Shown here: positions 1 to 64,000 of the stretch, one piece after another | Numbering within the stretch: position 1 is the stretch's first letter | Layout: every line of letters begins with the position of its first letter | Assembly: GCA_963747235.1 (NCBI GenBank) | Contig: CAVVEU010000039.1 | Location: 1 to 64,000, forward strand | Origin: an uncultured Candidatus Rokubacteria bacterium | Lineage (GTDB): Bacteria > Methylomirabilota > Methylomirabilia > Rokubacteriales > CSP1-6 | DNA length: 64,000 nucleotides | Direction of reading: 5' to 3' | Translations under genes and position numbers: made by a program | The notes under the pieces: model-generated | The model's input: only the letters and a program-made list of their open reading frames with translations | Told to the model about the DNA's origin: nothing | Databases searched by the model: none

Positions 1-484
1 GGCCAGGCAGGTGGGGGAAGCGCTCCGCGCGCGAGGAGTCCGCCCGCGCTTACTGGATCTGGCCCCGGTGCAGCGCTTCCTGTTCGACGGCCAGCCGGGC
101 GACGAGGCCGAACAGGACATCGTCCACCGGGCGCTTGCCTACGCCGCCAAGCTGCTGACCGAGGCCGGCGTGTCGGTCATCGTGGACGCGACGGCCGCGC
201 GGCGCGCCTGGCGCGAGGCGGCCCGCACGCTGATCCCGTGCTTCGCGGAGATCCAGCTCCTGTGTCCGACCGACGTGTGCCTCGAGCGGGAGCGCGCCGT
301 TCGCTGGGGTCTGACGTTCGAGGCGCCGGCGCCGGCGGCCGCGAAGCCCGACATCGCCTTCGACTACGAAGAGGCGACGCGGCCCGATCTGGCGATCAGG
401 ACCGATGTGTACGACGCGCACGCCGCCGCGGAGCGAGTGCTGGCGATGATCCGGCATCTGGCCGGCGGACCGATCCGCACGTGA
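1..484 (+). CDS. Adenylyl-sulfate kinase-like P-loop kinase (5' end outside window)
   Basis: VSVIVDATAARRAWR...EIQLLCPTDVCLERE...YEE...PDLAI resembles the APS-kinase/AAA_33 C-terminal half; the P-loop is not in the window. Confidence 0.6.
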   Translation, partial: ARQVGEALRARGVRPRLLDLAPVQRFLFDGQPGDEAEQDIVHRALAYAAKLLTEAGVSVIVDATAARRAWREAARTLIPCFAEIQLLCPTDVCLERERAVRWGLTFEAPAPAAAKPDIAFDYEEATRPDLAIRTDVYDAHAAAERVLAMIRHLAGGPIRT

Positions 485-870
485 GCCCCATGCGCCGTCG
501 CGTGCTGGTGGTCGACGATGAGGATGATTTCCTGGCCACCTACGAGCGGCTGCTCCGGCGCCAGGGCTATGACGTGGTCACCGCCATCTCCCGCGCCGCG
601 GGCCTGGCGGCGCTGGCCGGCGAGCGGCCCCATCTCGTCATCTCGGATCTCCGGCTGCCGGATGGCGACGGCCTCGATGTGGTCCGGGCCGCCCGCGGTG
701 CACGCGAGCCGGTGCCGGTCATCGTGGTCACCGGCTATCCGTCCGACGAGACCCGGCGGGCCGCTCTCGCGGCGGGCGCCACCACCTTTCTCTCCAAGCC
801 GTTCGCGGCGGCGGTGCTGCTGGCGGCGATTCGCTCCATCGTGGATGGGGCGGGGGCGCGGGCGACATGA
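481..870 (+). CDS. Single-domain response regulator (receiver only)
   Basis: RVLVVDDE, LVISDLRLPDGDG, VIVVTGY, FLSKPF; GTG481 or ATG490 start. Confidence 0.9.
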   Translation: MSPMRRRVLVVDDEDDFLATYERLLRRQGYDVVTAISRAAGLAALAGERPHLVISDLRLPDGDGLDVVRAARGAREPVPVIVVTGYPSDETRRAALAAGATTFLSKPFAAAVLLAAIRSIVDGAGARAT

Positions 871-959
871 TCGAGCCGATTCGTGACAACTGGGTCATCG
901 CGCTCGGCATCGTCGTCCTGCTGGGTGCCCTGCTCGTCTGGTGGAGGAGCCGGCGCTGA
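867..959 (+). CDS. 30-aa single-pass membrane microprotein MIEPIRDNWVIALGIVVLLGALLVWWRSRR
   Basis: ATGA overlap with the receiver stop codon; hydrophobic helix plus basic tail; too short for the ORF track. Confidence 0.6.
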   Translation: MIEPIRDNWVIALGIVVLLGALLVWWRSRR

Positions 960-976
960 GCCGGCAGGAGGATGCC

Positions 977-1435
977 ATGCAGGTCAAGGAGCTGATGAGC
1001 CGCGAGCTGGTGACGATCGGACCAAGGGAATCGTGCCTGGACGCGGTCGTGCGAATGCAGCGGGCGCGTGTCCGGCATCTCCCGGTGGTGAACCGGGACG
1101 GCACGCTGGTCGGGATCGTCACGGACCGTGATCTCCGCCACCACCTGTTCACCCCGCGAGTCTTCGAGGGGCTGGGCTCGACCCCCATGGACGTCCTTCT
1201 CGACGGGGTGCACGTTGCGGAGATCATGTCCACCGACGTCGTGACGGTCGGGGCCGGTGCGACGCTCGGCGCCGCCGCGGATACCATGCGGAAGCATCGG
1301 GTGGGGTCCCTTCCGGCCATGGAGAACGGCCGGATGGTCGGCATCGTCACGGAAGTGGATATTCTCCGCCAGCTCGGCCAGGCCAACGTCACGGCCGTCC
1401 CGGAGTGCGCGGAGGTGATCGTCTCCTACCCATGA
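977..1435 (+). CDS. CBS-pair protein
   Basis: GGAGG RBS; VRHLPVV..GIVTDRDL and VGSLPAM..GIVTEVDIL. Confidence 0.9.
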   Translation: MQVKELMSRELVTIGPRESCLDAVVRMQRARVRHLPVVNRDGTLVGIVTDRDLRHHLFTPRVFEGLGSTPMDVLLDGVHVAEIMSTDVVTVGAGATLGAAADTMRKHRVGSLPAMENGRMVGIVTEVDILRQLGQANVTAVPECAEVIVSYP

Positions 1436-1478
1436 CCGTCTCCGGCCGGCGCCCGCCGAGCCCACTGGGATGGTATCC

Positions 1479-2042
1479 CTACGGCGTCCTGCCGCCCTGA
1501 CGCGGCGCCCGCGCGGGGCGGCGCGCAAGCAGCAGCTCGGTGACGCCGCTCTCCGTGACGCGCTCCTGCACGTCCATGAAGCGCACGAGCAGGTCGATCA
1601 TGCGCATGTTCCCCGCCAGCACGTAGGCGCGGAAGCGCCGGATGCCGCGCGCATGCGCGGCGGCGAGCAGCGCGTCCAGCATCTGGGTGCCGAGTCCGCG
1701 GCCCTGCCAGCCGTCCTGGATCACGAAGGCGATCTCCGCGGTATCCACCTGATCGGTCTGCTCGTAGCGAGCCACCCCGATCAGCTCGGGCGCTTCCGGC
1801 GTGCCGTGCTCGGCGATCAGGGCGAGCCGGCGCTCGTAGTCCACGTTCGCGAGGAAATGCGCCCAGTCCGGCGGGAGGCGCTTCATCACCGCGAAGAAGC
1901 GCTGGTAGGCGCTATGACGGCTCAGGCCGTCGTAGAACGCGCTCAGCCGATCCTGGTCCTCGGGGCGGATCGGACGCAGGCGCAGCCGCGATCCGTCCCG
2001 CAGGGTGATCTCGCGCTCGAGCTCCGTCGGGTACACCGCCAT
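1479..2042 (-). CDS. GNAT acetyltransferase (stand-alone Pat-type GNAT domain)
   Basis: LRDGSRLRLRPIRPED, YQRFF, NVDY, AEIAFVIQDGWQGRGLGT. Confidence 0.85.
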   Translation of the reverse strand: MAVYPTELEREITLRDGSRLRLRPIRPEDQDRLSAFYDGLSRHSAYQRFFAVMKRLPPDWAHFLANVDYERRLALIAEHGTPEAPELIGVARYEQTDQVDTAEIAFVIQDGWQGRGLGTQMLDALLAAAHARGIRRFRAYVLAGNMRMIDLLVRFMDVQERVTESGVTELLLARRPARAPRQGGRTP

Positions 2043-2071
2043 CGGCGTGCCCATTGTAGCGGGTCGCGCGG

Positions 2072-4702
2072 GTGAGCGACACGTCCACGGCGGCCGCTGC
2101 CGAGGCGGGGCTCACGACGGTCGAGGCCCAGCGCCGCCTGAGCCAGCTCGGCCCCAATCGCGTGGCCGACCGGGGCGAGGTGCCGCTGTGGCAGCTGGCC
2201 CTCGCCCAGTTCCGGAGCCTCGTGGTCTTGCTGCTGCTCGCCGCCTCCGGCATCGCGTGGGCGCTGGGCGAGCGGGCCGAGGCCGTGGCGATCCTCGGCG
2301 CGCTCGTGCTGAACGCGGCCATCGGCTTCGGCTCCGAGTGGCGCGCCCGGGTGTCGCTGGCCAGGCTGCGCGCGCTCGCGGTGCCGCAGGCGCTGGTCCG
2401 GCGCGACGGGTACGTGACCCAGATCGCTACCGCGGAGCTCGTACCGGGGGACGTGCTCGTCCTGGACGCGGGGGCGGCGGTGCCCGCGGACGCGCGGCTG
2501 CTGCGAGCCGCGGCCCTGCAGGTGAACGAATCCACCTTGACCGGCGAGAGCGCGGCGGTCTGGAAGGACGCCGCCGCGACGTCGGGGCCCGACACCCCGC
2601 TGGCCGAGCGCGCGAACATGCTCTACCTCGGCACCACGATCCTCTCCGGGAGCGCGGTGGCTCTCGTCACCGCCACCGGGGCCGCGACGGAGCTCGGCCG
2701 GATCGGACGGCTGGTGGCCTCCGCCGGCTCGCGGACGACGCCGCTCGAGCGCCAGGTGGAGTCACTGGGCCGGCGACTGATCGTGCTGGCGGTCGGCATC
2801 TGCGCGGTGGTGGGTCTCGCCGGCATCCTGCACGGGGAGCCGGTCGGGCTGATGCTGGAGACGGCGGTCAGCCTCGCCGTCGCCGCCGTGCCGGAGGGCC
2901 TGCCGGCGGTGGTCTCGCTCGCGCTGGCCGCCGGGCTCTGGCGGCTCGCGCGCCGCGGCGCGCTCGTCCGGCGCCTGGCCGCGGTGGAGACGCTCGGCTC
3001 GGCCACCGTGATCTGCGCGGACAAGACCGGCACCATGACCGAGAACCAGATGACGGTAACGTCGCTTCGATACGGCGGCCGTCGGGTCACGGTCGGCGGT
3101 GGCGGGCGCTCGACCGCAGGAAGCTTCGTGGACGAAGCCGGCCGCATCGTCACCCCGCTCGCCGATCCGCATCTCACGCTGCTGCTCACCGCGGCGGCGC
3201 TGTGCAACGACGCGAGCCTCCGGCCCGCGCCCGACGGGCTTCATCTCGTTGGCGATCCGACCGAGTCGGCCCTGCTGGTGGCGGCAGTCAAGGCCGGGCT
3301 CGATCCGGCCGACCTGGCACGGGCCTGGCCCCGTCACCGTGAGATCCCGTTCGATCCGGTGACGCGCATGATGGCGACCTTCCACGTCATGCCGGGCGCC
3401 GGGCCCGTGCTCCTGGTCAAGGGCGCCCCCAGCGTGATCGTGGAGCGGGTGACGCGCTCTCACACGGTCGCGGGCCCGGTCGCGCTGAGCGACGAGGATC
3501 GGGTCCGCCTGCTCGAGGAGAACCGGGACCTGGCTCGCGAGGGATTCCGTGTGCTCGCGTTCGCGTGGCGCCCGGTCCCCTCGATCGAGGACGCGCCCGT
3601 GGAGGAGCTCACGTTCCTCGGCCTCGTCGGATTCGTGGATCCGGTGCGTTCGGGGGTGGCGGACGCCATCGCGGCCTGTCGAGAGGCCGGCATCCGCACG
3701 ATCATGCTCACCGGCGACCAGGAGCTCACCGCCCTGACGGTGGGGCGTCAGCTCGGCCTCGAGCCGGAGGCGATCCGGAGCCGGGTCAGTCCGGAGGGCA
3801 AGCTCGAGCTGGTGGCCGAGCTGCAGGCCCGGGGTGAGATCGTGGCCATGACTGGGGACGGGGTCAACGATGCGCCGGCGCTCGTCCGCGCGGATATCGG
3901 CGTGGCGATGGGCCGGCGCGGCACCGACGTGGCACGCGAGTCGGCCGATCTGGTGCTCATCGACGACAACTTCGCGACCATCGTCCTGGCCGTGAAGGAA
4001 GGGCGCGTGATCTACGCCAATCTCCGCAAGGTCATCCGCTTCCTCTTCTCGTGCAACCTCTCCGAGATCCTCACCATCTTCGTGGCCATCCTGCTCGGCT
4101 ATCCCACGCCGCTCCTGCCGCTGCAGATCCTGTGGGTGAACCTGGTCACCGACATCCTGCCCGCGACCGCCCTGATCCGGGATCCGGCCGACGACGACGT
4201 CATGGGACGCCCCCCGCGCGATCCCGCCGAGGCGCTCGTCACCTGGCGGTCAGGCGCGCGCATCCTGGGCGAGGGCGCGCTGCTGGCGGCCGGGGTGCTC
4301 AGCACCTATCTCTGGACCGTGTGGCGGGAGGGCCCCGGCCCGTCGGCCAGCACGATGGCCTTCATGGCGCTGGTTCTGATCCATCCGTTCCAGGCCATGA
4401 GCTGTCGGTCGGAGCGTCTCAACTGGTGGCAACTCAGACCCAATCCATGGATCCCGCTGTCGCTGGTGGCCCTCTTCGCGCTGCAGTGGCTCGCGATTAC
4501 ATGGGGGCCGCTGGCCCGCCTGCTCGGCACGAAGCCCCTGACCGGCGTTGACTGGCTCGTCCTGGCGCTGGGTGTGCTGTGGCCGGTGGCCCTGCTGGAG
4601 GCCCTGAAGGCCTGGGGCCGCTTCACCACATTGAGGCCCGCCTACCCCACCGTGGTGACCCAGGATGAGCCGCAATCCTCGAGATCACCGCGAAAGGATT
4701 GA
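2072..4702 (+). CDS. Cation-transporting P-type ATPase (type IIA, Ca2+/CtpF-like)
   Basis: TGES, VPEGLP, DKTGT, GDPTE, MTGDGVNDAPAL, ILWVNLVTD. Confidence 0.92.
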   Translation: MSDTSTAAAAEAGLTTVEAQRRLSQLGPNRVADRGEVPLWQLALAQFRSLVVLLLLAASGIAWALGERAEAVAILGALVLNAAIGFGSEWRARVSLARLRALAVPQALVRRDGYVTQIATAELVPGDVLVLDAGAAVPADARLLRAAALQVNESTLTGESAAVWKDAAATSGPDTPLAERANMLYLGTTILSGSAVALVTATGAATELGRIGRLVASAGSRTTPLERQVESLGRRLIVLAVGICAVVGLAGILHGEPVGLMLETAVSLAVAAVPEGLPAVVSLALAAGLWRLARRGALVRRLAAVETLGSATVICADKTGTMTENQMTVTSLRYGGRRVTVGGGGRSTAGSFVDEAGRIVTPLADPHLTLLLTAAALCNDASLRPAPDGLHLVGDPTESALLVAAVKAGLDPADLARAWPRHREIPFDPVTRMMATFHVMPGAGPVLLVKGAPSVIVERVTRSHTVAGPVALSDEDRVRLLEENRDLAREGFRVLAFAWRPVPSIEDAPVEELTFLGLVGFVDPVRSGVADAIAACREAGIRTIMLTGDQELTALTVGRQLGLEPEAIRSRVSPEGKLELVAELQARGEIVAMTGDGVNDAPALVRADIGVAMGRRGTDVARESADLVLIDDNFATIVLAVKEGRVIYANLRKVIRFLFSCNLSEILTIFVAILLGYPTPLLPLQILWVNLVTDILPATALIRDPADDDVMGRPPRDPAEALVTWRSGARILGEGALLAAGVLSTYLWTVWREGPGPSASTMAFMALVLIHPFQAMSCRSERLNWWQLRPNPWIPLSLVALFALQWLAITWGPLARLLGTKPLTGVDWLVLALGVLWPVALLEALKAWGRFTTLRPAYPTVVTQDEPQSSRSPRKD

Positions 4703-4728
4703 GCTCGCGCGTTGGCACCCGCGTTGCT
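4613..4728 (+). promoter_or_regulatory. Sigma-54 promoter module P1
   Basis: UAS TGGGGCCGCTTCACCACA 4613-4630 and TGAGGCCCGCCTACCCCA 4632-4649; TGGCAC-CCGCG-TTGCT 4713-4728. Confidence 0.85.
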
Positions 4729-4741
4729 CTGTGAAGGCGAT

Positions 4742-5140
4742 ATGACTACCAACGTGGAACCCATCAAGATCACCGGGCTGGATCGTGATCCGCTGCGCGG
4801 CCGGGCCACGCGGCTCATGACCGAGGCCCTCGCGAAGCTCACCGTCGCGCCGGTCAAGGGACAGGCCTCGTTCTTCGACGACAACGGGCCCAAGGGCGGC
4901 CGGGCCATGCGATGCGCCCTGACGGTGCGGCTGCCGTTCCGGCCGACCATCCGCGTCGAGCGAAGCGCCGTGACGCCCCGCCTCGCCTTCGACGCGGCCT
5001 TCGCCGTGCTCGAGCGCCAGCTCGAGCGGTACCGCGAGCGGGATCGTGACAGCAAGCGGCATCCCAAGAAGTACTTCGCGGCGCGCCGGGTGCTCGCCGG
5101 GGAGGCGCCGGCGCCGCGAAAGCGGGCGCGGCGCGGTTAA
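4742..5140 (+). CDS. HPF/RaiA-family ribosome-associated hibernation protein (divergent)
   Basis: DDNGPKGG..RCALTV..IRVE..PRLAFDAAFAVLERQLERYR resembles the S30AE fold; basic tail. Confidence 0.7.
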   Translation: MTTNVEPIKITGLDRDPLRGRATRLMTEALAKLTVAPVKGQASFFDDNGPKGGRAMRCALTVRLPFRPTIRVERSAVTPRLAFDAAFAVLERQLERYRERDRDSKRHPKKYFAARRVLAGEAPAPRKRARRG

Positions 5141-5153
5141 GCGAGGCCCGTCC

Positions 5154-6281
5154 ATGGATCTGCATGCCCGGCTGACCGCGCTCGGCAAGATTGACCGCGC
5201 CCCGGCCCCGGTGGTGACGGCCTACCTGAATACCCGGTGGGCGGACGAGCACCAGCGCGACCGCGTCCGGATCTTCCTCAAGAATCATCTGGCAGAAGCC
5301 CGGCGCGCCCCTGGCCCGCGCCCGTCCGAGGCCGACTTGGACTGGGTGGAAGCCCAGGGCGAGGCACTCCTCAACCAGGCGATGATGCCCGAGACCAGCG
5401 GGGTCGCCCTCTTCGCCTGCGAGGCGCTCGGGCTCCGCGAGCTCATTTCGAGCCGGGTTCCGTTCGAGAACACGTTCGCGGTGGCCGAGACGCCGCTGCT
5501 GCGTCCGCTGCTGGAGCTCGGCGAGCAGGCACCGTCCACGCTGGTGGTGTTCATCGACACGGAGACAGCGCGGCTCGTCGCGCTCACCTCCGCGGGGGCG
5601 GGAGAGGAGGTCGCGCTCGTGGCCGACGTGCCCGGCCATCACGGTCGGGGCGGCTGGACGCAGATGGCGCAGTCCCGATACCAGCGGCACACCCAGGACC
5701 ATCGGGCCCGGCATTTCGAGGCCGTGGTGGGGAGCCTGATCGGGCTGATGGAAGGCCATGGCTTGCGGTCGATCGTCCTGGCGGGTGAGCCCCGCAACGT
5801 CGCTGTGTTCCGCAAGGAGCTGCCGCCGCGCCTCGCCGCGTTGGTCGTCGGGACCGTGGCCGGCGCCCGGCACGAGGCCATCGGGCTGATAGTCGATCGG
5901 GCCGCCGAGTATCTCCCGCACGTGCAGGGGCAGCGGGAGGCCGAGGGCGTCGACGCCGCGTTGACCGCGGCGGCCAAGCGGGGGAAGGGGAGCGCAGGCC
6001 TCGAGGCCACCCTCAGCGCCGTCAACCGAGGGGCGGTCCACCGGCTCTACCTCCTCAAGGGATGGAGCGCGCCCGGCCGTCGCTGCCGGGGGTGCGGGAC
6101 ACTCGGGGGTGGGCTCACCTGGACCTGCCCGACCTGCGCCGGCGAGGTGCTGATGGTGGAGCTGGGCGAGGCGATGGCCGAGCGCGTCGCCGCCGCCGGC
6201 GGCGCCGTGGAGACCATCGCGGTTCACCAGCCCCTGGCGGTGGCCGGCGGCATCGCGGCCGAGCTGCGCTATCCCCTGTGA
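5154..6281 (+). CDS. Bacterial archaeo-eukaryotic release factor-like protein (baeRF/Balon-like) with C-terminal zinc ribbon
   Basis: VVTAYLN, GVALFAC, PLLRPL, GHHGRGGWTQMAQSRYQRH, IVLAG, CRGCG..CPTC, ending GGIAAELRY. Confidence 0.85.
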   Translation: MDLHARLTALGKIDRAPAPVVTAYLNTRWADEHQRDRVRIFLKNHLAEARRAPGPRPSEADLDWVEAQGEALLNQAMMPETSGVALFACEALGLRELISSRVPFENTFAVAETPLLRPLLELGEQAPSTLVVFIDTETARLVALTSAGAGEEVALVADVPGHHGRGGWTQMAQSRYQRHTQDHRARHFEAVVGSLIGLMEGHGLRSIVLAGEPRNVAVFRKELPPRLAALVVGTVAGARHEAIGLIVDRAAEYLPHVQGQREAEGVDAALTAAAKRGKGSAGLEATLSAVNRGAVHRLYLLKGWSAPGRRCRGCGTLGGGLTWTCPTCAGEVLMVELGEAMAERVAAAGGAVETIAVHQPLAVAGGIAAELRYPL

Positions 6282-6470
6282 GGCCGGCAGTGGCGCGGGG
6301 TCCCGCTGAAGAGAGCGAAGACCCGCGCCTCTCCCTGGCGCTGTCGCTCGCGAGCGAGGCCGGACGCCTCGCCGTCGCCGGCCGGCCGGATCTGGACGTG
6401 CAGTGGAAGGGCCGCTGGAAGGGCCCCGGCGATCGAGTCACCACGGCCGAGCTTCGGATCCCCAGCGGGT
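6278..6470 (+). pseudogene. N-terminal remnant of an inositol-monophosphatase-family gene
   Basis: LSLALSLASEAGRLA..LDVQWK..GPGDRVTTAELRI, then similarity is lost. Confidence 0.45.
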
Positions 6471-6543
6471 GCATCACGACCCCGGCCGGTCGTCCGTTCT
6501 TTCCTTTCGACGTGGCGGGGCATCGGCGCGGCGCGGACCTTCG

Positions 6544-7139
6544 ATGAATCTCGTGATCGAATCGATCGGCGGTACCCCGGTCGCGCACCGGCGGATCGAG
6601 CTCGTGGAGCGCAAGGGGCTCGGCCACCCCGACACCATCTGCGACTCTGTGGTGGAGGCGGCCTCCGTCGCACTCGGCCGTCTGTACCTCGAGCGCGCCG
6701 GTGTCATCGCGCACCAACATCGACAAGGCGCTGCTGGTGGCCGGCCAGTGCGTCCTCGGCCGAGGATGCCGACTCCGGCCAGGTAGGGCGTGGCAATCGC
6801 GCCAACGGGCTCATCGCCTTCTCGCGTCCCACCGGGGGCGAGGCCACCGCGGGCAAGAATCCCGCCGCGCACGCCGGGAAGGTCTACAGCGTCCTGAGTC
6901 ATCGGCTGGCGCGGCTCATCCACGACCGCTGCCCGGCGCTCCTCGAGGTCTACGTGCACCTCGTCGTCCGGATTGGCGAGCCGGTCGATCGACCGTGGAC
7001 AGGTGTCCAGGTGCGCCTGCCCGCCGGCGCCGAGCTTGGAGAGGTCGAGGGGGAGATCCACCGGGTCGTGGAGGCCGAGCTGGCCCGCCTGCCCGCGTTC
7101 CGGGCGGCACTGATCCGCGGCGCACACCCGGTCTGCTGA
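6544..7139 (+). pseudogene. Archaeal-type S-adenosylmethionine synthetase, large internal deletion plus frameshifts
   Basis: IELVERKGLGHPDTICD, NIDKALLVAG, DSGQVGRGNRANGLI, EATAGKNP..HAGKVYSVL, across frames; about 200 aa versus about 400 expected. Confidence 0.8.
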
Positions 7140-7148
7140 CCGGCGGAG

Positions 7149-7256
7149 CGGGGTACGGCTGTCCCACCTGAGGCGAGCGCGCTGTCCCGTCGGAGAGAGC
7201 CGGACCCTCGAATCGGCTTTCTTTTCGGTGGCCTGCGAGAGGGTATGTCGCTTGCA
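7149..7256 (+). promoter_or_regulatory. Sigma-54 promoter module P2 (ybaK-like/groEL operon)
   Basis: UAS CGGGGTACGGCTGTCCCA 7149-7166 plus half-site TGAGGC at 7169; GGGTAT-GTCGC-TTGCA 7241-7256. Confidence 0.65.
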
Positions 7257-7271
7257 AGCACATCGAGCGTC

Positions 7272-7697
7272 ATGCACGAGCGACTGGAAGAGCTCCTCGG
7301 GGTCCGGGGCATCCGCTACAAGCTGGTGCCGCACCTGGAAGCCTTCACCGCGCAGGAAGAAGCGGCCAACGCTCACCGGCTCAAGGGCCTGATCGGCCGC
7401 GGCGAGATCCGTCTGGCCAGCGTCGAGGAGATACTGGCGGGCTTTCCCGGCTGCGCGCTCGGCGCGACCCCGCCGTTCGGCCGGCTCTTCGGGATCCCCA
7501 CCGTGGTGGACGAGTCGCTGGTCGAGCAGCGCGACATCGTCCTGCCGTCGGGGGACCATCGGACCGCGATCCGGATGCGCGCGACGGACTACGTGACGCT
7601 GGCCGAGGCCCGATCGGGCTATTTCGCGTTCCACGAATCGGAGGAGTTTCCGGTGCACCCACATCCCCGCGCCCCGGTGACGCGGCCGAGCCCCTGA
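7272..7697 (+). CDS. YbaK/ProX aminoacyl-tRNA deacylase-like protein, probable internal deletion
   Basis: [39 protein letters not shown]; the central Lys-containing segment appears absent. Confidence 0.7.
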
Positions 7698-7716
7698 TCG
7701 AAGGAGACAAGAGGAC

Positions 7717-9342
<1,626 letters not shown>

Positions 9343-9345
9343 GCC

Positions 9346-9999
9346 GTGCTCGTCAAGGACGTCATGCAGCCGCACCCGGTGACCGCGACCCCCGAGACGC
9401 GCCTGCCCCAGCTGGTCCGGCTGCTGCAGCGTCGCGGCTTCCGCCACCTCCCGGTCCTGGACGGGGGCAAGCTCGTCGGCATCGTCTCCGACCGCGACGT
9501 CAAGCAGTCCATGGCCTCGGCGGCCTCGGCGGCGGAGGGGCGTGAGCGCGACCGGCTCCTCGACGAGCTCACCGCGGGACAGATCATGGCGCGCGCGGTG
9601 GTCACGATCGGCCCGACGGTCGGCGTCGATGAGGCGGCCCGGCTCATGGCGACGCGGAAGATCAGCGCGCTGCCGGTCACCGAGGGAGACCGGCTCGTCG
9701 GCATCGTGACCGAGACCGACGTGCTCCAGCTCTTCGTGCGGGCCATGGGAGTGCTCGAGCCGTCGAGTCGCGTGGACGTGACCCTGCGCGACCAGACCGC
9801 CGGACTGGGCGAGGTCGTGCGGACGGTCGAGGAGGCCGGCAGCCGGATCGCCAGTGTGATGACGCTGGCGATGCCGGGCGGAGAGCGGGAAGTGATGCTG
9901 CGCCTCGCCACGATCAATCCGGGGCCGGCGGTGAAGGCGCTCGAGGCGAAGGGCTACGTGGTGAGGGATGCCGGTCGCGGCGCGCCCGCGGCGCCGTGA
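9346..9999 (+). CDS. CBS+ACT protein (AcuB-like)
   Basis: Two CBS repeats followed by SSRVDV...DQTAGLGEV ACT-like domain. Confidence 0.85.
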   Translation: MLVKDVMQPHPVTATPETRLPQLVRLLQRRGFRHLPVLDGGKLVGIVSDRDVKQSMASAASAAEGRERDRLLDELTAGQIMARAVVTIGPTVGVDEAARLMATRKISALPVTEGDRLVGIVTETDVLQLFVRAMGVLEPSSRVDVTLRDQTAGLGEVVRTVEEAGSRIASVMTLAMPGGEREVMLRLATINPGPAVKALEAKGYVVRDAGRGAPAAP

Positions 10000-10017
10000 G
10001 CGCGAGGCGCTCGCCGC

Positions 10018-11463
10018 CTACGGGATGTCGGAGAGCAGCCAGGGCACACCGAGCGCGAGCAACGTCAGCAGGAAGAAGGCGCCGAAGATCCCGCCGAGGG
10101 CCCAGAACGCCGGCCGGCTGACATAGCCGCTCGCGAAGTAGATGGGCGCCGGCCCGGTGGCATAGGGCGTCAGCACCCCCATGAGGCCGATGGCGTAGCA
10201 GAGCAGCAGGGCGAGGGGCCGGGCCGGCAGGTCGGGCATGGCCATGCCCGCGGCGAGGAAGACCGGCAGCAGCGCGGTCGCGTGGGCGGTCAAGCTCGCG
10301 AACATGTAGTGGGCGACGAAGAACACCGTGACGAAGAGCACCAGCCTGGTGGTGGGCGGTACCGATGAGAGATCGGTGACCATGCGGCCCGCGAACCAGG
10401 TCAGGAATCCGACCCGGTGGAGCCCGTCGGCGAGCGTCACGAGCGTGGCGAACCACACGAGCACCCTCCAGGCGTCGGTGTAGCCGAGGACGTCGCGCCA
10501 CGACAGCACACCGGTGAGGATCATCAGGCAGAAGGCGATGAGCGCCGCGGTGGTCGGATTGAGCCACCGGCCGGCGAAGATCCAGAGCCCGAGCGCGAGG
10601 ACCGCGATGCCCGCCATCGTCGCCTCCCGGCGGCTCATGGGGCCCATCCGCCGGAGCTCGTGGGCCGCCCAGACCGGAACCTCGCGGCTGACCTTCACGC
10701 CGGGCGGATAGACGAGGTAGACGACCAGCGGCAGGGAGAGGAAGAGCACGAGGCCGACGGGCAGGAATCCCATCGCCCAGTCGCTCCACCCGACACTGAT
10801 GTGCGCGCGGTCCCGCATCAGCGACACCGCGAAGAGATTCGCGGCATTCGCGGTGAGAAACATGGAGCTCGTGATGCCGGTCGCCGCGAAGGCCGTCCAC
10901 ATGAGATAGGCGCCGATCCGGCGCGCGCTCCGGCCCGGCGAGGAGTCGTAGAGGGCGGGAATGCTCTTGATGATCGGATAGACCATGCCGCCGCTCCGGG
11001 CGGTATTGGACGGCGTGAAGGACGCCAGCACGAGGTCGGCGAGCGCGACGGCATAGCCGAGGCCGAGGGTCCGGCGTCCGAGCCCGCGCACCAGCCCCAG
11101 CGCGATCCTCCGGCCCAGGCCGGTCTTCTCGTAGCCCAGCCCGAACATGAAGGCGACGAAGATGAGCCACACCGTGCTGTGCGAGAAGCCGGACAGCGCC
11201 CATCGAATCGCATCGTCCGGCAACGGCGCCACGAGACCGAGGGCGGTGGCGGTCGTGATCCCGAGAATCCCCACGACCGGGCCGGGCAAGGGCTCCGTGA
11301 TCAGCGCGGCGACCACGGTCGCGAACAACGCGAAGTACCGCCAGGCCGTGGGTGACAGGCCGGACGGCGGGGGACCGAGCAGGAGGGCCCCCTGTTGGCA
11401 TGGCGCCCGATTGTCCGCCGCCGATGCGCCCTCTTCAAGGCCCGGCCGGTTCGCGATCTCCAT
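10018..11463 (-). CDS. DASS-family di/tricarboxylate transporter (CitT/TtdT-like)
   Basis: WALSGFS, YEKTGLGRRIAL, TPSNTARSGG, TSSMFLTA, HYMFAS, LTPYATGP; start uncertain. Confidence 0.88.
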   Translation of the reverse strand: MEIANRPGLEEGASAADNRAPCQQGALLLGPPPSGLSPTAWRYFALFATVVAALITEPLPGPVVGILGITTATALGLVAPLPDDAIRWALSGFSHSTVWLIFVAFMFGLGYEKTGLGRRIALGLVRGLGRRTLGLGYAVALADLVLASFTPSNTARSGGMVYPIIKSIPALYDSSPGRSARRIGAYLMWTAFAATGITSSMFLTANAANLFAVSLMRDRAHISVGWSDWAMGFLPVGLVLFLSLPLVVYLVYPPGVKVSREVPVWAAHELRRMGPMSRREATMAGIAVLALGLWIFAGRWLNPTTAALIAFCLMILTGVLSWRDVLGYTDAWRVLVWFATLVTLADGLHRVGFLTWFAGRMVTDLSSVPPTTRLVLFVTVFFVAHYMFASLTAHATALLPVFLAAGMAMPDLPARPLALLLCYAIGLMGVLTPYATGPAPIYFASGYVSRPAFWALGGIFGAFFLLTLLALGVPWLLSDIP

Positions 11464-11520
11464 CCGACGCTTCGCGCGACTCGAGCGCCGACCGCCGGCC
11501 GGAGCTCGGCGCCGGCCGAC

Positions 11521-11624
11521 TGAGGCTCCCCCGCCCCATTTGCGGCGTGCCCACCCCAGCCCACACCGGAGCAGTGCCGCAAGTTTCCGAAATGGCGTAC
11601 GTCCGGCCTGGCACCGACCTTGTA
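11521..11624 (+). promoter_or_regulatory. Sigma-54 promoter module P3
   Basis: UAS TGAGGCTCCCCCGCCCCA 11521-11538 and TGCGGCGTGCCCACCCCA 11541-11558; IHF-like 11580-11592; TGGCAC-CGACC-TTGTA 11609-11624. Confidence 0.8.
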
Positions 11625-11677
11625 ATGCGGAGGGGCGGGGCACGGATGCAGTGGCCGGTACTCGAAGGGAGGCTGCC

Positions 11678-11827
11678 ATGCTGTGGACGATCGTGGTGAT
11701 TCTTCTGGTGCTGTGGGGGCTTGGCATGTTGAGCGCCTACACGGCCGGCGGGCTGATCCATCTCCTGCTGGTGGTCGCGATCATCGTCGTCGTGCTCCAG
11801 TTCGTGAGCGGTCGGCGATCCATGTGA
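11678..11827 (+). CDS. lmo0937-family small membrane protein
   Basis: MLWTIVVILLVLWGLGM..GGLIHLLLVVAIIVV; GGGAGG RBS. Confidence 0.85.
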   Translation: MLWTIVVILLVLWGLGMLSAYTAGGLIHLLLVVAIIVVVLQFVSGRRSM

Positions 11828-11885
11828 CAGGACATCGCGGCCGCCGAGGAGCAGGCTAGTTTTCCCGTGCTCGGCGCCACGCGTG

Positions 11886-11991
11886 TGGGGCGCGCACGCC
11901 GCAGCGTAGCGGTCCTGTCCCACTCGCGCGACGCGTTCCGCCCGCCAACATCTCGAATCCTCTGCGATATCCGCTTGGCACCTCGCTTGCT
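11886..11991 (+). promoter_or_regulatory. Sigma-54 promoter module P4
   Basis: UAS TGGGGCGCGCACGCCGCA 11886-11903 and CGTAGCGGTCCTGTCCCA 11905-11922; IHF-like 11946-11958; TGGCAC-CTCGC-TTGCT 11976-11991. Confidence 0.85.
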
Positions 11992-12041
11992 CACCAGATC
12001 AACGTCGAGATCCAGGCGATGAAGACCGCGACAGGAGGACG

Positions 12042-12335
12042 GTGATGCGAAGCAGCCGGGTTTTCGTGGTGGGAGCGATCGTGGGGGCCGCCGTGGTGTG
12101 GCTGTGGGGCCGGGAGGTGGAGGCCTACGTGGAGGAGAAGACGCGCGGGGTGCGCACGACGGTCGCGGAGGGAGTCCGGGCGGTCGAGGAGACGGCCGGG
12201 CAGGTGCTGGACCGCAGCGGTGAGGCCCTGCGTCGGGCCGACGACTTCTTGCAGGACACGAAGGCGCATGTGAGCGAAGCGCTCCGGGCCGGGCAGGAGG
12301 CGATCCGCCCGGCACCCGCGGCCAGAGAATCGTAA
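12042..12335 (+). CDS. YtxH-like membrane-anchored helical stress protein
   Basis: N-terminal FVVGAIVGAAVVWL followed by amphipathic repeats; AGGAGG RBS. Confidence 0.6.
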   Translation: MMRSSRVFVVGAIVGAAVVWLWGREVEAYVEEKTRGVRTTVAEGVRAVEETAGQVLDRSGEALRRADDFLQDTKAHVSEALRAGQEAIRPAPAARES

Positions 12336-12353
12336 CGAGGGAAGGAGAGGGCC

Positions 12354-12581
12354 ATGAAGCCTGTGACTATCGTCGGTGTCGCCCTGATCGTTCTCGGCGT
12401 GCTGGCCTTGGCCTATCAGGGCATCACGTACACGACGCGTGAGCAGATCATCGACCTGGGACCGGTCAAGGCCTCGGTCGACAAGAAGAAGAGCATCCCG
12501 CTGCCTCCGATCGTCGGCGCGCTCGCGCTTGCCGGGGGTGTGGTGCTGATCTTCATCGGATCTCGAAAGTCCTCGGCATGA
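12354..12581 (+). CDS. Small two-TM protein (DUF3185-like)
   Basis: GVLALAYQGITYTTRE..IDLGP..IPLPPIVG. Confidence 0.7.
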   Translation: MKPVTIVGVALIVLGVLALAYQGITYTTREQIIDLGPVKASVDKKKSIPLPPIVGALALAGGVVLIFIGSRKSSA

Positions 12582-12627
12582 TCATCCTCGGCTCCGTGCG
12601 AGACATACGCATCCGGTAGCGCTCCAT

Positions 12628-13191
12628 GTGGCCCACGTCGTGTTGATCCAGGAGCTGAGCAGCCAGGCGAGCCTGGACCTGCTGGCCCGCACGCGGCTCG
12701 GCAGGCTGGCGTGCAGTCAGGGGGGCCAGCCCTACGTGGTGCCCGTCTATTTCGCGTACGCGGATCATTCGCTCTATGGCTTTGCCACCCTCGGGAAGAA
12801 GATCGACTGGATGCGCGCCAACCCCTTGGTTTGTGTCGAGGTGGACGAGGTGGTGAGCCCGCAGCAATGGACGAGCGTCATCGTCTTCGGTCGTTACGAG
12901 GAGCTGCCCGACACGCCGGAATGGCGGAACACGCGCGCATTCGCCCACGAACTGCTGAAGCACCCCGGCATGTGGTGGGAGCCGGCATACGTGAAGACCA
13001 TACTCGGAGGGGCCCCGCGCCCGCTCGTGCCGGTCTTCTACCGGATCCGCATTGTTGAGACCACCGGACACCGAGCCACTCCGGAGGGGGTGCCGCCGAC
13101 GGAACGCCGGTCCACGATCGCCTCGGGTGAGGCTGGGTGGCTGGAGCGGCTGCTGCGGCAGGTCCGGGGCGAGCGGCGGGGCCGGCGGTGA
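12628..13191 (+). CDS. Pyridoxamine 5'-phosphate oxidase-like flavin-binding protein
   Basis: LGRLAC..QPYVVP..GKKIDWMRANPLVCVEVD..WTSVIVFGRYEEL. Confidence 0.88.
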   Translation: MAHVVLIQELSSQASLDLLARTRLGRLACSQGGQPYVVPVYFAYADHSLYGFATLGKKIDWMRANPLVCVEVDEVVSPQQWTSVIVFGRYEELPDTPEWRNTRAFAHELLKHPGMWWEPAYVKTILGGAPRPLVPVFYRIRIVETTGHRATPEGVPPTERRSTIASGEAGWLERLLRQVRGERRGRR

Positions 13192-14214
13192 GCGGCTGGG
13201 AGCCGATCCGGAAGTCGGCGGAGGATGGATCTGTCGCCCCGAATCTCGCGGACTACGCGCGGGGCCGCGCCGAGTTCTCGTGGCAAGGCGCGCGCGGCCC
13301 TCGACGGGCTGTCGGACGGGCGAGGGCTGAACATCGCCCATGAGGCGGTCGACCGTCACGTGGCTCCCGGCCACGGCGAGCACGTGGCGCTGCGGTGGCT
13401 CGGCAAGCGGGGCCAGGCCGTCGACTTCACCTACGCCAGCCTCGCCGAGCTGACGAGCCGCTTCGCCAATGTCCTGCGCTCGCTCGGCGTGGGCCCGGGC
13501 GAGCGGGTCTACGCCCTGGCCGGACGCATTCCCGAGCTCTACGTCGCCGCGCTCGGCACGCTCAAGAGCCGCGGCGTGTTCTGCCCGATGTTCTCCGCGT
13601 TCGGCCCCGAGCCGATTCGCGTCGGCATGGCGACCGGCCACGCTCGCGTGCTCGTCACCACGGAGTCCCTGTACCGGCGGAAGATCGCCGGGATCCGGGC
13701 GGCGCTCCCGGATCTCCGGCACGTGCTGCTGGTCGGTGACGACCGCGGGCCCACCGGCGTTCCGGGAACGCTGGACTATGCCACCCTGATGGCGCGCGCC
13801 GACGGACGGTTCGACATCGAGCGGACGGACCCGGAGGAGATGGCCCTGCTGCATTTCACCAGCGGCACCACCGGCCGGCCCAAGGGCGCGGTGCACGTGC
13901 ACGAGGCCGTCGTCGCGCACCACATCACGGGGCGGCTCGCGCTCGATCTCCATCCGGAGGACGTCTTCTGGTGCACCGCGGATCCGGGCTGGGTCACCGG
14001 GACGTCCTACGGGATCATCGCGCCGCTGACCTGCGGGATCACCCACCGCCAAGCCAAGCGGCTCGGGGTCAAGCGGCTCGTGTTCGCGCATCTCGGCCGG
14101 CCCCCCCTCCGGGCGTTGTCCCGCGGAAAGAAGCCCCCGTTCGGGGAACTGGCGGCCGATGGGCAGACGTTCGGGGTTGTGCGGCGGCCTCGGCTGCCCG
14201 GGCGGTCCCGGTAG
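13188..14214 (+). pseudogene. acsA: Truncated acetate--CoA ligase (AcsA) fused to the C-terminus of an MBL-fold hydrolase
   Basis: [39 protein letters not shown], then an abrupt switch to [16 protein letters not shown]; frameshift near 13290. Confidence 0.8.
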
Positions 14215-14274
14215 TCGAAGGAGGGCGCGATGAGGAAGGAGCACGAGGTGCGCGAAAGCCGTCGTCCCTGGAAA

Positions 14275-14417
14275 TCCGGCCGGCGTGCCCCACGTGTGGC
14301 GCGCACGCCTCATCTCTACCAGAGCCCCCCCCGGCTCGCCGGCGCCCGACAACTCGCAGCAACCCAAGCGTTATCACACCATGGCCAGAGAGAAGTCGAG
14401 CTGGCACGGACGATGCT
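14275..14417 (+). promoter_or_regulatory. Sigma-54 promoter module P5
   Basis: UAS TCCGGCCGGCGTGCCCCA 14275-14292 and TGTGGCGCGCACGCCTCA 14295-14312; TGGCAC-GGACG-ATGCT 14402-14417. Confidence 0.75.
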
Positions 14418-14620
14418 CTGGTGATTCCGAGAGACCTGGACGGCCATGCCCTGGGAGCGGTTCGAGATCGTGCTGCCGAACTGAGGGAGGAGTTCGATCA
14501 CAGTGAAAGGAGGCATGAAGAGCCCCGCAAATGTTCCACCTCACGTCTAGCCAAGGCTGATGTAGCTCGTGGGCCGCGGTGCGATGAGCGCGACCCCCGA
14601 GAAGGGGAAGGAGACCAGTC

Positions 14621-15295
14621 ATGTCCCAGGCGATCAAGAAGAATGACACGCAGATCCATCATGACGTGCTCGAGGAGCTCAAGTGGGATTCCCGCGTCGA
14701 CGAGACGGAGGTCGGGCTCCAAGTGGCCGGTGGCGTTGTCACGCTGACCGGCATGGTGACGAGCTGGGCAAAGCGCATGGCGGCCCAGGAGGCGGCCCGT
14801 CGCGTGATCGGTGTTCTCGATGTGGCGAACGACGTCAAGGTGAAGGTGCCGGGTGGCCTCGCGCGCACCGACACCGAGATCGCTCAGGCGGTGCGGCAGG
14901 CACTCGAATGGGATGTGTTCGTCCCCAATGAGAAGATCACGTCCACGGTCACGGACGGCTGGGTCACGCTCGAAGGCCAGGTGGAGCGCTGGAGTCAGCG
15001 CGACGATGCGGAGCGGGCCGTCCGCAATCTGACGGGTGTGAAGATGGTCGTGAACAAGATCACCGTCACACCGGCGAAGCCGGTGATCGGGGACGTCCGG
15101 AAATCAATCGAGCAGACCCTGGAGCGGCGCGCCGAGCGCGAGGCCCGGCAGATCGCGGTGGATGTCCGGGAGGGCACCGTGACGCTGACGGGGCCGGTCC
15201 ATTCGTGGGCGGAGCGCAAGTCGGTTCTGGCCGCCGCCCGCTTCACTCCTGGTGTCCGAGCCGTCGTGGATCATCTGCGAACCGAGCCGGTCTGA
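14621..15295 (+). CDS. Triple BON-domain protein (OsmY-like)
   Basis: Three repeats of D..I..V..GxVTLxG.V..W..A..GV..V.N. Confidence 0.92.
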   Translation: MSQAIKKNDTQIHHDVLEELKWDSRVDETEVGLQVAGGVVTLTGMVTSWAKRMAAQEAARRVIGVLDVANDVKVKVPGGLARTDTEIAQAVRQALEWDVFVPNEKITSTVTDGWVTLEGQVERWSQRDDAERAVRNLTGVKMVVNKITVTPAKPVIGDVRKSIEQTLERRAEREARQIAVDVREGTVTLTGPVHSWAERKSVLAAARFTPGVRAVVDHLRTEPV

Positions 15296-15426
15296 GGAAG
15301 TAGACGCCGCGACCGAGATCCACATCGCGGGCAAGGTGGGCCGTCTGCCGGTTCATCCCGGGGGCGGCTCACGTCCTAGCGCGAGCGGAGGAGGGGACTC
15401 GAGGGAATCCCCCAAGGAGAACTCTT

Positions 15427-15807
15427 ATGTACAAGCGCGCACTAGTCCCGCTCGACGGCTCGTCCGTGGCCGAAGCCATCATCCCGTTCATCCTGGACAT
15501 CGCCGGCCCCCGCGACATGGAGGTGGTCCTGCTCCGGGTCGTCGAGCCGATCCCGCCCGTGGTGGCCGAGGGGGCACGCAATCCGGCCGACGAGATCGTG
15601 GCGGCTGCCCGCGAAACCGGTGCCGATCTGATCGCGATGTCCACCCACGGCCGCAGCGGTCTGGACCGACTGGTGTTCGGTTCTGTCGCGCAGGCCGTGC
15701 TGCGCCATGTCGAGATCCCGGTGTTCCTGATGCGCACGACGGAAGCCCAGGTGGCCAAGCGCGTCGCCCGGGCTCCGATCGAGAAGCAGGCCGGGAAACG
15801 CCCATAG
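15427..15807 (+). CDS. Universal stress protein, probably internally deleted
   Basis: LVPLDGS..DLIAMSTHGRSG..FGSVA; the middle helix is missing. Confidence 0.8.
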   Translation: MYKRALVPLDGSSVAEAIIPFILDIAGPRDMEVVLLRVVEPIPPVVAEGARNPADEIVAAARETGADLIAMSTHGRSGLDRLVFGSVAQAVLRHVEIPVFLMRTTEAQVAKRVARAPIEKQAGKRP

Positions 15808-15823
15808 CACAAGGGGTACGAGC

Positions 15824-15990
15824 ATGGATATGTGCATCTGCGGCCATTCCGACCGGGAGCACGACCAGACGGGCGAATGCCGGGCGGCCGGCTGCCGCTG
15901 CAAGCACTTCAAGCCGGAGATCGCCCTTGGGGCGCCGCGGCCGCATGGAAGCGCGGGCGCCCCGGCCGTGGTCCACCCGCCGATCCGAGA
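15824..15990 (+). other. Small Cys/His-rich ORF start (MDMCICGHSDREH..CRAAGCRCKHF)
   Basis: CxCGH-x4-H...C-x4-CxC pattern; 3' end unclear. Confidence 0.4.
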
Positions 15991-15997
15991 GACGGCT

Positions 15998-16446
15998 ATG
16001 ACGCGTGGACTGATGCCGTGGACGGGGACCGCTGGTTCGATCGCCTCGGGGAGCTCAACCGGCAGGGCATCGCGTTCGCCCGGGCGATCCGCGCCAAGGT
16101 GACCGCGCTCACGGTCTCGCCGTCGTTCTACGCCTTCGAGGTCGATCCGATCATGGTGGGCTACATTCCGTCGCCGGAGCAATACGCGACGAGCGCCGCG
16201 GCCCGGGCCGAGCAGTATCTCGCGGGGGCGACGGTGGAGGCGGGAATCGCCGGGGTCCCCTGCGAGACCCTGCACGTGACGCGGGACCATGTTTACGAGG
16301 TGATCGTCGACACCGCCGGCACGAAGGGCTGCGATCTGATCTTCATGGCGTCGCATGGGCGCAAGGGGATCTCAGCGTTCGTGCTCGGCAGCGAGACCTA
16401 CAAGGTGCTCAGCCACAGCAAGATCCCCGTGCTGGTCTGCCGGTGA
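15998..16446 (+). pseudogene. Chimeric scar: hsp20 5' fragment joined to the 3' part of a UspA gene
   Basis: 15998-16026 matches the hsp20 start at 27622-27650 at 27/29 nt; then DLIFMASHGRKG..LGSET..IPVLVCR. Confidence 0.75.
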
Positions 16447-16447
16447 C

Positions 16448-16966
16448 CTACCACCTCACGTCCCGGATCCCGAGCCAGTAGGCGAGGTGGTTCACGAGAA
16501 TGTGTCCGATCACGCTGAGCGCGAGGATGGTCGCCAGATCGACCCATGACAGCGCCGCCGCACCCCAGACGAGCGCGAGCGCGCCCAGCACGAAGTCGAT
16601 CTGGTCCCAGGGGATCCAGGGCCGGCCCGGGGCGATTCCGGCGCGGCGCTTGACGAAGCTCTTCGCGGTGTCGCCGGCCATGGCGCCCACGCCAAAGCGG
16701 AGCCCGAGCGTCAGCCAGGCTTCGGGAGCGGCGAGCGCGCCCTCCCAGGCGATGCGGGACTGGACGAACGTCGCCGCCACCGCCGCGAGGACGCCGATGG
16801 CGAACCCCCCGGCGGTCTTGTGGGAGCCGAGCCACCGTTGGCTGAGCGGCGGGTTCCACCCGCTCCAGTCCCGGACGAACGGGGGGGCCATGTTGGCGGC
16901 GTAGGCCGGTGCCATGAAGTAGAGGAGCTGGACCACGCGGAAGAGAATCGGAGCGAGGGTGATCAT
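16448..16966 (-). CDS. CDP-archaeol synthase-like (CarS/DUF46) membrane cytidylyltransferase
   Basis: PAYAANMAP, LGSHKT..G, GAMAGD..KSFVKRR.GI.PG..PWDQIDF. Confidence 0.85.
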   Translation of the reverse strand: MITLAPILFRVVQLLYFMAPAYAANMAPPFVRDWSGWNPPLSQRWLGSHKTAGGFAIGVLAAVAATFVQSRIAWEGALAAPEAWLTLGLRFGVGAMAGDTAKSFVKRRAGIAPGRPWIPWDQIDFVLGALALVWGAAALSWVDLATILALSVIGHILVNHLAYWLGIRDVRW

Positions 16967-16999
16967 GCGTGGGCTCCGATTGGCTGAGGAGGCCCGAGC

Positions 17000-17426
17000 A
17001 TGGCGAAGATCCGAACGGTGATGGTGGCGTCCGATTTCTCGTCGGTCTCGGACGCCGCGTTCGCGCGCGCGGTGGCGCTGGCCAAGGCCAATCGCGCAAA
17101 GCTCCTGGTGATGCACGCGGTGATGCTCTCCACTCCGCCCCTGGGCAGCCAGTACGTCCCACCGCCGACCTGGGATCGGATCGAGGCGGCCCTGCACGCG
17201 GCGGCGAAGAAGCAGGTCGGGGCGCTGGTGGCGAAGGCCAGGCGGGCGGGCGTCCGCGCCGCGGGTCTGGTCGTGGCCGGAAGCCCGTATGAGGTCATCG
17301 TCCGGGCGGCCAGGTCGAAGCGCGCGGACGTCCTCGTGCTCGGCACGCACGGTCGCACCGGGTTGCCGCGCTTCTTCCTGGGCAGCGTGGCCGCGCGCGC
17401 CCTCGCGACCGCGCCCTGCCCGGTGC

Positions 17427-17446
<20 letters not shown>
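17000..17446 (+). CDS. Universal stress protein
   Basis: [27 protein letters not shown]. Confidence 0.93.
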
Positions 17447-18632
<1,186 letters not shown>

Positions 18633-18646
18633 GAGCCACCTCCCGG

Positions 18647-19669
18647 TCAGCGCGGGGCGTACCGCCGCGTGATGTTCGGCACGAGGTATTCCTCGAACGT
18701 GCGCCTGAGATCGTAGGCCGGCCGGAAGCCCCAGTCGCGTCGAGCCGGCGTGTCGTCCACGTCCTCGGGCCACGAATCGACGATGGCCTGCCGGCGCCGG
18801 TCCGGCGCGAAGGAGATCCGGGCTTCCGGAAACACGCTGCGCACGAGATCGGCCAGCTCGCCGGCGCTGGGGCTGAAGGCGGCGACGTTGTAGACCGGCC
18901 TGGTCAGCGATCCGGCCGGCGCCTCGAGCAGCGCCAGCAGGGCGGTGATCGCGTCGGGCATGGCCATGAACGGGATGCGGGTGTCCTCCCGGACGAAGCA
19001 GGCGTACGGGCGTCGCTGAGCCGCGGCGTGGATCATCTCCGGCGCGTAGTCGCTCGTGCCGCCACTCGGCTCCGTGAAGGCGGAGATCAGCCCGGGGAGG
19101 CGGATCGCCCGGAAATCGACCCCGCTCGGCTCGCCGGCCGCCAGCTGGCGGTAGTGACGCGCGAAGTAGCGCCCGAGGTGCTCGCAGTAGAGCTTGTTGC
19201 AGCCGTACATCGTGGTGGGCGAGAGCCACACGGGTTCGGTCACCTTCCCGGCCGCGCGCTTGGTGTCGAGGTCCGGCATCCCGTAGACCGCGATCGAGCT
19301 CGGGAAGAGGAACCGGACCGGATGGCCGAGCGAGCGGGCCTCGTCCACGGCCAGACGCAAGAGGTTCAACGTGCCCTGCACGTTGACCTCGTGGGCCGTT
19401 TCCGGCACGAACTCCGCCCGCGTGGAGAGGAGCGCGGCCAGATGGAAAACGACCGAGATCTCGAACTCGCTGCGGAGACGGTCCAGCAGGTGGCGGTCGA
19501 GGATGTCCCCGATCCGGGTCGCCGCGCAGCGCCGCGCGATTGCCTCGTCCATGGCCCGGACGTCGAGGGCCAGCACGTCGTAGACCGCGAGATCCGCGAG
19601 TTGATGGATGAGGCCGTGTCCGACCTCGCCCCCCGCGCCGGTCACCAGGACCACCGGCCTGCGTGTCAT
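18647..19669 (-). CDS. SDR-type L-threonine 3-dehydrogenase (NAD-epimerase fold)
   Basis: [37 protein letters not shown]; adjacent to kbl. Confidence 0.85.
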
Positions 19670-19733
19670 CAGGACTCTCCTGGCCCCGACCGATAGCAGG
19701 GCCGGCGGCCCTGCGCAAGAGCACCGGGCCTGC

Positions 19734-19849
19734 CGGGACTCCGCCGCCTCATCCGGGGAGCCGTCGCCTCACTCGCCCACGCCCGGCGAGGCTCAGTCCG
19801 GATGATGAGGGCGGGAATCCTCGGCCGACCGCGTGGCACCGCCTTTGCT
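19734..19849 (+). promoter_or_regulatory. Sigma-54 promoter module P6
   Basis: UAS CGGGACTCCGCCGCCTCA 19734-19751 and CGGGGAGCCGTCGCCTCA 19754-19771; TGGCAC-CGCCT-TTGCT 19834-19849. Confidence 0.88.
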
Positions 19850-19879
19850 CCAGCTTCGCGTGGAGCCCAGGAGGCCGCC

Positions 19880-20299
19880 ATGATCGCACGCGAGCTGATG
19901 ACACCGGACCCGCTGACCGTGACGCCCCAGGCGAGCGTCGCCGAGGTGTGGGACCTCATGCGCGAGGCGGACGTCCGGCACATCCCGGTCGTCCAGGCTG
20001 ATGCCCTGGTGGGCATGGTGAGCGATCGCGACCTCGGGCGCGTGGACATCGCCCGGCTGCTGAATGTCGAGGGAGCGGGCGCGCTCCGGGATGAGCTGGC
20101 AACGCCGATCGTCCGGGTCATGACCTCCCAGGTGATCGCGGTGGGGCCGGAGGCGGACATCGGCGAGGTGATCGAGCTCCTGATCGAGCACAAGATCGGC
20201 GCGCTCCCGGTGGTCCAGGAGGAGACCCGCGAGGTGCTGGGGATCATCAGCTACGTGGACGTGCTAAGGGCGCTGCAGGGCGTGCTGGACGAGAACTGA
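19880..20299 (+). CDS. CBS-pair protein
   Basis: VRHIPVV..GMVSDRDL; KIGALPVV..GIISYVDVL; AGGAGG RBS. Confidence 0.9.
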   Translation: MIARELMTPDPLTVTPQASVAEVWDLMREADVRHIPVVQADALVGMVSDRDLGRVDIARLLNVEGAGALRDELATPIVRVMTSQVIAVGPEADIGEVIELLIEHKIGALPVVQEETREVLGIISYVDVLRALQGVLDEN

Positions 20300-20319
20300 A
20301 CGAACGGGCCGGTGCCGCC

Positions 20320-21435
20320 TTGAAGAGTCAGCTCGAGGTTGCCGAGGTCTGGGGGATCCCGATCCGTGTCCATCTGAGCTGGGTCCTCGTCTTCGGCCTC
20401 GTGACCTGGTCGCTGGCGGCCGGCTACTTCCCAGCCGAGTATCCGGGCTGGACCGTCCCGTCCTACTGGGCGATCGGAGCGGTCACCGCGCTCGCCTTCT
20501 TCGCGTCCATCCTGATCCACGAGCTGGGGCACTCATGGGTGGCCCGGCGAAACGGGATCCCGATCGAGAGCATCACCCTGTTCGTGTTCGGCGGCGTGGC
20601 CCGGATCTCCCGGGAGCCGGACACGCCGGGCGTGGAGTTCCGGATGGCGATCGCCGGACCCGTGACGAGCTTCGTGCTGGCCGGCCTGTTCGCGGGAGCG
20701 TGGCAGCTGGCCTGGGAGGCGCCGCTGCTCGCGGCGCCCGCGATCTGGCTGGCCCGCATCAACTTCCTCGTGGCGGTCTTCAACCTGGTGCCCGGCTTCC
20801 CGCTGGACGGCGGCCGCCTCTTGCGCGCGGCGGTGTGGCACTTCACCGGGAGCCTCCATCGCGCGAGCCAGGTCGCGGCCTTCAGCGGCCAGCTCGTGGC
20901 GTTCGGCCTCATCGGCTGGGGCATCCTGACCGTGATGGGGGGCAACGTGATCGGGGGCATGTGGCTCGCCTTCATCGGCTGGTTCCTCCAGAATGCCGCC
21001 GCCCACAGCCACGCCGAGGCCAATCTGCGGGAGCTGCTGCGCGACGTGACGGTGGCCCAGGCGATGACATCGGACTGCCGGCGCATCGCGCGCGGCGCGA
21101 GCCTCGAGCGCATCGTCCGCGAGGAGGTGCTGGGGGCGGGGCGGCGCTGCTTCGCGGTGACGGAGGGCGAGCGGCTGACGGGCCTGCTCACGCTGCACGA
21201 GATCAAGGCCATCCCGCAGGAGCGCTGGGCCGAGGTCACCGCGGGGGAGATCATGACGCCGGCGGAAAAGGTGACCGTGGTGGAGCCGAAGGCGGATCTG
21301 CTCACCGCGCTCAAGAAGATGGACGACGCCAACGTGGCACAGGTGCCGGTGCTGGCCGCCGGCGAGCTCGTCGGCATGATCGGCCGGGAGCAGATTCTTC
21401 ACTACGTCCGGGTGCGCGCCGAGCTGGGCGTGTAG
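20320..21435 (+). CDS. Site-2 protease (M50) with C-terminal CBS pair
   Basis: HELGH, AIAGP, FNLVPGFPLDGGR, then two CBS repeats. Confidence 0.95.
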   Translation: MKSQLEVAEVWGIPIRVHLSWVLVFGLVTWSLAAGYFPAEYPGWTVPSYWAIGAVTALAFFASILIHELGHSWVARRNGIPIESITLFVFGGVARISREPDTPGVEFRMAIAGPVTSFVLAGLFAGAWQLAWEAPLLAAPAIWLARINFLVAVFNLVPGFPLDGGRLLRAAVWHFTGSLHRASQVAAFSGQLVAFGLIGWGILTVMGGNVIGGMWLAFIGWFLQNAAAHSHAEANLRELLRDVTVAQAMTSDCRRIARGASLERIVREEVLGAGRRCFAVTEGERLTGLLTLHEIKAIPQERWAEVTAGEIMTPAEKVTVVEPKADLLTALKKMDDANVAQVPVLAAGELVGMIGREQILHYVRVRAELGV

Positions 21436-21451
21436 GGCGCGGTCCCCCGGG

Positions 21452-21800
21452 CTAGTCCCGGCCACTCCTGAAATCGAGCGCTTCCGCGGTGTACCGATTG
21501 CCGGGATTCCAGAGCATCCAACCGGTCGCCCCGCCATCCAGTGCGCCTCTCATCTGGGCGCGAATCTCCGGCACCCCGAACGAGCGGCGGTGCTGGCGGC
21601 GCGGTGCACCCCCACACCACTCGTCTGTGCGCTCACTTCGGCCTTCGCCCGCTGGGACTGATCGGATCCGGCGCATTGCTCCTGACGATCGCCGGGCGCC
21701 CCCGGCGCTGCTCGGCGCCTTCGGACGTCGGCGGATCTCCGCCGCGGTCATCGGCGCGGTGACGCCCGGCCGGGGTGTCGATGCGTATCGAGGAGGGCGG
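21452..21800 (-). pseudogene. Remnant of a putative glycoside hydrolase (DUF4015-like) gene
   Basis: C-terminal FGVPEIRAQM..GWMLWNPGNRY; the rest is missing. Confidence 0.5.
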
Positions 21801-21874
21801 CGGGTGGCCTTCCAATGGTCGCCCCGGGACGAGTTGACCCGTCTTCGGTAGCGCGGCACCGGCTTGCCCGCCCG

Positions 21875-21989
21875 CGGGGACGCCGCGCCCCGCTGGGGTG
21901 GCGTCGCCCCATCGAACCGGGTGCCCCCGCGGTGTAACCTGTCGGGATCCTGGGGTTCTGATGGTGCGGCTCGTGGCAGCAGAGTTGCA
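21875..21989 (+). promoter_or_regulatory. Sigma-54 promoter module P7 (IHF/HU operon)
   Basis: UAS CGGGGACGCCGCGCCCCG 21875-21892 and TGGGGTGGCGTCGCCCCA 21894-21911; TGGCAG-CAGAG-TTGCA 21974-21989. Confidence 0.88.
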
Positions 21990-22010
21990 AAGTCCTCTCG
22001 CGGGAGACCG

Positions 22011-22319
22011 ATGGCCATGAACAAGAGCGACCTGGTTCTCGAAGTGGCCCGGGCCGCGGGTCTCACCCGCGAGCTGAGCGAAGCGGTCGTGACCGCGGTA
22101 TTCGAGCGGATCACGGAGGCGCTGGTGAGGGCGGAGCGCGTGGAGCTGCGCGGTCTGGGCACGTTCGAGGTGAGGCAGCGAGCCGCGCACGCCGGCCGGA
22201 ACCCGAAGACCGGTGCCCCGGTCCAGGTCCCGACCCGGAAGGTCCCGTTCTTCCGGACCGGGAAGGAGCTGCGGGCGATCCTGAATCCGCAGGCGGCGCC
22301 CGAGAAGGTCCACGCATGA
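22011..22319 (+). CDS. HU/IHF-family DNA-bending protein (IHF-beta-like)
   Basis: MNKSDLV..VELRGLGTF..GRNPKTG..VPFFRTGKELR. Confidence 0.93.
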   Translation: MAMNKSDLVLEVARAAGLTRELSEAVVTAVFERITEALVRAERVELRGLGTFEVRQRAAHAGRNPKTGAPVQVPTRKVPFFRTGKELRAILNPQAAPEKVHA

Positions 22320-22756
22320 ACGTTGGCGACGTGATGACCAAGGACCCGGTGGTGGTCGATCTCGACAGCCCGGTGCGGGTGGCGGCGGACCTGATGCGGA
22401 GCAAGGGCATCCGCCACCTCCCGGTCGTCGACGCAGGCGCTCACGTGCTCGGGATCGTCACGGACCGCGACCTGCGCCACGCGGCGTTCCTGCCCGCGCT
22501 GGCGGGGCAGACGGGCCTGGCGCCGCACCGGGTCAAGGCGCCGAGAGTCCGGGACGTGATGACGTGGTCGGTCGTGACGACCCAGGCCGAGACCCCGCTG
22601 GTCCAGGCGGCCCTGACGATGTTCCAGCGGAGGATCGGAAGCCTGCCGGTCGTCGCGGACGGCCGGCTCGTGGGCATCCTGACCGAGCACGACGTGTTCA
22701 CCGGGCTCACGAAGGGATCCGGCGTCGAGAGCGAGGCCGAGTTCTTCCTCTGGTGA
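22316..22756 (+). CDS. CBS-pair protein
   Basis: IRHLPVV..GIVTDRDLRHA; IGSLPVV..GILTEHDV. Confidence 0.9.
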   Translation: MNVGDVMTKDPVVVDLDSPVRVAADLMRSKGIRHLPVVDAGAHVLGIVTDRDLRHAAFLPALAGQTGLAPHRVKAPRVRDVMTWSVVTTQAETPLVQAALTMFQRRIGSLPVVADGRLVGILTEHDVFTGLTKGSGVESEAEFFLW

Positions 22757-22758
22757 GC

Positions 22759-24091
22759 ATGCCCACGCGGATCGTGATCCTGGGCGCGGCCGGCCGCGAC
22801 TTCCACAACTTCAACGTGGTCTACCGCAACGACCCGGACGTCCACGTGGTGGCGTTCACCCAGGCCCAGATCCCGCGCCTGAGCGACCGCCGCTATCCCG
22901 CCTCGCTCGCCGGGGCGTGCTATCCGGCGGGGATTCCGATCGAGGACGAGGCCGACCTGGAAGCGATCTGCCGGCGCGAGGCGGTGGATCGCGTCGTGTT
23001 CGCGTACAGCGACGTCCCGCACGCGGCCGTGATGCACCTGGCCTCGCGGGCCCTCGCGGCGGGCGCGGACTTCACCCTGCTCGGCCCCCGGAGCACGATG
23101 CTCCGGGCGCGCGTGCCGGTGATCGCCATCTCGGCCCTCCGGACCGGGTGCGGCAAGTCCCAGACCGCGCGCTGGCTCGGAAGGCGGCTCCGCGAGCGCG
23201 GGCACAAGGTCGCGGTGCTGCGGCACCCGATGCCGTACGGCGACCTCGAGCGGCAGCGGGTGCAGCGGTTCACGCGGCGCGAGGATCTCGATGCGGCGGG
23301 ATGCACCGCCGAGGAGCGCGAAGAGTACGAGCCGCACCTGGCCGCCGGCCACGTCGTCTTCGCGGGAGTGGACTACGCGGCGATCGTGGAGCGGGCCGAG
23401 CGCGAGGCGGACCTCATCGTGTGGGACGGGGGCAACAACGATTTCCCGCTGCTGCGGCCGGATCTGCACATCGTCATGGCCGACGCGCTCCGGCCCGGGC
23501 AGGCCGACGGCTACCACCCGGGAGAAGCGGTGCTGCGCATGGCGGACGTCGTCGTCATCAACAAGGTGGACGCGGCTTCGGCCGGCAACGTGCGGGCGGT
23601 CACCGACGAGGTGCGCGCGATCAACCTGCGGGCCACGATCGTGCTCGCGGCATCTCCGGTCCGGCTGGACGACCCCGCCGCGGTGCGGGGGCGGCGTGTC
23701 CTGGTGGTGGAGGACGGCCCGACCCTCACGCACGGCGGCATGGCGTACGGCGCGGGCTACGTCGCGGCCACCGCGGGCGGCGCGGCGGCCATCGTGGATC
23801 CGCGCGCCTCCGCCGCGCTCGGCGTGCGGGAGATCTTTGCCCGCTACCCGCACATCGGACCCGTGCTCCCGGCGGTCGGCTACGACGCGGGCCAGCTCCA
23901 GGAGCTCCGCGAGACGATCAATCGATCCGTCGCGGACGTGGTGGTGGCGGCGACCCCGCTCGATCTGGGCGCGCTGATCAGCGCTCGAGAAGCCGGTGGT
24001 GCGCGCGCGCTACGAGTTCGAGGACGCCGGGGAGCCCACCCTGGGGTCGCTCGTGGATACGTTCCTCGAGCGAGGCGCCGCAATCCAATGA
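22759..24091 (+). CDS. COG2403 P-loop protein (cyclic 2,3-diphosphoglycerate synthetase/arginine synthetase-like); one frameshift near 23985
   Basis: ILGAAGRDFHNFN, RTGCGKSQT, RHPMPYGDL, EEREEYEPH, WDGGNND, EDGPTLTHGGM; true C-terminus KPVVRARYE is in another frame, ending TGA 24091. Confidence 0.85.
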
Positions 24092-25797
24092 GAGGCGCGG
24101 CCCCGTGGATCTCCGGATGGCTTTCCCGCCGCCACGTGATGGTCGCGGCCACTGCGGCGATCCTCGCCTTCTTGATGGCCGGGACGGCGGTCGAGCCGGC
24201 GCCTGGGTCCACCAGGTACCGCATCCAGGAGCTCATGGAGCGGCTGGACGGGCTCCGCATCGACGGCTGGCCGCTCGACCCCGAGCCGCTGGTGCGATTC
24301 TACCGACCGCGAGACTTTGCCCCGGCCTGGGACCCGCGCGACGGCGGGCGGGATCGCGCGGAATCGCTTCTCCGGGTGCTGATGGCGGCCGATCAGCACG
24401 GGCTCGACCCCGGGCGCTACCATCTCGACACGATCCGGGCGCGCCTATCGAGGTCGAATGGGCATACCGGTGAGCTCGATCTGCTGCTGACCGCCGCGTT
24501 CCTCGGCTACGCGCGCGACGTCCGGACCGGCCGGCTGCCGCCCGGGCGCCGGGACGGAGACTGGGGAATCTCGGTGGCCCCGTTCGACGCGGCCGCGGTT
24601 CTGGCTCAGGGCGTCCGCGAGGTGGCGGTGTTCCGTGCCGGGCTGGCGTCCCTGCCGCCGCCCGCGGAGGACTACGCGCGCCTCGTCGAGGCGCTGCGGC
24701 GCTATCGGGAGACGGCGGCCCGCGGTGACTGGCTGCTCGTCCCGCCGGGCGCGCCGCTCAGGATCGGAGACGACGACGCCCGCGTCGCCGCCGTCCGGGC
24801 TCGCCTCGCGGCCGAGGACGCGCAGGTGTTGCGAGTCGCCACCCACTTTGATGAGCGGCTCGATGAGGCCGTGCGCCGCTTTCAGGCGCGTCACGGGCTC
24901 GACGCGGACGGGATCGTGGGTGAGGCGACCGTCCGCGCCTTGAACGTGCCAGCCGCCGACCGGATGCAGCAGATCGCCCTGAACCTCGAGCGGTGGCGCT
25001 GGCTCCCGCGCGATCTCGGCCCGCGCTACGTCACCGTGAATGCGGCCGATGCCACGCTGCGGGTGGTGGACGGCGGCCGGATCGTGCTGACCTCCCGGGT
25101 CGTCGTCGGCGATCTCCAGCATCCGACGCCGGTGGTGCAGGCCCGTCTCGACGCGGTGGTTCTGAATCCGAGGTGGAACCTGCCGACCTCGATCGCGGCG
25201 CGGGAGATCCTGCCGCGGCTTCGCGAGAACCGCCGCTACCTGGCCGAGCACGACATCGTCATCATGGAGCGGCGGGAGAGCGACCCGTTCGGCCTGGCGG
25301 TCGACTGGTCCACGATCTCCGCGGAGGCGTTTCCGTTCCGGCTGCAGCAGCAGCCGGGCCCGGACAATCCCCTGGGCCGGATCAAATTCGACGTCCCGAA
25401 TCGCTTCGACGTCTACCTGCACGACACCCCGATGCGGGGGCTGTTCGCGCGGCCGCGGCGGACGGCCAGCCACGGGTGCATCCGGGTGGAGCGGGCCGAC
25501 GAGCTCGCGGCCCACGTCCTGGCGGACGGGACCGGGCGGTGGACGCCCCAGCGCCTGGAGGAGGCGATCGCGGGGGGTGGCTCACCGCGGATTCCGGTTG
25601 CCCGGCCGCTGCCCGTGTACATACTGTACTGGACGGCGTTCGTCGGCCCGGACGGCGTCGCGCAGTTCCGGGACGACGTCTACGGGCGCGACCGTCGCCT
25701 CGCCGCCGCGCTGGCGGCGGAGCGGCGCGCGGCCGGGGCGGACCTGGCTCGCGCGATCGGCGGCTGCCCGTCGTCTCGAGAGGAGGCACCCGGATGA
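24088..25797 (+). CDS. L,D-transpeptidase, YcbB/LdtD-like
   Basis: PG-binding FQARHGL.DG.VG, NLERWRWLP, PGPDNPLG.IKF, YLHDTP, SHGCIRV. Confidence 0.92.
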   Translation: MRGAAPWISGWLSRRHVMVAATAAILAFLMAGTAVEPAPGSTRYRIQELMERLDGLRIDGWPLDPEPLVRFYRPRDFAPAWDPRDGGRDRAESLLRVLMAADQHGLDPGRYHLDTIRARLSRSNGHTGELDLLLTAAFLGYARDVRTGRLPPGRRDGDWGISVAPFDAAAVLAQGVREVAVFRAGLASLPPPAEDYARLVEALRRYRETAARGDWLLVPPGAPLRIGDDDARVAAVRARLAAEDAQVLRVATHFDERLDEAVRRFQARHGLDADGIVGEATVRALNVPAADRMQQIALNLERWRWLPRDLGPRYVTVNAADATLRVVDGGRIVLTSRVVVGDLQHPTPVVQARLDAVVLNPRWNLPTSIAAREILPRLRENRRYLAEHDIVIMERRESDPFGLAVDWSTISAEAFPFRLQQQPGPDNPLGRIKFDVPNRFDVYLHDTPMRGLFARPRRTASHGCIRVERADELAAHVLADGTGRWTPQRLEEAIAGGGSPRIPVARPLPVYILYWTAFVGPDGVAQFRDDVYGRDRRLAAALAAERRAAGADLARAIGGCPSSREEAPG

Positions 25798-26342
25798 GCG
25801 GAATGGATGAGAACGGTGCGTCCCGACGGCGCGCGGTGCGGCTGGGCCTCGTGGGTCTCGGTGGTTTGCTGGTGCCGACCCGGCGCGCGGCTGCGGCCGA
25901 CGCGCGCAGCCTCGCGCTGCGGAGCCTGCACACGGGCGAGTTCGTGCGGACGACGTACTGGGCGGCCGGTCGGTACGTGCGCGACGGGCTGATGGAGATC
26001 GACCGGCTGCTCCGCGACCACCGGAGCAACGCGGTGCACCCGATCGATCGCCGCCTTCTCGACGTGCTGGGCGCGCTTCGCGAGGGTCTGGACACTCGCG
26101 AGGCCTTCGAGATCATCTCCGGCTACCGCTCGCCGGCGACGAACGCCCGGCTCGTCGCGACCACGACCGGGGTCGCCTCGACGAGCCTGCACGTCGCGGG
26201 CATGGCGGTCGACCTCCGGGTGCCGGGACGCCCGCTCACCGCGGTGCGTGACGCCGCCAAGGCGCTCCGCGCCGGCGGTGTCGGCTACTACCCGGACTCG
26301 AACTTCGTCCACGTCGACGTCGGGCGCGTTCGCTACTGGTGA
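25794..26342 (+). CDS. YcbK/MepK (DUF882) peptidoglycan endopeptidase with Tat-like signal
   Basis: SRRRAV signal, LHTGE, LRDHR, ISGYRSP, SLH..GMAVD, GGVGYYP..FVHVDVG. Confidence 0.92.
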   Translation: MSGMDENGASRRRAVRLGLVGLGGLLVPTRRAAAADARSLALRSLHTGEFVRTTYWAAGRYVRDGLMEIDRLLRDHRSNAVHPIDRRLLDVLGALREGLDTREAFEIISGYRSPATNARLVATTTGVASTSLHVAGMAVDLRVPGRPLTAVRDAAKALRAGGVGYYPDSNFVHVDVGRVRYW

Positions 26343-26363
26343 CCCGCGGGCCGCTCGCCCGGA

Positions 26364-26477
26364 TGGGGCCCGAGCGCCTCAGCTGAGGAGCGAGAGACCC
26401 ATACGAGACGTGCGGGGAGTCCTAACCCACCGGTTCTCAACGCGGCGCGGCCACCGGCACCTGGCAGGCCGGTTGCA
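26364..26477 (+). promoter_or_regulatory. Sigma-54 promoter module P8
   Basis: UAS TGGGGCCCGAGCGCCTCA 26364-26381 and TGAGGAGCGAGAGACCCA 26384-26401; TGGCAG-GCCGG-TTGCA 26462-26477. Confidence 0.88.
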
Positions 26478-26530
26478 CTCCACCGGATCGACGGGCTTGG
26501 AGGAATCCGAGCGCCGCCGGAGGAGGATCG

Positions 26531-26995
26531 ATGAAGGTCAAGGACGTCATGACCGGCCAGCCGATCACGATCGCCGCGGATGCCTTGGTGGGCGCGGCGC
26601 TGGCTCTGATGCGCACCCGGCATGTCCGCCATCTGCCCGTCCTGGACGGCGACGAGACACTGGTCGGCATCGTCACCGATCGTGACCTCCGCCACGCCGC
26701 GCTCGCCCCGGCGCTCGACGAGTACCTATCGGTCCCGGCCCACCGACGGCTCCGGCAGATCAGCGAGACGCTGGGGAACCTGCGGGTGAAGGACGTGATG
26801 ACCTGGTCCGTGGTCACGACCGGTCCGGACGCCCCGCTGAGCTACGCCGCACTCCTCATGTTCGAGAGTCGCGTCGGGAGCCTGCCCGTGCTGGAGCATG
26901 GGCGCCTGGTCGGGATGCTCACCGAGCAGGACGTGCTGAAGGCGCTCTTGCTCGGGGGCAAGATCGCCGAGTTCAGCGAAGGGTACATGTGGTAG
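26531..26995 (+). CDS. CBS-pair protein (paralog of 22316-22756)
   Basis: Shares GIVTDRDLRHAA and DVMTWSVVTT. Confidence 0.9.
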   Translation: MKVKDVMTGQPITIAADALVGAALALMRTRHVRHLPVLDGDETLVGIVTDRDLRHAALAPALDEYLSVPAHRRLRQISETLGNLRVKDVMTWSVVTTGPDAPLSYAALLMFESRVGSLPVLEHGRLVGMLTEQDVLKALLLGGKIAEFSEGYMW

Positions 26996-27011
26996 GGGCA
27001 AGGAGGCCGCG

Positions 27012-27461
27012 ATGACGACCAAGCGAATCCTGCTGGCAGCCGATCGATCCCCGCGCGCGGACGCGGTCGCGACCATCGCGGCCGAGACCGCCCGGGGGGC
27101 TCAGGCGGTGGTGCGCCTGCTGCACGTGGCGCCCGCGGCATCGGCGGTGCACGACGGGCAGGGCCGCGTCGTGGTGTACGCGGATCAGGAGTCGGAGAGC
27201 CTGAGCAGCCAGGCCCTCGACTACCTTCGTGGCCTCGAGGCTCACTTCACCGGTGTGGCGGTCGAGAGCGTCGTTCGCTTCGGCGATCCCGTCGCGCAGA
27301 TCCTCGACGAAGCCGAGGCCTTCGGGGCCAACCTGATCGTGGTGGGCACCGCGGGACGGAGCGCGATCGGCCGCGTCCTGCTGGGCAGTGTGGCCGAGCG
27401 GGTCTTCGGCAAGGCCACGGTGCCGGTGATGCTCGTGCGGCCGGCGCCCGCGGCGCTCTAG
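27012..27461 (+). CDS. Universal stress protein
   Basis: RFGDP..LIVVGT.GRS..LLGSVAE..VPVMLV. Confidence 0.9.
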   Translation: MTTKRILLAADRSPRADAVATIAAETARGAQAVVRLLHVAPAASAVHDGQGRVVVYADQESESLSSQALDYLRGLEAHFTGVAVESVVRFGDPVAQILDEAEAFGANLIVVGTAGRSAIGRVLLGSVAERVFGKATVPVMLVRPAPAAL

Positions 27462-27462
27462 C

Positions 27463-27567
27463 TGGGGCGGGCCGGCCACACCGGGGCCATCGCGCCTCGA
27501 CCATCCCTTGTGTGACGACCGCAAGGCGCTGAATCAGCGCGCGTTCCCGCCTGGCACCCGCGATGCA
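27463..27567 (+). promoter_or_regulatory. Sigma-54 promoter module P9 (hsp20 operon)
   Basis: UAS TGGGGCGGGCCGGCCACA 27463-27480 and CGGGGCCATCGCGCCTCG 27482-27499; IHF-like 27522-27534; TGGCAC-CCGCG-ATGCA 27552-27567. Confidence 0.85.
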
Positions 27568-27621
27568 GTCAGTGTCGTCGGGTATCGAACGAAGCGCTCG
27601 GACAAATGAGGAGGAGACATC

Positions 27622-28062
27622 ATGACGCATGGGCTGATGCCGTGGACGGGTTTCGGGAATCTGAAGCAGGACATGGATCGGCTGTTCGACCGGATCGCCA
27701 CCAGCAAGTGGGATGACTTTCCGACGCTGGGCGACTGGTCTCCCAGCATGGACATCTCGGAGACGAAGGACAGCCTGGTCGTGAAGGTCGAGGTGCCGGG
27801 GATGGACCAGAACGACATCCGGGTCTCACTGCAGGAGAATCTGCTGACGATCACCGGAGAGAAGAAACAGGAGAAGAAAGAGAAGGACGAGCGGTACCAC
27901 CGGGTGGAGCGATCCTATGGGGCGTTCACCCGCGGGGTGCGGCTGCCGGTCGGGGTGGATGCGAGTAACGTCTCGGCCGCATTCAAGAACGGGCTCCTGA
28001 CCGTGACGCTGCCCAAGACGCCGGCCGCGAAGGGCGCGACGATCCCGATCAAGGGCGAGTAG
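27622..28062 (+). CDS. Hsp20/alpha-crystallin small heat-shock protein
   Basis: PSMDISET, EVPGM, ERSYGAFTR, FKNGLLTVTLPK. Confidence 0.97.
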   Translation: MTHGLMPWTGFGNLKQDMDRLFDRIATSKWDDFPTLGDWSPSMDISETKDSLVVKVEVPGMDQNDIRVSLQENLLTITGEKKQEKKEKDERYHRVERSYGAFTRGVRLPVGVDASNVSAAFKNGLLTVTLPKTPAAKGATIPIKGE

Positions 28063-28095
28063 CGGGCATCCGATGGAGGGGGAGGTGATGCTCCG

Positions 28096-28746
28096 ATGCT
28101 GAGCGAGGATCGCGGGCACATGGTGACGACCCAGATCGAGGCGCGAGGCATCACCGACCCGCTCGTGCTGGAGGCCATGCGCGCCGTCCCGCGGGAGCGG
28201 TTCGTCCCCGCGGGGCTGGCGCGGTTCGCCCACGAGGACCGGCCGCTGCCGATCGGTGAGGAGCAGACGATCTCTCAGCCGTACATCGTCGCGGTGATGA
28301 TGCAGGCGGCCGAGCTCAAGCCGGGCACTCGGGTGCTCGAGATCGGCACCGGGTCGGGATACGGCGCCGCGGTGCTGTCCCGGATCGCGGCCGAGGTGTA
28401 CACGGTCGAGCGGGTGGGGGTGCTGGCGGAGCAGGCGCGCACCCGGCTGGCCGAGCTCGGCTATGCCAACGTCTGCGTCCGGGAAGGCGATGGCACCCTG
28501 GGCTGGGCGGAGCACGCTCCGTACGACGCGATCCTGGTGACCGCGGGGGGCCCGCGGGCGCCCCAGACGCTCCTGGGCCAGCTCGCGGTGGGGGGGCGGC
28601 TGATCATGCCGGTCGGGCCCTGCGCCGGCCACCAGCGGCTGGTGCGCGTCACGCGCACCGATGCGCAGGAGTACCGGTACGAGGATCTCGAGGAGGTCGC
28701 GTTCGTCCCCCTGATCGGGGCCGAAGGCTGGACCGAGGGAGGCTAG
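28096..28746 (+). CDS. pcm: Protein-L-isoaspartate O-methyltransferase
   Basis: VPRERFVP, QTISQPY, VLEIGTGSGY, APYDAILVTA. Confidence 0.95.
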   Translation: MLSEDRGHMVTTQIEARGITDPLVLEAMRAVPRERFVPAGLARFAHEDRPLPIGEEQTISQPYIVAVMMQAAELKPGTRVLEIGTGSGYGAAVLSRIAAEVYTVERVGVLAEQARTRLAELGYANVCVREGDGTLGWAEHAPYDAILVTAGGPRAPQTLLGQLAVGGRLIMPVGPCAGHQRLVRVTRTDAQEYRYEDLEEVAFVPLIGAEGWTEGG

Positions 28747-28752
28747 AGGCCG

Positions 28753-28887
28753 ATGGCCAAGCTCTTCACGATCGGGGACGAGACGACGCACGTCAGCGGC
28801 GACGCGAAGTGTCCCGAGTGCCTGGAGGCGGAATGGCCGACCACGCGGTGCGATCAGTGCGGCCGCACCGAGGAAGAGCTCGACTGA
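28753..28887 (+). CDS. 44-aa CxxC-x9-CxxC microprotein
   Basis: MAKLFTIGDETTHVSGDAKCPECLEAEWPTTRCDQCGRTEEELD; fills the gap between pcm and the ABC gene. Confidence 0.55.
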   Translation: MAKLFTIGDETTHVSGDAKCPECLEAEWPTTRCDQCGRTEEELD

Positions 28888-28904
28888 CGCGCGGGCGAAG
28901 CCCG

Positions 28905-29618
28905 ATGGACGCTCCGCTGATCGAGACGCAGGGACTCCACAAGGAGTACCCGCTCGGGGACCACGTTGTCCACGCGCTCCGCGGGGTCTCGGTCACGATC
29001 GCGGCCGGCGAGATGGTGGCGGTCATGGGTCCGTCCGGTTCCGGCAAGTCCACGTTCATGACGATCCTCGGCTGCCTCGACACGCCGACCGCGGGCCGCT
29101 ACCGGCTGGAAGGCCGCGACGTGTCGAGCCTGGGCGACGATGACCTGTCGGAGATCCGCAGCCGCCGTATCGGCTTCGTCTTCCAGCAGTTCAACCTGCT
29201 GCCGCGGATGACCGCCCAGGCCAACGTCGAGATGCCCCTGCTCTACGCAGACGTTTCGAGTCGCGAGCGCCGGGAACGGGCGCAGCGCAAGCTCGAGGCG
29301 GTGGGGCTGCGGGGCCGGGCCGCGCACCGTCCCGCCCAGCTCTCGGGAGGCGAGCAGCAGCGGGTGGCCATCGCGCGCGCGCTCGTCAACGATCCGATCC
29401 TGCTCCTGGCCGATGAGCCGACGGGGAACCTCGACACGCGGACCAGCGACGAGATCATGGCGGTGGTCCAGGCGCTGCACCGGACCGGGCTGACCATCGT
29501 GCTGGTGACGCATGAGCAGGACATCGCGCAGTACGCGCAGCGGATTCTCTCGTTCCGCGACGGGATGCTGGTGGGCGACCAGGCGGTGCGGGACCGGCGG
29601 CAGGCCCGGGCGGCATGA
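28905..29618 (+). CDS. ABC transporter ATP-binding subunit (MacB/LolD-like)
   Basis: [32 protein letters not shown]. Confidence 0.95.
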
Positions 29619-30847
29619 AAGTCTCCGCCACGGTCCAGATGGCGGCGGCCGCGCTGCGCACCAACCGGCTCCGGACCGCGCTCACCGCGCTCGGGGTGAT
29701 CATCGGGGTGGGGGCGGTGGTGACGATGATGGCCATCGGGGCCGGCGCCCAGGCCCGCGTGGCCGAGCAGATCCGGAGCCTCGGGTCGAACCTGATCATC
29801 GTGCTCTCCGGATCCATCACCTCCGGGGGAGTCCGGCTCGGCTCGGGCAGTCTGCTCACGATCACGGAGGACGACGCCCGGGCGATCCAGCGCGACGTCC
29901 GGAGCGTCGAGGCCGCGGCGCCCACGATGCGCGGGGGCGCGCAGGTCGTGTTCGGCAACCGCAACTGGTCCACCGCACTGCAGGGCGTGACGCCGGAGTA
30001 CTTCCAGGCCCGCGACTGGGTCGCGGTGTCGGGCCGGCTCCTCACGGCGGACGACGTGGACGCGGCGAGCAAGGTGGTCGTGCTGGGGCAGACCGTCGCC
30101 GAGAACCTGTTCGGCGGCACCGATCCGATCGACCAGACCGTCCGGATCAAGGCGGTCCCGTTCACGGTCGTGGGTGTCCTGGCCCGGAAGGGGCAGAGCA
30201 CGCGAGGCGAGGACCAGGACGACACGCTGCTGATTCCCCTCTCCACCGCGAAGAAGAAGGTCCTGGGGGTGAGCCAGGCCAACGCGCGCGCGGTGGGGTC
30301 GATCCTCGTCAAGGTCACGGACGCGGGCCGCATGGCGGAGGCCGAGGCGCAGATCCGCGACCTGCTGCGGGAGCGCCATCGTCTCCAGCCGCACGAGGAG
30401 GACGACTTCGCCATCCGGAACCTGTCCGAGATCCTGGCCAGCCAGGAAGCCGCGTCCCGCGTGCTGAGCCTGCTCCTGGCGGCGGTCGCCGCGGTCTCGC
30501 TGGTGGTCGGTGGCATCGGCATCATGAACATCATGCTGGTCTCGGTGACGGAGCGGACGCGGGAGATCGGTCTCCGCCGGGCCATCGGGGCGCGGCGACG
30601 GGACATCCTGAGCCAGTTCCTGTTCGAGGCCGTGTTCGTCTCGCTGGCGGGAGGCCTGATCGGCATCGCGGTCGGGATCATCGGGTCCTACGCGATCGGC
30701 TACGTGTTCCAGTGGAGCGTGCTGGTGTCCTGGTCCGCCGTCTTGCCCGCCTTCCTCTTCGCGGCCGCCGTCGGGGTCTTCTTCGGCTACTACCCGGCCC
30801 GCAAGGCGTCCCGGCTCAAGCCGATCGAGGCCCTCCGGTATGAGTGA
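29615..30847 (+). CDS. ABC transporter permease (MacB/FtsX-like)
   Basis: [37 protein letters not shown]. Confidence 0.95.
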
Positions 30848-33248
30848 GGTCATCAAGTGGTTCCGTGAGATCCGGCTGGGAGACGTGCCCCTGGTCGGCG
30901 GCAAGACGGCGTCCCTCGGTGAGCTCTACGGCGAGCTGGGCGCGGCCGGGGTTCGCGTTCCCGACGGGTTCGCGATCACCGCGGACGCGTACCGGGCGCT
31001 TCTCGACGGCAGCGGGCTGCGCGACCGGCTCGCCGCCATCCTCGAAGGGGTGACCGGCGAGGACGTGACCGCGCTGGCCACGGCCGGCGCGGAGCTCCGC
31101 CGGCTCGTCGAGTCGGCCCCGCTCCCGGCCGGGCTGGAGGACGCGATCGTCTCCGCCTACCGGACGCTCGCGCGCGAAGCCGGGGCCGACCAGCCCGCAG
31201 TCGCCGTCCGCTCGAGCGCCACCGCGGAGGACCTTCCCCAGGCGAGCTTCGCGGGTCAGCACGAGAGCTTTCTGGGCGTCCGGGGAGAGACCGCGCTGCT
31301 GACCGCGTGCCGGCGCTGCTTCGCCTCGATCTTCACCGATCGCGCTATCGTGTATCGCATCCAGAACGGGTTCGACCATCTGAGCGTGTTCCTGTCGGTC
31401 GCGGTCCAGAAGATGGTCGCGTGCGACCGGGGCAGCTCGGGCGTCATGTTCACCCTCGACCCCGACAGCGGGTTCCCCGGCGTGGTCCTCGTCAACGCCG
31501 CCTTCGGGCTGGGGGAGGCGGTCGTCCAGGGGCAGCTCGATCCGGACGAGTTCTGGATCTTCAAGCCGACGCTGCGGACCGGTCATCACGCCCTGCTGAA
31601 GCGGAAGATAGCCCAAAAGACGTGGAAGCTCGTCATGGGAGCCGGCGGGCAGCCCGAGCGGGCTCCGGTGCCCGCGCAGGCTCAGCGCTCCGCCAGCCTC
31701 AGTGACCAGGAGGCGCTGGAGCTCGGCCGCTTCGCGGTCGCCATCGAGGACCACTACTCGCGGCGGGCGGGGCATGTGGTGGCGATGGACATCGAATGGG
31801 CAAAGGATGCCGACGACGGCCGGCTCTACATCCTCCAGGCGCGGCCCGAGACGGTCCATTCCGCCGCGCGCCGGGCCGTCCTCGAGATCTTCTCGCTGCG
31901 GCCGGGCGGGCCGCGGGACCGGCTCGTCAGCGGCGCGGCCATCGGCCAGCGGATCGGGGTAGGGCCGACGCGGCGGCTGCGCGATCCGCGCGACCTGGAA
32001 GCCTTCCAGGCCGGGGACGTGCTCGTGGCGTCCATGACCGATCCCGACTGGGAGCCCATCATGAAGCGCGCGGCCGCGATCGTGACCGACCGTGGGGGCC
32101 GCACCTGCCACGCCGCCATCGTCAGCCGCGAGCTCGGGGTGCCGTGCGTGGTCGGCACCGGCAACGGGACGGAGCTCCTCCCCGACGGGCAGCTCGTGAC
32201 CGTGTCCTGCGCCGAAGGCGAGACCGGGTCGGTCTACGCGGGCGCGCTGTCCGTCGAGCGCCGGCAGGTGGACCTGGCCGCGATGCCGACGACCGAGACC
32301 AAGGTGATGCTCAATGTCGGCAATCCGGGCGAGGCCTTCCGGCTCGCCGCGCTGCCCAACGACGGCGTGGGGCTGGCACGCATCGAGTTCATCATCGCGA
32401 GCTTCGTGCGCGCGCATCCGCTCGCGCTGCTCCACCCGGATCGGGTCCGCGATCCGGCCGCGCGGGCGGAGATCGACGCGCTGACGGCCGGGTATGCGGA
32501 TCGCGGGGAATACTTCGTCGAGCGGCTGGCCGAAGGCGTGGCGACGATCGCGGCGGCCTTTCACCCGAAGGACGTGATCGTCCGCCTCTCGGATTTCAAG
32601 TCCAGCGAGTACGCGGGGCTCGTGGGCGGTCGGGACTTCGAGCCCGAGGAGGGCAATCCCATGCTCGGCTTCCGGGGCGCGTTCCGCTATGCGCACCCGC
32701 GCTACCGGGACGCGTTCGAGCTCGAGTGCCGGGCCCTGCGCCGGGTCCGCGAGCAGATGGGCCTCTCCAATGTGAAGCTCATGATCCCGTTCTGCCGGAC
32801 CCCGGCCGAGGGTCGGCGCGTGCTCGATCTGCTGGCCGCCAACGGGCTCGTGCGCGGCGTGAACGGCCTCGAGGTCTACGTCATGGCCGAGATTCCCGCC
32901 AACGCGATCCTGGTCGACGAGTTCGCGGCCCTCTTCGACGGCTTCTCGATCGGCTCCAACGATCTCACCCAGCTCGTGCTCGGGGTGGATCGGGACTCCG
33001 AGCTGGTCGCGCCCGAGTTCGACGAGCGCAACCCGGCGGTGCTCAGCATGATCGGCACGATCATCGACGGCGCGCGACGCGCCGGACGCAAGGTCGGGAT
33101 CTGCGGCCAGGCCCCGAGCGACTATCCCGAGATGGTCCGGTTCCTCGTGGAGAAGGGGATCACGAGCATCTCGCTGAACCCGGACGCGATCGTGCGCGGT
33201 CTCGAGGCCGTCGCGGCGGCGGAGGCCGCGCGTCAGGCCTTGCGGTAG
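30840..33248 (+). CDS. ppsA: Phosphoenolpyruvate synthase
   Basis: [58 protein letters not shown]. Confidence 0.97.
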
Positions 33249-34339
33249 CGCATCGCTTCCTCGACGCGGGCCCGCGCCATGCGGGTGGCGGCCTCGCGCG
33301 GAAGCAGCCGGCCCGCGCGAGCGTGCTCGAGCGTCTCGCGGGTGTTGGCGCGGATGCGCTCCTCGATGGTCGCGAAGGCCTGCGCCTGGGTACCGCCGTG
33401 ATATTCGATCGCGGCGCAGATGACCCCGCCCGCGTTCGCGATGAAATCGGGCACGCTCAGGATGCGGTGGGCGTGCATCCATTCTTCGGCCGCCTCGGTG
33501 GCCGGGATGTTCGCGCCCTGGATGACCAGCCGGGCCTGGAGGCTGCTCAGGTTGTCCGCGGTGAGGGTGTCCGGTCGCGCGGCGGGAATCCAGATCTCGC
33601 ACGGGACGCCGATCAGCGCGTCGCGGCCGATCGCCCGGCCGCCGGAGAAGGCGCTCAGCGGTCGCCCGGCCCGCTTGTGGGCGATCAGCGCGTCGAGGGG
33701 GAGCCCCGCCGGGTCGTGAACGGCCCCCCGGCTGTCGGAGACGGCGACCACCCGGCTCCCGCGCGCGGCCAGGAACCGGGCCGCGTGCTGCCCCACGGCC
33801 CCGAAGCCCTCGATCGCGACGCGCGCCCCGGCCAGGCCGATCCCCGCCTCCGGCGCAGCGACCTCGGCCGCGATCGCGACCCCCCAGCCGGTGGCCCCGA
33901 TCTCGTCGAGGGGGATGCCGCCGAGCACGCGCGGCAGCCCGACGGCCCGGCCGATCTCGTCCTTGATCCACGCCATGCAGCGCTCGTCGGTGCCCATGTC
34001 GGGACCGGGAATGTAGTCGGTGAGCGAGCGGATTGCCCGCGCGAAGGCCCGGGTCAGGCGCTCCTTGTCTGCCGGGGCGCCGGCCGGATCGGCGACGATG
34101 CCGGCCTTGCCTCCGCCGTGAGCCAGACCGGCGGCCGCGTTCTTCAAGGTCATGGCCCGGGCGAGGCGCGAGACCTCCTCGACCGTGACGTCCGGAGCCA
34201 TGCGGACCCCACCGATGGCCGGCCCGCACGCCACGTTGTCGATGACGACCACCGCCTCGAGGCCGACGCGGGGGTCGCGCAGCAGCACGACGGTGCCGGG
34301 TCCCAGCGCATCTCCGCTTCCGCGCGCCACGAGGGGCAT
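33233..34339 (-). CDS. Glu/Leu/Phe/Val dehydrogenase
   Basis: GGVRM, MTLKNA, GGGKAG, PGPDMGT, GFGAVG, PDFIANAGG. Confidence 0.9.
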   Translation of the reverse strand: MPLVARGSGDALGPGTVVLLRDPRVGLEAVVVIDNVACGPAIGGVRMAPDVTVEEVSRLARAMTLKNAAAGLAHGGGKAGIVADPAGAPADKERLTRAFARAIRSLTDYIPGPDMGTDERCMAWIKDEIGRAVGLPRVLGGIPLDEIGATGWGVAIAAEVAAPEAGIGLAGARVAIEGFGAVGQHAARFLAARGSRVVAVSDSRGAVHDPAGLPLDALIAHKRAGRPLSAFSGGRAIGRDALIGVPCEIWIPAARPDTLTADNLSSLQARLVIQGANIPATEAAEEWMHAHRILSVPDFIANAGGVICAAIEYHGGTQAQAFATIEERIRANTRETLEHARAGRLLPREAATRMARARVEEAMRYRKA

Positions 34340-34353
34340 GGTCGGCGTGGCGG

Positions 34354-34893
34354 TCAGAGCGGCTTGACGAGGAATCGGGCCCGACGGTTCCGGGCCCAGC
34401 ACGCCTCGCTGTGCTCGATGCAGACCGGCCGCTCCCGGCCGTACGAGATCGCCACCATCCGATCGGCGGGGATGCCGTGCTCGATTAGGTAGTTCCTCGC
34501 GGCCGCCGCCCGGAGATCGCCGAGGCCGAGGTTGTAGTCGTCGGTACCCCGCTCGTCGGCGTGCCCCTCGATCAGGACCAGGCCGCCGGGATTCGCCCGG
34601 ATCCACACCGCGTTCTCGTCGAGGATCGGCGTATCCTTGGGGCGGATCGTGTAGGCGTCATAGTCGAAATAGATGTCGGCCAGCCGCGGAACCGGCACGA
34701 ATTGCTCGGGCGGTGGCGGCAGGCCCGGCGCGGATGGCGCGTCGGCATCGGGCGGCTCGATGGCGGCCACCGTCGTGGATACCTCGAGGTCGCGCGGGGT
34801 GCCGACACGGTCGGACGGCGCCTTCGCCGCCGTCTGGCACCCGGCCAGGAAGATGAGCACGATCAGCGGAAGCAGTGGACGGAACGTATGCAT
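34354..34893 (-). CDS. pal: Peptidoglycan-associated lipoprotein (Pal/OmpA)
   Basis: LAGC lipobox, IYFDYD, IEGHADERGT..YN, ISYGRERP, NRRA. Confidence 0.88.
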   Translation of the reverse strand: MHTFRPLLPLIVLIFLAGCQTAAKAPSDRVGTPRDLEVSTTVAAIEPPDADAPSAPGLPPPPEQFVPVPRLADIYFDYDAYTIRPKDTPILDENAVWIRANPGGLVLIEGHADERGTDDYNLGLGDLRAAAARNYLIEHGIPADRMVAISYGRERPVCIEHSEACWARNRRARFLVKPL

Positions 34894-34906
34894 GACGATC
34901 GGGAAG

Positions 34907-34923
34907 TGCAAGGGGGGTGCCGG
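34907..34923 (-). promoter_or_regulatory. Sigma-54 -24/-12 box for pal-gdh (divergent from P10)
   Basis: Minus strand CGGCAC-CCCCC-TTGCA, ending 13 nt before the pal ATG. Confidence 0.75.
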
Positions 34924-34995
34924 TCTGAAAAGTCGTACCGGGACGCCACTTGCGTCCGCCCCGGGGCTCCCGCCCGGACGGAATCCCGACGACAG

Positions 34996-35080
34996 TGGGG
35001 CGCCGGTGTCCCGCGTCACGACAGCCGGGGCGGCGATTCTCACCATCTTGCGTCGTTTGGGCGCTGGCACCCGGCTTGCT
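34996..35080 (+). promoter_or_regulatory. Sigma-54 promoter module P10
   Basis: Single clear UAS TGGGGCGCCGGTGTCCCG 34996-35013; TGGCAC-CCGGC-TTGCT 35065-35080. Confidence 0.85.
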
Positions 35081-35093
35081 CTCAGCGCCTGAC

Positions 35094-36833
35094 GTGCTCT
35101 TCAAGGCGCTCGCCTGTGACTACGATGGCACCCTCGCGTCCGAGGATCGGATCCCGCCCGTGGTGCGCGAGGCGCTGGAGCGGGTCCGCACGGTGGGCCT
35201 TCGCCTCATCCTCGTCACCGGGCGAACCTTCTTCGAGCTGACGCGGGTCTGCGATTGCCTGGAGCTGTTCGACGCCGTCGTCGCCGAGAACGGTGCCGTG
35301 CTCTACTACCCCGGCTCGGCCATGATCCGCGACCAGGGCCCACCGGTGCCGGGCCGGCTCCTCGCCGAGCTCGACCGGCGTGGGATCTACTACCAGGTGG
35401 GCCGGGTCATCGTCGGCGCGGGCCGTGCGGACGAAGGGGCGCTGAAGGAGGCGCTGGCCGCCGCGGGTGTGACGCGGGATCTGATCTACAACCGCGCCGC
35501 GCTCATGCTGCTGCCCGCCGGCGTGTCCAAGGGCTCCGGGGTGCAGCAGGCGCTGCGCGTGCTCGGCCTGTCGCCGCACGACGCGCTGGCTCTGGGTGAC
35601 GCGGAGAACGACATCCCGCTCTTCGACGCGTGCGGCTTCAGCGGCTGCCCGGGGGATAGCCTCCCCGCCGTCCGGGAGCGCGTGGACTGGGTCTTCCCCG
35701 GGGCCCACGGCGCCGGCATCGCGGCCGCCATCACCGAGCGGATCCTGGCGGATCGCCTGGCCGTCCCGGACTCTTCCCGGCATCGCCTCTCCATCGGATG
35801 GGTGGCGGCGACGTCCGGGCCGGTCACGATCCCGGCCCGCGGCGTCAACATCCTGATCCACGGCGATCCGCATTCGGGCAAGTCGTGGCTGGCCGGTGCG
35901 CTCGTGGAGCGCTTGGTGGCCGCGCGCTACGCGGTCTGCGTCATCGATCCCGAAGGGGACTATCGGGTACTGGCGCATCTGCCCGGCGTGACGTCGGCGG
36001 AGGTCCACGAGCCCGCCGACGTGGACCGGGCCCTGGACGGGCACCGGCAAGACCCCGCCGCGTCCACGGTCCTGGATCTGTCCACCTTGCCGCACCCGAT
36101 GAAGGTGACCGTCATCGAGCGGGCCCTCTGGAAGATCCGGGAGATCAGGCGGACCAGCGGCCGCCCGCACTGGGTTCTCATCGACGAGGCGCACTATTCC
36201 CTGCACGACGGAGGGGTCGCCACCGACGCGCTGGACCTCGCGGATCGTGGGTTCTGCTTCGTGACGTACCGCCCGAGCTGGCTGCGGGAGCGCGTCATCC
36301 GAGCCGTGGACATCTTCGTCCTGGCGCGCACCACCAGGAGCGAGGAGCTGGCGTTCCTCGGCGCGACGTTGCCGGCGGTGGTGAGCGAAGGGGCGGGCAT
36401 CTCGGAGGCCCTCGCGCGCCTGCCCCGCGGCGAGTTCCTCCTCGTCCAGCGCAATCGCGAGCACCCACCCAGCGCGGTGACTTTCGTGGCGGCGCCGCGG
36501 CAGACCGTACACGTCCGGCATCTGACGAAGTACGTGGACTCGTGCGTCCCGCCCGGCCGGGAGTTCCGCTTTCGCGACCGGGACGGGCGGGTGCGCGCGT
36601 CGGCGGACAGCCTGCACGCGTTTCGCCGGGTGGTCGAGACCGCGCCCGACGACGTGCTGGCCCACCACGCCGAGCACGGCGACTTCTCGCGCTGGGTCCG
36701 CGACGTGTTCGCCGACGCCGAGCTGGCGCGCCAGCTCCGGAAGATCGAGGCGCGCTGGCGCCGTCGCGAGCTGGCGGACCTTCGACGGACCATCGGCGCC
36801 CTCATCACGGTTCGCTACGGCGCGGACGATTAA
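35094..36833 (+). CDS. Cof-type HAD phosphatase fused to a P-loop ATPase and a C-terminal helical domain
   Basis: DYDGT, VTGR, KGSG, GDAEND; GDPHSGKS; IDPEGDY; LIDEAH; HGDFSRWV. Confidence 0.85.
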   Translation: MLFKALACDYDGTLASEDRIPPVVREALERVRTVGLRLILVTGRTFFELTRVCDCLELFDAVVAENGAVLYYPGSAMIRDQGPPVPGRLLAELDRRGIYYQVGRVIVGAGRADEGALKEALAAAGVTRDLIYNRAALMLLPAGVSKGSGVQQALRVLGLSPHDALALGDAENDIPLFDACGFSGCPGDSLPAVRERVDWVFPGAHGAGIAAAITERILADRLAVPDSSRHRLSIGWVAATSGPVTIPARGVNILIHGDPHSGKSWLAGALVERLVAARYAVCVIDPEGDYRVLAHLPGVTSAEVHEPADVDRALDGHRQDPAASTVLDLSTLPHPMKVTVIERALWKIREIRRTSGRPHWVLIDEAHYSLHDGGVATDALDLADRGFCFVTYRPSWLRERVIRAVDIFVLARTTRSEELAFLGATLPAVVSEGAGISEALARLPRGEFLLVQRNREHPPSAVTFVAAPRQTVHVRHLTKYVDSCVPPGREFRFRDRDGRVRASADSLHAFRRVVETAPDDVLAHHAEHGDFSRWVRDVFADAELARQLRKIEARWRRRELADLRRTIGALITVRYGADD

Positions 36834-36834
36834 G

Positions 36835-39354
36835 ATGTTGGCTCCGCCGGTCTGGGCGGTGAGCATCGGGCAAGCCCTGGCCGCGTCCGCCGCCACCGAG
36901 CGCGGGCTGTCGTCGCCGGAGGCCGCCGCGCGCCTGCGGGCCCTGGGGCCGAACGATCTGGCGCCGCCCCGGCGCTTCGAGACCGTCCGTGAGCTGCTGC
37001 ACTACTTCGCCAACCCACTCGTGCTGATCCTGCTCGTGGCGAGCGTGGTCTCGGCCGCGTTCGGCCAGCCGGTCAGCGCGGTGATCATCGCGCTGATGCT
37101 CGTGCTGAGCGTGGCCCTGAACTTCACCCTGGCGTTCCGCTCCCAGCGGGCGGCCGCGCGCCTGCGCGGGCAGGTGGGCCAGACCGCGACGGTGATCCGG
37201 GACGGGGTCGAGCGCGAGGTGGCGGTGCGCGAGGTGGTGGTGGGCGACGTGATCCACCTCAAGGCGGGCGATCTGGTTCCGGCCGACGGCCGGCTCCTCT
37301 TGACGCGGGACCTGTTCGTCAACGAAGCCGCGCTCACCGGCGAGTCGTTGCCCCGCGAGAAGCAGGCGACCGCCGGCGCGCTGGCCGCCGGCGGGCTCGG
37401 AGAGGCGGTGACCGCCGTCTTCCGGGGTACCTCGGTGATCAGCGGGGTGGGGGTGGCGGTCATGGTGGCGACCGGCCCGGCCACCGAGTTCGGGCGGGTG
37501 GCCGCGAGCCTTGTCGCGCGGCCCCCGGAGACCGAGTTCGAGCGGGGCACGCGGCGGTTCGGGTTCCTGATCCTCCAGGTCGTCATCTTCCTGGTGCTGT
37601 TCGTCTTCCTGGTCAACGCCCTGTTGCAGCGCGACCTGCTGGAGACGTTCCTGTTCTCGGTGGCGCTGGCGGTGGGGCTCACGCCCGAGCTGCTCCCCAT
37701 GATCGTATCGGTCACGCTGGCCAGCGGGGCGGTGCGCATGGCGCGGAAGAAGGTCATCGTCAAGCAGCTCGCCGCCATCGAGAACTTCGGCAGCATGGAC
37801 ATCCTGTGCAGCGACAAGACGGGCACGCTCACCCACGGGGAGATCACGGTGGACCGCCACCTGAACATCGAGGGGGAGAACGACGAGGCGGTGATCCGGC
37901 TCGCCGCGCTGAACAGCGTGTACCAGACCGGGCTGCGCAGTCCCATGGACGACGCGATCCTGAAGCACGAGCACCCGGCGGTCGCCCGGCACGAGCGCGT
38001 GGACGAGATCCCCTTCGATTTCGAGCGCCGGCGGGTGTCGGTGATCGTCCGGGACGATGGCCGGCGGCTTCTCATCACCAAGGGGGCGCCGGAGAGCGTG
38101 CTGCCCATCTGCACGGCCCTCGAGGTGGCGGGGGCCGCCGCGCCGCTGGACGCGCCGGCCCGCGCCACCGCCGACGCGCTCTTCCGCCGGCTGAGCGCCG
38201 ACGGCTACCGCGCGCTGGCGGTGGCCTACCGCCCGGTGGCCGAGCAGGCCGCCTATTCCGTGACCGACGAGCGCGAGCTGATCTTCGTCGGCTTCGCCGC
38301 CTTCTTCGACCCGCCGCACGAGGGCGTGGCCGAGACGCTACGCACGCTCCGGGCGGACGGGATCGAGGTGAAGATCATCACGGGCGACAACGAGCTGGTC
38401 ACCCGGAAGATCTGCCGGGAAGTCGGGCTCGACTCGGGCGTGATCGTGCTCGGCGCGGACGTCGAGCGCATGTCGGATCCCGCGCTGGGCGCGGTGGCCG
38501 AGCGGACCACGGTGTTCGCGCGCGTCTCGCCGATCCAGAAGAACCGCATCGTCCGGGCCCTGCACGCCCGCGGCCACGTGGTGGGCTGCCTGGGAGACGG
38601 CATCAACGACGCCCCCGCGCTGCGCTCGGCGGACGTCGGCATCTCCGTCCAGAACGCGGTGGACGTGGCGCGGGACGCGGCCGACATCATCCTGCTCGAG
38701 AAGCGACTCTCGGTGCTCCACGACGGCGTCGTCGAGGGGCGCCGGAGCTTCGGCAACATCATGAAGTACGTCCTGATGGGCACCAGCTCCAACTTCGGCA
38801 ACATGCTGAGCATGGCGGCGGCCTCGCTCTTCCTGCCCTTCCTGCCGATGCTGCCGCTGCAGATCCTGCTCAACAACTTCCTGTACGATCTCGCCCAGGT
38901 GCCGATCCCGTCCGATCGGGTGGACGGCGCCTACATGCGCAAGCCCAAGCGGTGGAACATCGCCTTCATCCGCCGGTACATGCTGCTGACCGGGCCGCTG
39001 TCGTCGGTGTTCGACTTCGCCACGTTCGCGGTGATGCTCTGGGTGTTCGAGGCGGGCCCGGCGCTCTTCCGGACGGGATGGTTCGTGGAGTCGCTGGCCA
39101 CGCAGACCCTCGTGATCTTCGTCATCCGGACGGCCGGGCCGCCCTGGCGCAGCCGCCCCAGCCGCGGGCTGGCCTGGGGCGTGAGCGCCTGCGCGGCCGC
39201 GGGGGCGCTCTTGCCGTTCACGCCGCTGGCGCCCTGGCTCGGCTTCACGCCGCTGCCGCCGCTCTTCTTCGCTTTCCTGCTCGCCATGGTGGTCGCATAT
39301 CTGGGCCTGATGGAGGTGGTGAAGCGCTGGTTCTACCGGCGCTACCCGATGTGA
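36835..39354 (+). CDS. mgtA: Mg2+-translocating P-type ATPase
   Basis: AVGLTPELLP, DKTGT, EIPFDFERRR, GTSSNFGN, FRTGWFVESL. Confidence 0.93.
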   Translation: MLAPPVWAVSIGQALAASAATERGLSSPEAAARLRALGPNDLAPPRRFETVRELLHYFANPLVLILLVASVVSAAFGQPVSAVIIALMLVLSVALNFTLAFRSQRAAARLRGQVGQTATVIRDGVEREVAVREVVVGDVIHLKAGDLVPADGRLLLTRDLFVNEAALTGESLPREKQATAGALAAGGLGEAVTAVFRGTSVISGVGVAVMVATGPATEFGRVAASLVARPPETEFERGTRRFGFLILQVVIFLVLFVFLVNALLQRDLLETFLFSVALAVGLTPELLPMIVSVTLASGAVRMARKKVIVKQLAAIENFGSMDILCSDKTGTLTHGEITVDRHLNIEGENDEAVIRLAALNSVYQTGLRSPMDDAILKHEHPAVARHERVDEIPFDFERRRVSVIVRDDGRRLLITKGAPESVLPICTALEVAGAAAPLDAPARATADALFRRLSADGYRALAVAYRPVAEQAAYSVTDERELIFVGFAAFFDPPHEGVAETLRTLRADGIEVKIITGDNELVTRKICREVGLDSGVIVLGADVERMSDPALGAVAERTTVFARVSPIQKNRIVRALHARGHVVGCLGDGINDAPALRSADVGISVQNAVDVARDAADIILLEKRLSVLHDGVVEGRRSFGNIMKYVLMGTSSNFGNMLSMAAASLFLPFLPMLPLQILLNNFLYDLAQVPIPSDRVDGAYMRKPKRWNIAFIRRYMLLTGPLSSVFDFATFAVMLWVFEAGPALFRTGWFVESLATQTLVIFVIRTAGPPWRSRPSRGLAWGVSACAAAGALLPFTPLAPWLGFTPLPPLFFAFLLAMVVAYLGLMEVVKRWFYRRYPM

Positions 39355-39430
39355 TGCGTGACCCAGGTCACGGACGGAGGGGCCGGCAGGCGCTACAGTG
39401 GACGCACTCGATCCAACCCGGGAGGACACC

Positions 39431-40087
39431 ATGTTCAAAGCCGCCACGATCGCGTTGAGCCTCGGCCTCGGAGCGTTGCTGCTCACGCCGCCGCTCCTCG
39501 CCCAGAGCCCGCCCGCCCCCCACCCGCAGGGGCATCAGCCGGGGCAGCAGCCGGGCCACCAGATGGGCCATCAGCCGGGCCACCACATGCACGGGCATCA
39601 GACGACGGCGTCGGCGGACGGAGCGCCGACGCTGCCCGGCCAGGATGCCTTCGGGGCCATCGCCGAGGTCGTGCGCCTGCTGGAGGCGGACGCCGAGACG
39701 GACTGGAGCCGGGTCGATCTCGAGCGGCTGCGCCAGCACCTCATCGACATGAACGAGGTCGTCCTGCGCTCCGAGGTCAAGGCGAGCCAGGTTCCGGGCG
39801 GCCTGGCCATGGACATCACCGGTTCGCCGAGGACGGCGCGGGCCATCCGCGCGATGGTCGCGCCGCACGCGGTCGAGCTGGACCGCATGTCGGAGTGGTC
39901 GGCCACGACCGCGCCGATTCCGAACGGCCTCCGCCTCACGGTGACGGCGCGCGCGCCCGAGGACGCCAAGACGGTCGCGCGGATCCGCGGCCTGGGCTTC
40001 ATCGGGCTGCTGGTGCAGGGTGGCCATCACGGTCCTCACCATCTCGCCATGGCCAAGGGGGAGGCGCTGCCCGGCCACCGCCACTGA
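39431..40087 (+). CDS. Secreted His-rich hypothetical protein
   Basis: Signal peptide, HQPG repeats, PGQDAFGAI, LRQHLIDM, GHHGPHHL; GGAGG RBS. Confidence 0.75.
   Translation: MFKAATIALSLGLGALLLTPPLLAQSPPAPHPQGHQPGQQPGHQMGHQPGHHMHGHQTTASADGAPTLPGQDAFGAIAEVVRLLEADAETDWSRVDLERLRQHLIDMNEVVLRSEVKASQVPGGLAMDITGSPRTARAIRAMVAPHAVELDRMSEWSATTAPIPNGLRLTVTARAPEDAKTVARIRGLGFIGLLVQGGHHGPHHLAMAKGEALPGHRH
39534..39601 (+). repeat. Imperfect 12-nt repeat encoding (H/Q)Q(P/M)G x4 followed by HHMHGH
   Basis: catcagccgggg cagcagccgggc caccagatgggc catcagccgggc. Confidence 0.7.
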
Positions 40088-40111
40088 CGGCGACCGCGGT
40101 AGAATGCCCGC

Positions 40112-41413
40112 GTGCCAAACGACCGATACGGCCTTGCCGTAACCACGGCGGCTCCGACGGCGCTCGAGGCGTACGATGCCGGCGTCGAGGCCGCGCTCGG
40201 CTGGAAGGCGAACGCCCTCGATCTGTTCCGCGAGGCGACGCAGGTGGATCCGTCGCTGGCGGTGGCGCACGCCGGCGCGGCGGCCTGTCTGTTCCTGGAA
40301 GAGCGGTTCGGAGAAGCCCGTGCGGCCGGCGAGGTAGCCCAGGCCGCGGCGACGCCGGGCGTGAGCGCTCGCGAGCGTGGCTACGTCAACGCGGTTACCC
40401 TGTGGACGGCCGGCAAGGTGCCCGAGGCGGAAGCCGCGATGCGCGAGCATCTCGCGCAGTATCCGCGCGACCTCGCCATCATCCAGCGGCTCTACTTCGT
40501 CTTCTTCTGGCAGGGGAAGTTTCCCGCCATGCTCGAGACGACCAGCGAGCTCGTTCGCCATCATCCCGAGAGCTCCTACATGCTGGGCATGCACGCCTTC
40601 GCGCTGGAGGAGGCGGGACGCTGCCCGGAGGCCATCCGGCTCGCGGACGACGCCATCACGAGGAACCCGGAGGACGCGTGGTCGATCCACGCCCTCGCCC
40701 ACGCGCTCTACGAGTCGGCCGCGTTCGACACGGGGGCGACCCGGCTGCCGGCGGCGATCGAGCCGTGCCGCGGCCTCAACTGGTTCCAGAACCACCTCTG
40801 GTGGCACCTGGTGCTCATGCACCTGTCACGCGGCGAGTACGCCCGGGTGTCCGACCTGTCGCGCCGGCTCTTCGAGCAGGCGCCGTCCTCGATCGCCGGC
40901 GACCTGCACGACTCGATCTCGCTCCTGTGGCGGCTCGAGCTGACCGGGCACCCGCCGGGCGACCGCTGGCAGCCGTTCACTGCCATCGCGCGTGACCGCA
41001 TCGGGCGGACGGGCCTCCTGTTCCACGTCGCGCACGTGGCGATGGCGCTGGCGGGTGGCGGCGACTGGGCCGGCGTCGACAAGCAGCTCGCCCTCCTGCG
41101 CGAGCGGGCGCCGAAGGACCCGACGGGGCTGATGGGCGAGGTGACCCTGCCGCTGGTGGAAGGGCTCCACGCGTTCGCGGCGCGGGACTGGCCGCGCGTG
41201 ATCGCGAAGATCGAGCCGCTCCGGCCGCGGATCGTCGAGCTCGGCGGCAGCCGCGCCCAGCGCGATGTCTTCCACGACACGCTGATCGAGGCGTGCTTCC
41301 GCGGCGGCGACATGGATCGCGCCGAGCGGCTGCTCGCCGAGCGCCTCCAGCGGCGCCCCGACCACTTCTGGCTCCACCGGCTTCAGGCCGGCGCGGCGCC
41401 TTCGCCGAGCTGA
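40112..41413 (+). CDS. TTC38-like TPR protein
   Basis: DRYGL.VTT, MHAFALEE, DAWSIHALAH, HLWWH, SLLWRL, LGGSRAQRD. Confidence 0.85.
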   Translation: MPNDRYGLAVTTAAPTALEAYDAGVEAALGWKANALDLFREATQVDPSLAVAHAGAAACLFLEERFGEARAAGEVAQAAATPGVSARERGYVNAVTLWTAGKVPEAEAAMREHLAQYPRDLAIIQRLYFVFFWQGKFPAMLETTSELVRHHPESSYMLGMHAFALEEAGRCPEAIRLADDAITRNPEDAWSIHALAHALYESAAFDTGATRLPAAIEPCRGLNWFQNHLWWHLVLMHLSRGEYARVSDLSRRLFEQAPSSIAGDLHDSISLLWRLELTGHPPGDRWQPFTAIARDRIGRTGLLFHVAHVAMALAGGGDWAGVDKQLALLRERAPKDPTGLMGEVTLPLVEGLHAFAARDWPRVIAKIEPLRPRIVELGGSRAQRDVFHDTLIEACFRGGDMDRAERLLAERLQRRPDHFWLHRLQAGAAPSPS

Positions 41414-41461
41414 GGGGCGCGAAGCCCACCCGAGTACTGCCGGCCCGCCCGGCCACGCCAC

Positions 41462-41546
41462 TGGGGCGCGACGGCCCCACCCACCTTCCCGGGGGCCGCG
41501 ATAAGTGGTTGATTTTGGCTGTGCTTCGGCTGGCACTCCCGTTGCA
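41462..41546 (+). promoter_or_regulatory. Sigma-54 promoter module P11
   Basis: UAS TGGGGCGCGACGGCCCCA 41462-41479; exact IHF consensus (minus strand AATCAACCACTTA) 41502-41514; TGGCAC-TCCCG-TTGCA 41531-41546. Confidence 0.92.
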
Positions 41547-41595
41547 GTTCCTCCTCGCTGATTGCCGTCACTTCACGACCGAAGAGGAGGACGCC

Positions 41596-41805
41596 ATGAC
41601 ACTCGAACGCTGGATCCGTCTCATCGCGGGTAGCTTCGTCACGATCAGCGTCGTCCTGAGCTACTTGCACAGCCCGTACTGGCTCTTCTTCACGCTGTTC
41701 GTCGGGCTCAATCTGTTCCAGTCCGCGCTGACTCGCTGGTGCTTGATGGAAGAGTTCCTCAAGAAGCTCGGGGCCCGCAGCGAGGCCGCCGGCAGCCGGG
41801 CATGA
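41596..41805 (+). CDS. DUF2892/YgaP-like membrane protein
   Basis: ERWIRLIAG..FVGLNLFQS..WCLM. Confidence 0.88.
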   Translation: MTLERWIRLIAGSFVTISVVLSYLHSPYWLFFTLFVGLNLFQSALTRWCLMEEFLKKLGARSEAAGSRA

Positions 41806-41872
41806 CCACCTGCGGCGGCTGGCGCGGGAGAAGGGCTCCGCGGCTGCTGGCCACACGGGCGGAGGTCGTGGC

Positions 41873-43078
41873 GTGAGCGCGCGGTCGGCGCGCCCGATGC
41901 TCGGCCTGGCCGGCCTGCTCCTGCTCGTCGGATGCGGGAGCGAGCGTGCCGCGGAGGTGCCGGGAGAGCGGCCCGCGCCGGTGAGCGGCGTCCGGGTGGA
42001 GGCGGTGAGGCCGGCCGCCATCCGGGACGCCGTGGAGGTTGCGGGCACCGTCCGGACCAGGACCCGGATGGTTATCGCCAGCAAGGTGCAGGGCTACGTC
42101 CGGGAGGTGCGGGCGCGCCAGGGCGATCACGTCGAGCACGGCCGGGTCCTGGTGACGGTGGACGAGCGCGAGCTCGCCGCGCGCGCCGACCGCGCGCGGG
42201 CCGCCCTCGCGGAAGCCGAGATGAGCCTCGATGAAGTGAGGCGGACACTGGAAGAGGCCGAGGCCTCGCTCCGCTCCGCCGCGGCGGAGCGCGCCTACGC
42301 CGAGGCGACGGCGAGCCGATACCGCCAGCTGTGGGAGCGCGAGCTGGTCAGCGCGCAGGACTACGAGGCCGTCGAGGCCAGGCGCAAGAGCACGGCCGCG
42401 GCCGTCGAGCAGGCCGAGGCGCGGATCCACTCGGTTCGCGCGCGCGAGAAGCAGATGAGCTATCGGATCGACGCGGCCGCGGCCGAGCTTCGGGCGGCCG
42501 AGATCGCGCTGGGCGAGACGCGTATCACGGCGCCCGCCACCGGCGTGGTGGTGGATCGTCGCGTAGAGCCGGGGGACCTGGCGATGCCCGGGCAGCCACT
42601 GCTCGTCCTCGACGACCCGCGGGCGTACCGGCTCGAAGCCGAGGTCGGTGAATCGGCCGTGGGCAGCGTGCGGTTGGGCCAGAGGGTCCCGGTCGTGCTC
42701 GATTCGCTCGATCGCACTCTCGAAGGCCGTGTGGTCGAGATCATCCCGACCGCCGATCCGTCCAGCCGGACGGTGACGGTCAAGCTGGACCTCCCGGTCG
42801 CCCCGGGATTGCGCTCGGGTCTGTTCGGCCGCGCTCGGTTCCCGGCCGGGGAGCGCCAGGTGCTCGTGGTGCCGATCTCGGCTCTGATCGAGCGGGGACA
42901 GCTCAGTGCCGTGTACGTGGTGGATGATCAGGGTATCGCCCGGCTCCGGCTGGTCACCGCAGGCGTGCGCCACGCCGACCGCGTCGAGATCCTTTCGGGG
43001 CTCGATGCCCACGAGCGCGTCGTGGTGGAGGGTGCCTCGCGGGTGAGCGACGGTTCGCGGGTGGCAGCCGGGCCGTGA
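41873..43078 (+). CDS. RND efflux periplasmic adaptor
   Basis: LVGC lipobox, [33 protein letters not shown]. Confidence 0.92.
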
Positions 43079-46000
43079 CCGCCCCGGTCGGCTTCGCGGG
43101 CCGCATGGCCCGGACGTTCATCGACTCCAAGCTGACGCCGCTCGTCGTGCTGGCCTCGCTCCTGCTGGGCCTCTTCGCGATGCTGGCCACGCCGCGCGAG
43201 GAGGAGCCGCAGATCGTGGTGCCGATGACGGACGTGTTCGTCGAGATGCCGGGGGCCGGCGCTCAAGGAGGTCGAGGAGCGCGTCACCATCCCGCTGGAG
43301 AAGAAGCTGAGGGAGATTCCCGGGGTCGAGTACGTCTACTCGACCAGCCAGCCCGGGCCAGCGCTGGCCATCGTGCGCTTCAAGGTCGGCGAGGACGAAG
43401 AGCACAGCATCGTCAAGCTCTACAACAAGATCTGGGCCAACTTCGACCTGATCCCGCCGGGCGCCTCGACAGCCCCTCGTCAAGCCGCGCTCGATCGACG
43501 ACGTGCCGATCCTCGCCCTGACCCTGTGGAGCGACCGCGTGGATCGCGTACACGCTGCGGCGGATCGCGGCGCAGCTCGACGACCAGATCAAGGACATCA
43601 CCGACGTCGCCGAGACCCGGCTCATCGGCGGCGCAGCGACGCCAGGTGCGCGTGCCTGCTCGACCGCGCGCCTGGCGGCCTACCGACTGGCGCCGGGCGG
43701 CCGTGGCTGGCGGCGCTACGGCGAGGCCAACCGCGAGCTGCGGGCCGGGAGCGCTTCGAGCCGCGGCAACCGGGAGTATCTCGTGGACGCCGCGAGTCTT
43801 CCTGGACGGAGCCAGAGCGACGTCGGGCCGGGTGGTCGTCGGGCGTCACGCGGACGGGCGACCGGTGTACCTGCGGGATGTGGCGCCGCATCGATGGACG
43901 GGCCGGAGGAGCCGCGCTCGTACGTCTTCTTCGGCGTCGGCGCGGCGGCCCACACCGCGGCCGCGCAGGGCCACATGGCCCAGGGGCTGGGTGCCCGGCC
44001 GGTCGGCCAGGACTACCCGGCCGTCACCATCTCGGTGGCCAAGCGCAAGGGCACGAACGCCATCGTGATCGCCGAGCAAGGTGCTGGCAAAAGTGCGAGT
44101 CGCTGAAGGGCGTGCCTGATTCCCCGCCGACGTGCAGGTGTCACGGTGACCCGCAACTACGGCGAGACGGCCCAGGGAGAAGTCCAACGAGCTGCTCATG
44201 CACCTGTTCCTGGCGACGGTCTCGGTGACCATCCTGATCGCGCTCTTCCTGGGCTGGCGCGCCGCCGTCGTGGTCCTGTTCGCCGATCCCGGTCACCCTG
44301 GCGCTGACCCTCCTGATCTACTACCTGTACGGCTACACCCTCAACCGCGTCACCCTCTTCGCCCTGATCTTCTCCATCGGCATCCTGGTGGACGACGCCA
44401 TCGTGGTGGTCGAGAACATCCCCCGCCACTTCCACCTGCCGGACAACCACGGGCGGCCGCTGCGTCCGGGTGGCGGTCGAGGCGGTGGACGAGGTCGGCA
44501 ACCCCACCATCCTGGCCACCTTCGCCGTGATCGCCGCGATCCTGCCCATGGCCTTCGTCGGCGGCCTGATGGGCCCCTACATGCGCCCGATCCCGGTCGG
44601 CGCCTCCGTGGCCATGCTCTTCTCGCTCTTCATCGCCTTCATCGTCTCCCCCTGGGCCGCCTACCGCATGCTGAAGGGCGCGCAGCCGCGGCAGCACGGC
44701 CAGCGAGGAGCACGGAGGACTGGACCACCCGGCTCTACCGCCGGCTCATGACGCCGCTGATCCACTCGACTGGAAGCGCCGCTGGCTCTTCCTGGGCGGG
44801 CGTCGTCCTGCTGCTGCTGGCATCCGTGCTCGCTGGTCTATTTCAAGCTGGTGCGCGTCAAGATGCTCCCCTTCGACAACAAGAGCGAGCTGCAGGTGAT
44901 CGTGGACATGCCGGAGGGCACCACGCTGGAGCAGACGGCGCGCGTGACGCCGCGAGATCGGGCGAGCCCTGGCACGGCGCCGCGAGGTGACCGATCTACC
45001 AGCTCTACGTCGGCACCGCGCGCCCTACAACTTCAACGGCCTGGTGCGCCACTACTTCCTGCGTGCGCAGGGCTCCAACCTGGCCGACATCCAGGTCAAC
45101 CTGCTGCCCAAGGACGAGCGCGAGCGACCAGAGCCACGCCATCGCCAGGCGCGTCGCGGCCCGGTATTCAAGCGATCGCCGGACCGGTACGGCGCCCGGG
45201 TCAAGGTGGCGGAGGTCCCGCCGGGACCGCCGGTGCTGCAGACCCTGGTGGCCGAGGTGTACGGCGCCGGACCACGACCGCGCAGCTCGACGCTCGCGCG
45301 CCGAATCCAGGACGTCTTCGAGCAGAACGCCCGGCGTGGTGGACGTGGACTGGTACGTGGAAGATCCCCAGCCCGGCGTACCGCTTCGTCCGTCGACAAG
45401 GAGAAGGCGGCGCTGCTCGGGCATCTCCGCCGAGCAGATGGTCCGGAACCCTGCGCATCGCCTTGGCCGGAGCGAGCCCGGCCTGGCGCACCTCCCGGCG
45501 GAGAAGGAAGACGTGCCGATCTTCGTGCGCCTGCCCCGCGACCAGCGTCAGCGGAGTGGACGCGCTCGCCGGACTCCGCGCTCAAGGGCGGCGAGCGGCG
45601 CGCTGGTGCCGCTCGCCGAGCTGGCGCGGGTGGAGGCCACCGCCGAGCCGCCGCTCGTCTACCGGAAGAACCTCAAGCGCGTCGTCTACGTCACCGGCGA
45701 CGTGGCGGGGCAGGAGGAGAGCCCGGTCTACGCCATCCTCCGGATGAACCGGGAGCTGGACGCCGTGCGCCTGCCCGACGGCCGCCGCATTCCCCGGTAC
45801 GTCGGCCAGCCAGCCGTTCCTCACCGAGCACGCTCGCCATGAAGTGGGACGGGGAGTGGCAGGTCACCTACGAGGTGTTCCGCGACCTGGGGCTCGCCTT
45901 CGGCGCGGTCATGGTGCTGATCTACATCCTGGTGGTGGGCTGGTTCCGCTCGTTCCGGCACCCCGCTCGTGATCATGGCGCCGATCCCGCTCACCCTGGT

Positions 46001-46350
46001 CGGGATCCTGCCCGCCCACGGGCTGCTCGGCGCCTTCTTCACCGCGACGTCGATGATCGGCTTCATCGCCGGGCGCCGGCATCATCGTGCGAAACTCCAT
46101 CATCCTGGTGGACTTCATCGAGCTCCGCAGGGCCCAGGGGATGCCGCTGGACGAGGCCGTCGTGGACGCCGGCGCGGTACGCTTCCGTCCGATGCTGCTC
46201 ACCGCGGCCGCGGTGGTGGTGGGCGCCTCGGTGATCCTGTTCGACCCGATCTTCCAGGGCCTGGCCGTGTCGCTCATGGCGGGCGAGGTGGCCTCGACCC
46301 TGCTGTCCCGCATGGCCGTGCCGGTGCTCTACTACATGGCCGAGAAGTGA
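43075..46350 (+). CDS. RND permease (AcrB family), many small frameshifts
   Basis: [57 protein letters not shown] recovered across frames. Confidence 0.88.
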
Positions 46351-46363
46351 CGAGGAGGCGACT

Positions 46364-46596
46364 CATGCTGCACATCGTCGAATCGCGGAAGCCGCTCGAT
46401 CGCGTCGCCAAGGACCTCGAAGCGGCCGTGGGCCGCCACAAGTTCGGAGTGCTGGGGGTCCACGACCTCCGGGCCAAGATGGCTGAGAAGGGTGTGGCCT
46501 TCGATCGATCTCTACGCGACTCCGGGTCTCAAGGACGTGGCGCGCGAGGTGGAAGCCACGCTGGAGGCGAACATGGCCGAGGCGGCGAGGGACTGA
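46364..46596 (+). pseudogene. DUF302 protein with internal deletion
   Basis: [14 protein letters not shown] joined directly to [12 protein letters not shown]. Confidence 0.65.
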
Positions 46597-46612
46597 GTCG
46601 ACAAGGAGGAGC

Positions 46613-46810
46613 GTGATGAAGCGCAACGTGGGGAATGCCGAGCGAGTTGTGCGCGTGGTCATCGGGGTGGTACTCCTGGCCCTCGTGGTCGTGGGGCCGC
46701 AGACGTGGTGGGGGCTCATCGGGCTGGTGCCGATCGTCACCGCGCTGTGGGGCTGGTGCCCGCTCTGGTCGGCGCTGGGGGTCTCGACGCACCGGCCCGG
46801 CGTGCGCTGA
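46613..46810 (+). CDS. DUF2892 membrane protein
   Basis: [28 protein letters not shown]. Confidence 0.88.
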
Positions 46811-46819
46811 CGGGAGCGC

Positions 46820-47248
46820 ATGGGGCGCTACACGTTTCTCGAGGACGTGGCCCTGGCCGACTGCGCCGTCGAGATCGAGGGGCGGAGCCTCGACGATCTC
46901 TTCGAGACGGCCGCGGCCGCGATCGCGCGCCTCATGGTGGACCCGGCCACGCTGACGATCACGGTCGAGCGCGCGATCACCCTGGAGGCCTCCGAGCTCG
47001 ACATGCTGCTCTACGACTGGCTGTCCGAGATGATCTTTCTCAAGGACCGGGACAGCCAGGTCTTCCCGCACGCCCGGGTGCGGGTGACCGGGGACGGTCC
47101 CTACCGGCTTGCCGCCGACGTCCACGGCGGTACCATCGATCCCGGGCGCACCGCGCTGGGCGCCGATCCGAAGGCGGTCACGCTGCACCAGTTCGCGCTC
47201 GAGCCGGTGGACGGCGGCTGGCGCGCCCGGGTCGTCATCGACATCTAG
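46820..47248 (+). CDS. Archease
   Basis: ALAD..G..LF..A, LLYDWLSE, KAVTLH, ending VIDI. Confidence 0.93.
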   Translation: MGRYTFLEDVALADCAVEIEGRSLDDLFETAAAAIARLMVDPATLTITVERAITLEASELDMLLYDWLSEMIFLKDRDSQVFPHARVRVTGDGPYRLAADVHGGTIDPGRTALGADPKAVTLHQFALEPVDGGWRARVVIDI

Positions 47249-47255
47249 GGAGAGC

Positions 47256-48725
47256 ATGACGATCACCGAGTCGCTGCGCGGGGCGGTTCGACGAGTCGAC
47301 GACTGCATCTGGGAGATCCCGCCGACCGCGAAGCCCGGCATGCTCGTCCCGGCGCGCCTGTACGCCTCCGGGCCGCTGCTCGAGCAGATGGACGACGGCG
47401 TGTTCGAGCAGGTGACCAACGTGGCCTGCCTGCCCGGCATCGTCCGCGCGTCGCTCTGCATGCCGGACGGGCACTGGGGGTACGGCTTCCCGATCGGCGG
47501 CGTCGCCGCCTTTCGCGCCGACTCGGGCGTGATCTCGCCGGGCGGCATCGGCTTCGACATCAACTGCGGGATGCGGCTCATCCGCACGGACCTCAGGGAA
47601 GACGAGGTGCGGCCCCGTCTGCCGGAGCTGATCGGGGCGCTGTTCGGCTCGGTGCCGGCGGGGGTCGGCGCGAAGGGCTTCGTGCGCCTCTCCGGCTCCG
47701 AGTTCAAGAAGGTCATGGTGGAAGGGGCCGGCTGGTGCGTGGCCCGTGGCTACGCGTGGCCCGAGGACCTGGCGCACATCGAGGGCCGCGGCTGCCTGCC
47801 CGGCGCCGATCCCGAGGCGGTGAGCGCCAGAGCCCTGGAGCGAGGGATGGAGCAGCTCGGGACGCTGGGCTCCGGCAACCACTACCTGGAGATCCAGGTG
47901 GTGCGACCGGGCGCCATCCACGACGAGCGCGTGGCGCGCGTGCTCGGCGTGGACGGCCCCGGCCAGGTCTTCGTCATGCTCCACTGCGGCTCGCGCGGGT
48001 TCGGGCATCAGGTCGGCACCGACTACCTCAAGATCTTCGACCGGGCGATGCCGCAGTACGGCATCAGCGTGCGGGATCGCGAGCTGGCGTGCGCGCCCTT
48101 CCGGTCGAAGGAGGGCCAGGCCTACTTCGGCGCCATGACCGCCGCGGCCAACACCGCGTTCGCCAATCGCCAGGTGATCACCCACCGGATCCGGGAGGTG
48201 TTCTCCAAGGTCTTCGGGCGCGACGCGCGCGCGCTGGGGCTCAGCGTGGTCTACGACGTCTGCCACAACACCGCCAAGCTCGAGCGCCACAAGGTGGACG
48301 GCCGGGAGATGGAGCTGGTCGTGCACCGCAAGGGCGCCACGCGCGCCTTCGGCCCGGGCGCGCCCGACGTGCCCGCCGACTACCGGGAGATCGGCCAGCC
48401 GGTGATCATCGGCGGCTCGATGGAGACGGGGTCCGCGCTCCTGGTCGGGACGACGCAGGCCATGGCCGAGACCTGGGGGTCGACGGCTCACGGCGCCGGC
48501 CGCACCATGTCGCGGGCGCAGGCCAAGCGGCAGGTCGGGGGGGAGACCCTGATCCAGGACATGGCGGAGCGCGGGATCATCGTGCGGGCGGCGTCCAAGT
48601 CCGGGGTGGCCGAGGAAGCCGGGTTTGCCTACAAGGACCTCACCGCGGTGGTGGACACGCTCCACCGGCTCGACATCTCGCGACGGGTCGTCTCGCTCAC
48701 GCCGATCGGGAATATCAAGGGCTGA
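47256..48725 (+). CDS. rtcB: RtcB RNA ligase (archaeal/eukaryote-like long form)
   Basis: MPDGHWGYGFPIGG, GFDINCG, LGSGNHY, HCGSRG, HNTAK, HRKGAT, GGSM, HGAGR. Confidence 0.97.
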   Translation: MTITESLRGAVRRVDDCIWEIPPTAKPGMLVPARLYASGPLLEQMDDGVFEQVTNVACLPGIVRASLCMPDGHWGYGFPIGGVAAFRADSGVISPGGIGFDINCGMRLIRTDLREDEVRPRLPELIGALFGSVPAGVGAKGFVRLSGSEFKKVMVEGAGWCVARGYAWPEDLAHIEGRGCLPGADPEAVSARALERGMEQLGTLGSGNHYLEIQVVRPGAIHDERVARVLGVDGPGQVFVMLHCGSRGFGHQVGTDYLKIFDRAMPQYGISVRDRELACAPFRSKEGQAYFGAMTAAANTAFANRQVITHRIREVFSKVFGRDARALGLSVVYDVCHNTAKLERHKVDGREMELVVHRKGATRAFGPGAPDVPADYREIGQPVIIGGSMETGSALLVGTTQAMAETWGSTAHGAGRTMSRAQAKRQVGGETLIQDMAERGIIVRAASKSGVAEEAGFAYKDLTAVVDTLHRLDISRRVVSLTPIGNIKG

Positions 48726-48733
48726 GCGGTCGG

Positions 48734-48848
48734 CGAGGCGCGCGCGCCCCAACCGGGAGCGGCTGCCCCAGCCAGTCCGACGCGCGCCCGGCCAACCCTG
48801 CGTTTTTGCTCGCGCACACAGGCAGAGCCCCGTGGCACTTGCCTTGCA
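48734..48848 (+). promoter_or_regulatory. Sigma-54 promoter module P12
   Basis: UAS CGAGGCGCGCGCGCCCCA 48734-48751 and CCGGGAGCGGCTGCCCCA 48753-48770; TGGCAC-TTGCC-TTGCA 48833-48848. Confidence 0.9.
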
Positions 48849-48890
48849 ATTTCCTGCGTCCGACGGTGCCCGATCGAAAAGGAGAGCATC

Positions 48891-49401
48891 ATGAAGCAGC
48901 TCATCGCGGCCACACTCGGATTTGGAATCATCGTGCTCGGAATCCCGGCGGTCGGCCAACCCGCGGACCAGTGCCCGCCGGAGCTGACCCAGGCGAAGGC
49001 CGCGCTCAAGAGCGCTCAGGCTTCCTAAGAAGGCTCCGCAGGTCGCAAAGGGCCAGGAGATCCAGGCCCCGCGCTCCCCCAAGGCGAGCGCCCGGGCGCA
49101 GGACATCCAGGCGCCGCGGAGTCAGGACATCCAGTCCCCGCGAGGCCAGGACATCCAGTCGCCGCGGAGTCAGGACATCCAGGCGCCGCGCGGCCAGGAC
49201 ATCCAGTCCCCGCGAGGCCAGGATATCCAGTCCCCCCGGAGCCAGCAGGAGATCCCGGTGCCGCGCGGGCAGGAGATCCAGGCGCCGCGGGTGAAGCAGG
49301 CCGGCGGGCTCGTCCAGGAGTCCGAGGCCGCGTGCAAGAAGGGGGACATGGCTCTCTCGACCCGCAAGGCCAAGGAAGCCCTCGGCCTTCTGAAGAAGTA
49401 G
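48891..49401 (+). CDS. Secreted octapeptide-repeat protein (frameshift/stop at about 49026)
   Basis: AAGGAG RBS, signal peptide, Cys, 9 x Q(D/E)IQ(S/A)PR, Cys, TAG 49401. Confidence 0.7.
49054..49293 (+). repeat. 24-nt coding tandem repeat (caggacatccagKcNccgcgNRgY)
   Basis: Six contiguous units 49099-49242, two variant units to 49293, one isolated unit at 49054. Confidence 0.92.
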
Positions 49402-49413
49402 CCGGAGACGCGC

Positions 49414-49542
49414 ATGACGACGCTCAGCTTCTACCGTCGCGTGATCGACGAGACGGGACAGACGGACCGTGAGACCGTGAAGCGCGGCACCGTCCTGGCC
49501 CAGCTCCCCCGCGATCTCAAGGACGTCTGGGAGGATGCGTGA
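49414..49542 (+). pseudogene. DUF2267-like gene with in-frame internal deletion
   Basis: FYRRV..ETVKRGT joined to VLAQLPRDLKDVW; only 42 aa. Confidence 0.55.
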
Positions 49543-49543
49543 G

Positions 49544-49963
49544 ATGAGCCATTCGCCCGCGGGCCTGGCCGTCCCGGTGGAGACCGTGATGACCCGGCGG
49601 ACCGTGCAGATCCTCGAGCAGATCCCGATGTCCGAGGTCCGGAACATCGCGGCGAAGTACGACTACAACGGGTTTCCCGTGGTCACGCAGGACGGTCGCC
49701 TCGTCGGCATGGTGACGAAGGGCGATCTGCTGCGCGTGGCGTGCGCCGCCCTCGACGATCCGGAGGTGTGGGGCCAGCCCGTCTCGCGCTTCATGGCCCA
49801 CGGGGTCCTGGCCCTCCGGCCGATGGACTCGCTGCGCTCGGCGGTGCAGTACATGGTCGAATCGAAGCTCCGCAGCCTGCCCGTCATCGACGCCGACTGC
49901 CGCGTCCTCGGGATGGTCTCGCGCAACGACCTGATGGCGGCGATCGCGCCGGAGGCGGTATGA
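49544..49963 (+). CDS. CBS-pair protein
   Basis: YNGFPVV..GMVTKGDLL; LRSLPVI..GMVSRNDL. Confidence 0.88.
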   Translation: MSHSPAGLAVPVETVMTRRTVQILEQIPMSEVRNIAAKYDYNGFPVVTQDGRLVGMVTKGDLLRVACAALDDPEVWGQPVSRFMAHGVLALRPMDSLRSAVQYMVESKLRSLPVIDADCRVLGMVSRNDLMAAIAPEAV

Positions 49964-50331
49964 AGGGCCGGGCGCGCCGCCTGGACGCCAAGCTGATCGA
50001 CGAGTTCCGCCGCCGGCTTCTCGAGGCGCGCGAGGCGCTGCTCCGGACGGTCGCGGCCACCGACGAGGAGATGGCGGGGCTCGAGGCCCCCGGACCCGGC
50101 GACTCGACGGACCGGGCCGCGACGAACTCGGCCACCTCGCTGGTCTCGCGTCTGGCCGGCCAGGACAAGCGGGAGCTGGACGAGATCGCCGACGCGCTGC
50201 GCCGGCTGGGCTCCCGAGCCTACGGGTTCTGCGAATCGTGCCGGGAGCCCATCGCGCTCCCGCGTCTTCGGGCCGTGCCCGCGACGCGGTTCTGTCTCGC
50301 CTGTCAGGAAGCCGAGGAGGTGGTTTCATGA
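49960..50331 (+). CDS. DksA/TraR C4 zinc-finger protein
   Basis: DSTDRA tip motif, YGFCESC.EPI..RL.AVP..FCLACQ. Confidence 0.92.
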   Translation: MKGRARRLDAKLIDEFRRRLLEAREALLRTVAATDEEMAGLEAPGPGDSTDRAATNSATSLVSRLAGQDKRELDEIADALRRLGSRAYGFCESCREPIALPRLRAVPATRFCLACQEAEEVVS

Positions 50332-50647
50332 TCCGCACGCGCGGTCTTGCTCATCTCGATGGTGCTGCTGGCCTCGTGCGCGCACGCGCAGGACGGCAAG
50401 GGGCTGGTCGGCCAGGGTCGCGCGGTCTTCCGCGACCAGGGCTGCTACGGCTGTCACACCGCGGAGCGGATGGGCACTCCCATCGGACCCGATCTGTCCC
50501 GCATCGGCGCCAAGCGCAATCGAGACCGATCTCACTCGCTGGCTGCGCGATCCGTCCACGCACCGGCCGAGCGCTCACATGCCCAAGCTCCAGCTCACCG
50601 AGGTCGAGGTGCAGGCCCTGGCCGCGTATCTCGGGTCCTTGCGGTGA
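50328..50647 (+). CDS. Small monoheme cytochrome c (frameshifted)
   Basis: CYGCH, IGPDLS, then in another frame WLRDP..HMPKL..ALAAYL. Confidence 0.82.
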
Positions 50648-51117
50648 GGCGGCGCGCCACCGCGCGCGCCCCGAGACCACTCCGGCGGATCCTCCACGCG
50701 ACGGACTTCTCGCCCGCCTCGCGCCCCGCGTTCCGGATGGCGCTGGGGCTCGCGCGGAGCGAGCGCGCGACGCTGCTGCTGCTGCACGTGCTCACGCCGC
50801 CGTCGCCGTTCGCGCCGCCCGGCGGGAAGATCCCGTCCAGCTACCTGGCGCTCATCGACGCCGCCCGGCGGGAGGCCCGGCGCCGGCTCGCCGCGCTGCT
50901 GGAACAGGCGCGCGCGGCGGGCGCCCGCGCGCGGGCCAGGCTCGTGGCGGGAGGCCCCGCGGCCGAGATCCTGAAGGTCGGTCGCGGCTGGCGCCCCGAT
51001 CTCATCGTCATCGGCACGCACGGCCGCGGCGGGGTGCGCCGCTTCCTGATGGGCAGCGTGGCGGAGCACGTGGTGCGACGCGCCTCCCGGCCCGTGCTGA
51101 CGATCCGCGGGCGCTGA
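50644..51117 (+). CDS. Universal stress protein
   Basis: ILHATDFS..LIVIGTHGRGG..MGSVAE. Confidence 0.92.
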   Translation: MRRRATARAPRPLRRILHATDFSPASRPAFRMALGLARSERATLLLLHVLTPPSPFAPPGGKIPSSYLALIDAARREARRRLAALLEQARAAGARARARLVAGGPAAEILKVGRGWRPDLIVIGTHGRGGVRRFLMGSVAEHVVRRASRPVLTIRGR

Positions 51118-51128
51118 TCGGACCGAGC

Positions 51129-52239
51129 GTGGCCCGCCCGCGACACATCGCCGTCGTGACCGCGGGCGGCGACTGCCCCGGCATGAACGCGGCCCTCCGG
51201 GCCGTCGTCCGGGCGGCGGTGCACCGGCACGGCATGCGGGTCACCGGCTTCCTCGACGGCTTCGCGGGCCTCCTCGCGGACCGATCCCGGCCGCTTGGAT
51301 TCGACGAGGTCTCCGGCATCGTCGCGCAGGGCGGGCACCATCCTCGGCGCCTCGAACCGCGACGATCCGTTTCGCGTGCCGGTCGACCGGCCGGGCGAGC
51401 GCGCCTACGAGGACCGCTCCGACGTGGTGCTGAGGACGCTGACGCGGCACGGCATCGAGGGGCTGCTGGTCATCGGCGGTGACGGCAGCTTGACGATCGC
51501 CCGGCGGCTCGAGTCCAAGGGCGTCGCCGTCGTCGGGATCCCCAAGACCATCGACAACGACGTCGGCGGCACCGACGTGTCCCTCGGCTTCGACTCCGCC
51601 CTGACGGTGGCCACCGAGGCCGTGGACCGGCTGCACACCACGGCGGCGTCTCACCACCGGGTCATGGTGGTGGAGGTGATGGGGCGAAATGCCGGATGGA
51701 TCGCGCTCGAGGCGGGGCTGGCCGGCGGCGGAGACGTCATCCTGATCCCCGAGATCCCGTTTCGCTACGAGGCGGTCGCGGCCGGGATCCTCGAGCGCGC
51801 TCGGCGCGGGCGCCGGTTCTCGATCGTCGTGGTGGCCGAGGGAGTCGTCGTGCCCGGGCGGGGGCCCGTGGTTCGCCAGATCGTCGGGGACAGCCCGGAT
51901 CCCGTGCGGCTCGGCGGCGTGGGCGTGGTGCTGGCGAACGCCCTCGAGGGCCTCGTCCCGTTCGAGGTGCGCTACGTGGTGCTCGGCCACGTCCAGCGAG
52001 GTGGCTCGCCCACTCCGTTCGACCGGATCCTGGCGACCCGCTTCGGCGCCGCGGCGGTCGCCGCCCTGGTGGACGGGGAGTCGGGCCGCATGGTCGCGCT
52101 CCGGGGCGCCCGGATCGAGCGCGTCCCGCTGGCGGATGTCCTCTCGCGGCCGAATCGGGTGGATCCGCAGGGTGAGCGCGTGGTCGCCGCCCGCGGCATC
52201 GGCACGATCTTCGGGGACGAGACCGGAACGGAGGCATGA
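51129..52239 (+). CDS. pfkA: 6-phosphofructokinase, PfkA family (frameshift near 51330)
   Basis: GGDCPGMN, IGGDGS, PKTIDND, EVMGR, LGHVQRGG. Confidence 0.93.
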
Positions 52240-53230
52240 AGGCCGCCGTTCTCTCCGCTCCGCCCGGCGCCATCACGCGCGCTCTGGAGATCCGCGACGT
52301 CCCGGACCCGGAACTCGGCCCCCGGGCACTGTCTCCTGAGAGTGCTCGCCTGTGGCGTGTGCCGGACGGACCTGCACCTGGTCGAGGGAGACCTGGGGCC
52401 GGTCCGTGATCGCCTGATTCCGGGTCATCAGATCGTGGGCGAGGTGATCGGCGGCGCGACGGACGGGCTTGCCTCACGGCACGCGCGTCGGGGTCTCGTG
52501 GCTGGGCGGGACGGACGGGGACTGCCGCTATTGCCGGAGCGGCCACGAGAACCTGTGCGACTCGCCCACCTTCACCGGCTTCACGGTGGACGGCGGCTAC
52601 GCGGAATACGCGCTCGCCCGCCGCGATTTCGTGTTTCCGTTACCCGGGGCGCTGGACGATCTCCAGGCGGCGCCACTGCTCTGCGCCGGGATCATCGGCT
52701 TCCGCAGCCTGCGGGTGGCCGGCGTGGAAGCCGGCGAGCGCGTCGGCCTGTTCGGGTTCGGGGCGTCCGCGCATCTGGCGCTTCCCGTGCTGCAATCGTG
52801 GCACTGCGAGGTGTTCGTCTCCACCCGGGGCGCGTCGCACCGCCGGCTGGCGGTCTCCCTCGGGGCCACGTGGGTCGGCGATGACAAGCAGCGCCCGCCC
52901 GTCCCGCTCGATCGGGCGATCACGTTCGCTCCCAGCGGCGATGTCGTCGTCGCGGCCCTCGCGAGCCTGCGCAAGGGCGGTGTGGTGGCGATCAATGCCA
53001 TTCATCTGGATCGCATGCCCGAGTTCGACTACGACCGCCTGCTGTGGGGCGAGCGGCAGATCCGGAGCGTGACGAACATGACGCGAGCGGATGCGCGGGA
53101 GTTCCTTCAGGTTGCGAGCGCGATCGGTCTCCGGCCCTCGGTGACCGTCTTCCCGCTCGATCGCGCGAACGAGGCGCTCCGCGCGATCAAGGACAATGCG
53201 ATCGACGGCGCGGCCGTCATCGTTCCGTAG
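52236..53230 (+). CDS. Zinc-dependent alcohol dehydrogenase (frameshifts near 52320 and 52470)
   Basis: CGVCRTDLH, PGHQIVG, CRYC..ENLC, APLLCAG, GFGASA. Confidence 0.9.
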
Positions 53231-53305
53231 GCAGGGAGCGGATCCCGTCAAGATGCGAGGCGGCGACCCGCCGTTCCCGGGGTATCATCTCGGCCACGGG
53301 GTGCC

Positions 53306-53674
53306 ATGGCTCGCCAGGTCGAGGATATGCCCACCAGGACGTTCAAGGCCGGAGCCGTCATCTTCCGCCAAGGTGACCGCGTCGCGACCGGAGAGGCGTA
53401 CCTGGTGCAGAATGGTACCGTCGAGGTGCGGCGACGAACCGGCGGGAAGGAGCGAGTCCTCCGAACCCTCCGCAAGGGCGACCTGCTGGGCGAGGTTGCC
53501 CTGTTCGGGCGGGACCCTCACTCGGCCACCGCGGTGGCGGTCGAGCAGGTCGTGCTCCTGGTCATCCCGGCCGACCGGCTCGAGCAGATCGTTCGCGCGA
53601 AACCCGATCTGGCGATCGCGCTCATTCGTCAACTGGCCCGCATGGCGGCACGTGACGGTGATTCCGCCCCGTAG
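53306..53674 (+). CDS. Stand-alone cyclic-nucleotide-binding domain protein
   Basis: IFRQGD, GTVEV, LGEVALF..HSATAVA; no HTH. Confidence 0.85.
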
Positions 53675-53703
53675 CACTGGGCCGGCACCGAGGCGCCGGC
53701 CGC

Positions 53704-54588
53704 CTATCGGGCGGCGCCTCGCGGACGGAGGTACGCGAACCAGTACACGGCGCCCACCAGGACCGAGCCGCCGATGATGTTCCCGACCGTGACCGGCAGC
53801 AGGTTGCGGCCGAGAAAGGCAGTCCACGTGAGCGCCTGCACCTGGGGACCGAGTCCTGGGCGGGCCACGAAATCGGGATCGATGGCGGCCACGAACATCG
53901 CGTAGGGCACGAAGTACATGTTCGCGATCGAGTGCTCGAAGCCGGCCGCGACGAACGCGGTGATCGGGGGCACGATCGCGAGGATCCGGTCCGTGGTCGT
54001 TCGCGCGCTGTAGGTGAGCCAGACCGCGAGGCACACGAGCGCGTTGCAGAGGATGCCGAGGACCACGGCCTGGAAGAAGCGGGGCTGGAGCTTGGCGTGG
54101 GCGATGGCGATCGCGGCGATGCCGAACGCGCCCTCGCCCCCCCGATGCGTCCCCGCGAGGCACACCGCGAGCGCGGTGGCGGTCGCGCCGGCGAAGTTGC
54201 CCGCGAAGACGACCACCCAGTTGCGCAGCAGGGCCGCGGTGGTCACCCGGCCGCTCGCCCAGGCCATCACGACCAGATTGTTTCCGGTGAAGAGCTCCGC
54301 GCCGCCCACCACGACCAGGATGAGCCCGAGGCTGAAGGCCGCGCCCGCGAGCATCCGGACCGGCCCCCAGGGGGCCGCGCCCGCGCCGGCGAGGGCGGTG
54401 GTGGCGAACACGCCGCCCAGCGCGATGAAGGCCCCGGCGAGGACCGCGAGCGTGAAGAGGCGGGGAAGATCCAGGGCGGCCTTGCGGACCCCGATCTCTT
54501 CTGCACGCTCCGCCATCTCGGGCGGGAGCAGGGCGTCGAGTCGCGCCGCGGGACTCTCCCCGCGGTTCCCGGACTCCGGTGCGTTCAT
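53704..54588 (-). CDS. Formate/nitrite transporter (FocA-like)
   Basis: [48 protein letters not shown]. Confidence 0.93.
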
Positions 54589-54628
54589 GGGCTGCGGCAT
54601 CCTGTCCGTGTGTAGCATAATCGGCTCC

Positions 54629-56074
54629 ATGGCGGAGCCGGCGACGAATCAGCCGCAGTCCGCGTTTTCGGTGTTCGAGGAGGCGTTCGCCCGTGCCGCG
54701 GGGACGCCGCTCGTCACCGGCAACGAGGTGCGGCTGCTCCGGGACGCGGGCGAGAACTATCCGGCCTGGCTCGACGCCATCGCGGCGGCCCGCCGCACGA
54801 TCCACTTCGAGAGCTACATCATCCACGACGACGAGACCGGGGAGCAGTTCGCCCGCGCGTTGAAGGCGAAGGCCGCCGAGGGCGTGCGGGTGCGCCTCAT
54901 CTACGATTGGCTCGGCGCGGTGGCCAAGACGTCCCGGAGATTCTGGCGTGATCTGCGCGAGGCCGGGATCGAGGTCCGCTGCTTCAATCCGCCCGGCCTG
55001 TCGAGCCCGTTCGCCTGGATCTCCCGCGACCACCGGAAGATGCTGGCGGTGGACGGGCACGTCGCCTTCGTCACCGGGCTCTGCGTGGGGCGCGCCTGGG
55101 TCGGCGATCCGGCCCGCGGCGTCGAGCCCTGGCGCGACACCGGCATCGCGGTCCGTGGCCCCGCGGTCGCGGATCTGGAATCGGCGTTCGCCCGGATGTG
55201 GGCGCTGGCCGGCTCTCCGATCGCGGATGCGGAGCTGCCAACGCGCGAGTCGCTGGCCCCGGCGGGGGACGTCGCGGTGCGCGTCATCGCGGGCATGCCC
55301 GGAACCGCGGAGCTCTATCGGCTGGATCAGCTCATCGCGGCCGCGGCGCGCGAAACCCTCTGGCTCACCGACGCCTACTTCGTCGGCACGACCGCCTACG
55401 TGCAGTCGCTCCGCGCGGCGGCGCGTGACGGCGTGGACGTGCGCCTGCTGGTGCCCGGCGCGAGCGACATCTGGGTCCTGCGCGGCCTCTCGCGGGCGGG
55501 GTATCGCCCGCTCCTCGAGGGCGGCGTGCGCGTCTACGAGTGGAACGGTCCGATGCTCCACGCCAAGACCGCGGTCGCGGACGGGCGATGGGCCCGCGTG
55601 GGCTCGACGAATCTCAATCTCCAGTCGTGGATCGGCAACTGGGAGCTGGACGTGGCGGTGGAGGACGAGGGCTTCGCCGCGCCGGATGGAGGACATGTAC
55701 CTCGACGATCTCGGCCGCGCGACCGAGATCACGCTCACGCGCTGGCGCGCGCGTCGTGCGCACCGCGAAGCCGCCCGGGCTTCCCAGGCGGCGGCCGGGC
55801 AGCGCGGGGCGGGCCGCGGCGGGCGCGGTGAGCATCGGCAGCGCGGTGGGGGCCGCCATGACGGGCCGCCGCGTGCTGGGCCCGGCCGAGGCCCGGATCA
55901 TGGGCGGCGGCGGGGGTGGCGCTCCTGGCGCTGGGGCTGGTGGCGCTGCTCTGGCCCCGGGTGATCGCGGTGCCGCTTGCGGCGCTCGCGATCTGGCTGG
56001 CGGTGAGCCTGCTGTTCCGCGCCAGGGCCCTGCGACGCGAGCGGAGCGAGGAGCCGCGGGACACCGAGGGCTGA
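54629..56074 (+). CDS. Cardiolipin synthase-like phospholipase D with C-terminal TM helices (frameshifts after 55680)
   Basis: Two HKD motifs [10 protein letters not shown] and [10 protein letters not shown]; WRDT; VGSTNL. Confidence 0.88.
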
Positions 56075-56082
56075 GCCGCGAG

Positions 56083-58237
56083 ATCAGCCCCCCGGGGCTG
56101 TCGACCGGGAAGGTCAGCGTGAACGTGCTGCCCTTGCCGACCTCGGAGCGGACGTCCAGCGTCCCGTGGTGATCGTGCACGATGCCGTGGCTGATCGACA
56201 GACCGAGCCCGGTCCCTTCCGGCTTCGTGGTGAAGAACGGATCGAAGATCTTCGGCAGGAGGCTCGGCGGGAATCCCGGAGCCGGTATCGCGCACCGCGA
56301 GGCGCACCGAGCGGGCGGCGGCCAGATGGCTGGTCTCGATCGTGATCTCGCCGCCCTCGGGCATGGAGCCCCGGGCGTTGGTGAGCAGGTTGAGCAGCAC
56401 CTGCCCGATCGCGTTGGCGTCGGCCACGATGGTGGGCATCGTCTCGTCCAGCTTCGTCGTGACCTGGACCCGCGCCCGGCTCATGTCCTTGCGGACGAGC
56501 TGGACGATCTCCTCCGTGACCTGGTTCAGGTTCACGGGGCCGCGGGTGCCGGACGACTGGCGGGCGAAGGACAGGAGCCCCTGGGTGATCGTGGCCACCC
56601 GCCGGGCGTGGCGCAGGATGACCTCGAGGTCCTTCCGCACCTCGTCGGGGAGCCCCACTTCGTCGGCCTCGAGCATCATGACCTCGACACGCGAGGTGAT
56701 GATGCCGATGGGATTGTTGATCTCGTGGGCGATGCCGGCCGACAGGGTGCCCAGCGCGGCCAGCTTGTCGGCCTGGCGGGCGGCCTTCTGGAACGCCACC
56801 CGCTCGCTGATGTCGGTGACGAAGGCGATGGCGCGCACGCCCTCGTCGGTCTCGACGTAGCTCAGGCTCACCTCCACCGGGAACTCGGTTCCGTCCTTCT
56901 TGAGCGCGGCCAGGTCGAGCCCCCGGCCCATCGAGCGGATCCGCGGCGCCGCCATGTAGGTGCCGCGATGGGCGACGTGCCGCTCGCGGAGCGGGGCCGG
57001 GATGAGGGCCTCGACCGGCTGCCCGATCAGCTCGGCCTGCGTGTAGCCGAACATCGCCTCGGCCCTGGCGTTGACCAGCACGATGCGGCCCGCCGCATCG
57101 GTGACCACGATGCTCTCGGTCACGGAGGCGAGGAGCGCCCGGGACGTGGCCTCGCTGCGGCGCAGCGACTCCTCGGCCACCCGGCGCGCGGAGACGTCGC
57201 GCGCCACGATGGACGCGCCCACCGACCTGGTCGGCGTCGTCGCGGATCGGCGAGATCGTCATGAACACGTGGATCCGCCGCCCCGACCCCGTCATCTGCT
57301 CGGCTTCGATCCGCTCGACCCGCTGCTCCCGCAGGACGCGGGTCAGGCTGGCCGCGACCTCGTCGTTGTGCCGGTCCGGCCCCAGGATGTCGATCGGCAG
57401 GCCGGTGACCTCCTCTCCCCGATGCTCGTAGAGCCGCTCCGCGCCCGCATTCCAGGTGAGCACGCGTCCGTCGGGCCCCAGCCCGATGATCGCGTCGTCG
57501 GACGACTGGACGATCGACGTGAGCAGCGCGCTCGTCTGCTCGTACTCGACCACCTGGCTCCGCAGCGCGTCCCGGGTCGCCCGGATCTCGCCCGCGCGCC
57601 GTCGATACTCGACGAGGACGACCACGAGCAGGCCGAGCGTCACCGCGGCCAGCCCGGCCAGCCCGAGGAACACGCGGTGAGCCTGCCGCGCATACCGGGT
57701 CGATTGCTCGGCCTGGATCTGGCGCTCCTCCGCCTTCATGGTGGCGACGGCGGAGCGAATCTGCTCCATGAGCCGCAGGCCGCGTCCGGTCAGCAGGCGC
57801 TGGACCGCGACGTCGGTACGCCGCTCGCGGCCGAGCTGGACCGTGTCGCGCAGCTCGCCGAGCTTGTCCGTGACGAGCGGCTCCAGGGTGTCGACGTGCC
57901 GCCGCTGGCGCACATTCCCCTCGGTCAAGCCGCGGAGGGTCCGCAGGTGGCTCGCCGCGGAGTCGAACGCGGTGAGATACGGCGCGAGATAGCGCTCGTC
58001 GCCGGTCATCAGGAAGCCGCGCTGTCCGGTCTCGGCATCGGTCACCGCCGAGAGGACTCCATCCAGCTCACCGAGGACCTGGCCGGTCTGACGGGCCGTC
58101 TGGTACTGTTCGGTGAGATCGCGCGCGCCGAGCGCGATGACCGCAATGGCCAGCACGAGGGCGGCGGCCACGGAGAACGCAACGCTCGTGCGGTTGTGGA
58201 GAAGCCAGGGGAGCACGCCGCTGGGCGGTTGAGCCAT
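56083..58237 (-). CDS. Sensor histidine kinase CHASE3-PAS-PAS-HisKA-HATPase, NtrB/AtoS-type (frameshifts near 57225 and 56265)
   Basis: [66 protein letters not shown]. Confidence 0.9.
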
Positions 58238-58279
58238 GCCGGCTGCATTGTCGGCCAGGAGCGCGGTGCCTTCAAGGTC

Positions 58280-58384
58280 TGGGGCGGCGGCGCCTCAGCG
58301 GGGCACGGCTGCCGCGCGAGGCGGCCGGGTCCAGTGCTGTAACGGGTTGAATGTATGGCAATTCTAGCTGGCACCTCGGTTGCA
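58280..58384 (+). promoter_or_regulatory. Sigma-54 promoter module P13
   Basis: UAS TGGGGCGGCGGCGCCTCA 58280-58297 and CGGGGCACGGCTGCCGCG 58299-58316; IHF-like (minus ATTCAACCCGTTA) 58340-58352; TGGCAC-CTCGG-TTGCA 58369-58384. Confidence 0.92.
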
Positions 58385-58408
58385 ATTCTGCCCCGCCAGG
58401 AGGCGCAC

Positions 58409-58849
58409 ATGTTCTATCGCATCGTGGTGGCGACGGACTTCTCGGATTGCGCGAAGGACGCGTTGGAACTGGCCAAGCGGCTCGCGGCGGCCCCGGGTAG
58501 CGAGTTGATCCTGACGCATGTGCTGACCGAGGTGCCCCTGTACGGGGAGGGGATCCTCAATATCGAGACCGCGCGCCAGGTCCGGGACGGCGCCCGCAAG
58601 TGGGCGGAGGCTGCTCTGGAGGAACTGGTGAGCAAGGCGCGCGGGGCGGGGCTCGGCGCCCGGGCGGCGATCCGCACGGGGGTTCCTCATCAGGAGATCG
58701 TGGCGCTGGCCGGGGACGAGCGGGCCGACCTCATCGTGATCGGCACCCATGGCCGCGGTGGGATCGCCCGCGCGCTCCTGGGCAGCGTGGCCGACCGCGT
58801 CGTGCGGCTCGCGCCGTGCCCCGTGCTCACGGTTCGCGAGCCGGCTTGA
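58409..58849 (+). CDS. Universal stress protein
   Basis: VATDFS..LIVIGTHGRGG..LGSVAD..CPVLTV. Confidence 0.93.
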   Translation: MFYRIVVATDFSDCAKDALELAKRLAAAPGSELILTHVLTEVPLYGEGILNIETARQVRDGARKWAEAALEELVSKARGAGLGARAAIRTGVPHQEIVALAGDERADLIVIGTHGRGGIARALLGSVADRVVRLAPCPVLTVREPA

Positions 58850-58859
58850 GTCGCCGGCG

Positions 58860-59282
58860 ATGCGGACCGAGGTGAAAGGGGCGGGCGGATCGGTCGGCGA
58901 CTGGATGAGCAAGGCGCCGATGGCGGTCCGCGAGGACACACCGATCCGGGACGCGGTGTCGCTCATGCAGGGCGCCGAGGTGCGCCACCTCCTAGTCCGG
59001 GACGGCCCGGTGCTGACGGGCATCCTCTCCAGCCGGGACCTGGGGCGTCTCGTCACGCGCGATCTGGGTTCGCCTCTTCTGGCCGGTCCGGTCGGGTCCA
59101 TCATGAGCGAGGGCCCGGTGAGCGTGGCGCCCGAGACGCCGCTGGTCACCGCGGCGCGGCTGCTGCTCGAGCAGCGGATCGGCGCCCTGCCGGTCCGTGA
59201 CGGCGAGCGGATCGTCGGGATCTTCACGGTGCCCGACGCGCTCGAGGCGCTCCTCGCGATCGCCGAGGCCTCGGGCGCGTGA
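58860..59282 (+). CDS. CBS-pair protein
   Basis: VRHLLV..GILSSRDL; IGALPV..GIFTVPD. Confidence 0.88.
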   Translation: MRTEVKGAGGSVGDWMSKAPMAVREDTPIRDAVSLMQGAEVRHLLVRDGPVLTGILSSRDLGRLVTRDLGSPLLAGPVGSIMSEGPVSVAPETPLVTAARLLLEQRIGALPVRDGERIVGIFTVPDALEALLAIAEASGA

Positions 59283-61373
59283 GCGGCCGCTCGCTCGCTC
59301 CGTTCCTCGATCCCGCCAGCGTGGCGGTGATCGGCGCGTCCCGCGATCCGTTCAAGGTGGGCGGCAGCGTCGTGGCCAACCTGCGCTCGGCGGGCTTTCG
59401 CGGGCGGATCATCCCGATCAACGCCCGCGCGGACTCGGTGCAGGGCCTGCCCGCGCTGCGCTCGCTCCTCGACGTCGAGGGCCCGGTGGACCTCGCGGTG
59501 ATCGCGGTGCCCGCCGCGGACGTCTTGCCCGCGCTCAAGCAGTGCGCGGCCAAGCAGGTCGGGGGCGCGGTGGTGATCTCGGCCGGCTTCCGGGAGACCG
59601 GCGGCGACGGCGTGCGGCGCGAGGCCGAGCTGCGCGAGTGGCTGCGCGACCAGCCGATCCGGGTGCTCGGCCCCAATTGCCTCGGCTGGATCCGGCCGAC
59701 CCGCCGGCTCAACGTCACGTTCGCGCCCGGGATGCCCGAGCCGGGCGGCATCGCCTTCATCACCCACTCGGGCGCGCTGGCGGTGGCGATCCTGGACTGG
59801 TCGCGCGACCGCCGGGTCGGCTTCTCGCTCTTCGCCTCGCTCGGCAACCAGGCCGACCTGAACGAGAGCGATCTCCTCGATGCGGTGGCCGCCGATCCGG
59901 AGACCCGGGTGATCGCCTGCTACCTCGAAGGCGTCGCCGACGGCCGGCGCTTCCTCGGCGCCCTTCGCCGCGCGGCCGCCGTGAAGCCGGTCGTGCTCCT
60001 GAAGGCGGGCCGCTCCGCGGAGGGGGCGCGCGCCGTGTCGTCCCATACCGGCGCGCTCGCGGGCTCCGATCGGGCGTTCGACGCGGCCGTCCGGCAGGCG
60101 GGCGCGCTCCGGGTGGACACGGTGGAGGGGCTGTTCGACATCGCGCGCGGCCTGGCCAGCCAGCCGCTGCCGCGCGGCCGTCGCCTGGTCGTGGTGACCA
60201 ACGGCGGCGGGCTCGGCATCGTGGCCACCGACGCGGCGCGGGCCGCCGGCCTCACCGTCGCGCCGCTCGACGAGGCCGTCCGCGCGCGCCTGGCCGAGGG
60301 CCTGCCCGCCACCGCGGGGCTCGGCAACCCGGTGGACCTGGTGGGGGACGCCGACGCGCGCCGTTACGGCCACGCGCTGCACACCCTCGGGAGCGACAGC
60401 GCCGACGCGATGCTGGTGCTCCTCACGCCGCAGGCCGCGACCGACGCCGCGAGCATCGCCCGCACGATCGCGGGCGCGACGCGCGGCTGGCCCATCCCGG
60501 TCGCGGCCGCCTTCGTGGGCGGGACGCGCGTGGCGCCGGGGGTGCGGGTGCTCGAGGAAGCCGGCATCCCGTGCTATGCCTTCCCCGAGTCGGCGGTCGA
60601 GACGCTGGCCGGAATGGCGCGGCTGGCGTCGCGACGGGCCGGCCTGGCCGTGCCCCCCACGCGCACGGTCGACCCGGCCCGCGCGCGCGTCTGGCTGGCG
60701 GGGCTCGGCCCCGTGGCGGGGCGGCAGCTCGGCATGCCGGAGCTGGCTCCGCTGCTCGACGCCTACGGCATCCCGCGGCTCGCCGCGCGCGTGGCGGCGG
60801 GCGCCGCCGACGCCGCGGCCGTCGCGGAGGAGATCGGGTTCCCGGTCGCGCTCAAGATCGTGTCGCCGGACATCACGCACAAGACGGAGGTGGGCGGCGT
60901 GGCCCTGGGGCTCCGGGACGCTCGCGCCGTGCGCGAAGCCGCCGAGGCCATGCTCCGACGGGTCGCGATCGAGCGGCCGGCGGCGGCGATCCGGGGGCTC
61001 CTGGTCGAGACCATGGCCGCCGCCGGGAAGGAGCTCCTGCTGGGCGGCGTGCGCGACGATCAGTTCGGGCCCCTCGTGATGGTCGGGTTCGGCGGGATCT
61101 ACGTCGAGGTCTTCTCGGATACCACGGCGCGCCTCGCTCCGGTATCCTCGGTCCGAGGCCCTGGCGATGCTCGACGAGCTCAAGATGGCGCCGCTGCTTC
61201 GCGGCACGCGGGGCGAGCCGCCGGTGGATCGTGACGCGCTGGCCGCGGTCGTCGGCCGCTTCTCGCAGCTCCTGGTGGATCTCCCCGAGCTGGCGGAGAT
61301 CGAGATCAACCCCTTGACGGTCGGGCCCTCCGGCGCGGTGGCGGTGGACGCGCGGGCCCGGCTCAGCCGATAG
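59279..61373 (+). CDS. ADP-forming acetate--CoA ligase (fused alpha/beta), frameshift near 61150
   Basis: VAVIGAS, LGPNCLG, SHTGALAGS, TNGGG, NPVDL, HKTEVGGV, EIEINPL, VDAR. Confidence 0.9.
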
Positions 61374-61382
61374 GAGGCACGG

Positions 61383-61517
61383 ATGGGCATCCGGAAGAGC
61401 ATGGGCAAGAACAAGAAGTCGAAGAAGCGGACGGAGGCGGTGGCGGTCAAGCGGGACGAGATCCAGCGCAAGGCGGCGATGGACCGCAGCAAGCGCCGCC
61501 CGCAGGGGATGAGGTAG
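61383..61517 (+). CDS. 44-aa highly basic microprotein
   Basis: AGGAGG RBS; MGIRKSMGKNKKSKKRTEAVAVKRDEIQRKAAMDRSKRRPQGMR. Confidence 0.7.
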   Translation: MGIRKSMGKNKKSKKRTEAVAVKRDEIQRKAAMDRSKRRPQGMR

Positions 61518-61524
61518 CCGCGCG

Positions 61525-61993
61525 GTGGCCGCTCGAGACGGGCTTTCGCCGCGTCGTGCTGGGGATGGACGGGTCCGCGCACTCCCGGCGGGCGGTGGCC
61601 TTCCTGACCCGGATGAAGCCGCCCCGCGGCGGGCGCGTGACGGTCGTCCGCGTCGTCGAGCCGGTGCGGGTGCCGTCGATGCCGCTCGTCCCGTCCGGCA
61701 TGCGGGCGCAGATCGCGGGGCAGGCGGAGGCGGCGAACCGGAGTCTGGCCGCGGGGGCCCGCCGGCAGGTCGAGGCCGCCGCGGCCACGCTCGCCCGGGC
61801 GGGCTGGCGGACGCGCGCGGTCGTGCGCAGCGGCGTGCCGCTGGCCGAGCTGCTCGCGGCGGTGCGCGCGGAGCGGGCCGACGTGCTCGTGCTGGGCGCG
61901 CGGGGCGCCGGCGCGGTGACCCATTTCCTGCTCGGGAGCGTGGCGGAGGCCGCGCTGAAGCAGGCGCCGGTCGAGGTCCTGATCGTCAAGTGA
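61525..61993 (+). CDS. Universal stress protein (start uncertain)
   Basis: VVLGMDGS..VLVLGARG..LLGSVAE..VLIVK. Confidence 0.88.
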
Positions 61994-62018
61994 CGGGCAA
62001 TCCACGAGGAGATCGAGC

Positions 62019-62588
62019 ATGAGACTGAACGAGATCCTGTTCCCGACCGACTTCTCGCCCGCGTCGGAGGCGGCGGGACGCATCGCGCGGGAGATGGCGG
62101 TGCAGGCCGGCGCGCGCCTCCACGTGCTCCACGTGGTGCCCCCGGTCACCGATCCGTCGCTGCCCGCCGAGCACCTGGCGCGGGCCGGCCGCGCGCTGGC
62201 CGACGGGCTCCGCGTGGAGACCGCGCTGCTCAGCGGGTGGGCCGGCCGGAACATCGTGGACTACGCGCGCGAGAAGCGCATCGATCTCATCGTGGTGGGC
62301 ACCCACGGCCGGACCGGGATCAGCCACGCGATCCTCGGCAGCGTGGCCGAGACGGTGGTGCGCCTGGCGCCCTGCCTCGTGCTGACCGTGCCCGCCTCGC
62401 TCCTCGCGGAGCGGAGCGCGGTCCCCGTCGCGCCGATCGTCGCCGCGGTGTCCCCGCGTCCGTGCCTGGTGTGCGGCAAGGCGAGCGACGAGCTGATCTG
62501 CGAGGGCTGCCGGACCCGCATCCGGGGCGAGGCGCTCGAGCAGAAGCGCGACGCCGAGCGGCCCGGCCACCGGGGGCTGCCGGTATGA
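62019..62588 (+). CDS. Universal stress protein with C-terminal CxxC-x8-CxxC zinc finger
   Basis: ILFPTDFS..VGTHGRTG..GSVAE, then CLVCG..ICEGC. Confidence 0.88.
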   Translation: MRLNEILFPTDFSPASEAAGRIAREMAVQAGARLHVLHVVPPVTDPSLPAEHLARAGRALADGLRVETALLSGWAGRNIVDYAREKRIDLIVVGTHGRTGISHAILGSVAETVVRLAPCLVLTVPASLLAERSAVPVAPIVAAVSPRPCLVCGKASDELICEGCRTRIRGEALEQKRDAERPGHRGLPV

Positions 62589-62731
62589 CCGCCCCCGAGC
62601 CCCGCGAGAAGGACCGCGCGAACGCGCCGGAGGAGCATCCGAGGGGCGCGCTCGCCTTCATCCTGGTCTACCTGGTCATCATCGTGGCGTTCTGGGTCAA
62701 CACCTACCTGCGGCTCTGGATAAGGGGCTAG
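62585..62731 (+). CDS. cbaD: ba3-type cytochrome oxidase subunit IIa
   Basis: PRGALAFILVYLVIIVAFW..Y..RG directly before subunit II. Confidence 0.75.
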   Translation: MTAPEPREKDRANAPEEHPRGALAFILVYLVIIVAFWVNTYLRLWIRG

Positions 62732-62734
62732 GCC

Positions 62735-63223
62735 ATGAAGCAGGGCGCGACCGTGTATCTCTACGAGCTGGCCTGGATCCTGCCGAGCATCGCCATCCCG
62801 GTCGGCATGCTCGCGGCGCTGCTGGTCACCGCCTTCGGCGCCGGCATCCACGTGCCGAGCGTCGCGGGCCGCATCGATCCGACCCGGGTCACCGAGACCG
62901 CGCCGTTCGACCAGCCCGGCGTCGTGCAGACCGGGCCGGTGAGCTACGAGGTGCGGATGATCGGGCAGATCTGGGCCTTCACCCCGAACGAGATCCGCGT
63001 GCCGGTGGGCTCGACCGTGACCTTCGTGGCCACCAGCAAGGACGTCATCCACGGCCTCTTCATCCCGGGCGCCAACGTGAACGTCATGCTGATCCCCGGG
63101 CAGATCTCGCGCGTCACCGCGCGGTTCGATCGGGCGGGGGAGTTCTTCATGGCCTGTCACGAGTACTGCGGCATCGCGCACCACACCATGGGCGGCAAGG
63201 TCATCGTGGAGCCCCGGTCATGA
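62735..63223 (+). CDS. cbaB: ba3-type cytochrome c oxidase subunit II (CuA)
   Basis: Single TM, DVIHG, CHEYCGIAHHTM. Confidence 0.92.
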   Translation: MKQGATVYLYELAWILPSIAIPVGMLAALLVTAFGAGIHVPSVAGRIDPTRVTETAPFDQPGVVQTGPVSYEVRMIGQIWAFTPNEIRVPVGSTVTFVATSKDVIHGLFIPGANVNVMLIPGQISRVTARFDRAGEFFMACHEYCGIAHHTMGGKVIVEPRS

Positions 63224-64000
63224 GCCAGGACACCGCGAGCGATCCGGAGAAGCGGCTCACCGGCGCGCACATGCTGGTGGCCAACGTGGCCCTGCTCGGC
63301 GGCATCGTGACCGGGCTGCTGCAGGGGCTGGAGCACGCCGGCTTCGAGTTCCCGGCGAGCGAGTACTTCCTGCAGTCCGTACTACCACAGCGTGAGCATG
63401 CACGGCGTCCTCAACGTGCTGGTGTGGACCACCTTCTTCATCGCGGGCTTCCTGCCCTTCATCAGCGCGCGCGCCTACGGCATCCCGCTGGCCAGCCCGC
63501 GGCTCGGGTGGCTCACCTTCTGGCTGATGCTGGCCGGCCTGCTCATCGCGGCGGTCCCGCTGGCCGGCAACGCGGCGACGGTCATGTTCACCTTCTACGC
63601 CCCGCTCCAGGCGCACTGGGCCTTCTACGTGGGCCTCACCCTGGTGGTGGTGGGCACGTGGCTCATCACGCTGCGCCTGGCGCTGAGCCAGCGGGCGTGG
63701 CGCGCCGGGCATCCCGACGCGCGCACGCCGCTGGCCGCGTTCATGTCGCTGGTGACGATGGCGATGTGGACGCTCGCCTCGATCGGGCTGGCCGCCTCGA
63801 TGCTCTTCATGCTGATCCCGTGGTCGCTCGGGCTCGTGGCGGGGACCGACCCGCTGCTCACGCGCACGCTCTTCTGGCTCACCGGCCATCCCATCGTCTA
63901 CTTCTGGCTGCTCCCCGCGTACGTCTCCTGGTACACGCTGGTGCCGCGGCAGGCGGGCGGCCGGCTCTTCAGCGATCCGATGGCGCGGGGCTCCTTCCTG
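63220..64000 (+). CDS. cbaA: ba3-type (B-family) heme-copper oxidase subunit I, runs off window; frameshift near 63375
   Basis: HGVLNVLVWTTFF, FTFYAPL, RTLFWLTGHPIVYFWLLPAY. Confidence 0.9.
   Translation, partial: MSQDTASDPEKRLTGAHMLVANVALLGGIVTGLLQGLEHAGFEFPASEYFLQSVLPQREHARRPQRAGVDHLLHRGLPALHQRARLRHPAGQPAARVAHLLADAGRPAHRGGPAGRQRGDGHVHLLRPAPGALGLLRGPHPGGGGHVAHHAAPGAEPAGVARRASRRAHAAGRVHVAGDDGDVDARLDRAGRLDALHADPVVARARGGDRPAAHAHALLAHRPSHRLLLAAPRVRLLVHAGAAAGGRPALQRSDGAGLLP

Follow-up and report, generated by a model that had tools for sequence, protein, structure and literature searches.

A Rokubacteria cluster of stress, ribosome-silencing and repair genes that appears to be run by a single sigma-54 activator

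Can the dormancy gene set that Mycobacterium tuberculosis places under DosR be assembled in one locus under a different switch? The question is raised by a 64,000-nt stretch of DNA (the window; 1.15% of the 5.57-Mb MAG of an uncultured Rokubacteria soil bacterium), for which the original prediction had proposed a DosR-regulon equivalent packed into one island, wired to sigma-54 in a diderm lineage. Our analysis suggests that most of the stress, ribosome-silencing and repair genes sit in one cluster, which appears to be run by a single sigma-54 activator.

Gene content and clustering

Because a GC content of 71% yields many spurious ORFs, genes were called with a purpose-written codon-model script, and every ORF was then scanned with Pfam. 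The window is the main body of an island of about 94 kb that extends past both window ends. The adjoining contig, C31, ends in a segment colinear with the related loci L003 and L004, which continue directly into the window's first genes. Just outside the window, within the island, lies the NrfA nitrite reductase with its partner CBS-NapC; POR and a formate/nitrite transporter are also among the island genes. The lineage call, Rokubacteria/Methylomirabilota, agrees with the predicted diderm host, which the OmpA, BON, RND/HlyD and MtrB-like outer-membrane parts encoded in the island fit.

Pfam found the families that had been claimed: eight USPs, seven CBS pairs plus an M50-CBS protease, Hsp20, two P-type ATPases, and HPF-like, baeRF, archease, RtcB, PNPOx-like, PFK and ba3 oxidase genes. 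Their packing into one island was also borne out. The 22 USP matches in the genome merged to 18 genes, eight of them (10 matches) in the window, and the 39 CBS domain matches corresponded to about 20 proteins, of which the window encodes eight (15 matches), namely the seven stand-alone pairs and the protease; the Poisson P was about 1e-10 for USP and likewise for CBS. When window proteins were searched against the genome by tblastn (E<=1e-10, >=60% cover), Hsp20, HPF-like, baeRF, RtcB and archease proved to be single copy, and no second copy of M50-CBS, BON, PNPOx-like, ADP-forming ACS or YkuD was found.

Two adjoining plus-strand genes encode candidate ribosome-silencing factors. The first (4742-5140) is a short HPF/RaiA-like hibernation factor with a basic tail, which scored 28.8 bits against a Pfam cut-off of 23.7 and whose family profile matched RaiA/HPF chains in the PDB at 5e-7. 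The second (5154-6281) is a Balon-like aeRF1-fold factor assigned to baeRF_family10 that retains a CxxC...CxxC zinc ribbon; its family profile matched mycobacterial Balon Msmeg1130 (2.4e-22) and Rv2629 (9.3e-12) over the full length. Its score against the NCBIfam Rv2629 family (66 bits) is far under the cut-off of 320, and it lies under all three NCBIfam hibernation-factor cut-offs.

Sigma-54 promoters and a shared palindrome

The genome contains rpoN. Allowing at most one mismatch, TGGCAC-N5-TTGC occurs 14 times in the window against 2.78 expected, a count reached by none of 100 shuffles, and seven of the genome's 38 exact sites fall inside the window (Poisson P 4e-7). Twelve plus-strand sites lie 15-205 nt upstream of start codons that have a ribosome-binding site. 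The OmpA gene is immediately preceded by a 13th, on the minus strand at 34922, which overlaps the gene's called start by 3 nt. No upstream site was detected for about 16 of the approximately 66 window genes, including GroEL, USP 3, ATPase 1, the formate/nitrite transporter and PLD.

An 18-bp palindrome, TGGGGCG-N4-CGCCCCA, is present 68-107 nt upstream of 13 of the 14 sites when scored at -60 to -110 with at most 3 of 14 mismatches, versus 0/14 at each of three control offsets; as the consensus was built from the same 13 sites, the independent evidence is that of the offset controls and the relatives. Outside the window it accompanies 5 of 200 sigma-54 sites (controls, 1-3 of 200). In loci L001-L011, which were not used for motif definition, it was found at 12 of 20 scorable sites versus 2 of 41 controls. 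The baeRF loci of 29 further genomes include 17 with a sigma-54 site, 12 of which also carry the palindrome. Palindrome-promoter distances follow a period of about 10 nt (R 0.82, n=14; R 0.90, n=12), a degree of phasing that 0 of 5,000 random sets reach, and the intervening DNA is unrelated among sites (identity 0.29, equal to expectation). At the HPF-like/baeRF promoter, loci L001-L004 keep the -24/-12 letters constant and vary the spacer. At the sequence level, the predicted sigma-54 wiring is well supported: promoters, a common palindrome and rpoN are present, and an NtrC-type activator gene lies at the edge of the island.

The motif scans divide the window into the following putative operons, on the plus strand unless stated. 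An APS-kinase-like gene (2-484), a REC-only response regulator (481..870; Pfam and colinearity with L003/L004) and CBS pair 1 (941-1435) are probably the tail of an operon read from a sigma-54 promoter at C31:144746. They are followed by a type IIA P-type ATPase (2072-4702; Ca-type, CtpF-like class by Pfam and NCBIfam), whose 556 bits against NCBIfam ATPase-IIA are under the NCBIfam cut-offs. A palindrome (4613-4630) and a promoter (4713-4727) would serve the HPF-like and baeRF genes, and a GroEL paralogue, one of four GroEL copies in the genome, is found with CBS pair 2 (9346-9999) in 7717..9999, where no upstream sigma-54 site was detected. The promoter at 11609 precedes a small membrane-like ORF of 49 aa (11541..11827 including the palindrome). 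That at 11976 (11886..14214) precedes a 97-aa ORF and DUF308-like, PNPOx-like (Pyridox_ox_2; 12628-13191) and truncated AMP-binding genes, and that at 14402 (14295..16446) precedes BON x3, USP 1 (15427-15807) and USP 2 (16018-16446). USP 3, without a detected site, occupies 17000-17446.

Further along, the palindrome and promoter at 19834 (19754..21435) precede CBS pair 3 (19880-20299) and the M50-CBS protease (20320-21435). The next unit (21894..26342; promoter 21974) comprises an HU paralogue, CBS pair 4 (22316-22756), a large YkuD L,D-transpeptidase and an M15 peptidase, followed by CBS pair 5 (26531-26995) and USP 4 (27012-27461) behind promoter 26462 (26364..27461). Hsp20 (27622-28062) heads a unit with the isoaspartyl repair methyltransferase PCMT, ABC/MacB and PEP synthase (27463..33248; promoter 27552). 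A divergent minus-strand promoter (34922-34908) faces the genes for the OmpA-domain protein and a Glu/Leu dehydrogenase (33233..34922), and shares the palindrome at 34996-35013 with the plus-strand promoter at 35065, which precedes an HAD-IIB phosphatase/P-loop fusion, an MgtA-type ATPase (36859-39354; over the NCBIfam cut-off), a 229-aa unknown and a TPR protein (34996..41413). Behind promoter 41531 (41462..48725) lie YgaP-like (41596-41805), HlyD, AcrB (43078-46350, split over several frames), archease (46820-47248) and RtcB (47256-48725) genes. Promoter 48833 (48734..53674) precedes a secreted QDIQxPR-repeat protein with a frame change (48891-49401), CBS pair 6 (49535-49963), a DksA paralogue, USP 5 (50644-51117), PFK (51295-52239), ADH and a cNMP-binding protein. 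The last unit (58280..64000; promoter 58369) comprises USP 6 (58409-58849), CBS pair 7 (58860-59282), an ADP-forming acetate-CoA ligase, USP 7 (61556-61993), USP 8 (62019-62588), a 48-aa ORF and subunits II (COX2, 62735-63223) and I (COX1, from 63392) of an oxidase whose best solved relative is the Thermus thermophilus ba3 oxidase (about 1e-58).

Candidate activator, trigger and competing explanations

An NtrC-type activator gene (REC-Sigma54_activat, with GAFTGA) lies at the island's left edge, on contig C31. It adjoins the island here and in L003, L004, L007 and L009, and a palindrome-bearing promoter lies directly 3' of it. HTH_8 was detected in the intact L003 copy; in the MAG, a 1-nt insertion shifts the C-terminal HTH out of frame. 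A sensor kinase inside the island (CHASE3-PAS-PAS-HisKA-HATPase; 55735..58237, minus strand, spread over at least three frames) is the protein of this genome that best matches the kinase next to the L007 activator. If the frame breaks in kinase and activator are real rather than assembly errors, the switch would be broken in the present strain.

From these data we infer that the island is probably one sigma-54 regulon for growth arrest. The kinase would phosphorylate the activator, which would bind the palindromes on one helix face and open sigma-54 RNA polymerase at the 13 window promoters and at least three in the island flanks. The products may silence and protect ribosomes (short HPF and baeRF, perhaps together with nucleotide sensors of the CBS-pair and USP families) and repair both RNA and proteins (RtcB-archease, PCMT, Hsp20, GroEL paralogue). 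Others may remodel the nucleoid, the RNA polymerase and the envelope (paralogues of HU and DksA, L,D-transpeptidase, M15 peptidase, BON, OmpA), balance ions (Ca-type and MgtA-type ATPases) and move energy metabolism onto routes suited to low energy or low oxygen (PFK, PEP synthase, acetate-CoA ligase, ba3 oxidase, NrfA).

As the trigger, oxygen or energy limitation is our guess, with roughly even chances. It is indicated by the ba3 oxidase, NrfA with CBS-NapC, the formate/nitrite transporter, acetate-CoA ligase and POR, and both of the closest known systems, lxa and NmpR, are low-oxygen induced in the available accounts (PMC3721108, PMC11841059). These points count against a rather less probable but still serious reading, in which the same regulon answers to starvation, stationary phase, drying or envelope/osmotic stress through the extracytoplasmic CHASE3. 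The kinase carries that sensor besides PAS, and Pfam showed neither GAF nor a haem motif in it; many members are generic stress genes (Hsp20, GroEL, PCMT, BON, OmpA, MgtA); and Balon operons, as far as described in the text available, adjoin heat, osmotic, acid and drug-stress genes (PMC10901736). The DosR likeness would then reflect a common growth-arrest toolkit only.

A reading in which the promoters are genuine and a protein other than the C31 activator binds the palindrome, with one or several of the other sigma-54 activators as candidates, is unlikely. The genome has 27 Sigma54_activat matches and roughly 20 other activators; the HTH is out of frame in the MAG; and in family f2 three genomes have baeRF, two of them with the palindrome, and no activator above about 51% identity was found. 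The activator's position beside the island, here and in the four loci named above, and the palindrome-carrying promoter immediately 3' of it nevertheless favor the C31 protein as the binder. So does family f1: of 35 genomes with an ortholog-grade activator, 27 have baeRF, versus 5 of 38 without, a table that overstates the link because kin are not independent; in 13 of those 27, both genes are on one contig.

That the motifs are dispersed-repeat copies or chance GC-rich matches in a cluster without common control is close to refuted: GC-rich palindromes are common at high GC, and about 24% of random 245-nt segments contain the 8-mer core with one mismatch, but shuffles averaged 2.8 sites versus 14, the offset controls were empty, flanks are unrelated, sites lie just 5' of start codons, relatives keep the -24/-12 letters while the spacer varies, and distances are helically phased.

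Comparison with known regulons

In E. coli, RtcB production requires sigma-54 and a dedicated activator, RtcR, and in the island it may likewise require sigma-54 and an activator; rtcBA is, however, a single operon of two genes whose activator has a CARF domain, whereas the island comprises many operons. DosR is a NarL/LuxR-type regulator working with sigma-70. To our knowledge, ba3 oxidase is not a DosR regulon member. In its available text, the DosR review (PMC5309233) does not name it among the members, and gives DosS and DosT as the kinases of the transcription factor DosR. Common to that regulon (DevR) and the island are USPs, CBS (Rv2626c), M50-CBS (Rv2625c), Hsp20 (HspX), P-type ATPase (Rv1997), HPF-like Rv0079, Rv2629 (Balon), Rv2630 and RtcB Rv2631, as well as two-component response regulator control, which we propose for the island; DosR genes lie in nine blocks, the present ones in one island (PMC5309233). 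The predicted equivalence stands at the level of families but not of orthology: for the window's USP and CBS proteins, archaeal and Thermus proteins are closer matches than Rv2623 or Rv2626c, and the phosphofructokinase put forward as a DosR match is present but of PfkA type (PF00365), not the PfkB type of Rv2029c. No nitroreductase, Tgs-type acyltransferase (Tgs1), class II RNR (NrdZ) or ferredoxin (FdxA) was among the Pfam matches of the scanned window ORFs.

Balon-RaiA hibernation operons, in the accounts available (Helena-Bueno et al. 2024, PMC10901736; Burroughs and Aravind 2019, PMC6514570), likewise place an aeRF1-fold factor beside an HPF/RaiA gene, and Hsp20 and RtcB are often close by. 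The island factor differs from Balon in belonging to Pfam baeRF family 10, in keeping the zinc ribbon and in its scores below the hibernation-factor cut-offs. Balon lacks GGQ, whereas a conserved glutamine is retained in family 10, which may have peptidyl hydrolase activity (PMC6514570).

Among the systems covered by the available texts, the closest precedents are the Myxococcus NmpR regulon and the Burkholderia lxa locus. NmpRSTU of M. xanthus (McAllister et al. 2025, PMC11841059), a soil diderm, pairs an NtrC-like response regulator with sigma-54, a likeness to the island activator at the family level. Under hypoxia, it turns on USP, P-type ATPase, high-affinity oxidase and related genes, families that the island also has, from paired inverted repeats within about 100 nt upstream of the sigma-54 site, as in the island. 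By contrast, its site is GCGCA-N5-TGCGC, its 7 promoters and 23 genes are dispersed over the genome, the signal enters through a haem kinase phosphorelay (NmpU, NmpS), and the available text describes no hibernation or RNA-repair genes, both of which the island has (PMC11841059).

[quoted passage not shown] 2013, PMC3721108). Like the island, it holds USPs (six), alpha-crystallin, BON-like phospholipid-binding proteins, a cation ATPase, a sugar kinase, transporters and two-component genes. One inverted-repeat motif recurs at 17 intergenic points and a few satellite loci; GC content is native, and gene order is shuffled in relatives. The motif is Anr/Fnr-like (TGA-N6-TCA), and the paper names Anr-like candidate regulators (PMC3721108), which suggests a CRP/Fnr-type regulator with sigma-70, unlike the sigma-54, NtrC-type activator and 18-bp GC palindrome of the island. 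Expression and deletion data back lxa; the regulation of the island is predicted from sequence. A DosR-like toolkit in one co-regulated Gram-negative island under another switch is already published for lxa, whose authors pointed out the overlap with DosR (PMC3721108); the present island is about twice as long and, relative to the lxa genes described there, adds HPF, baeRF, RtcB, archease, many CBS-pair proteins and respiratory enzymes.

Gene content and extent of the island

Gene calling relied on a codon model for which the window itself served as training set, and about 66 ORFs were scanned against Pfam; raw ORF lists were mostly noise because the window is 71% GC. Every item in the gene list of the original prediction was found. 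The window contains eight USP genes, seven stand-alone CBS pairs and one M50-CBS protease, together with genes for Hsp20, an HPF-like protein, an aeRF1-fold factor of baeRF family 10 (baeRF), a PNPOx-like protein, archease and RtcB (all by Pfam). Two P-type ATPases were assigned with NCBIfam, one of Ca-type IIA, scoring below the cut-off, and the other of MgtA type, scoring above it. The phosphofructokinase (PFK) is of the PfkA family, and subunit I of the cytochrome oxidase is nearest to the Thermus ba3 enzyme. Beyond the predicted list, we found GroEL, HU and DksA paralogues, PCMT, a large YkuD L,D-transpeptidase with an M15 peptidase, BON, OmpA, PLD, PEP synthase, a Glu/Leu dehydrogenase, an ADP-forming acetate-CoA ligase, a formate/nitrite transporter, an RND pump and a histidine kinase of the CHASE3-PAS-PAS type.

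The first gene of the MgtA operon (34950-36833) encodes an unusual fusion of a HAD-IIB (Cof-type) phosphatase and a P-loop/HerA-like NTPase domain, without a clear named family. A 1014-aa protein (22753-25797) combines an N-terminal P-loop, which gave weak LpxK/MeaB-like matches, with Scaffold, PG_binding_1 and YkuD L,D-transpeptidase domains; judging by strand and spacing, its gene would be co-transcribed with those for an HU paralogue and a CBS pair. Directly 3' of one of the strongest sigma-54 promoters lies the gene for a small secreted protein (48891-49401) that has a signal peptide and about ten tandem QDIQ(A/S)PR(G/S) repeats, and to which no family was assigned. This repeat protein and proteins of 229, 97 and 49 aa are the members that we flag for study.

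The window makes up 1.15% of the genome (a MAG of 5.57 Mb in 42 contigs, 88% complete, in which it occupies C39:1-64000), and it holds 8 of 18 USP genes (merged by us from 22 Pfam matches) and 8 of about 20 CBS proteins (39 domain matches), the genome-wide counts being slightly inflated because the MAG contains near-duplicate contigs. C42:1-8689 is 96.2% identical to C39:67203-75878, identical promoter-like matches occur on C22/C29 and on C5/C19, and two USP matches on C22 and C29 score identically, probably as duplicated contigs. These pairs suggest strain variants or redundant assembly. When the window's own proteins were searched by tblastn (E of at most 1e-10, at least 60% cover), Hsp20, HPF-like, baeRF, RtcB and archease proved to be the sole genome copies, as did M50-CBS, BON, PNPOx-like, ADP-forming ACS and YkuD.

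Close relatives of the window baeRF are found in Methylomirabilota/Rokubacteria MAGs. The last 4.3 kb of contig C31 is colinear with two related loci, L003 (84%) and L004 (79%), both of which continue unbroken from the C31-like piece into the first genes of the window; C31 therefore joins C39. On this end piece lie the gene for an NtrC-type activator, a sigma-54 promoter, and genes for two USPs, an APH-like protein and an APS-kinase-like protein. Since the genes to the left of the activator (SNF symporter, LysE and hydrolases) are unrelated, we place the left border of the island there. At the other end, contig C42 overlaps the end of C39 and adds 13.7 kb, encoding an MtrB/PioB porin, a TPR protein, a PAS-LuxR regulator behind a sigma-54 promoter, a CBS pair, citrate synthase and POR. 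The island thus spans about 94 kb (4.4 + 75.9 + 13.7 kb).

A respiratory block occupies its right end (C39:64001-75878 and positions 1201-3435 of the C42 piece L044), with a CBS-NapC/NirT fusion, the NrfA cytochrome c552 nitrite reductase, tri-haem and multihaem cytochromes c, a multihaem-Rieske fusion and cytochrome b. The MtrB/PioB-type outer-membrane porin hints at extracellular electron transfer. The PAS-LuxR(GerE) regulator (C42:13995-14633, L044:5996-6634) has no receiver domain, and the sigma-54 promoter in front of it carries the palindrome described below; with the CBS pair, citrate synthase and POR following it, this protein could be a second-tier regulator of the island.

We rejected the reading of the locus as a mobile island: no tRNA and no Rfam family were detected in the window, no integrase or transposase was present among the Pfam matches of its ORFs, and GC is flat along its length (0.68-0.74). 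Gain and loss of baeRF do occur, since the gene is patchy even within the genus (2/6). Positions 6281-7272 of the window (about 1 kb) are non-coding and hold remnants, among them a broken fragment that resembles the start of an archaeal-type SAM synthetase. Three related loci (L001, L002 and L004) have about 5.8 kb there, and in relatives baeRF is followed by an inositol monophosphatase, a LonB-like protease, RtcA and the archaeal-type SAM synthetase. The remnant region reflects either a deletion or a mis-assembly in this MAG.

Sigma-54 promoters and a shared palindrome

We searched for the promoter pattern TGGCAC-N5-TTGC with at most one mismatch. The window contains 14 sites against 2.78 expected, and none of 100 shuffles reached 14; genome-wide there are 224 such sites, 38 of them exact, and the window accounts for 14 and 7, respectively. 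Of the window sites, twelve are on the plus strand, each followed after 15-205 nt by a start codon with a good ribosome-binding site, and one minus-strand site faces the OmpA gene, overlapping its called start by 3 nt. Site 3315, inside an ATPase gene, is probably a chance match. If operons are drawn by strand and gene spacing alone, about 50 of the roughly 66 genes could fall under the 13 promoters. No sigma-54 site, even a weaker one with a palindrome, was found upstream of GroEL, USP 3, ATPase 1, PLD or the minus-strand genes (copies numbered from left to right), and none was found for the YbaK-GroEL-CBS2 unit. The promoter of the HPF-like gene has the same -24/-12 letters in L001-L004 and a spacer that varies. 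A minor peak of information, due to a short stretch richer in A/T, stands about 28-30 nt before the -24 element at 58330-58368 and at other promoters; the stretch might serve as an IHF-type bending site.

When k-mers in the regions preceding the promoters were counted with mismatches allowed, TGGGGCG stood out, being present in 12 of 13 sequences compared with 24% of background, and this motif was resolved into the 18-bp palindrome TGGGGCG-N4-CGCCCCA. Exact inverted-repeat enumeration in the same regions had given only weak enrichments. Loose thresholds (two promoter and four palindrome mismatches) returned 231 mostly random matches, and stricter ones were used instead. With at most 3 mismatches in 14 positions allowed, 13 of the 14 window sites had the palindrome between -60 and -110, and none of the 14 had it at any of three control offsets. 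The consensus was derived from the same window sites that are counted here, and independent evidence therefore comes from the offset controls and from the relatives. In the related loci L001-L011, the palindrome was found at 12 of 20 scorable sites versus 2 of 41 controls. Among baeRF loci from 29 other genomes (a count that includes L041, from the unpublished genome G029), 17 had a sigma-54 site with a PWM score of at least 12 bits, and 12 of these also had the palindrome. Of 200 promoter-like sites outside the window, 5 had the palindrome (1-3 in controls), namely C31:144746 (behind the activator), C31:118244, C24:727209, C28:71060 and C42:14892.

Distances from palindrome to promoter cluster at about 69, 80, 90, 100 and 107 nt. 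Measured by Rayleigh R, this phasing is 0.82 at 14 sites of this genome and 0.90 at 12 sites of relatives; none of 5000 random sets reached these values. A dispersed repeat is ruled out because the DNA between the two elements is unrelated from site to site (identity 0.29, equal to expectation). By its sequence and its position, in agreement with a spacing of about 70-150 nt, the palindrome is a predicted upstream activator site common to the regulon. The promoter-plus-palindrome signature is usable to predict dormancy genes in metagenomes.

The activator, its probable kinase and a predicted hibernation core

The activator on C31 has a REC domain and an AAA+ Sigma54_activat domain with GAFTGA; HTH_8 was matched in the L003 ortholog. 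Orthologs with 70-90% identity lie beside USPs and other island genes in L003, L004, L007 and L009. Next to the L007 activator is a kinase whose best match in our genome is the window kinase at 55735-58237 (42% and 64%, in two pieces), the next best matches being 30-34%. Sigma-54 itself is encoded by rpoN (Sigma54_DBD at C8:726117-726590, E 4.5e-62). The sigma-54 wiring that had been proposed is thus borne out, as far as sequence can tell, by the promoters, the shared palindrome, rpoN and the activator.

We then compared the distribution of activator and baeRF in a phylum sample of 121 genomes, in which baeRF10 occurs in 38: 32 of 73 in family f1, 4 of 8 in family f2 and 1 of 39 in the other families together. 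An activator was called ortholog-grade at a best E below 1e-135; such genes are clearly separated from paralogues, whose matches are about 1e-128 or weaker. By this threshold, 35 of 73 f1 genomes have the activator; baeRF is present in 27 of these 35, versus 5 of the 38 without it, and in 13 of the 27 both genes lie on one contig, at distances of 2-90 kb. Counted here are also the unpublished genomes G029, G058 and G101, as well as G047 from outside f1, and related genomes are not independent observations. Family f2 breaks the pattern, with three baeRF-positive genomes that have no close activator ortholog.

Many genes read in more than one frame. Compared with L003 and L004, our activator has a 1-nt insertion before the HTH (9330-9460 of the C31 piece L013). 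The window kinase reads in at least three frames, the AcrB-type pump (43078-46350) is split into at least five pieces, the AMP-binding protein (13225-14620) and PFK and ADH (51295-53230) lack N- or C-terminal parts, and the secreted repeat protein shows a frame change. These changes may be long-read indel errors or widespread pseudogenes.

Pfam baeRF_family10 matched the window baeRF at 1.5e-23. A profile built from 18 baeRF10 sequences matched two mycobacterial homologues of Balon, Msmeg1130 at 2.4e-22 (residues 18-373, its full length) and Rv2629 at 9.3e-12, and then eRF1 at 1.3e-8. Family profiles were needed: with single-sequence phmmer, baeRF matched only eRF1, and the HPF-like protein matched nothing. 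In NCBIfam, baeRF scored 66 bits against a cut-off of 320 for Rv2629_fam, 46 against 480 for MSMEG_1130_fam and 31 against 330 for AOC03_06830_fam. It is thus related to the three-domain, aeRF1-fold factors of the Balon type and lies far outside the three curated hibernation-factor families. Its sequence has retained a CxxC...CxxC ribbon together with a conserved GGW...Q..R loop, and family 10 has been singled out as possibly catalytic (Burroughs and Aravind, PMC6514570). The HPF-like gene, whose family profile matches RaiA/HPF chains, lies 14 nt upstream of baeRF in the window; the two are adjacent or near each other in L001-L005, L007, L009 and L011 and in 18 of 29 further loci.

One CBS-pair protein has the archaeal ribosome hibernation factors SriA-D (PDB 9ZNF, 9ZNG and 9ZNI) among its better matches of solved structure, at 1e-17 to 4e-20; the matches span one CBS domain only, an AcuB-like protein scores higher, and we take the likeness as a lead only. 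A broader proposal, rather unlikely to hold as a whole, is that the island of about 94 kb serves Rokubacteria as a hibernation programme typical of the phylum, run through sigma-54 by a single activator. In this proposal, the many CBS-pair and USP proteins would be bacterial counterparts of the archaeal CBS ribosome hibernation factors Sri and HibA, and together with a short HPF and a possibly catalytic zinc-ribbon baeRF10 they would couple the adenylate energy state to ribosome silencing.

Taken together, the locus presents a complete predicted circuit of kinase, NtrC-type activator and an 18-bp putative site with helical phasing, comprising at least 16 sigma-54 promoters and about 80 target genes in putative operons. 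To our knowledge, no sigma-54 regulon that answers to a single activator and is arranged as one island would be larger. Six RNA runs shared 0.08-0.13 of sampled words, a level that is not evidence of expression or habitat.

Comparison with known dormancy systems

Rokubacteria are widespread, uncultured soil bacteria, and an index-level literature search found no such regulon or account of growth-arrest survival for them. The original prediction of a DosR-regulon equivalent holds for the shared gene families; the overlap is at family level only, and the switch is different. DosR is a NarL/LuxR-type response regulator, and DosS and DosT are haem-GAF sensor kinases. By contrast, no REC-GerE protein was found by Pfam among the window ORFs, the PAS-GerE protein of the flank has no REC and is itself behind a sigma-54 promoter, and the island kinase (CHASE3-PAS-PAS-HisKA-HATPase) gave no GAF match in Pfam. 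One-way searches returned Rv2626c (3.7e-8) and Rv2623 (4e-12), both below archaeal or Thermus matches, and the Rv2629 values (9.3e-12 by profile, 66 vs 320 bits in NCBIfam) are likewise from one-way searches. Rv2004c, with APH and P-loop-kinase parts, may correspond to the APH-like and APS-kinase-like genes of the island's left end, a comparison on which we rest nothing. The DosR regulon is described as about 50 genes in nine blocks under DosR/DosS/DosT (PMC5309233).

In Burkholderia cenocepacia, the lxa locus gathers 50 genes in a low-oxygen island, among them those for six USPs, alpha-crystallin, BON-like proteins and a cation ATPase; it carries an Anr-like motif at 17 points, and its authors noted the overlap with DosR (PMC3721108). 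Like lxa, our island is a large co-located set with multiple USPs, Hsp20 and one common regulatory motif. This motif, however, is a sigma-54 promoter plus a GC palindrome rather than an Anr/Fnr-type site, and only a stand-alone cNMP-binding domain without HTH (53306-53674) was seen by Pfam in the window. In Myxococcus xanthus, the NtrC-type sigma-54 hypoxia regulator NmpR controls USP, P-type ATPase and cbb3 oxidase genes from seven scattered promoters (PMC11841059); its box is GCGCA-N5-TGCGC, in pairs, whereas the palindrome enriched in the island is TGGGGCG-N4-CGCCCCA. Balon operons have been described beside RaiA, Hsp20 and RtcB (PMC10901736).

The locus described here has the island layout of lxa and wiring of the NmpR type, and includes further modules for hibernation and RNA repair. 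It represents a third, independent wiring of the toolkit of USP, CBS, Hsp20, P-ATPase, HPF, Balon and RtcB, after DosR in mycobacteria and the Anr-like regulator in Burkholderia; this speaks for the toolkit, and not its regulator, as the conserved unit.

Follow-up and report, generated by a model that had tools for sequence, protein, structure and literature searches.

The window, meaning the whole 64,000-nucleotide stretch of Candidatus Rokubacteria DNA analyzed here, carries 13 sigma-54 promoters of a single stress-gene island. Palindromic boxes and, for most of them, IHF-like sites precede these promoters at whole-turn spacings, and we propose with good confidence that an activator-IHF loop acts on the polymerase. 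The distances are likely whole turns because IHF must bend the palindrome-bound activator round to the face of the polymerase.

Under this mechanism, low oxygen would likely act on a FixL-like heme-PAS kinase, which would phosphorylate an NtrC-type activator. Activator dimers on tandem boxes two turns apart would likely assemble an AAA+ ring, IHF would likely kink the DNA near -44 or -54, and the ring would open the sigma-54 closed complex. About 10 extra bases would be tolerated in either arm of the loop and five would not; therefore, selection would retain only whole-turn insertions and deletions. The mechanism itself is textbook and no surprise to specialists. What the region adds is a precise cis-code (box, bend site, and permitted distances), together with a kinase and an activator proposed as partners, for a stress and dormancy island in a widespread uncultured soil lineage. 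In addition, natural sequences here display what engineered insertions had mainly shown, namely that each arm of the enhancer-IHF-sigma-54 loop is phased separately.

Promoters of the Island

All 13 -24/-12 boxes are on the plus strand and upstream of genes (Table 1). With correctly spaced GG and GC as the standard, 11 are canonical, P2 is non-canonical at -24, and P3 has GT at -12. A 14th promoter, absent from the initial annotation, is divergent from P10 and has the P10 box in common with it. A sigma-70 scan of positions 41000 to 42000 found no promoter. A sequencing-run search with positions 19600 to 28100 returned no run with half its words; the RNA runs it did return consist of contigs and have shares no higher than 0.12.

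Table 1. Promoters and associated genes in the window. The first base of each -24/-12 box on the plus strand is the T of TGG. Gaps run from the proximal palindrome to this T and, as counted in the initial annotation, to the first G (one more). Fractions are matches to the reversed IHF consensus.
Feature	Span	Strand	Palindromic boxes	IHF-like element	-24/-12 box	Gap to T	Gap to G	Downstream genes or remarks
P1	4613..4728	+	4613-4630, 4632-4649	poor, ~4672-4685	4713-4728	63	64	HPF/S30AE-like, baeRF10
P2 (weak)	7149..7256	+	7149-7166, 7169-7186 (very weak)		7241-7256 (non-canonical)	54	55	tRNA-edit gene, groEL
P3	11521..11624	+	11521-11538, 11541-11558	11580-11592 (6/9)	11609-11624	50	51	DUF5670 small membrane protein
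P4	11886..11991	+	11886-11903, 11905-11922	11946-11958 (7/9)	11976-11991	53	54	
P5 (off-lattice)	14275..14417	+	14275-14292, 14295-14312	none strong	14402-14417	89	90	BON-domain, Usp
P6	19734..19849	+	19734-19751, 19754-19771	none strong	19834-19849	62	63	CBS, M50-CBS
P7	21875..21989	+	21875-21892, 21894-21911	21935-21947 (6/9)	21974-21989	62	63	
HU/IHF-family gene	22011..22319	+						follows P7 directly; closest to the IHF beta family but under its curated cut-off
P8	26364..26477	+	26364-26381, 26384-26401	26423-26435 (6/9)	26462-26477	60	61	CBS, Usp
P9	27463..27567	+	27463-27480, 27482-27499	27522-27534 (7/9)	27552-27567	52	53	Hsp20, PCMT, ABC exporter, PEP synthase
Divergent sigma-54 promoter	34907..34922	-	34996-35013		34907-34922	73		
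P10	34996..35080	+	34996-35013 (single, strong)	none strong	35065-35080	51	52	HAD, P-type ATPase
P11	41462..41546	+	41462-41479 (perfect)	41502-41514 (9/9, exact)	41531-41546	51	52	YgaP-like, RND
P12	48734..48848	+	48734-48751, 48753-48770	48793-48805 (6/9)	48833-48848	62	63	
Sensor histidine kinase	55735..58237	-						frameshifted; FixL-like PAS domain; divergent from P13
P13	58280..58384	+	58280-58297, 58299-58316	58340-58352 (8/9)	58369-58384	52	53	Usp, CBS, acyl-CoA synthetase

Palindromic Box

The box is an 18-bp palindrome, TGRGGCR-N4-YGCCYCA, that occurs in tandem. Pairs with a period of 19 to 20 are present in 127 of the 160 non-redundant promoters compared. P10 and P11 each lie behind a single good box instead of a pair, and the proximal box of P2 scores only -3.0. 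The boxes of P4 and P5 resemble each other.

The box-promoter pattern is present in 94 of 151 genomes, and the reversed control pattern gave three matches in the same set. A strict double-box pattern was too narrow (3 of 151 genomes). Two Binatia-labelled genomes, one Myxococcales-labelled genome, and one Nitrospira-labelled genome gave no match. One Thermodesulfobacteriota-labelled genome and its one group mate did contain the pattern, too few to set its range beyond the phylum. A looser pattern with gaps of 40 to 70 had no match in any of five sister-order genomes of two families. The literature searched (main texts of papers free of subscription) yielded no description of the box or of natural phasing in two arms, and the best 10 of 163 papers matched on hypoxia have no mention of Rokubacteria. 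PMC12316311 has no mention of Rokubacter or Methylomirabil.

Spacing between Box and Promoter

The initial annotation sorted the gaps, counted to the first G, into classes of 51 to 55 and 61 to 64 with an outlier of 90, and all 13 distances were exactly reproduced on re-measurement. It also took this 10-bp quantisation as a sign of functional sites. Within the window alone the two-class split is not significant (P of about 0.07 if gaps were distributed uniformly from 50 to 63; 12 promoters, P5 omitted), and the stepped spacing that favors function comes from the relatives.

At 68% identity the 174 promoters still formed 160 clusters, which means that most spacers cannot be aligned. The gaps of these 160 non-redundant promoters fall at 38 to 44 (10 promoters), 48 to 55 (88), 59 to 65 (34), and 69 to 74 (11). 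These four bands hold 143 of the 160, and none is found at the nine positions 45-47, 56-58, and 66-68. In a listing of 143 pattern matches from 39 genomes, band means are 51.8, 62.7, and 71.5; two fall on 11 trough positions, which were picked after inspection of an earlier result, against about 51 expected. One group of loci (L083-L112) was retrieved with a gap range of 44 to 74, which fixes the range of their gaps and not the phase. The P values are overstated because the genomes are kin. Phasing is blurred past a gap of 75 (R of 0.36 versus 0.65).

Spacing is also stepped among orthologues of single promoters, where continuous values would have contradicted the initial annotation. Promoters following RtcB have gaps of 51 (three), 61 to 63 (six), and 72 (two). 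Usp promoters following the activator gene have gaps of 52 to 55 (ten), 63 (two), and 74 (one), and P12 orthologues have 51, 61 to 63, and 72. The turn steps of the initial annotation thus stand, with at least four of them (about 42, 52, 62, and 72, and weaker ones at 82 and 92) in place of two classes, and with arms that vary independently. P5 is off the lattice as claimed and belongs to a looser long class (89 in P5; 84, 86, and 87 in orthologues).

The classes might instead be explained by descent of duplicated promoter modules, or by chance in GC-rich DNA, with no selection for helical phase. The window's own lack of significance, the likeness of the P4 and P5 boxes, and the non-independence of kin genomes fit such an origin. 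The small collapse under clustering, the whole-turn shifts of single orthologous promoters, the rarity of reversed matches, and the persistence of the box in loci of only 55 to 62% GC do not, and we consider it hardly credible. The non-redundant spacing and the orthologue steps, as far as sequence comparison can tell, largely refute it and support the helically phased enhancer-IHF-promoter interpretation.

IHF-like Element and HU/IHF Genes

The element learned from the promoters, YAA-N5-YGAWTT, is a match to the reversed IHF consensus. The nine 13-mers proposed there do start 22 to 24 past the palindrome and end 17 to 18 or 27 to 28 before the first G (16 to 17 or 26 to 27 before the T). The 13-mer at 41502 is exact and the others are near or degenerate matches, as described, with the exception of 4673 (4/9), which is not credible in the register proposed. 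Of 200,000 random places on contig C8, a mostly coding background, 2.2% have a YAA start at one of the three permitted positions, so its presence in 9 of 13 promoters is far above chance. No convincing element was recognized at P2, P5, P6, or P10, and the element is absent or weak in 5 of the 13. We infer that IHF binds the 13-mer elements.

In 78 of the 88 promoters with a gap near 52 (class 52), the element ends 16 to 17 before the T (fit range 14 to 19), and the leave-one-out score reaches at least 5 in 81%, versus 1.1% of shuffles. The remaining promoters have a confident element in 27 of 63 cases and none in 36. Among these 27, the upstream arm is 11-14, 21-24, 32-33, or 42-45 in 25, and the downstream arm is 16-17 or 24-28 in 26. 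Gaps of 19 to 32 (five promoters, probably mis-assigned pairs) and gaps above 105 are excluded from the arm counts. The arrangement is a lattice rather than two classes because both the box-to-IHF arm and the IHF-to-promoter arm vary by whole turns. Among 124 box-less candidate sigma-54 promoters elsewhere in the genome (G000), the element peaks at 16 to 19 and 24 to 29; it behaves like a site of general sigma-54 architecture.

In the sister order, the element is inverted, matches the consensus at 6 to 9 of 9 positions, and ends 27 to 31 before the T (11 of 12 promoters read). The gaps there (87-88, 96-99, and 102) are 4 to 5 bases off the Rokubacteriales lattice.

The genome has rpoN, above cut-off, and seven HU/IHF-family genes, none above the curated IHF cut-offs. 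The best matches are an IHF alpha-like and an IHF beta-like gene on one contig (C20), which score 94 and 112 bits, respectively, against cut-offs of 120 each. The same geometry and activator could be served by a bender other than classical IHF, such as HU, the IHF beta-like protein encoded in the island, or intrinsic curvature. The sub-threshold scores, the position of one family member directly under P7, and the form of the element in Rokubacteriales (no T at consensus position 8 and no A-tract) would suit such a bender. HU, however, is not known to bind DNA with any sequence preference, whereas the logo of the element, YAA...GAWT, is base-specific and its place is constant. In addition, 3 of 12 sister-order promoters have the exact consensus (9/9) in the opposite orientation, and the island paralogue was found in none of 60 relatives at E 1e-30. 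We therefore regard a non-IHF bender as improbable and retain IHF as the predicted one.

Candidate Activator and Kinase

The candidate activator (G000 C31:143248-144649) is of the NtrC type, with REC, AAA+ (GAFTGA), and Fis-type HTH domains. It reaches the cut-off of no named equivalog, the best being AtoC with 472 of 714 bits, and the best 120 of 699 matches to its C-terminal region have generic names only. The pattern occurs in 30 of 34 genomes with an orthologue, four having no strict match, versus 9 of 27 without. Of five genomes in the latter category that were rechecked, three carry a partial match of 60 to 70%. A box pair lies within 1.5 kb of the gene at 19 of 30 orthologue loci. No orthologue was found in two genomes that carry the pattern (G035 and G059), and another genome (G164) has a homologue (56%) with no match to the box patterns. 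Co-occurrence and linkage suggest that this activator is the likely reader of the boxes.

Activator and kinase genes are both frameshifted in this assembly. The window kinase is 71% identical over 320 residues to a kinase of another genome (G016) that adjoins the candidate activator there. The PAS domain of the G016 kinase matches FixL structures at E 4e-15 and also the DosP heme PAS, with the proximal His aligned; this His is retained in the window kinase. The PAS domain is therefore likely a heme-binding low-oxygen sensor by prediction.

Another protein might read the boxes, either a DosR-like PAS-LuxR protein of the island (G000 C42:13995-14633), with a box related to the Dev box, or one of the other enhancer-binding proteins; the genome has 20 AAA+ activator-like loci. 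Dev boxes share the 18-bp length, the tandem layout, and the helical phasing (PMC3177182, in excerpt), and the gene sets overlap. Co-occurrence of the PAS-LuxR gene with the pattern (22 of 26 versus 17 of 35 genomes) is a poorer fit than that of the activator, and ten genomes with at least two pattern matches yielded no PAS-LuxR gene. The sigma-54 holoenzyme also requires an AAA+ activator. The Dev core GGGACT with G5 and C7 is not what the boxes contain, as 3 of 640 half-sites include GGGAC and none of 151 promoters has the core palindrome. At position 7 of the 18-bp box, where DevR requires a particular base, G stands at 60% and C at 12%. A reader other than the NtrC-type activator is consequently quite improbable.

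Comparison with Known Systems

By its sequence, this promoter set is a probable natural example of the known IHF-looped kind of sigma-54 promoter. Such IHF-dependent promoters (nifH with NifA, glnHp2, Pu, and pspA) have the same order of enhancer, IHF site, and -24/-12 box, and their activity varies with the center of the IHF site (PMC2709558, in excerpt). On relaxed templates, the excerpted data of Huo et al. 2009 (PMC2709558) give high NtrC activation with IHF centers at -44, -54, -55, -61, -64, and -69, and low activation at -50, -53, -57, and -59. The natural centers here, at about -43/-44 and -53/-54 (with T as -26), are at or one base from these in vitro optima, a fit that hinges on one-base promoter numbering because -53 is poor in that work. 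The present promoters differ in their new 18-bp box in abutting pairs and in an enhancer nearer than usual. Their IHF consensus is reversed order-wide, whereas in the excerpt of PMC2709558 nifJ is opposite to the rest, and the variation is natural across many promoters in contrast to the insertion mutants there.

The NmpRSTU regulon of Myxococcus xanthus, as far as the main text of PMC11841059 describes it, likewise combines an NtrC-like activator with a heme sensor kinase; its sigma-54 promoters each have a pair of enhancer sites, its targets include Usp and CBS genes, and it is linked to oxygen. Its sensor is a protoglobin, compared with a FixL-like PAS here, and that main text has no mention of IHF. 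NmpR binds GCGCA-N5-TGCGC with 14 to 15 bases between sites (PMC11841059), which is not the present box; this motif was not enriched (4 of 151 promoters versus a shuffled mean of 4.0). The NtrC motif was at or near shuffle level in the 151 promoters.

Gene-family overlap with the mycobacterial DosR regulon extends beyond Usp, Hsp20, PFK, and cation ATPase, with an Rv2629-like factor below cut-off. DevR is a LuxR/NarL-type activator that works close to the promoter. The DosR/DevR dormancy regulon resembles the present set in its tandem 18-bp G-rich palindromes in phase, with a period of 21 at tgs1 versus 19 to 20 here (PMC3177182, in excerpt), and the four families just named are shared (PMC3721108, in excerpt). 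It differs in that the promoters here are of the sigma-54 type with a predicted bend site and have no Dev core.

A broader reading would place a DosR-type dormancy program, throughout Methylomirabilota, under a single heme-sensing switch that works through sigma-54 and an IHF loop, the result of rewiring, with the turns per arm as a heritable gain setting. Whole-turn insertions and deletions would shift promoters among 42, 52, 62, and 72 and so alter the order in which they are induced. This reading is possible but doubtful; if true, several hundred natural promoters would already amount to an insertion scan of enhancer looping.

In FixLJ-FixK/FNR regulons, the full FNR motif reads TTGAT-N4-ATCAA. 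FNR boxes (4 of 151 promoters, shuffle maximum 5) and the related TGA-N6-TCA (7 of 151, shuffle maximum 5) were not clearly enriched. The latter is the FNR-like control motif of the lxa locus of Burkholderia cenocepacia, a co-regulated low-oxygen island of about 50 kb in which Usp genes are numerous and alpha-crystallin, PFK, and a cation ATPase are also encoded (PMC3721108, in excerpt). The present island, whose predicted signal is low oxygen, resembles it in these respects. By analogy, the targets of the present promoters resemble the DosR and lxa low-oxygen gene sets.

Promoters of the Window

Thirteen -24/-12 boxes (P1 to P13) are present on the + strand of the window, each upstream of genes. 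The putative enhancer site upstream of them (here, the box) is an 18-bp palindrome with the logo TGRGGCR-N4-YGCCYCA, and occurs mostly in abutting pairs. The palindrome-to--24-box distances given in the initial annotation were reproduced exactly when counted to the first G. The gap as used here counts only the bases lying between the end of the proximal palindrome and the TGG T, and is one less. Single-base indels are frequent in the assembly (they split 5 of the 20 activator-like AAA+ loci and break rpoN in two), so spacings measured here may be off by about one base. The proposed two spacing classes are present as a bimodal split, but the 12 window promoters alone give P ~0.07. Of the nine IHF-like 13-mers described between box and promoter, eight fit the reversed IHF consensus at 6–9 of 9 positions, and the one at 4673 at only 4 of 9. 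A convincing element is absent from P2, P5, P6, and P10.

The source genome contains 220 intergenic sigma-54 candidates, 19 of which have a box pair scoring at least 12. At a loose score, 155 intergenic sigma-54-like promoters are found across the genome, many with a reversed IHF-like element 16–19 bases upstream. Sigma-54 use in this organism looks extensive.

Locations of features. Positions are those of the window unless a contig (C) is given.
Feature	Source	Location	Remark
Box-pair candidates (19)	source genome	C39, C42, C31, C28, C24	11, 3, 2, 2, and 1, respectively
Divergent sigma-54 promoters	window	34907-35080	common box or box pair
Divergent sigma-54 promoters	relative G060	C18:14826-14997	common box or box pair
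NtrC-type activator gene	source genome	C31:143248-144649	frameshifted
Sensor kinase gene	window	55735-58237	fragmented
PAS + LuxR-HTH gene	source genome	C42:13995-14633 (L080:2996-3634)	Cys cluster, CC-x-CC-x-C pattern
IHF-beta-like gene	window	22011-22319	first under P7
HPF/S30AE-like, then Rv2629-like (baeRF10) genes	window	4742-6281	under P1
groEL paralogue	window	7717-9342	
Fragmented genes	window	43075-46350	with the kinase and others: AcrB-like, kinase, Usp
Island extension	source genome	window 62585-64000; C39:64000-75878; C42	

Quantised Spacing in Relatives

A search of 485 sigma-54 candidates (78 RtcB loci, 59 later loci, and the source genome) found a box pair, irrespective of position, in 174. 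Clustering at 68% identity reduced these to 160 clusters, drawn from 76 sources. The gap is 48–55 in 88 clusters, 59–65 in 34, 69–74 in 11, 38–44 in 10, below 36 in five, and above 74 in 12. Gaps of 45–47, 56–58, and 66–68 do not occur among the 160 clusters.

A plain search for the pattern of box and promoter in 151 genomes of the order gave matches in 94, and its reversed control gave three matches. Spacing statistics come from 150 of the 318 matches, 143 of them outside the source genome. Among the matches listed, these 143 have band means of 51.8, 62.7, and 71.5, and 11 trough positions hold 2 matches where ~51 are expected. Their R of 0.65 at 10.5 bp (again among the matches listed) was reached by 0 of 20,000 uniform draws, although the spacing P values overstate significance, since kin genomes are not independent. 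Most of the 71.5 band in this single-box search comes from distal boxes of pairs whose gap is about 48–55 (class-52). Gaps of 75–105 (94 matches, R 0.36) peak at 82–83 and 92–93 with broad shoulders. Relatives of P5 have gaps of 84, 86, and 87, which makes P5 a member of a looser long class.

Continuous spacing among orthologues would have spoken against functional phasing; instead, orthologous promoters shift by whole turns. Among orthologues of the post-RtcB promoter (P12, gap 62), three loci have a gap of 51, six have 61–63, and two have 72; for the Usp promoter after the activator, ten have 52–55, two have 63, and one has 74. Divergent promoters, found in the window, G060, and several other relatives, each lie at a lattice distance from their common box (51 and 73 in the window, 52 and 72 in G060).

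The IHF-like Element

The element was derived without an assumed motif from 88 class-52 promoters, aligned at the -24 box. A is present in 87% at 28 bases upstream, and T in 71% at 17 bases upstream. The logo learned from them, YAA-N5-YGAWTT, agrees in register with the reversed IHF consensus of PMC2709558. Leave-one-out scoring puts 81% of promoters at 5 or higher, against 1.1% of shuffled spacers. Peaks at 16–19 and 24–29 are also seen in 124 box-less sigma-54 candidates of the source genome, as would be expected of a general architectural protein.

Outside class-52, 27 of 63 promoters have a confident element. The upstream arm (box to element) is 11–14 in four, 21–24 in nine, 32–33 in eight, 42–45 in four, 55 in one, and 71 in one. 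The downstream arm (element to T of TGG) is 16–17 in 13, 24–28 in 13, and 39 in one. A gap of 62 is thus attained in two ways, 22+27 and 33+16. As a natural demonstration of helical phasing in both arms, this set of promoters is unusually clean.

With the first consensus base as bend centre and the T of TGG as -26, IHF is predicted to be centred at -43/-44 and -53/-54 (at -66/-67 in a sister order). In Huo et al. (PMC2709558), relaxed templates gave high activation with IHF at -44, -54, -55, -61, -64, and -69; it was low at -50, -53, -57, and -59. The fit to these optima is good, but depends on one base of numbering.

A search of 60 relatives at E 1e-30 did not find the IHF-beta-like island gene. 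This gene lies directly under P7, so the regulon may boost its own putative bending protein.

Candidate Activator and Kinase

The NtrC-type gene sits between two box-pair promoters. It is frameshifted in the source genome; contigs of related strains are one base shorter at that position in all four runs (4 of 4), and its orthologues are intact. Among 61 genomes, the pattern is present in 30 of 34 with an orthologue vs. 9 of 27 without. Five of the latter pattern-bearing genomes were rechecked; three have partial 60–70% matches, and the remaining two have none. A box pair lies within 1.5 kb at 19 of 30 orthologue loci, often ahead of a Usp gene. The kinase adjoining the activator of relative G016 has a FixL-like PAS with the His aligned, and the window kinase is 71% identical to it.

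The PAS-LuxR gene is itself under a box-pair promoter, was found in 26 of 61 genomes, and possibly encodes a second oxygen or redox sensor. As reader of the boxes it is unlikely, its co-occurrence with the pattern being poorer than that of the activator; 10 genomes that have at least two pattern matches yielded no such gene.

The analysis shows geometry, logos, linkage, and gene families, and infers binding, signal, and direction of response. Most likely, low oxygen would act on the heme-PAS kinase, the kinase would phosphorylate the activator on tandem boxes, and an IHF bend would let the activator touch the sigma-54 holoenzyme. The switch is predicted to operate like the nifH and pspA promoters. 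Its predicted mode of action resembles that of the NmpR regulon (PMC11841059) and its gene set those of the DosR regulon (PMC3177182) and lxa (PMC3721108). Tested for the NmpR, DevR, and FNR motifs, the promoters here gave a negative result each time. The mechanism is of an already-known kind, of which these promoters add a new instance. As a whole, the phased enhancer-IHF-promoter arrangement of the initial annotation is real, functional-looking, and was correctly interpreted.

Sister Order

The kinase-activator-box promoter order was found again in the sister order (locus L181). Loci of its family f8 (55–62% GC) were sampled as 10 chosen regions plus the activator locus. These have one strong box at 87–88, 96–99, or 102, and the IHF consensus in forward orientation. 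In 11 of the 12 promoters read it ends 27–31 before the T, and three match it at 9/9. The single-box promoters (L171–L181) are 4–5 bases off the Rokubacteriales lattice. Targets, judged by eye, include a molybdopterin oxidoreductase-like operon and GNAT and CBS genes. Another genome of this order, G164 (L182), retains a homologue of the activator (56%) whose HTH is similar, and a search of it for the box patterns gave no match.

The Stress Island

The window corresponds to C39:1-64000 of the source genome and is 71% GC. Its closest RtcB relatives are 78–95% identical and labeled mostly Rokubacteria/Methylomirabilota. A Pfam scan of 74 ORFs indicates a stress island with many Usp and CBS genes, Hsp20, GroEL, HPF-like and baeRF10 genes, archease-RtcB, BON, PNPOx-like, M50-CBS, two P-type ATPases, PEP synthase, PFK, an HU/IHF gene, and a sensor kinase. 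The right end of C39 overlaps the left end of C42, so the island extends beyond C39. The extension carries cupredoxin/heme-copper oxidase-like and multiheme cytochrome genes, judged by eye (COX2 domain by Pfam). Several island genes are fragmented, more likely through assembly error than island decay, since indels occur genome-wide. No groES was called next to the groEL paralogue. The HPF/S30AE-like and Rv2629-like genes under P1 are likely a ribosome hibernation pair.

Follow-up and report, generated by a model that had tools for sequence, protein, structure and literature searches.

The 64,000-nt window analysed here, the whole stretch of DNA under study from an uncultured Rokubacteria genome, carries a cluster of promoters that share a tandem palindromic site, and we propose that these belong to a two-component, sigma-54-dependent low-oxygen/dormancy regulon, a reading to which we assign a probability of about 0.6. 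The class of mechanism is a textbook one, and the regulon is probably an undescribed version of a familiar dormancy programme. No paper on transcription control in the uncultured Rokubacteria was found in our literature searches, among the matches listed. If correct, the proposal would derive a complete and testable circuit (sensor, activator, site, promoters and targets) from sequence alone, and it points to a way in which these soil bacteria may survive periods of low oxygen.

Sigma-54 promoters and the shared dyad

The 13 plus-strand -24/-12 boxes that the first-pass annotation had reported were all found at their coordinates (13/13), and its pattern matched none on the minus strand of the window; in the rest of the genome the same pattern occurs 0.78 times per 64 kb, against 13 times in the window. 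A 14th sigma-54 box, at 34922 on the minus strand, had been overlooked, and the dyad at 34996 is common to both directions. The promoters of the window are the following.

4613..4729, plus strand: tandem dyad (4613, 4632) and box 4713, before HPF/S30AE (4742-5140) and the adjoining baeRF10 gene (5154-6281; Pfam)
7149..7257, plus strand: dyads 7149 and 7169 (weak) and atypical box 7241, before a YbaK-like gene, groEL and CBS
11521..11625, plus strand: tandem dyad, IHF-like element and box 11609, before DUF5670
11886..11992, plus strand: tandem dyad, IHF-like element and box 11976, before small membrane proteins, a PNPOx-like protein and an AMP-binding enzyme
14275..14418, plus strand: tandem dyad and box 14402, before a triple-BON protein and USPs
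19734..19850, plus strand: tandem dyad and box 19834, before CBS and an M50-CBS protease
21875..21990, plus strand: tandem dyad and box 21974, before an IHF/HU-family gene (22011-22319) and CBS
26364..26478, plus strand: tandem dyad and box 26462, before CBS and USP
27463..27568, plus strand: tandem dyad, IHF-like element and box 27552, before Hsp20, PCMT, a MacAB-like transporter and PEP synthase
34906..34922, minus strand: 14th box, using dyad 34996, before OmpA-like and Glu/Leu dehydrogenase genes
34996..35081, plus strand: single dyad and box 35065, before a HAD hydrolase and a P-type ATPase
41462..41547, plus strand: single dyad, element matching the IHF consensus at 9/9 and box 41531, before YgaP-like, HlyD/AcrB, archease and RtcB genes
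48734..48849, plus strand: tandem dyad and box 48833, before a small secreted protein, CBS, DksA/TraR, USP, PFK and ADH
58280..58385, plus strand: tandem dyad, IHF-like element and box 58369, divergent from the kinase, before USP, CBS, acyl-CoA ligase, USPs and CoxIIa-COX2-COX1

The boxes had been placed just upstream of operon starts, and this is so for 12 of the 13 (29-70 bp to the called start) but not for box 14402, which lies 219 bp from the BON gene with just tiny ORFs in the gap. Near-matches to the pattern at 2139, 15928, 55133 and 57367 were taken as chance, since each falls within a gene and lacks a scored box. In a leave-one-promoter-out matrix test the best upstream site exceeded random genome windows at every promoter (P <= 0.006, 13/13), and of the 240 sigma-54-like boxes in the whole genome 22 are preceded by a site at 66-135 bp, against 3 with one downstream (control); 14 of the 22 pairs fall in the window. 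The genome carries the rpoN gene that this reading requires (PF04552, at C8:726117), and the sigma-54 promoters of the cluster are almost certainly real. The GC content of the window equals that of the genome remainder (0.71), so that we speak of a gene cluster and not of a compositionally foreign island; a horizontal island is unsupported by composition, and the cluster runs past the window onto a neighbouring contig.

All 24 dyads that had been listed, including the single copies at 34996 and 41462, are present. The 18-bp dyad is real, but the consensus first given for it, TGRGGC-N6-GCCYCA, matches exactly in just 4 of the 24 sites, and YGDGGC-N6-GCCHCR is the better consensus over 129 sites; the copy at 7169 scores 3.5 bits. 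Tandem copies are 19-21 bp apart, leaving 1-3 bp between them, and the pair at 4613/4632 falls within the 3' end of a P-type ATPase gene. Among relatives, site-to-box distances of 70-71 and 89-91 bp are the most frequent, lesser clusters lie around 80 and 100 bp, and the spacing is periodic at about 10 bp (R=0.59, 116 sites). An IHF-like element, which the first-pass annotation had overlooked, scores at least 6/9 at a constant offset in 5 of the 13 promoters of the window and in 48/81 in relatives, against 283 of 20000 random positions. The view that the motif was not a described one held in our literature searches, where no account of it or of its regulon appeared among the matches listed; this comparison did not extend to RegPrecise or to the logos printed in two comparative studies.

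The proposed circuit and its signal

An NtrC-family gene, which the first-pass annotation had suggested looking for in the flanks, was found 3 kb upstream, across a contig break, at C31:143248-144649 (outside the window). It encodes a REC-AAA+-HTH protein (Fis-type/HTH_8) with GAFTGA, has tandem dyads on both sides, and its frame, interrupted by one frameshift in this assembly, is open in G098 and other relatives. No exact end overlap exists between C31 and the window contig, C39; the two are joined by one protein that spans both contig ends and by a gene order that is intact in G052 (L128). Two further features of the window are needed here.

2..870, plus strand: 3' half of an APS-kinase-like gene that runs on from the C31 end, and a stand-alone receiver protein
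~56088..58237, minus strand: sensor histidine kinase, CHASE3-PAS-PAS(haem-type)-HisKA-HATPase, in three frames, probably through assembly indels (56088 is the end of the aligned part)

In the proposed circuit, the PAS kinase would sense O2 or a related gas or redox change via haem in its second PAS and, as conserved adjacency and a common H-box signature suggest, would phosphorylate the C31 activator. Activator dimers, given the promoter architecture and established bacterial enhancer-binding protein (bEBP) biology, would bind the tandem dyads and oligomerise; IHF would bend the DNA about 30 bp upstream of the box, and the activator would contact sigma-54 polymerase through a DNA loop, opening about 20 promoters. 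The target families comprise USPs, CBS, Hsp20, GroEL, PCMT, BON, HPF with baeRF10, RtcB/archease, a ba3-type oxidase, NrfHA, a NirK-like protein, a formate/nitrite transporter, PFK, ADH, acyl-CoA ligase, IHF/HU and a PAS-LuxR regulator. Judged by these families, the output would be survival genes, including IHF/HU and the PAS-LuxR protein as a putative second-tier regulator.

The best PDB matches of the kinase PAS-B are FixL, 10JX (FG214) and DosP, and the proximal haem His and a Met equivalent to FG214 M172 are kept in 29 of 29 aligned relatives. The position of the FixL distal Arg (R220 of BjFixL) is held by Leu in 28 and Phe in one of the 29, hence in none by Arg, and the distal His175 of FG214 is not kept in the alignment. 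The H-box signature of bEBP-adjacent kinases is carried by one of the 41 H-boxes in this genome, that of the window kinase. Among 150 relatives the haem-PAS kinase (E<=1e-70) occurs in 31 and the bEBP in 87, and the kinase directly adjoins the bEBP in at least 10 of those 31; of 30 orthologue loci, 11 have an adjacent kinase without the haem signature, 3 have one with it and 16 have no adjacent kinase. On this evidence the window kinase is likely to be the cognate kinase of the activator.

That the signal is O2 or a gas perceived via haem in the kinase is the reading we lean towards. The activator, site and promoters might also act as proposed while the signal is not O2 but NO/CO, haem, redox or membrane energy, via a TM-PAS kinase or CHASE3, in a general energy-stress or stationary-phase programme. 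This would fit the lack of a haem signature in 11 of the 14 bEBP-adjacent kinases at the 30 loci, the missing FixL distal Arg and the presence of NrfA, the NirK-like protein and the formate/nitrite transporter among the targets, and a redox switch is described for FG214, the solved PAS nearest by motif (bioRxiv 10.64898/2026.03.15.711900). However, in three families from two orders a haem-type kinase is again found next to the activator or close to it, and the targets match the hypoxia-induced lxa/DosR sets, so a signal other than O2 appears unlikely, though it is the most serious of the alternatives.

Which protein reads the dyad

It had been claimed that one bEBP drives the whole island through the palindrome. 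The first part of this claim is supported by the phasing, the absence of arm covariation, the motif-flanked bEBP, its co-occurrence with the motif and the near-absence of the motif at other bEBPs. The words "whole island" overreach a little, because several genes on the minus strand lack a motif promoter, and they also cover too little: of about 20 promoters in all, those beyond the window lie on four other contigs. At least three site-plus-box units were found in 71 of the 87 genomes with an activator orthologue and in 9 of the 63 without; these 150 relatives are not mutually independent, so P values overstate the association. A reversed-pattern control reached three units in 10/150 genomes, and 15 of 16 within-genus contrasts agree with the co-occurrence. 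A tandem or strong site is present at 29 of 30 orthologue loci, with a box too at 23, against 1 of 79 non-orthologous bEBP loci. A single clade (SH-aLRT 100, quick tree) holds all 21 orthologues that were placed in the tree, and the recognition helix is near-invariant among orthologues. Eight of the 87 orthologue-bearing genomes have at most one unit under the strict pattern, which finds 0-1 units in three genomes of family f7; families f7 and f8 have the orthologue together with variant sites 116-134 bp upstream, and the strict pattern is thus tuned to Rokubacteriales.

We consider it very likely that the C31 activator is the bEBP that reads the dyad. Another bEBP or transcription factor might do so, with the C31 activator a mere neighbour or target, given that this genome has about 20 bEBPs, that no orthologue was found in four motif-rich genomes (G035, G063, G106 and G139; 78-91% complete) and that the activator gene itself adjoins motif sites; the co-occurrence, the motif at the 3' end of the activator gene across the class and a nearest-paralogue HTH just 40% identical to that of the activator make this quite improbable. 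Slimmer still is the chance that the system is real in relatives and dead in this strain. The bEBP gene has one frameshift and the kinase gene two, which would suggest so, but frameshifts occur at 4.6 per 10 kb in the cluster (12/55 genes) and 3.5 elsewhere (9/41 genes), all sites are intact, and the extra base at 57225 is missing from related-strain contigs in 2 of 4 sequencing runs (the contigs compared are of related strains, with shared words <=27%). Finally, RNA hairpins, terminators or REP-like repeats in intergenic DNA were rejected as the nature of the palindromes: sites 27463, 48734 and C31:144656 lie close behind stop codons and dyads arise easily in GC-rich DNA, but the arms do not covary over 129 sites (61 paired at pair 3/16 vs 67.6 shuffled), TTTT follows 0 of 24 sites, and the sites are phased to the box, some in divergent gaps or inside a coding region. 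The dyad is very probably a bEBP site, and as such the motif could serve to place uncharacterised genes in the programme throughout the class, while the compact activator-site pair offers a possible orthogonal sigma-54 switch, testable in E. coli.

Comparison with known systems

The NmpRSTU system of Myxococcus xanthus (PMC11841059, PMC6211767) resembles the proposed one in its NtrC-like activator, sigma-54 promoters, tandem dyads and USP/CBS targets, and in the proposed sensing of O2 by a haem kinase. The NmpR site is GCGCA-N5-TGCGC, its copies are usually 14-15 bp apart at 7 promoters, and the sensor is a protoglobin kinase in a phosphorelay (PMC11841059, PMC6211767), whereas here we find the 18-bp dyad YGDGGC-N6-GCCHCR, a PAS-haem or TM-PAS kinase and about 20 promoters. 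With one mismatch allowed, no NmpR site occurs within 160 bp upstream of the 13 boxes, and no protoglobin kinase occurs at the locus; the single protoglobin of the genome, on C27, is a 224-aa open frame. In 4 myxobacterial genomes an NmpR-like protein is the best or second-best BLAST match by score, with 47-50% identity to the query. Orthology with NmpR was rejected, as a quick tree, in which 4 myxobacterial bEBPs encoded next to a protoglobin stood in for NmpR on grounds of synteny, and the recognition helix separate the activator from these bEBPs.

In gene content the closest likeness is to the mycobacterial DosRST regulon and the lxa locus of Burkholderia cenocepacia (PMC3721108), with USPs, alpha-crystallin/Hsp20, PFK, a cation P-type ATPase and CBS, as well as HPF with a putative eRF1-like factor (for the Balon context see PMC10901736) and clustered genes under one motif. 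The baeRF10 gene beside S30AE is a candidate for a Balon-type hibernation factor, a kind of protein with an eRF1-like fold that binds the ribosomal A site. The lxa motif is FNR/Anr-like, TGA-N6-TCA (PMC3721108). A box of this type lies within 160 bp of 0/13 boxes here, and no NtrC consensus sites were found at the window promoters. DosR is a LuxR/NarL-type regulator that is not known to use sigma-54, and a DosR/lxa-type gene set would here be wired to a further, independent type of regulator.

FixL-FixJ(-FixK) and FG214 (bioRxiv 10.64898/2026.03.15.711900) share the proximal-His PAS directly before the kinase core and possible second-tier regulators, but the output here would be a sigma-54 bEBP, not FixJ or a same-chain HTH. 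NtrY/NtrX of Brucella and Rhodobacter likewise pairs a haem-PAS redox kinase with an NtrC-family regulator (PMC7240162). Its targets differ, and here GAFTGA is present in the activator and a -24/-12 box precedes every target. NtrX is not known to act through sigma-54. NtrBC, AtoSC and ZraSR share REC-AAA+-HTH_8, GAFTGA, tandem UAS and an IHF-like site between UAS and promoter. As to size, no regulon exceeds 12 operons per EBP in D. vulgaris or 6 in Clostridiales, against about 20 promoters here. More speculatively, at odds below even, the activator may be a master hypoxia/dormancy switch throughout Methylomirabilia, a functional counterpart of DosRST in which two interchangeable kinases of one lineage (haem-PAS and membrane PAS) feed one activator that opens about 20 promoters, among them those for its own IHF/HU helper, for factors of ribosome hibernation, for alternative respiratory chains and for regulators of a second tier; if true, this would rank among the largest single-bEBP regulons known and would be the first regulon defined for the phylum.

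Promoters and their upstream sites

All 13 plus-strand sigma-54 -24/-12 boxes and all 24 of the 18-bp dyads reported by the first-pass annotation were found, and its box pattern occurs exactly 13 times on the plus strand of the window and 0 times on the minus strand, whereas the rest of the genome averages 0.78 per 64 kb. While the sites are real, the palindrome proposed for them, TGRGGC-N6-GCCYCA, was too strict, being exact in only 4 of 24; 129 distinct sites give the looser consensus YGDGGC-N6-GCCHCR. A matrix built without the promoter in question beat 20000 random windows and recovered the upstream site at every one of the 13 promoters (P <= 0.006), and rpoN is present in the genome. Among 240 sigma-54-like boxes genome-wide, a site lies 66-135 bp upstream in 22 and downstream in 3. 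These 22 comprise 14 in the window, 5 tandem-site promoters elsewhere and 3 weak cases outside the window that are probably chance. The GC content of the cluster equals that of the genome.

Promoters additional to the 13 plus-strand boxes, from the genome-wide box scan and the window
34922, minus strand: 14th sigma-54 promoter of the window, using site 34996 jointly with a plus-strand promoter
C31:144746: tandem-site promoter outside the window
C42:13913: tandem-site promoter outside the window
C28:71060: tandem-site promoter outside the window
C28:74211: tandem-site promoter outside the window
C24:727209: tandem-site promoter outside the window

In 12 of 13 window promoters, the box is preceded by a proximal site whose start lies 68-72 or 78-81 bp upstream. 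A site accompanies 81 of 112 boxes in the relatives' loci, with distances peaking at 70-71 and 89-91 bp and lesser groups near 80 and 100, and this spacing is about 10-bp periodic (R=0.59, n=116, values that are not independent because many promoters are orthologous). A third element about 30 bp before the box resembles the IHF consensus; scored against the E. coli form, at least 6 of 9 positions match in 5/13 window promoters and 48/81 of the relatives', compared with 7/49 other boxes of this genome and 283/20000 random positions. The match is 9/9 at promoter 41531, and an IHF/HU-family gene sits under one motif promoter. An RNA-stem reading of the dyad was rejected, because its arms vary independently across the 129 sites and no T run follows any site checked, as expected of a protein site.

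The cluster has 4.6 frameshifts per 10 kb and other regions have 3.5, and an extra base at 57225 is missing from related-strain contigs in 2 of 4 runs; we read the frameshifts as probable assembly noise. A 1012-aa plus-strand ORF (22759-25797) fuses an N-terminal P-loop half with an L,D-transpeptidase; as relatives' matches to it span 336-530 aa, this fusion could have arisen in assembly. The AMP-binding enzyme at 13225-14214 (plus) has 329 aa and is truncated or frameshifted, against 566 aa for its G109 match, and a fragment of the archaeal-type AdoMet synthetase family PF01941 at 6403-6783 (plus; 399 aa in the relative G052) looks frameshifted. Near-duplicate multihaem/Rieske/cytochrome b strings lie at the end of C39 (68002-75200) and the start of C42 (818-8011).

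A candidate activator

An NtrC-type gene on contig C31 (143248-144649), one of about 20 bEBP genes in the genome, encodes a REC-AAA+(GAFTGA)-HTH_8 protein with one frameshift. Tandem sites flank it, 90 bp before the start and 7 bp after the stop. The window is positions 1-64000 of contig C39, but the cluster starts on C31, because an APS-kinase-like protein is split between the end of C31 and the start of C39 and the same genes are contiguous and unbroken in G052. The best named orthologue of the activator (76%) is from Ca. Rokubacteria, and named top matches are mostly from Rokubacteria, NC10 or Methylomirabilota.

Orthologues were detected in 78 of 150 relatives via the REC-AAA part and in 86 via the HTH (union 87). 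At least three site+box units occur in 71/87 genomes with an orthologue versus 9/63 without (41/51 versus 6/37 in genomes at least 90% complete), and in 10/150 genomes with a reversed-pattern control; 15 of 16 within-genus contrasts agree with the co-occurrence. Eight orthologue-positive genomes carry at most one unit. When the five most motif-rich orthologue-"negative" genomes were re-examined, G148 had a split orthologue and none was found in G035, G063, G106 or G139. At 30 orthologue loci a tandem site is present in 23, a strong single site in 6 and none in 1, with a box also in 23; one of 79 loci of other bEBPs has a weak site and box, in genomes of differing GC. The recognition helix hardly varies, and the HTH occurs in 110/201 genomes of the phylum, a variant site, TGGGRC-N6-GTCTCA, lying 116-134 bp upstream of the box beside the activator gene in other orders. 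Judged from sequence, this protein very probably binds the dyad (probability about 0.88). The earlier proposal of one bEBP for the whole island is supported as to a single activator; the whole island is slightly too much, several minus-strand genes having no motif promoter, and also too little, as five tandem-site promoters lie outside the window.

The tandem site before the activator (locus L002:5068-5200, C31 ~143067-143195) also faces, in the opposite direction, a sigma-54-like box that drives a small gene and an SNF transporter; these are inserted at the relatives' kinase position, and autoregulation is possible. In family f4 (loci L124:8833-10398, L130, L131) an APH-like/AAA_33 fusion lies directly upstream of the activator, whereas in other families APH and APS-kinase-like genes are separate and downstream. 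An extra copy of the HTH, with a stop codon, adjoins nirK in another relative (L122:~700-850; G141:C9:490691-490840).

Probable sensor kinase and candidate signal

Across three frames, the window's minus strand between 58237 and about 56088 is matched by kinases adjoining activator orthologues; it encodes CHASE3, PAS, PAS, HisKA and HATPase domains, divergently from promoter 58369. The H-box signature common to bEBP-adjacent kinases is found in 1 of 41 H-boxes of the genome, that of the window kinase. This type is present in 31/150 relatives and abuts the activator in at least 10 (G016, G020, G052, G058, G062, G068, G102, G122, G129, G142), and the window kinase is likely to phosphorylate the activator.

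The second PAS domain has 16 PDB matches, every one a PAS sensor, with FixL, 10JX and DosP ranking first. The entry 10JX represents the haem-binding protein FG214, whose His156 is proximal, with His159 required for loading, His175 distal and Met172 a possible alternative (bioRxiv 10.64898/2026.03.15.711900). Equivalents of His156 and Met172 are conserved, and a second His is visible, in 29/29 aligned kinases, while neither His175 nor the FixL distal Arg is conserved in these 29. A universal haem signal is weakened because adjacent kinases are often membrane-PAS proteins without the haem signature: 30 loci divide into 11 of this type, 3 haem-type and 16 without a kinase beside the activator, and in 28 longer loci an adjacent kinase lacks the signature in 8 and is haem-type in 6, a haem-type kinase lies farther away in 3, and 11 have none; G060 carries both types. 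The somewhat favoured candidate signal is a fall in O2, or a related gas, detected through haem. The genome's only protoglobin, a short open frame (L117; C27:8951-9427), lies away from the cluster.

On the demonstrated promoter architecture, protein families, co-occurrence and synteny, established bEBP biology would have the activator phosphorylated and then oligomerising on the tandem sites, with IHF-assisted DNA looping and ATP-driven opening of the sigma-54 promoters to follow.

Target genes and known systems

The window encodes 8 USP and 8 CBS-domain genes, Hsp20, GroEL, PCMT, a triple BON, HPF with baeRF10, archease with RtcB, DksA/TraR and two P-type ATPases, together with PEP synthase, PFK, ADH and acyl-CoA ligase. 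A respiratory string, CoxIIa-COX2-COX1 followed by NrfH/NrfA-like and Rieske/cytochrome b genes, is putatively co-transcribed from promoter 58369; directly downstream of 81 motif promoters in relatives, COX2 occurs 4 times and USP 31 times. Beyond the window the motif stands upstream of a NirK-like, a PAS-LuxR and a haem-binding EB_dh gene, and one site adjoins a divergent CRP gene. The motif promoter of the YbaK-like gene and the groEL that follows it (7272-9342) has an atypical box, and no groES was called next to groEL. A CarS-like gene (CDP-archaeol synthase family, PF01864; 16448-16966, minus) lies amid USPs, also in the G052 cluster (L128). The archease and RtcB pair (46820-48725, plus) belongs to the operon of promoter 41531, with no RtcR control evident as far as seen.

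The regulon is well supported as real; its type of mechanism is known and this version is new. Literature searches found no description of the motif or regulon; a comparable motif may exist in RegPrecise or among the motif logos and supplementary data of PMC4641369 and PMC6615313. The target set overlaps the Balon-RaiA-Hsp20-RtcB neighbourhood (PMC10901736) and the DosR and lxa hypoxia sets (lxa: PMC3721108), but the regulon lacks the regulator type of DosR and lxa. The Myxococcus xanthus activator NmpR likewise acts through sigma-54, on a regulon for oxygen limitation that includes USP and CBS genes (PMC11841059, PMC6211767); identity with NmpR was nevertheless rejected, as binding site, sensor and orthology all mismatch. 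In a quick tree (97 rows, no bootstrap, input taking every second of the 79 distant loci), 21 orthologues formed one clade (SH-aLRT 100) away from four protoglobin-adjacent myxobacterial bEBPs, which represent NmpR by synteny. With about 20 promoters, the proposed regulon exceeds the per-EBP maxima reported in earlier surveys, 12 operons in D. vulgaris and 6 in Clostridiales (PMC4641369, PMC6615313), and the 7 promoters of NmpR (PMC11841059, PMC6211767).
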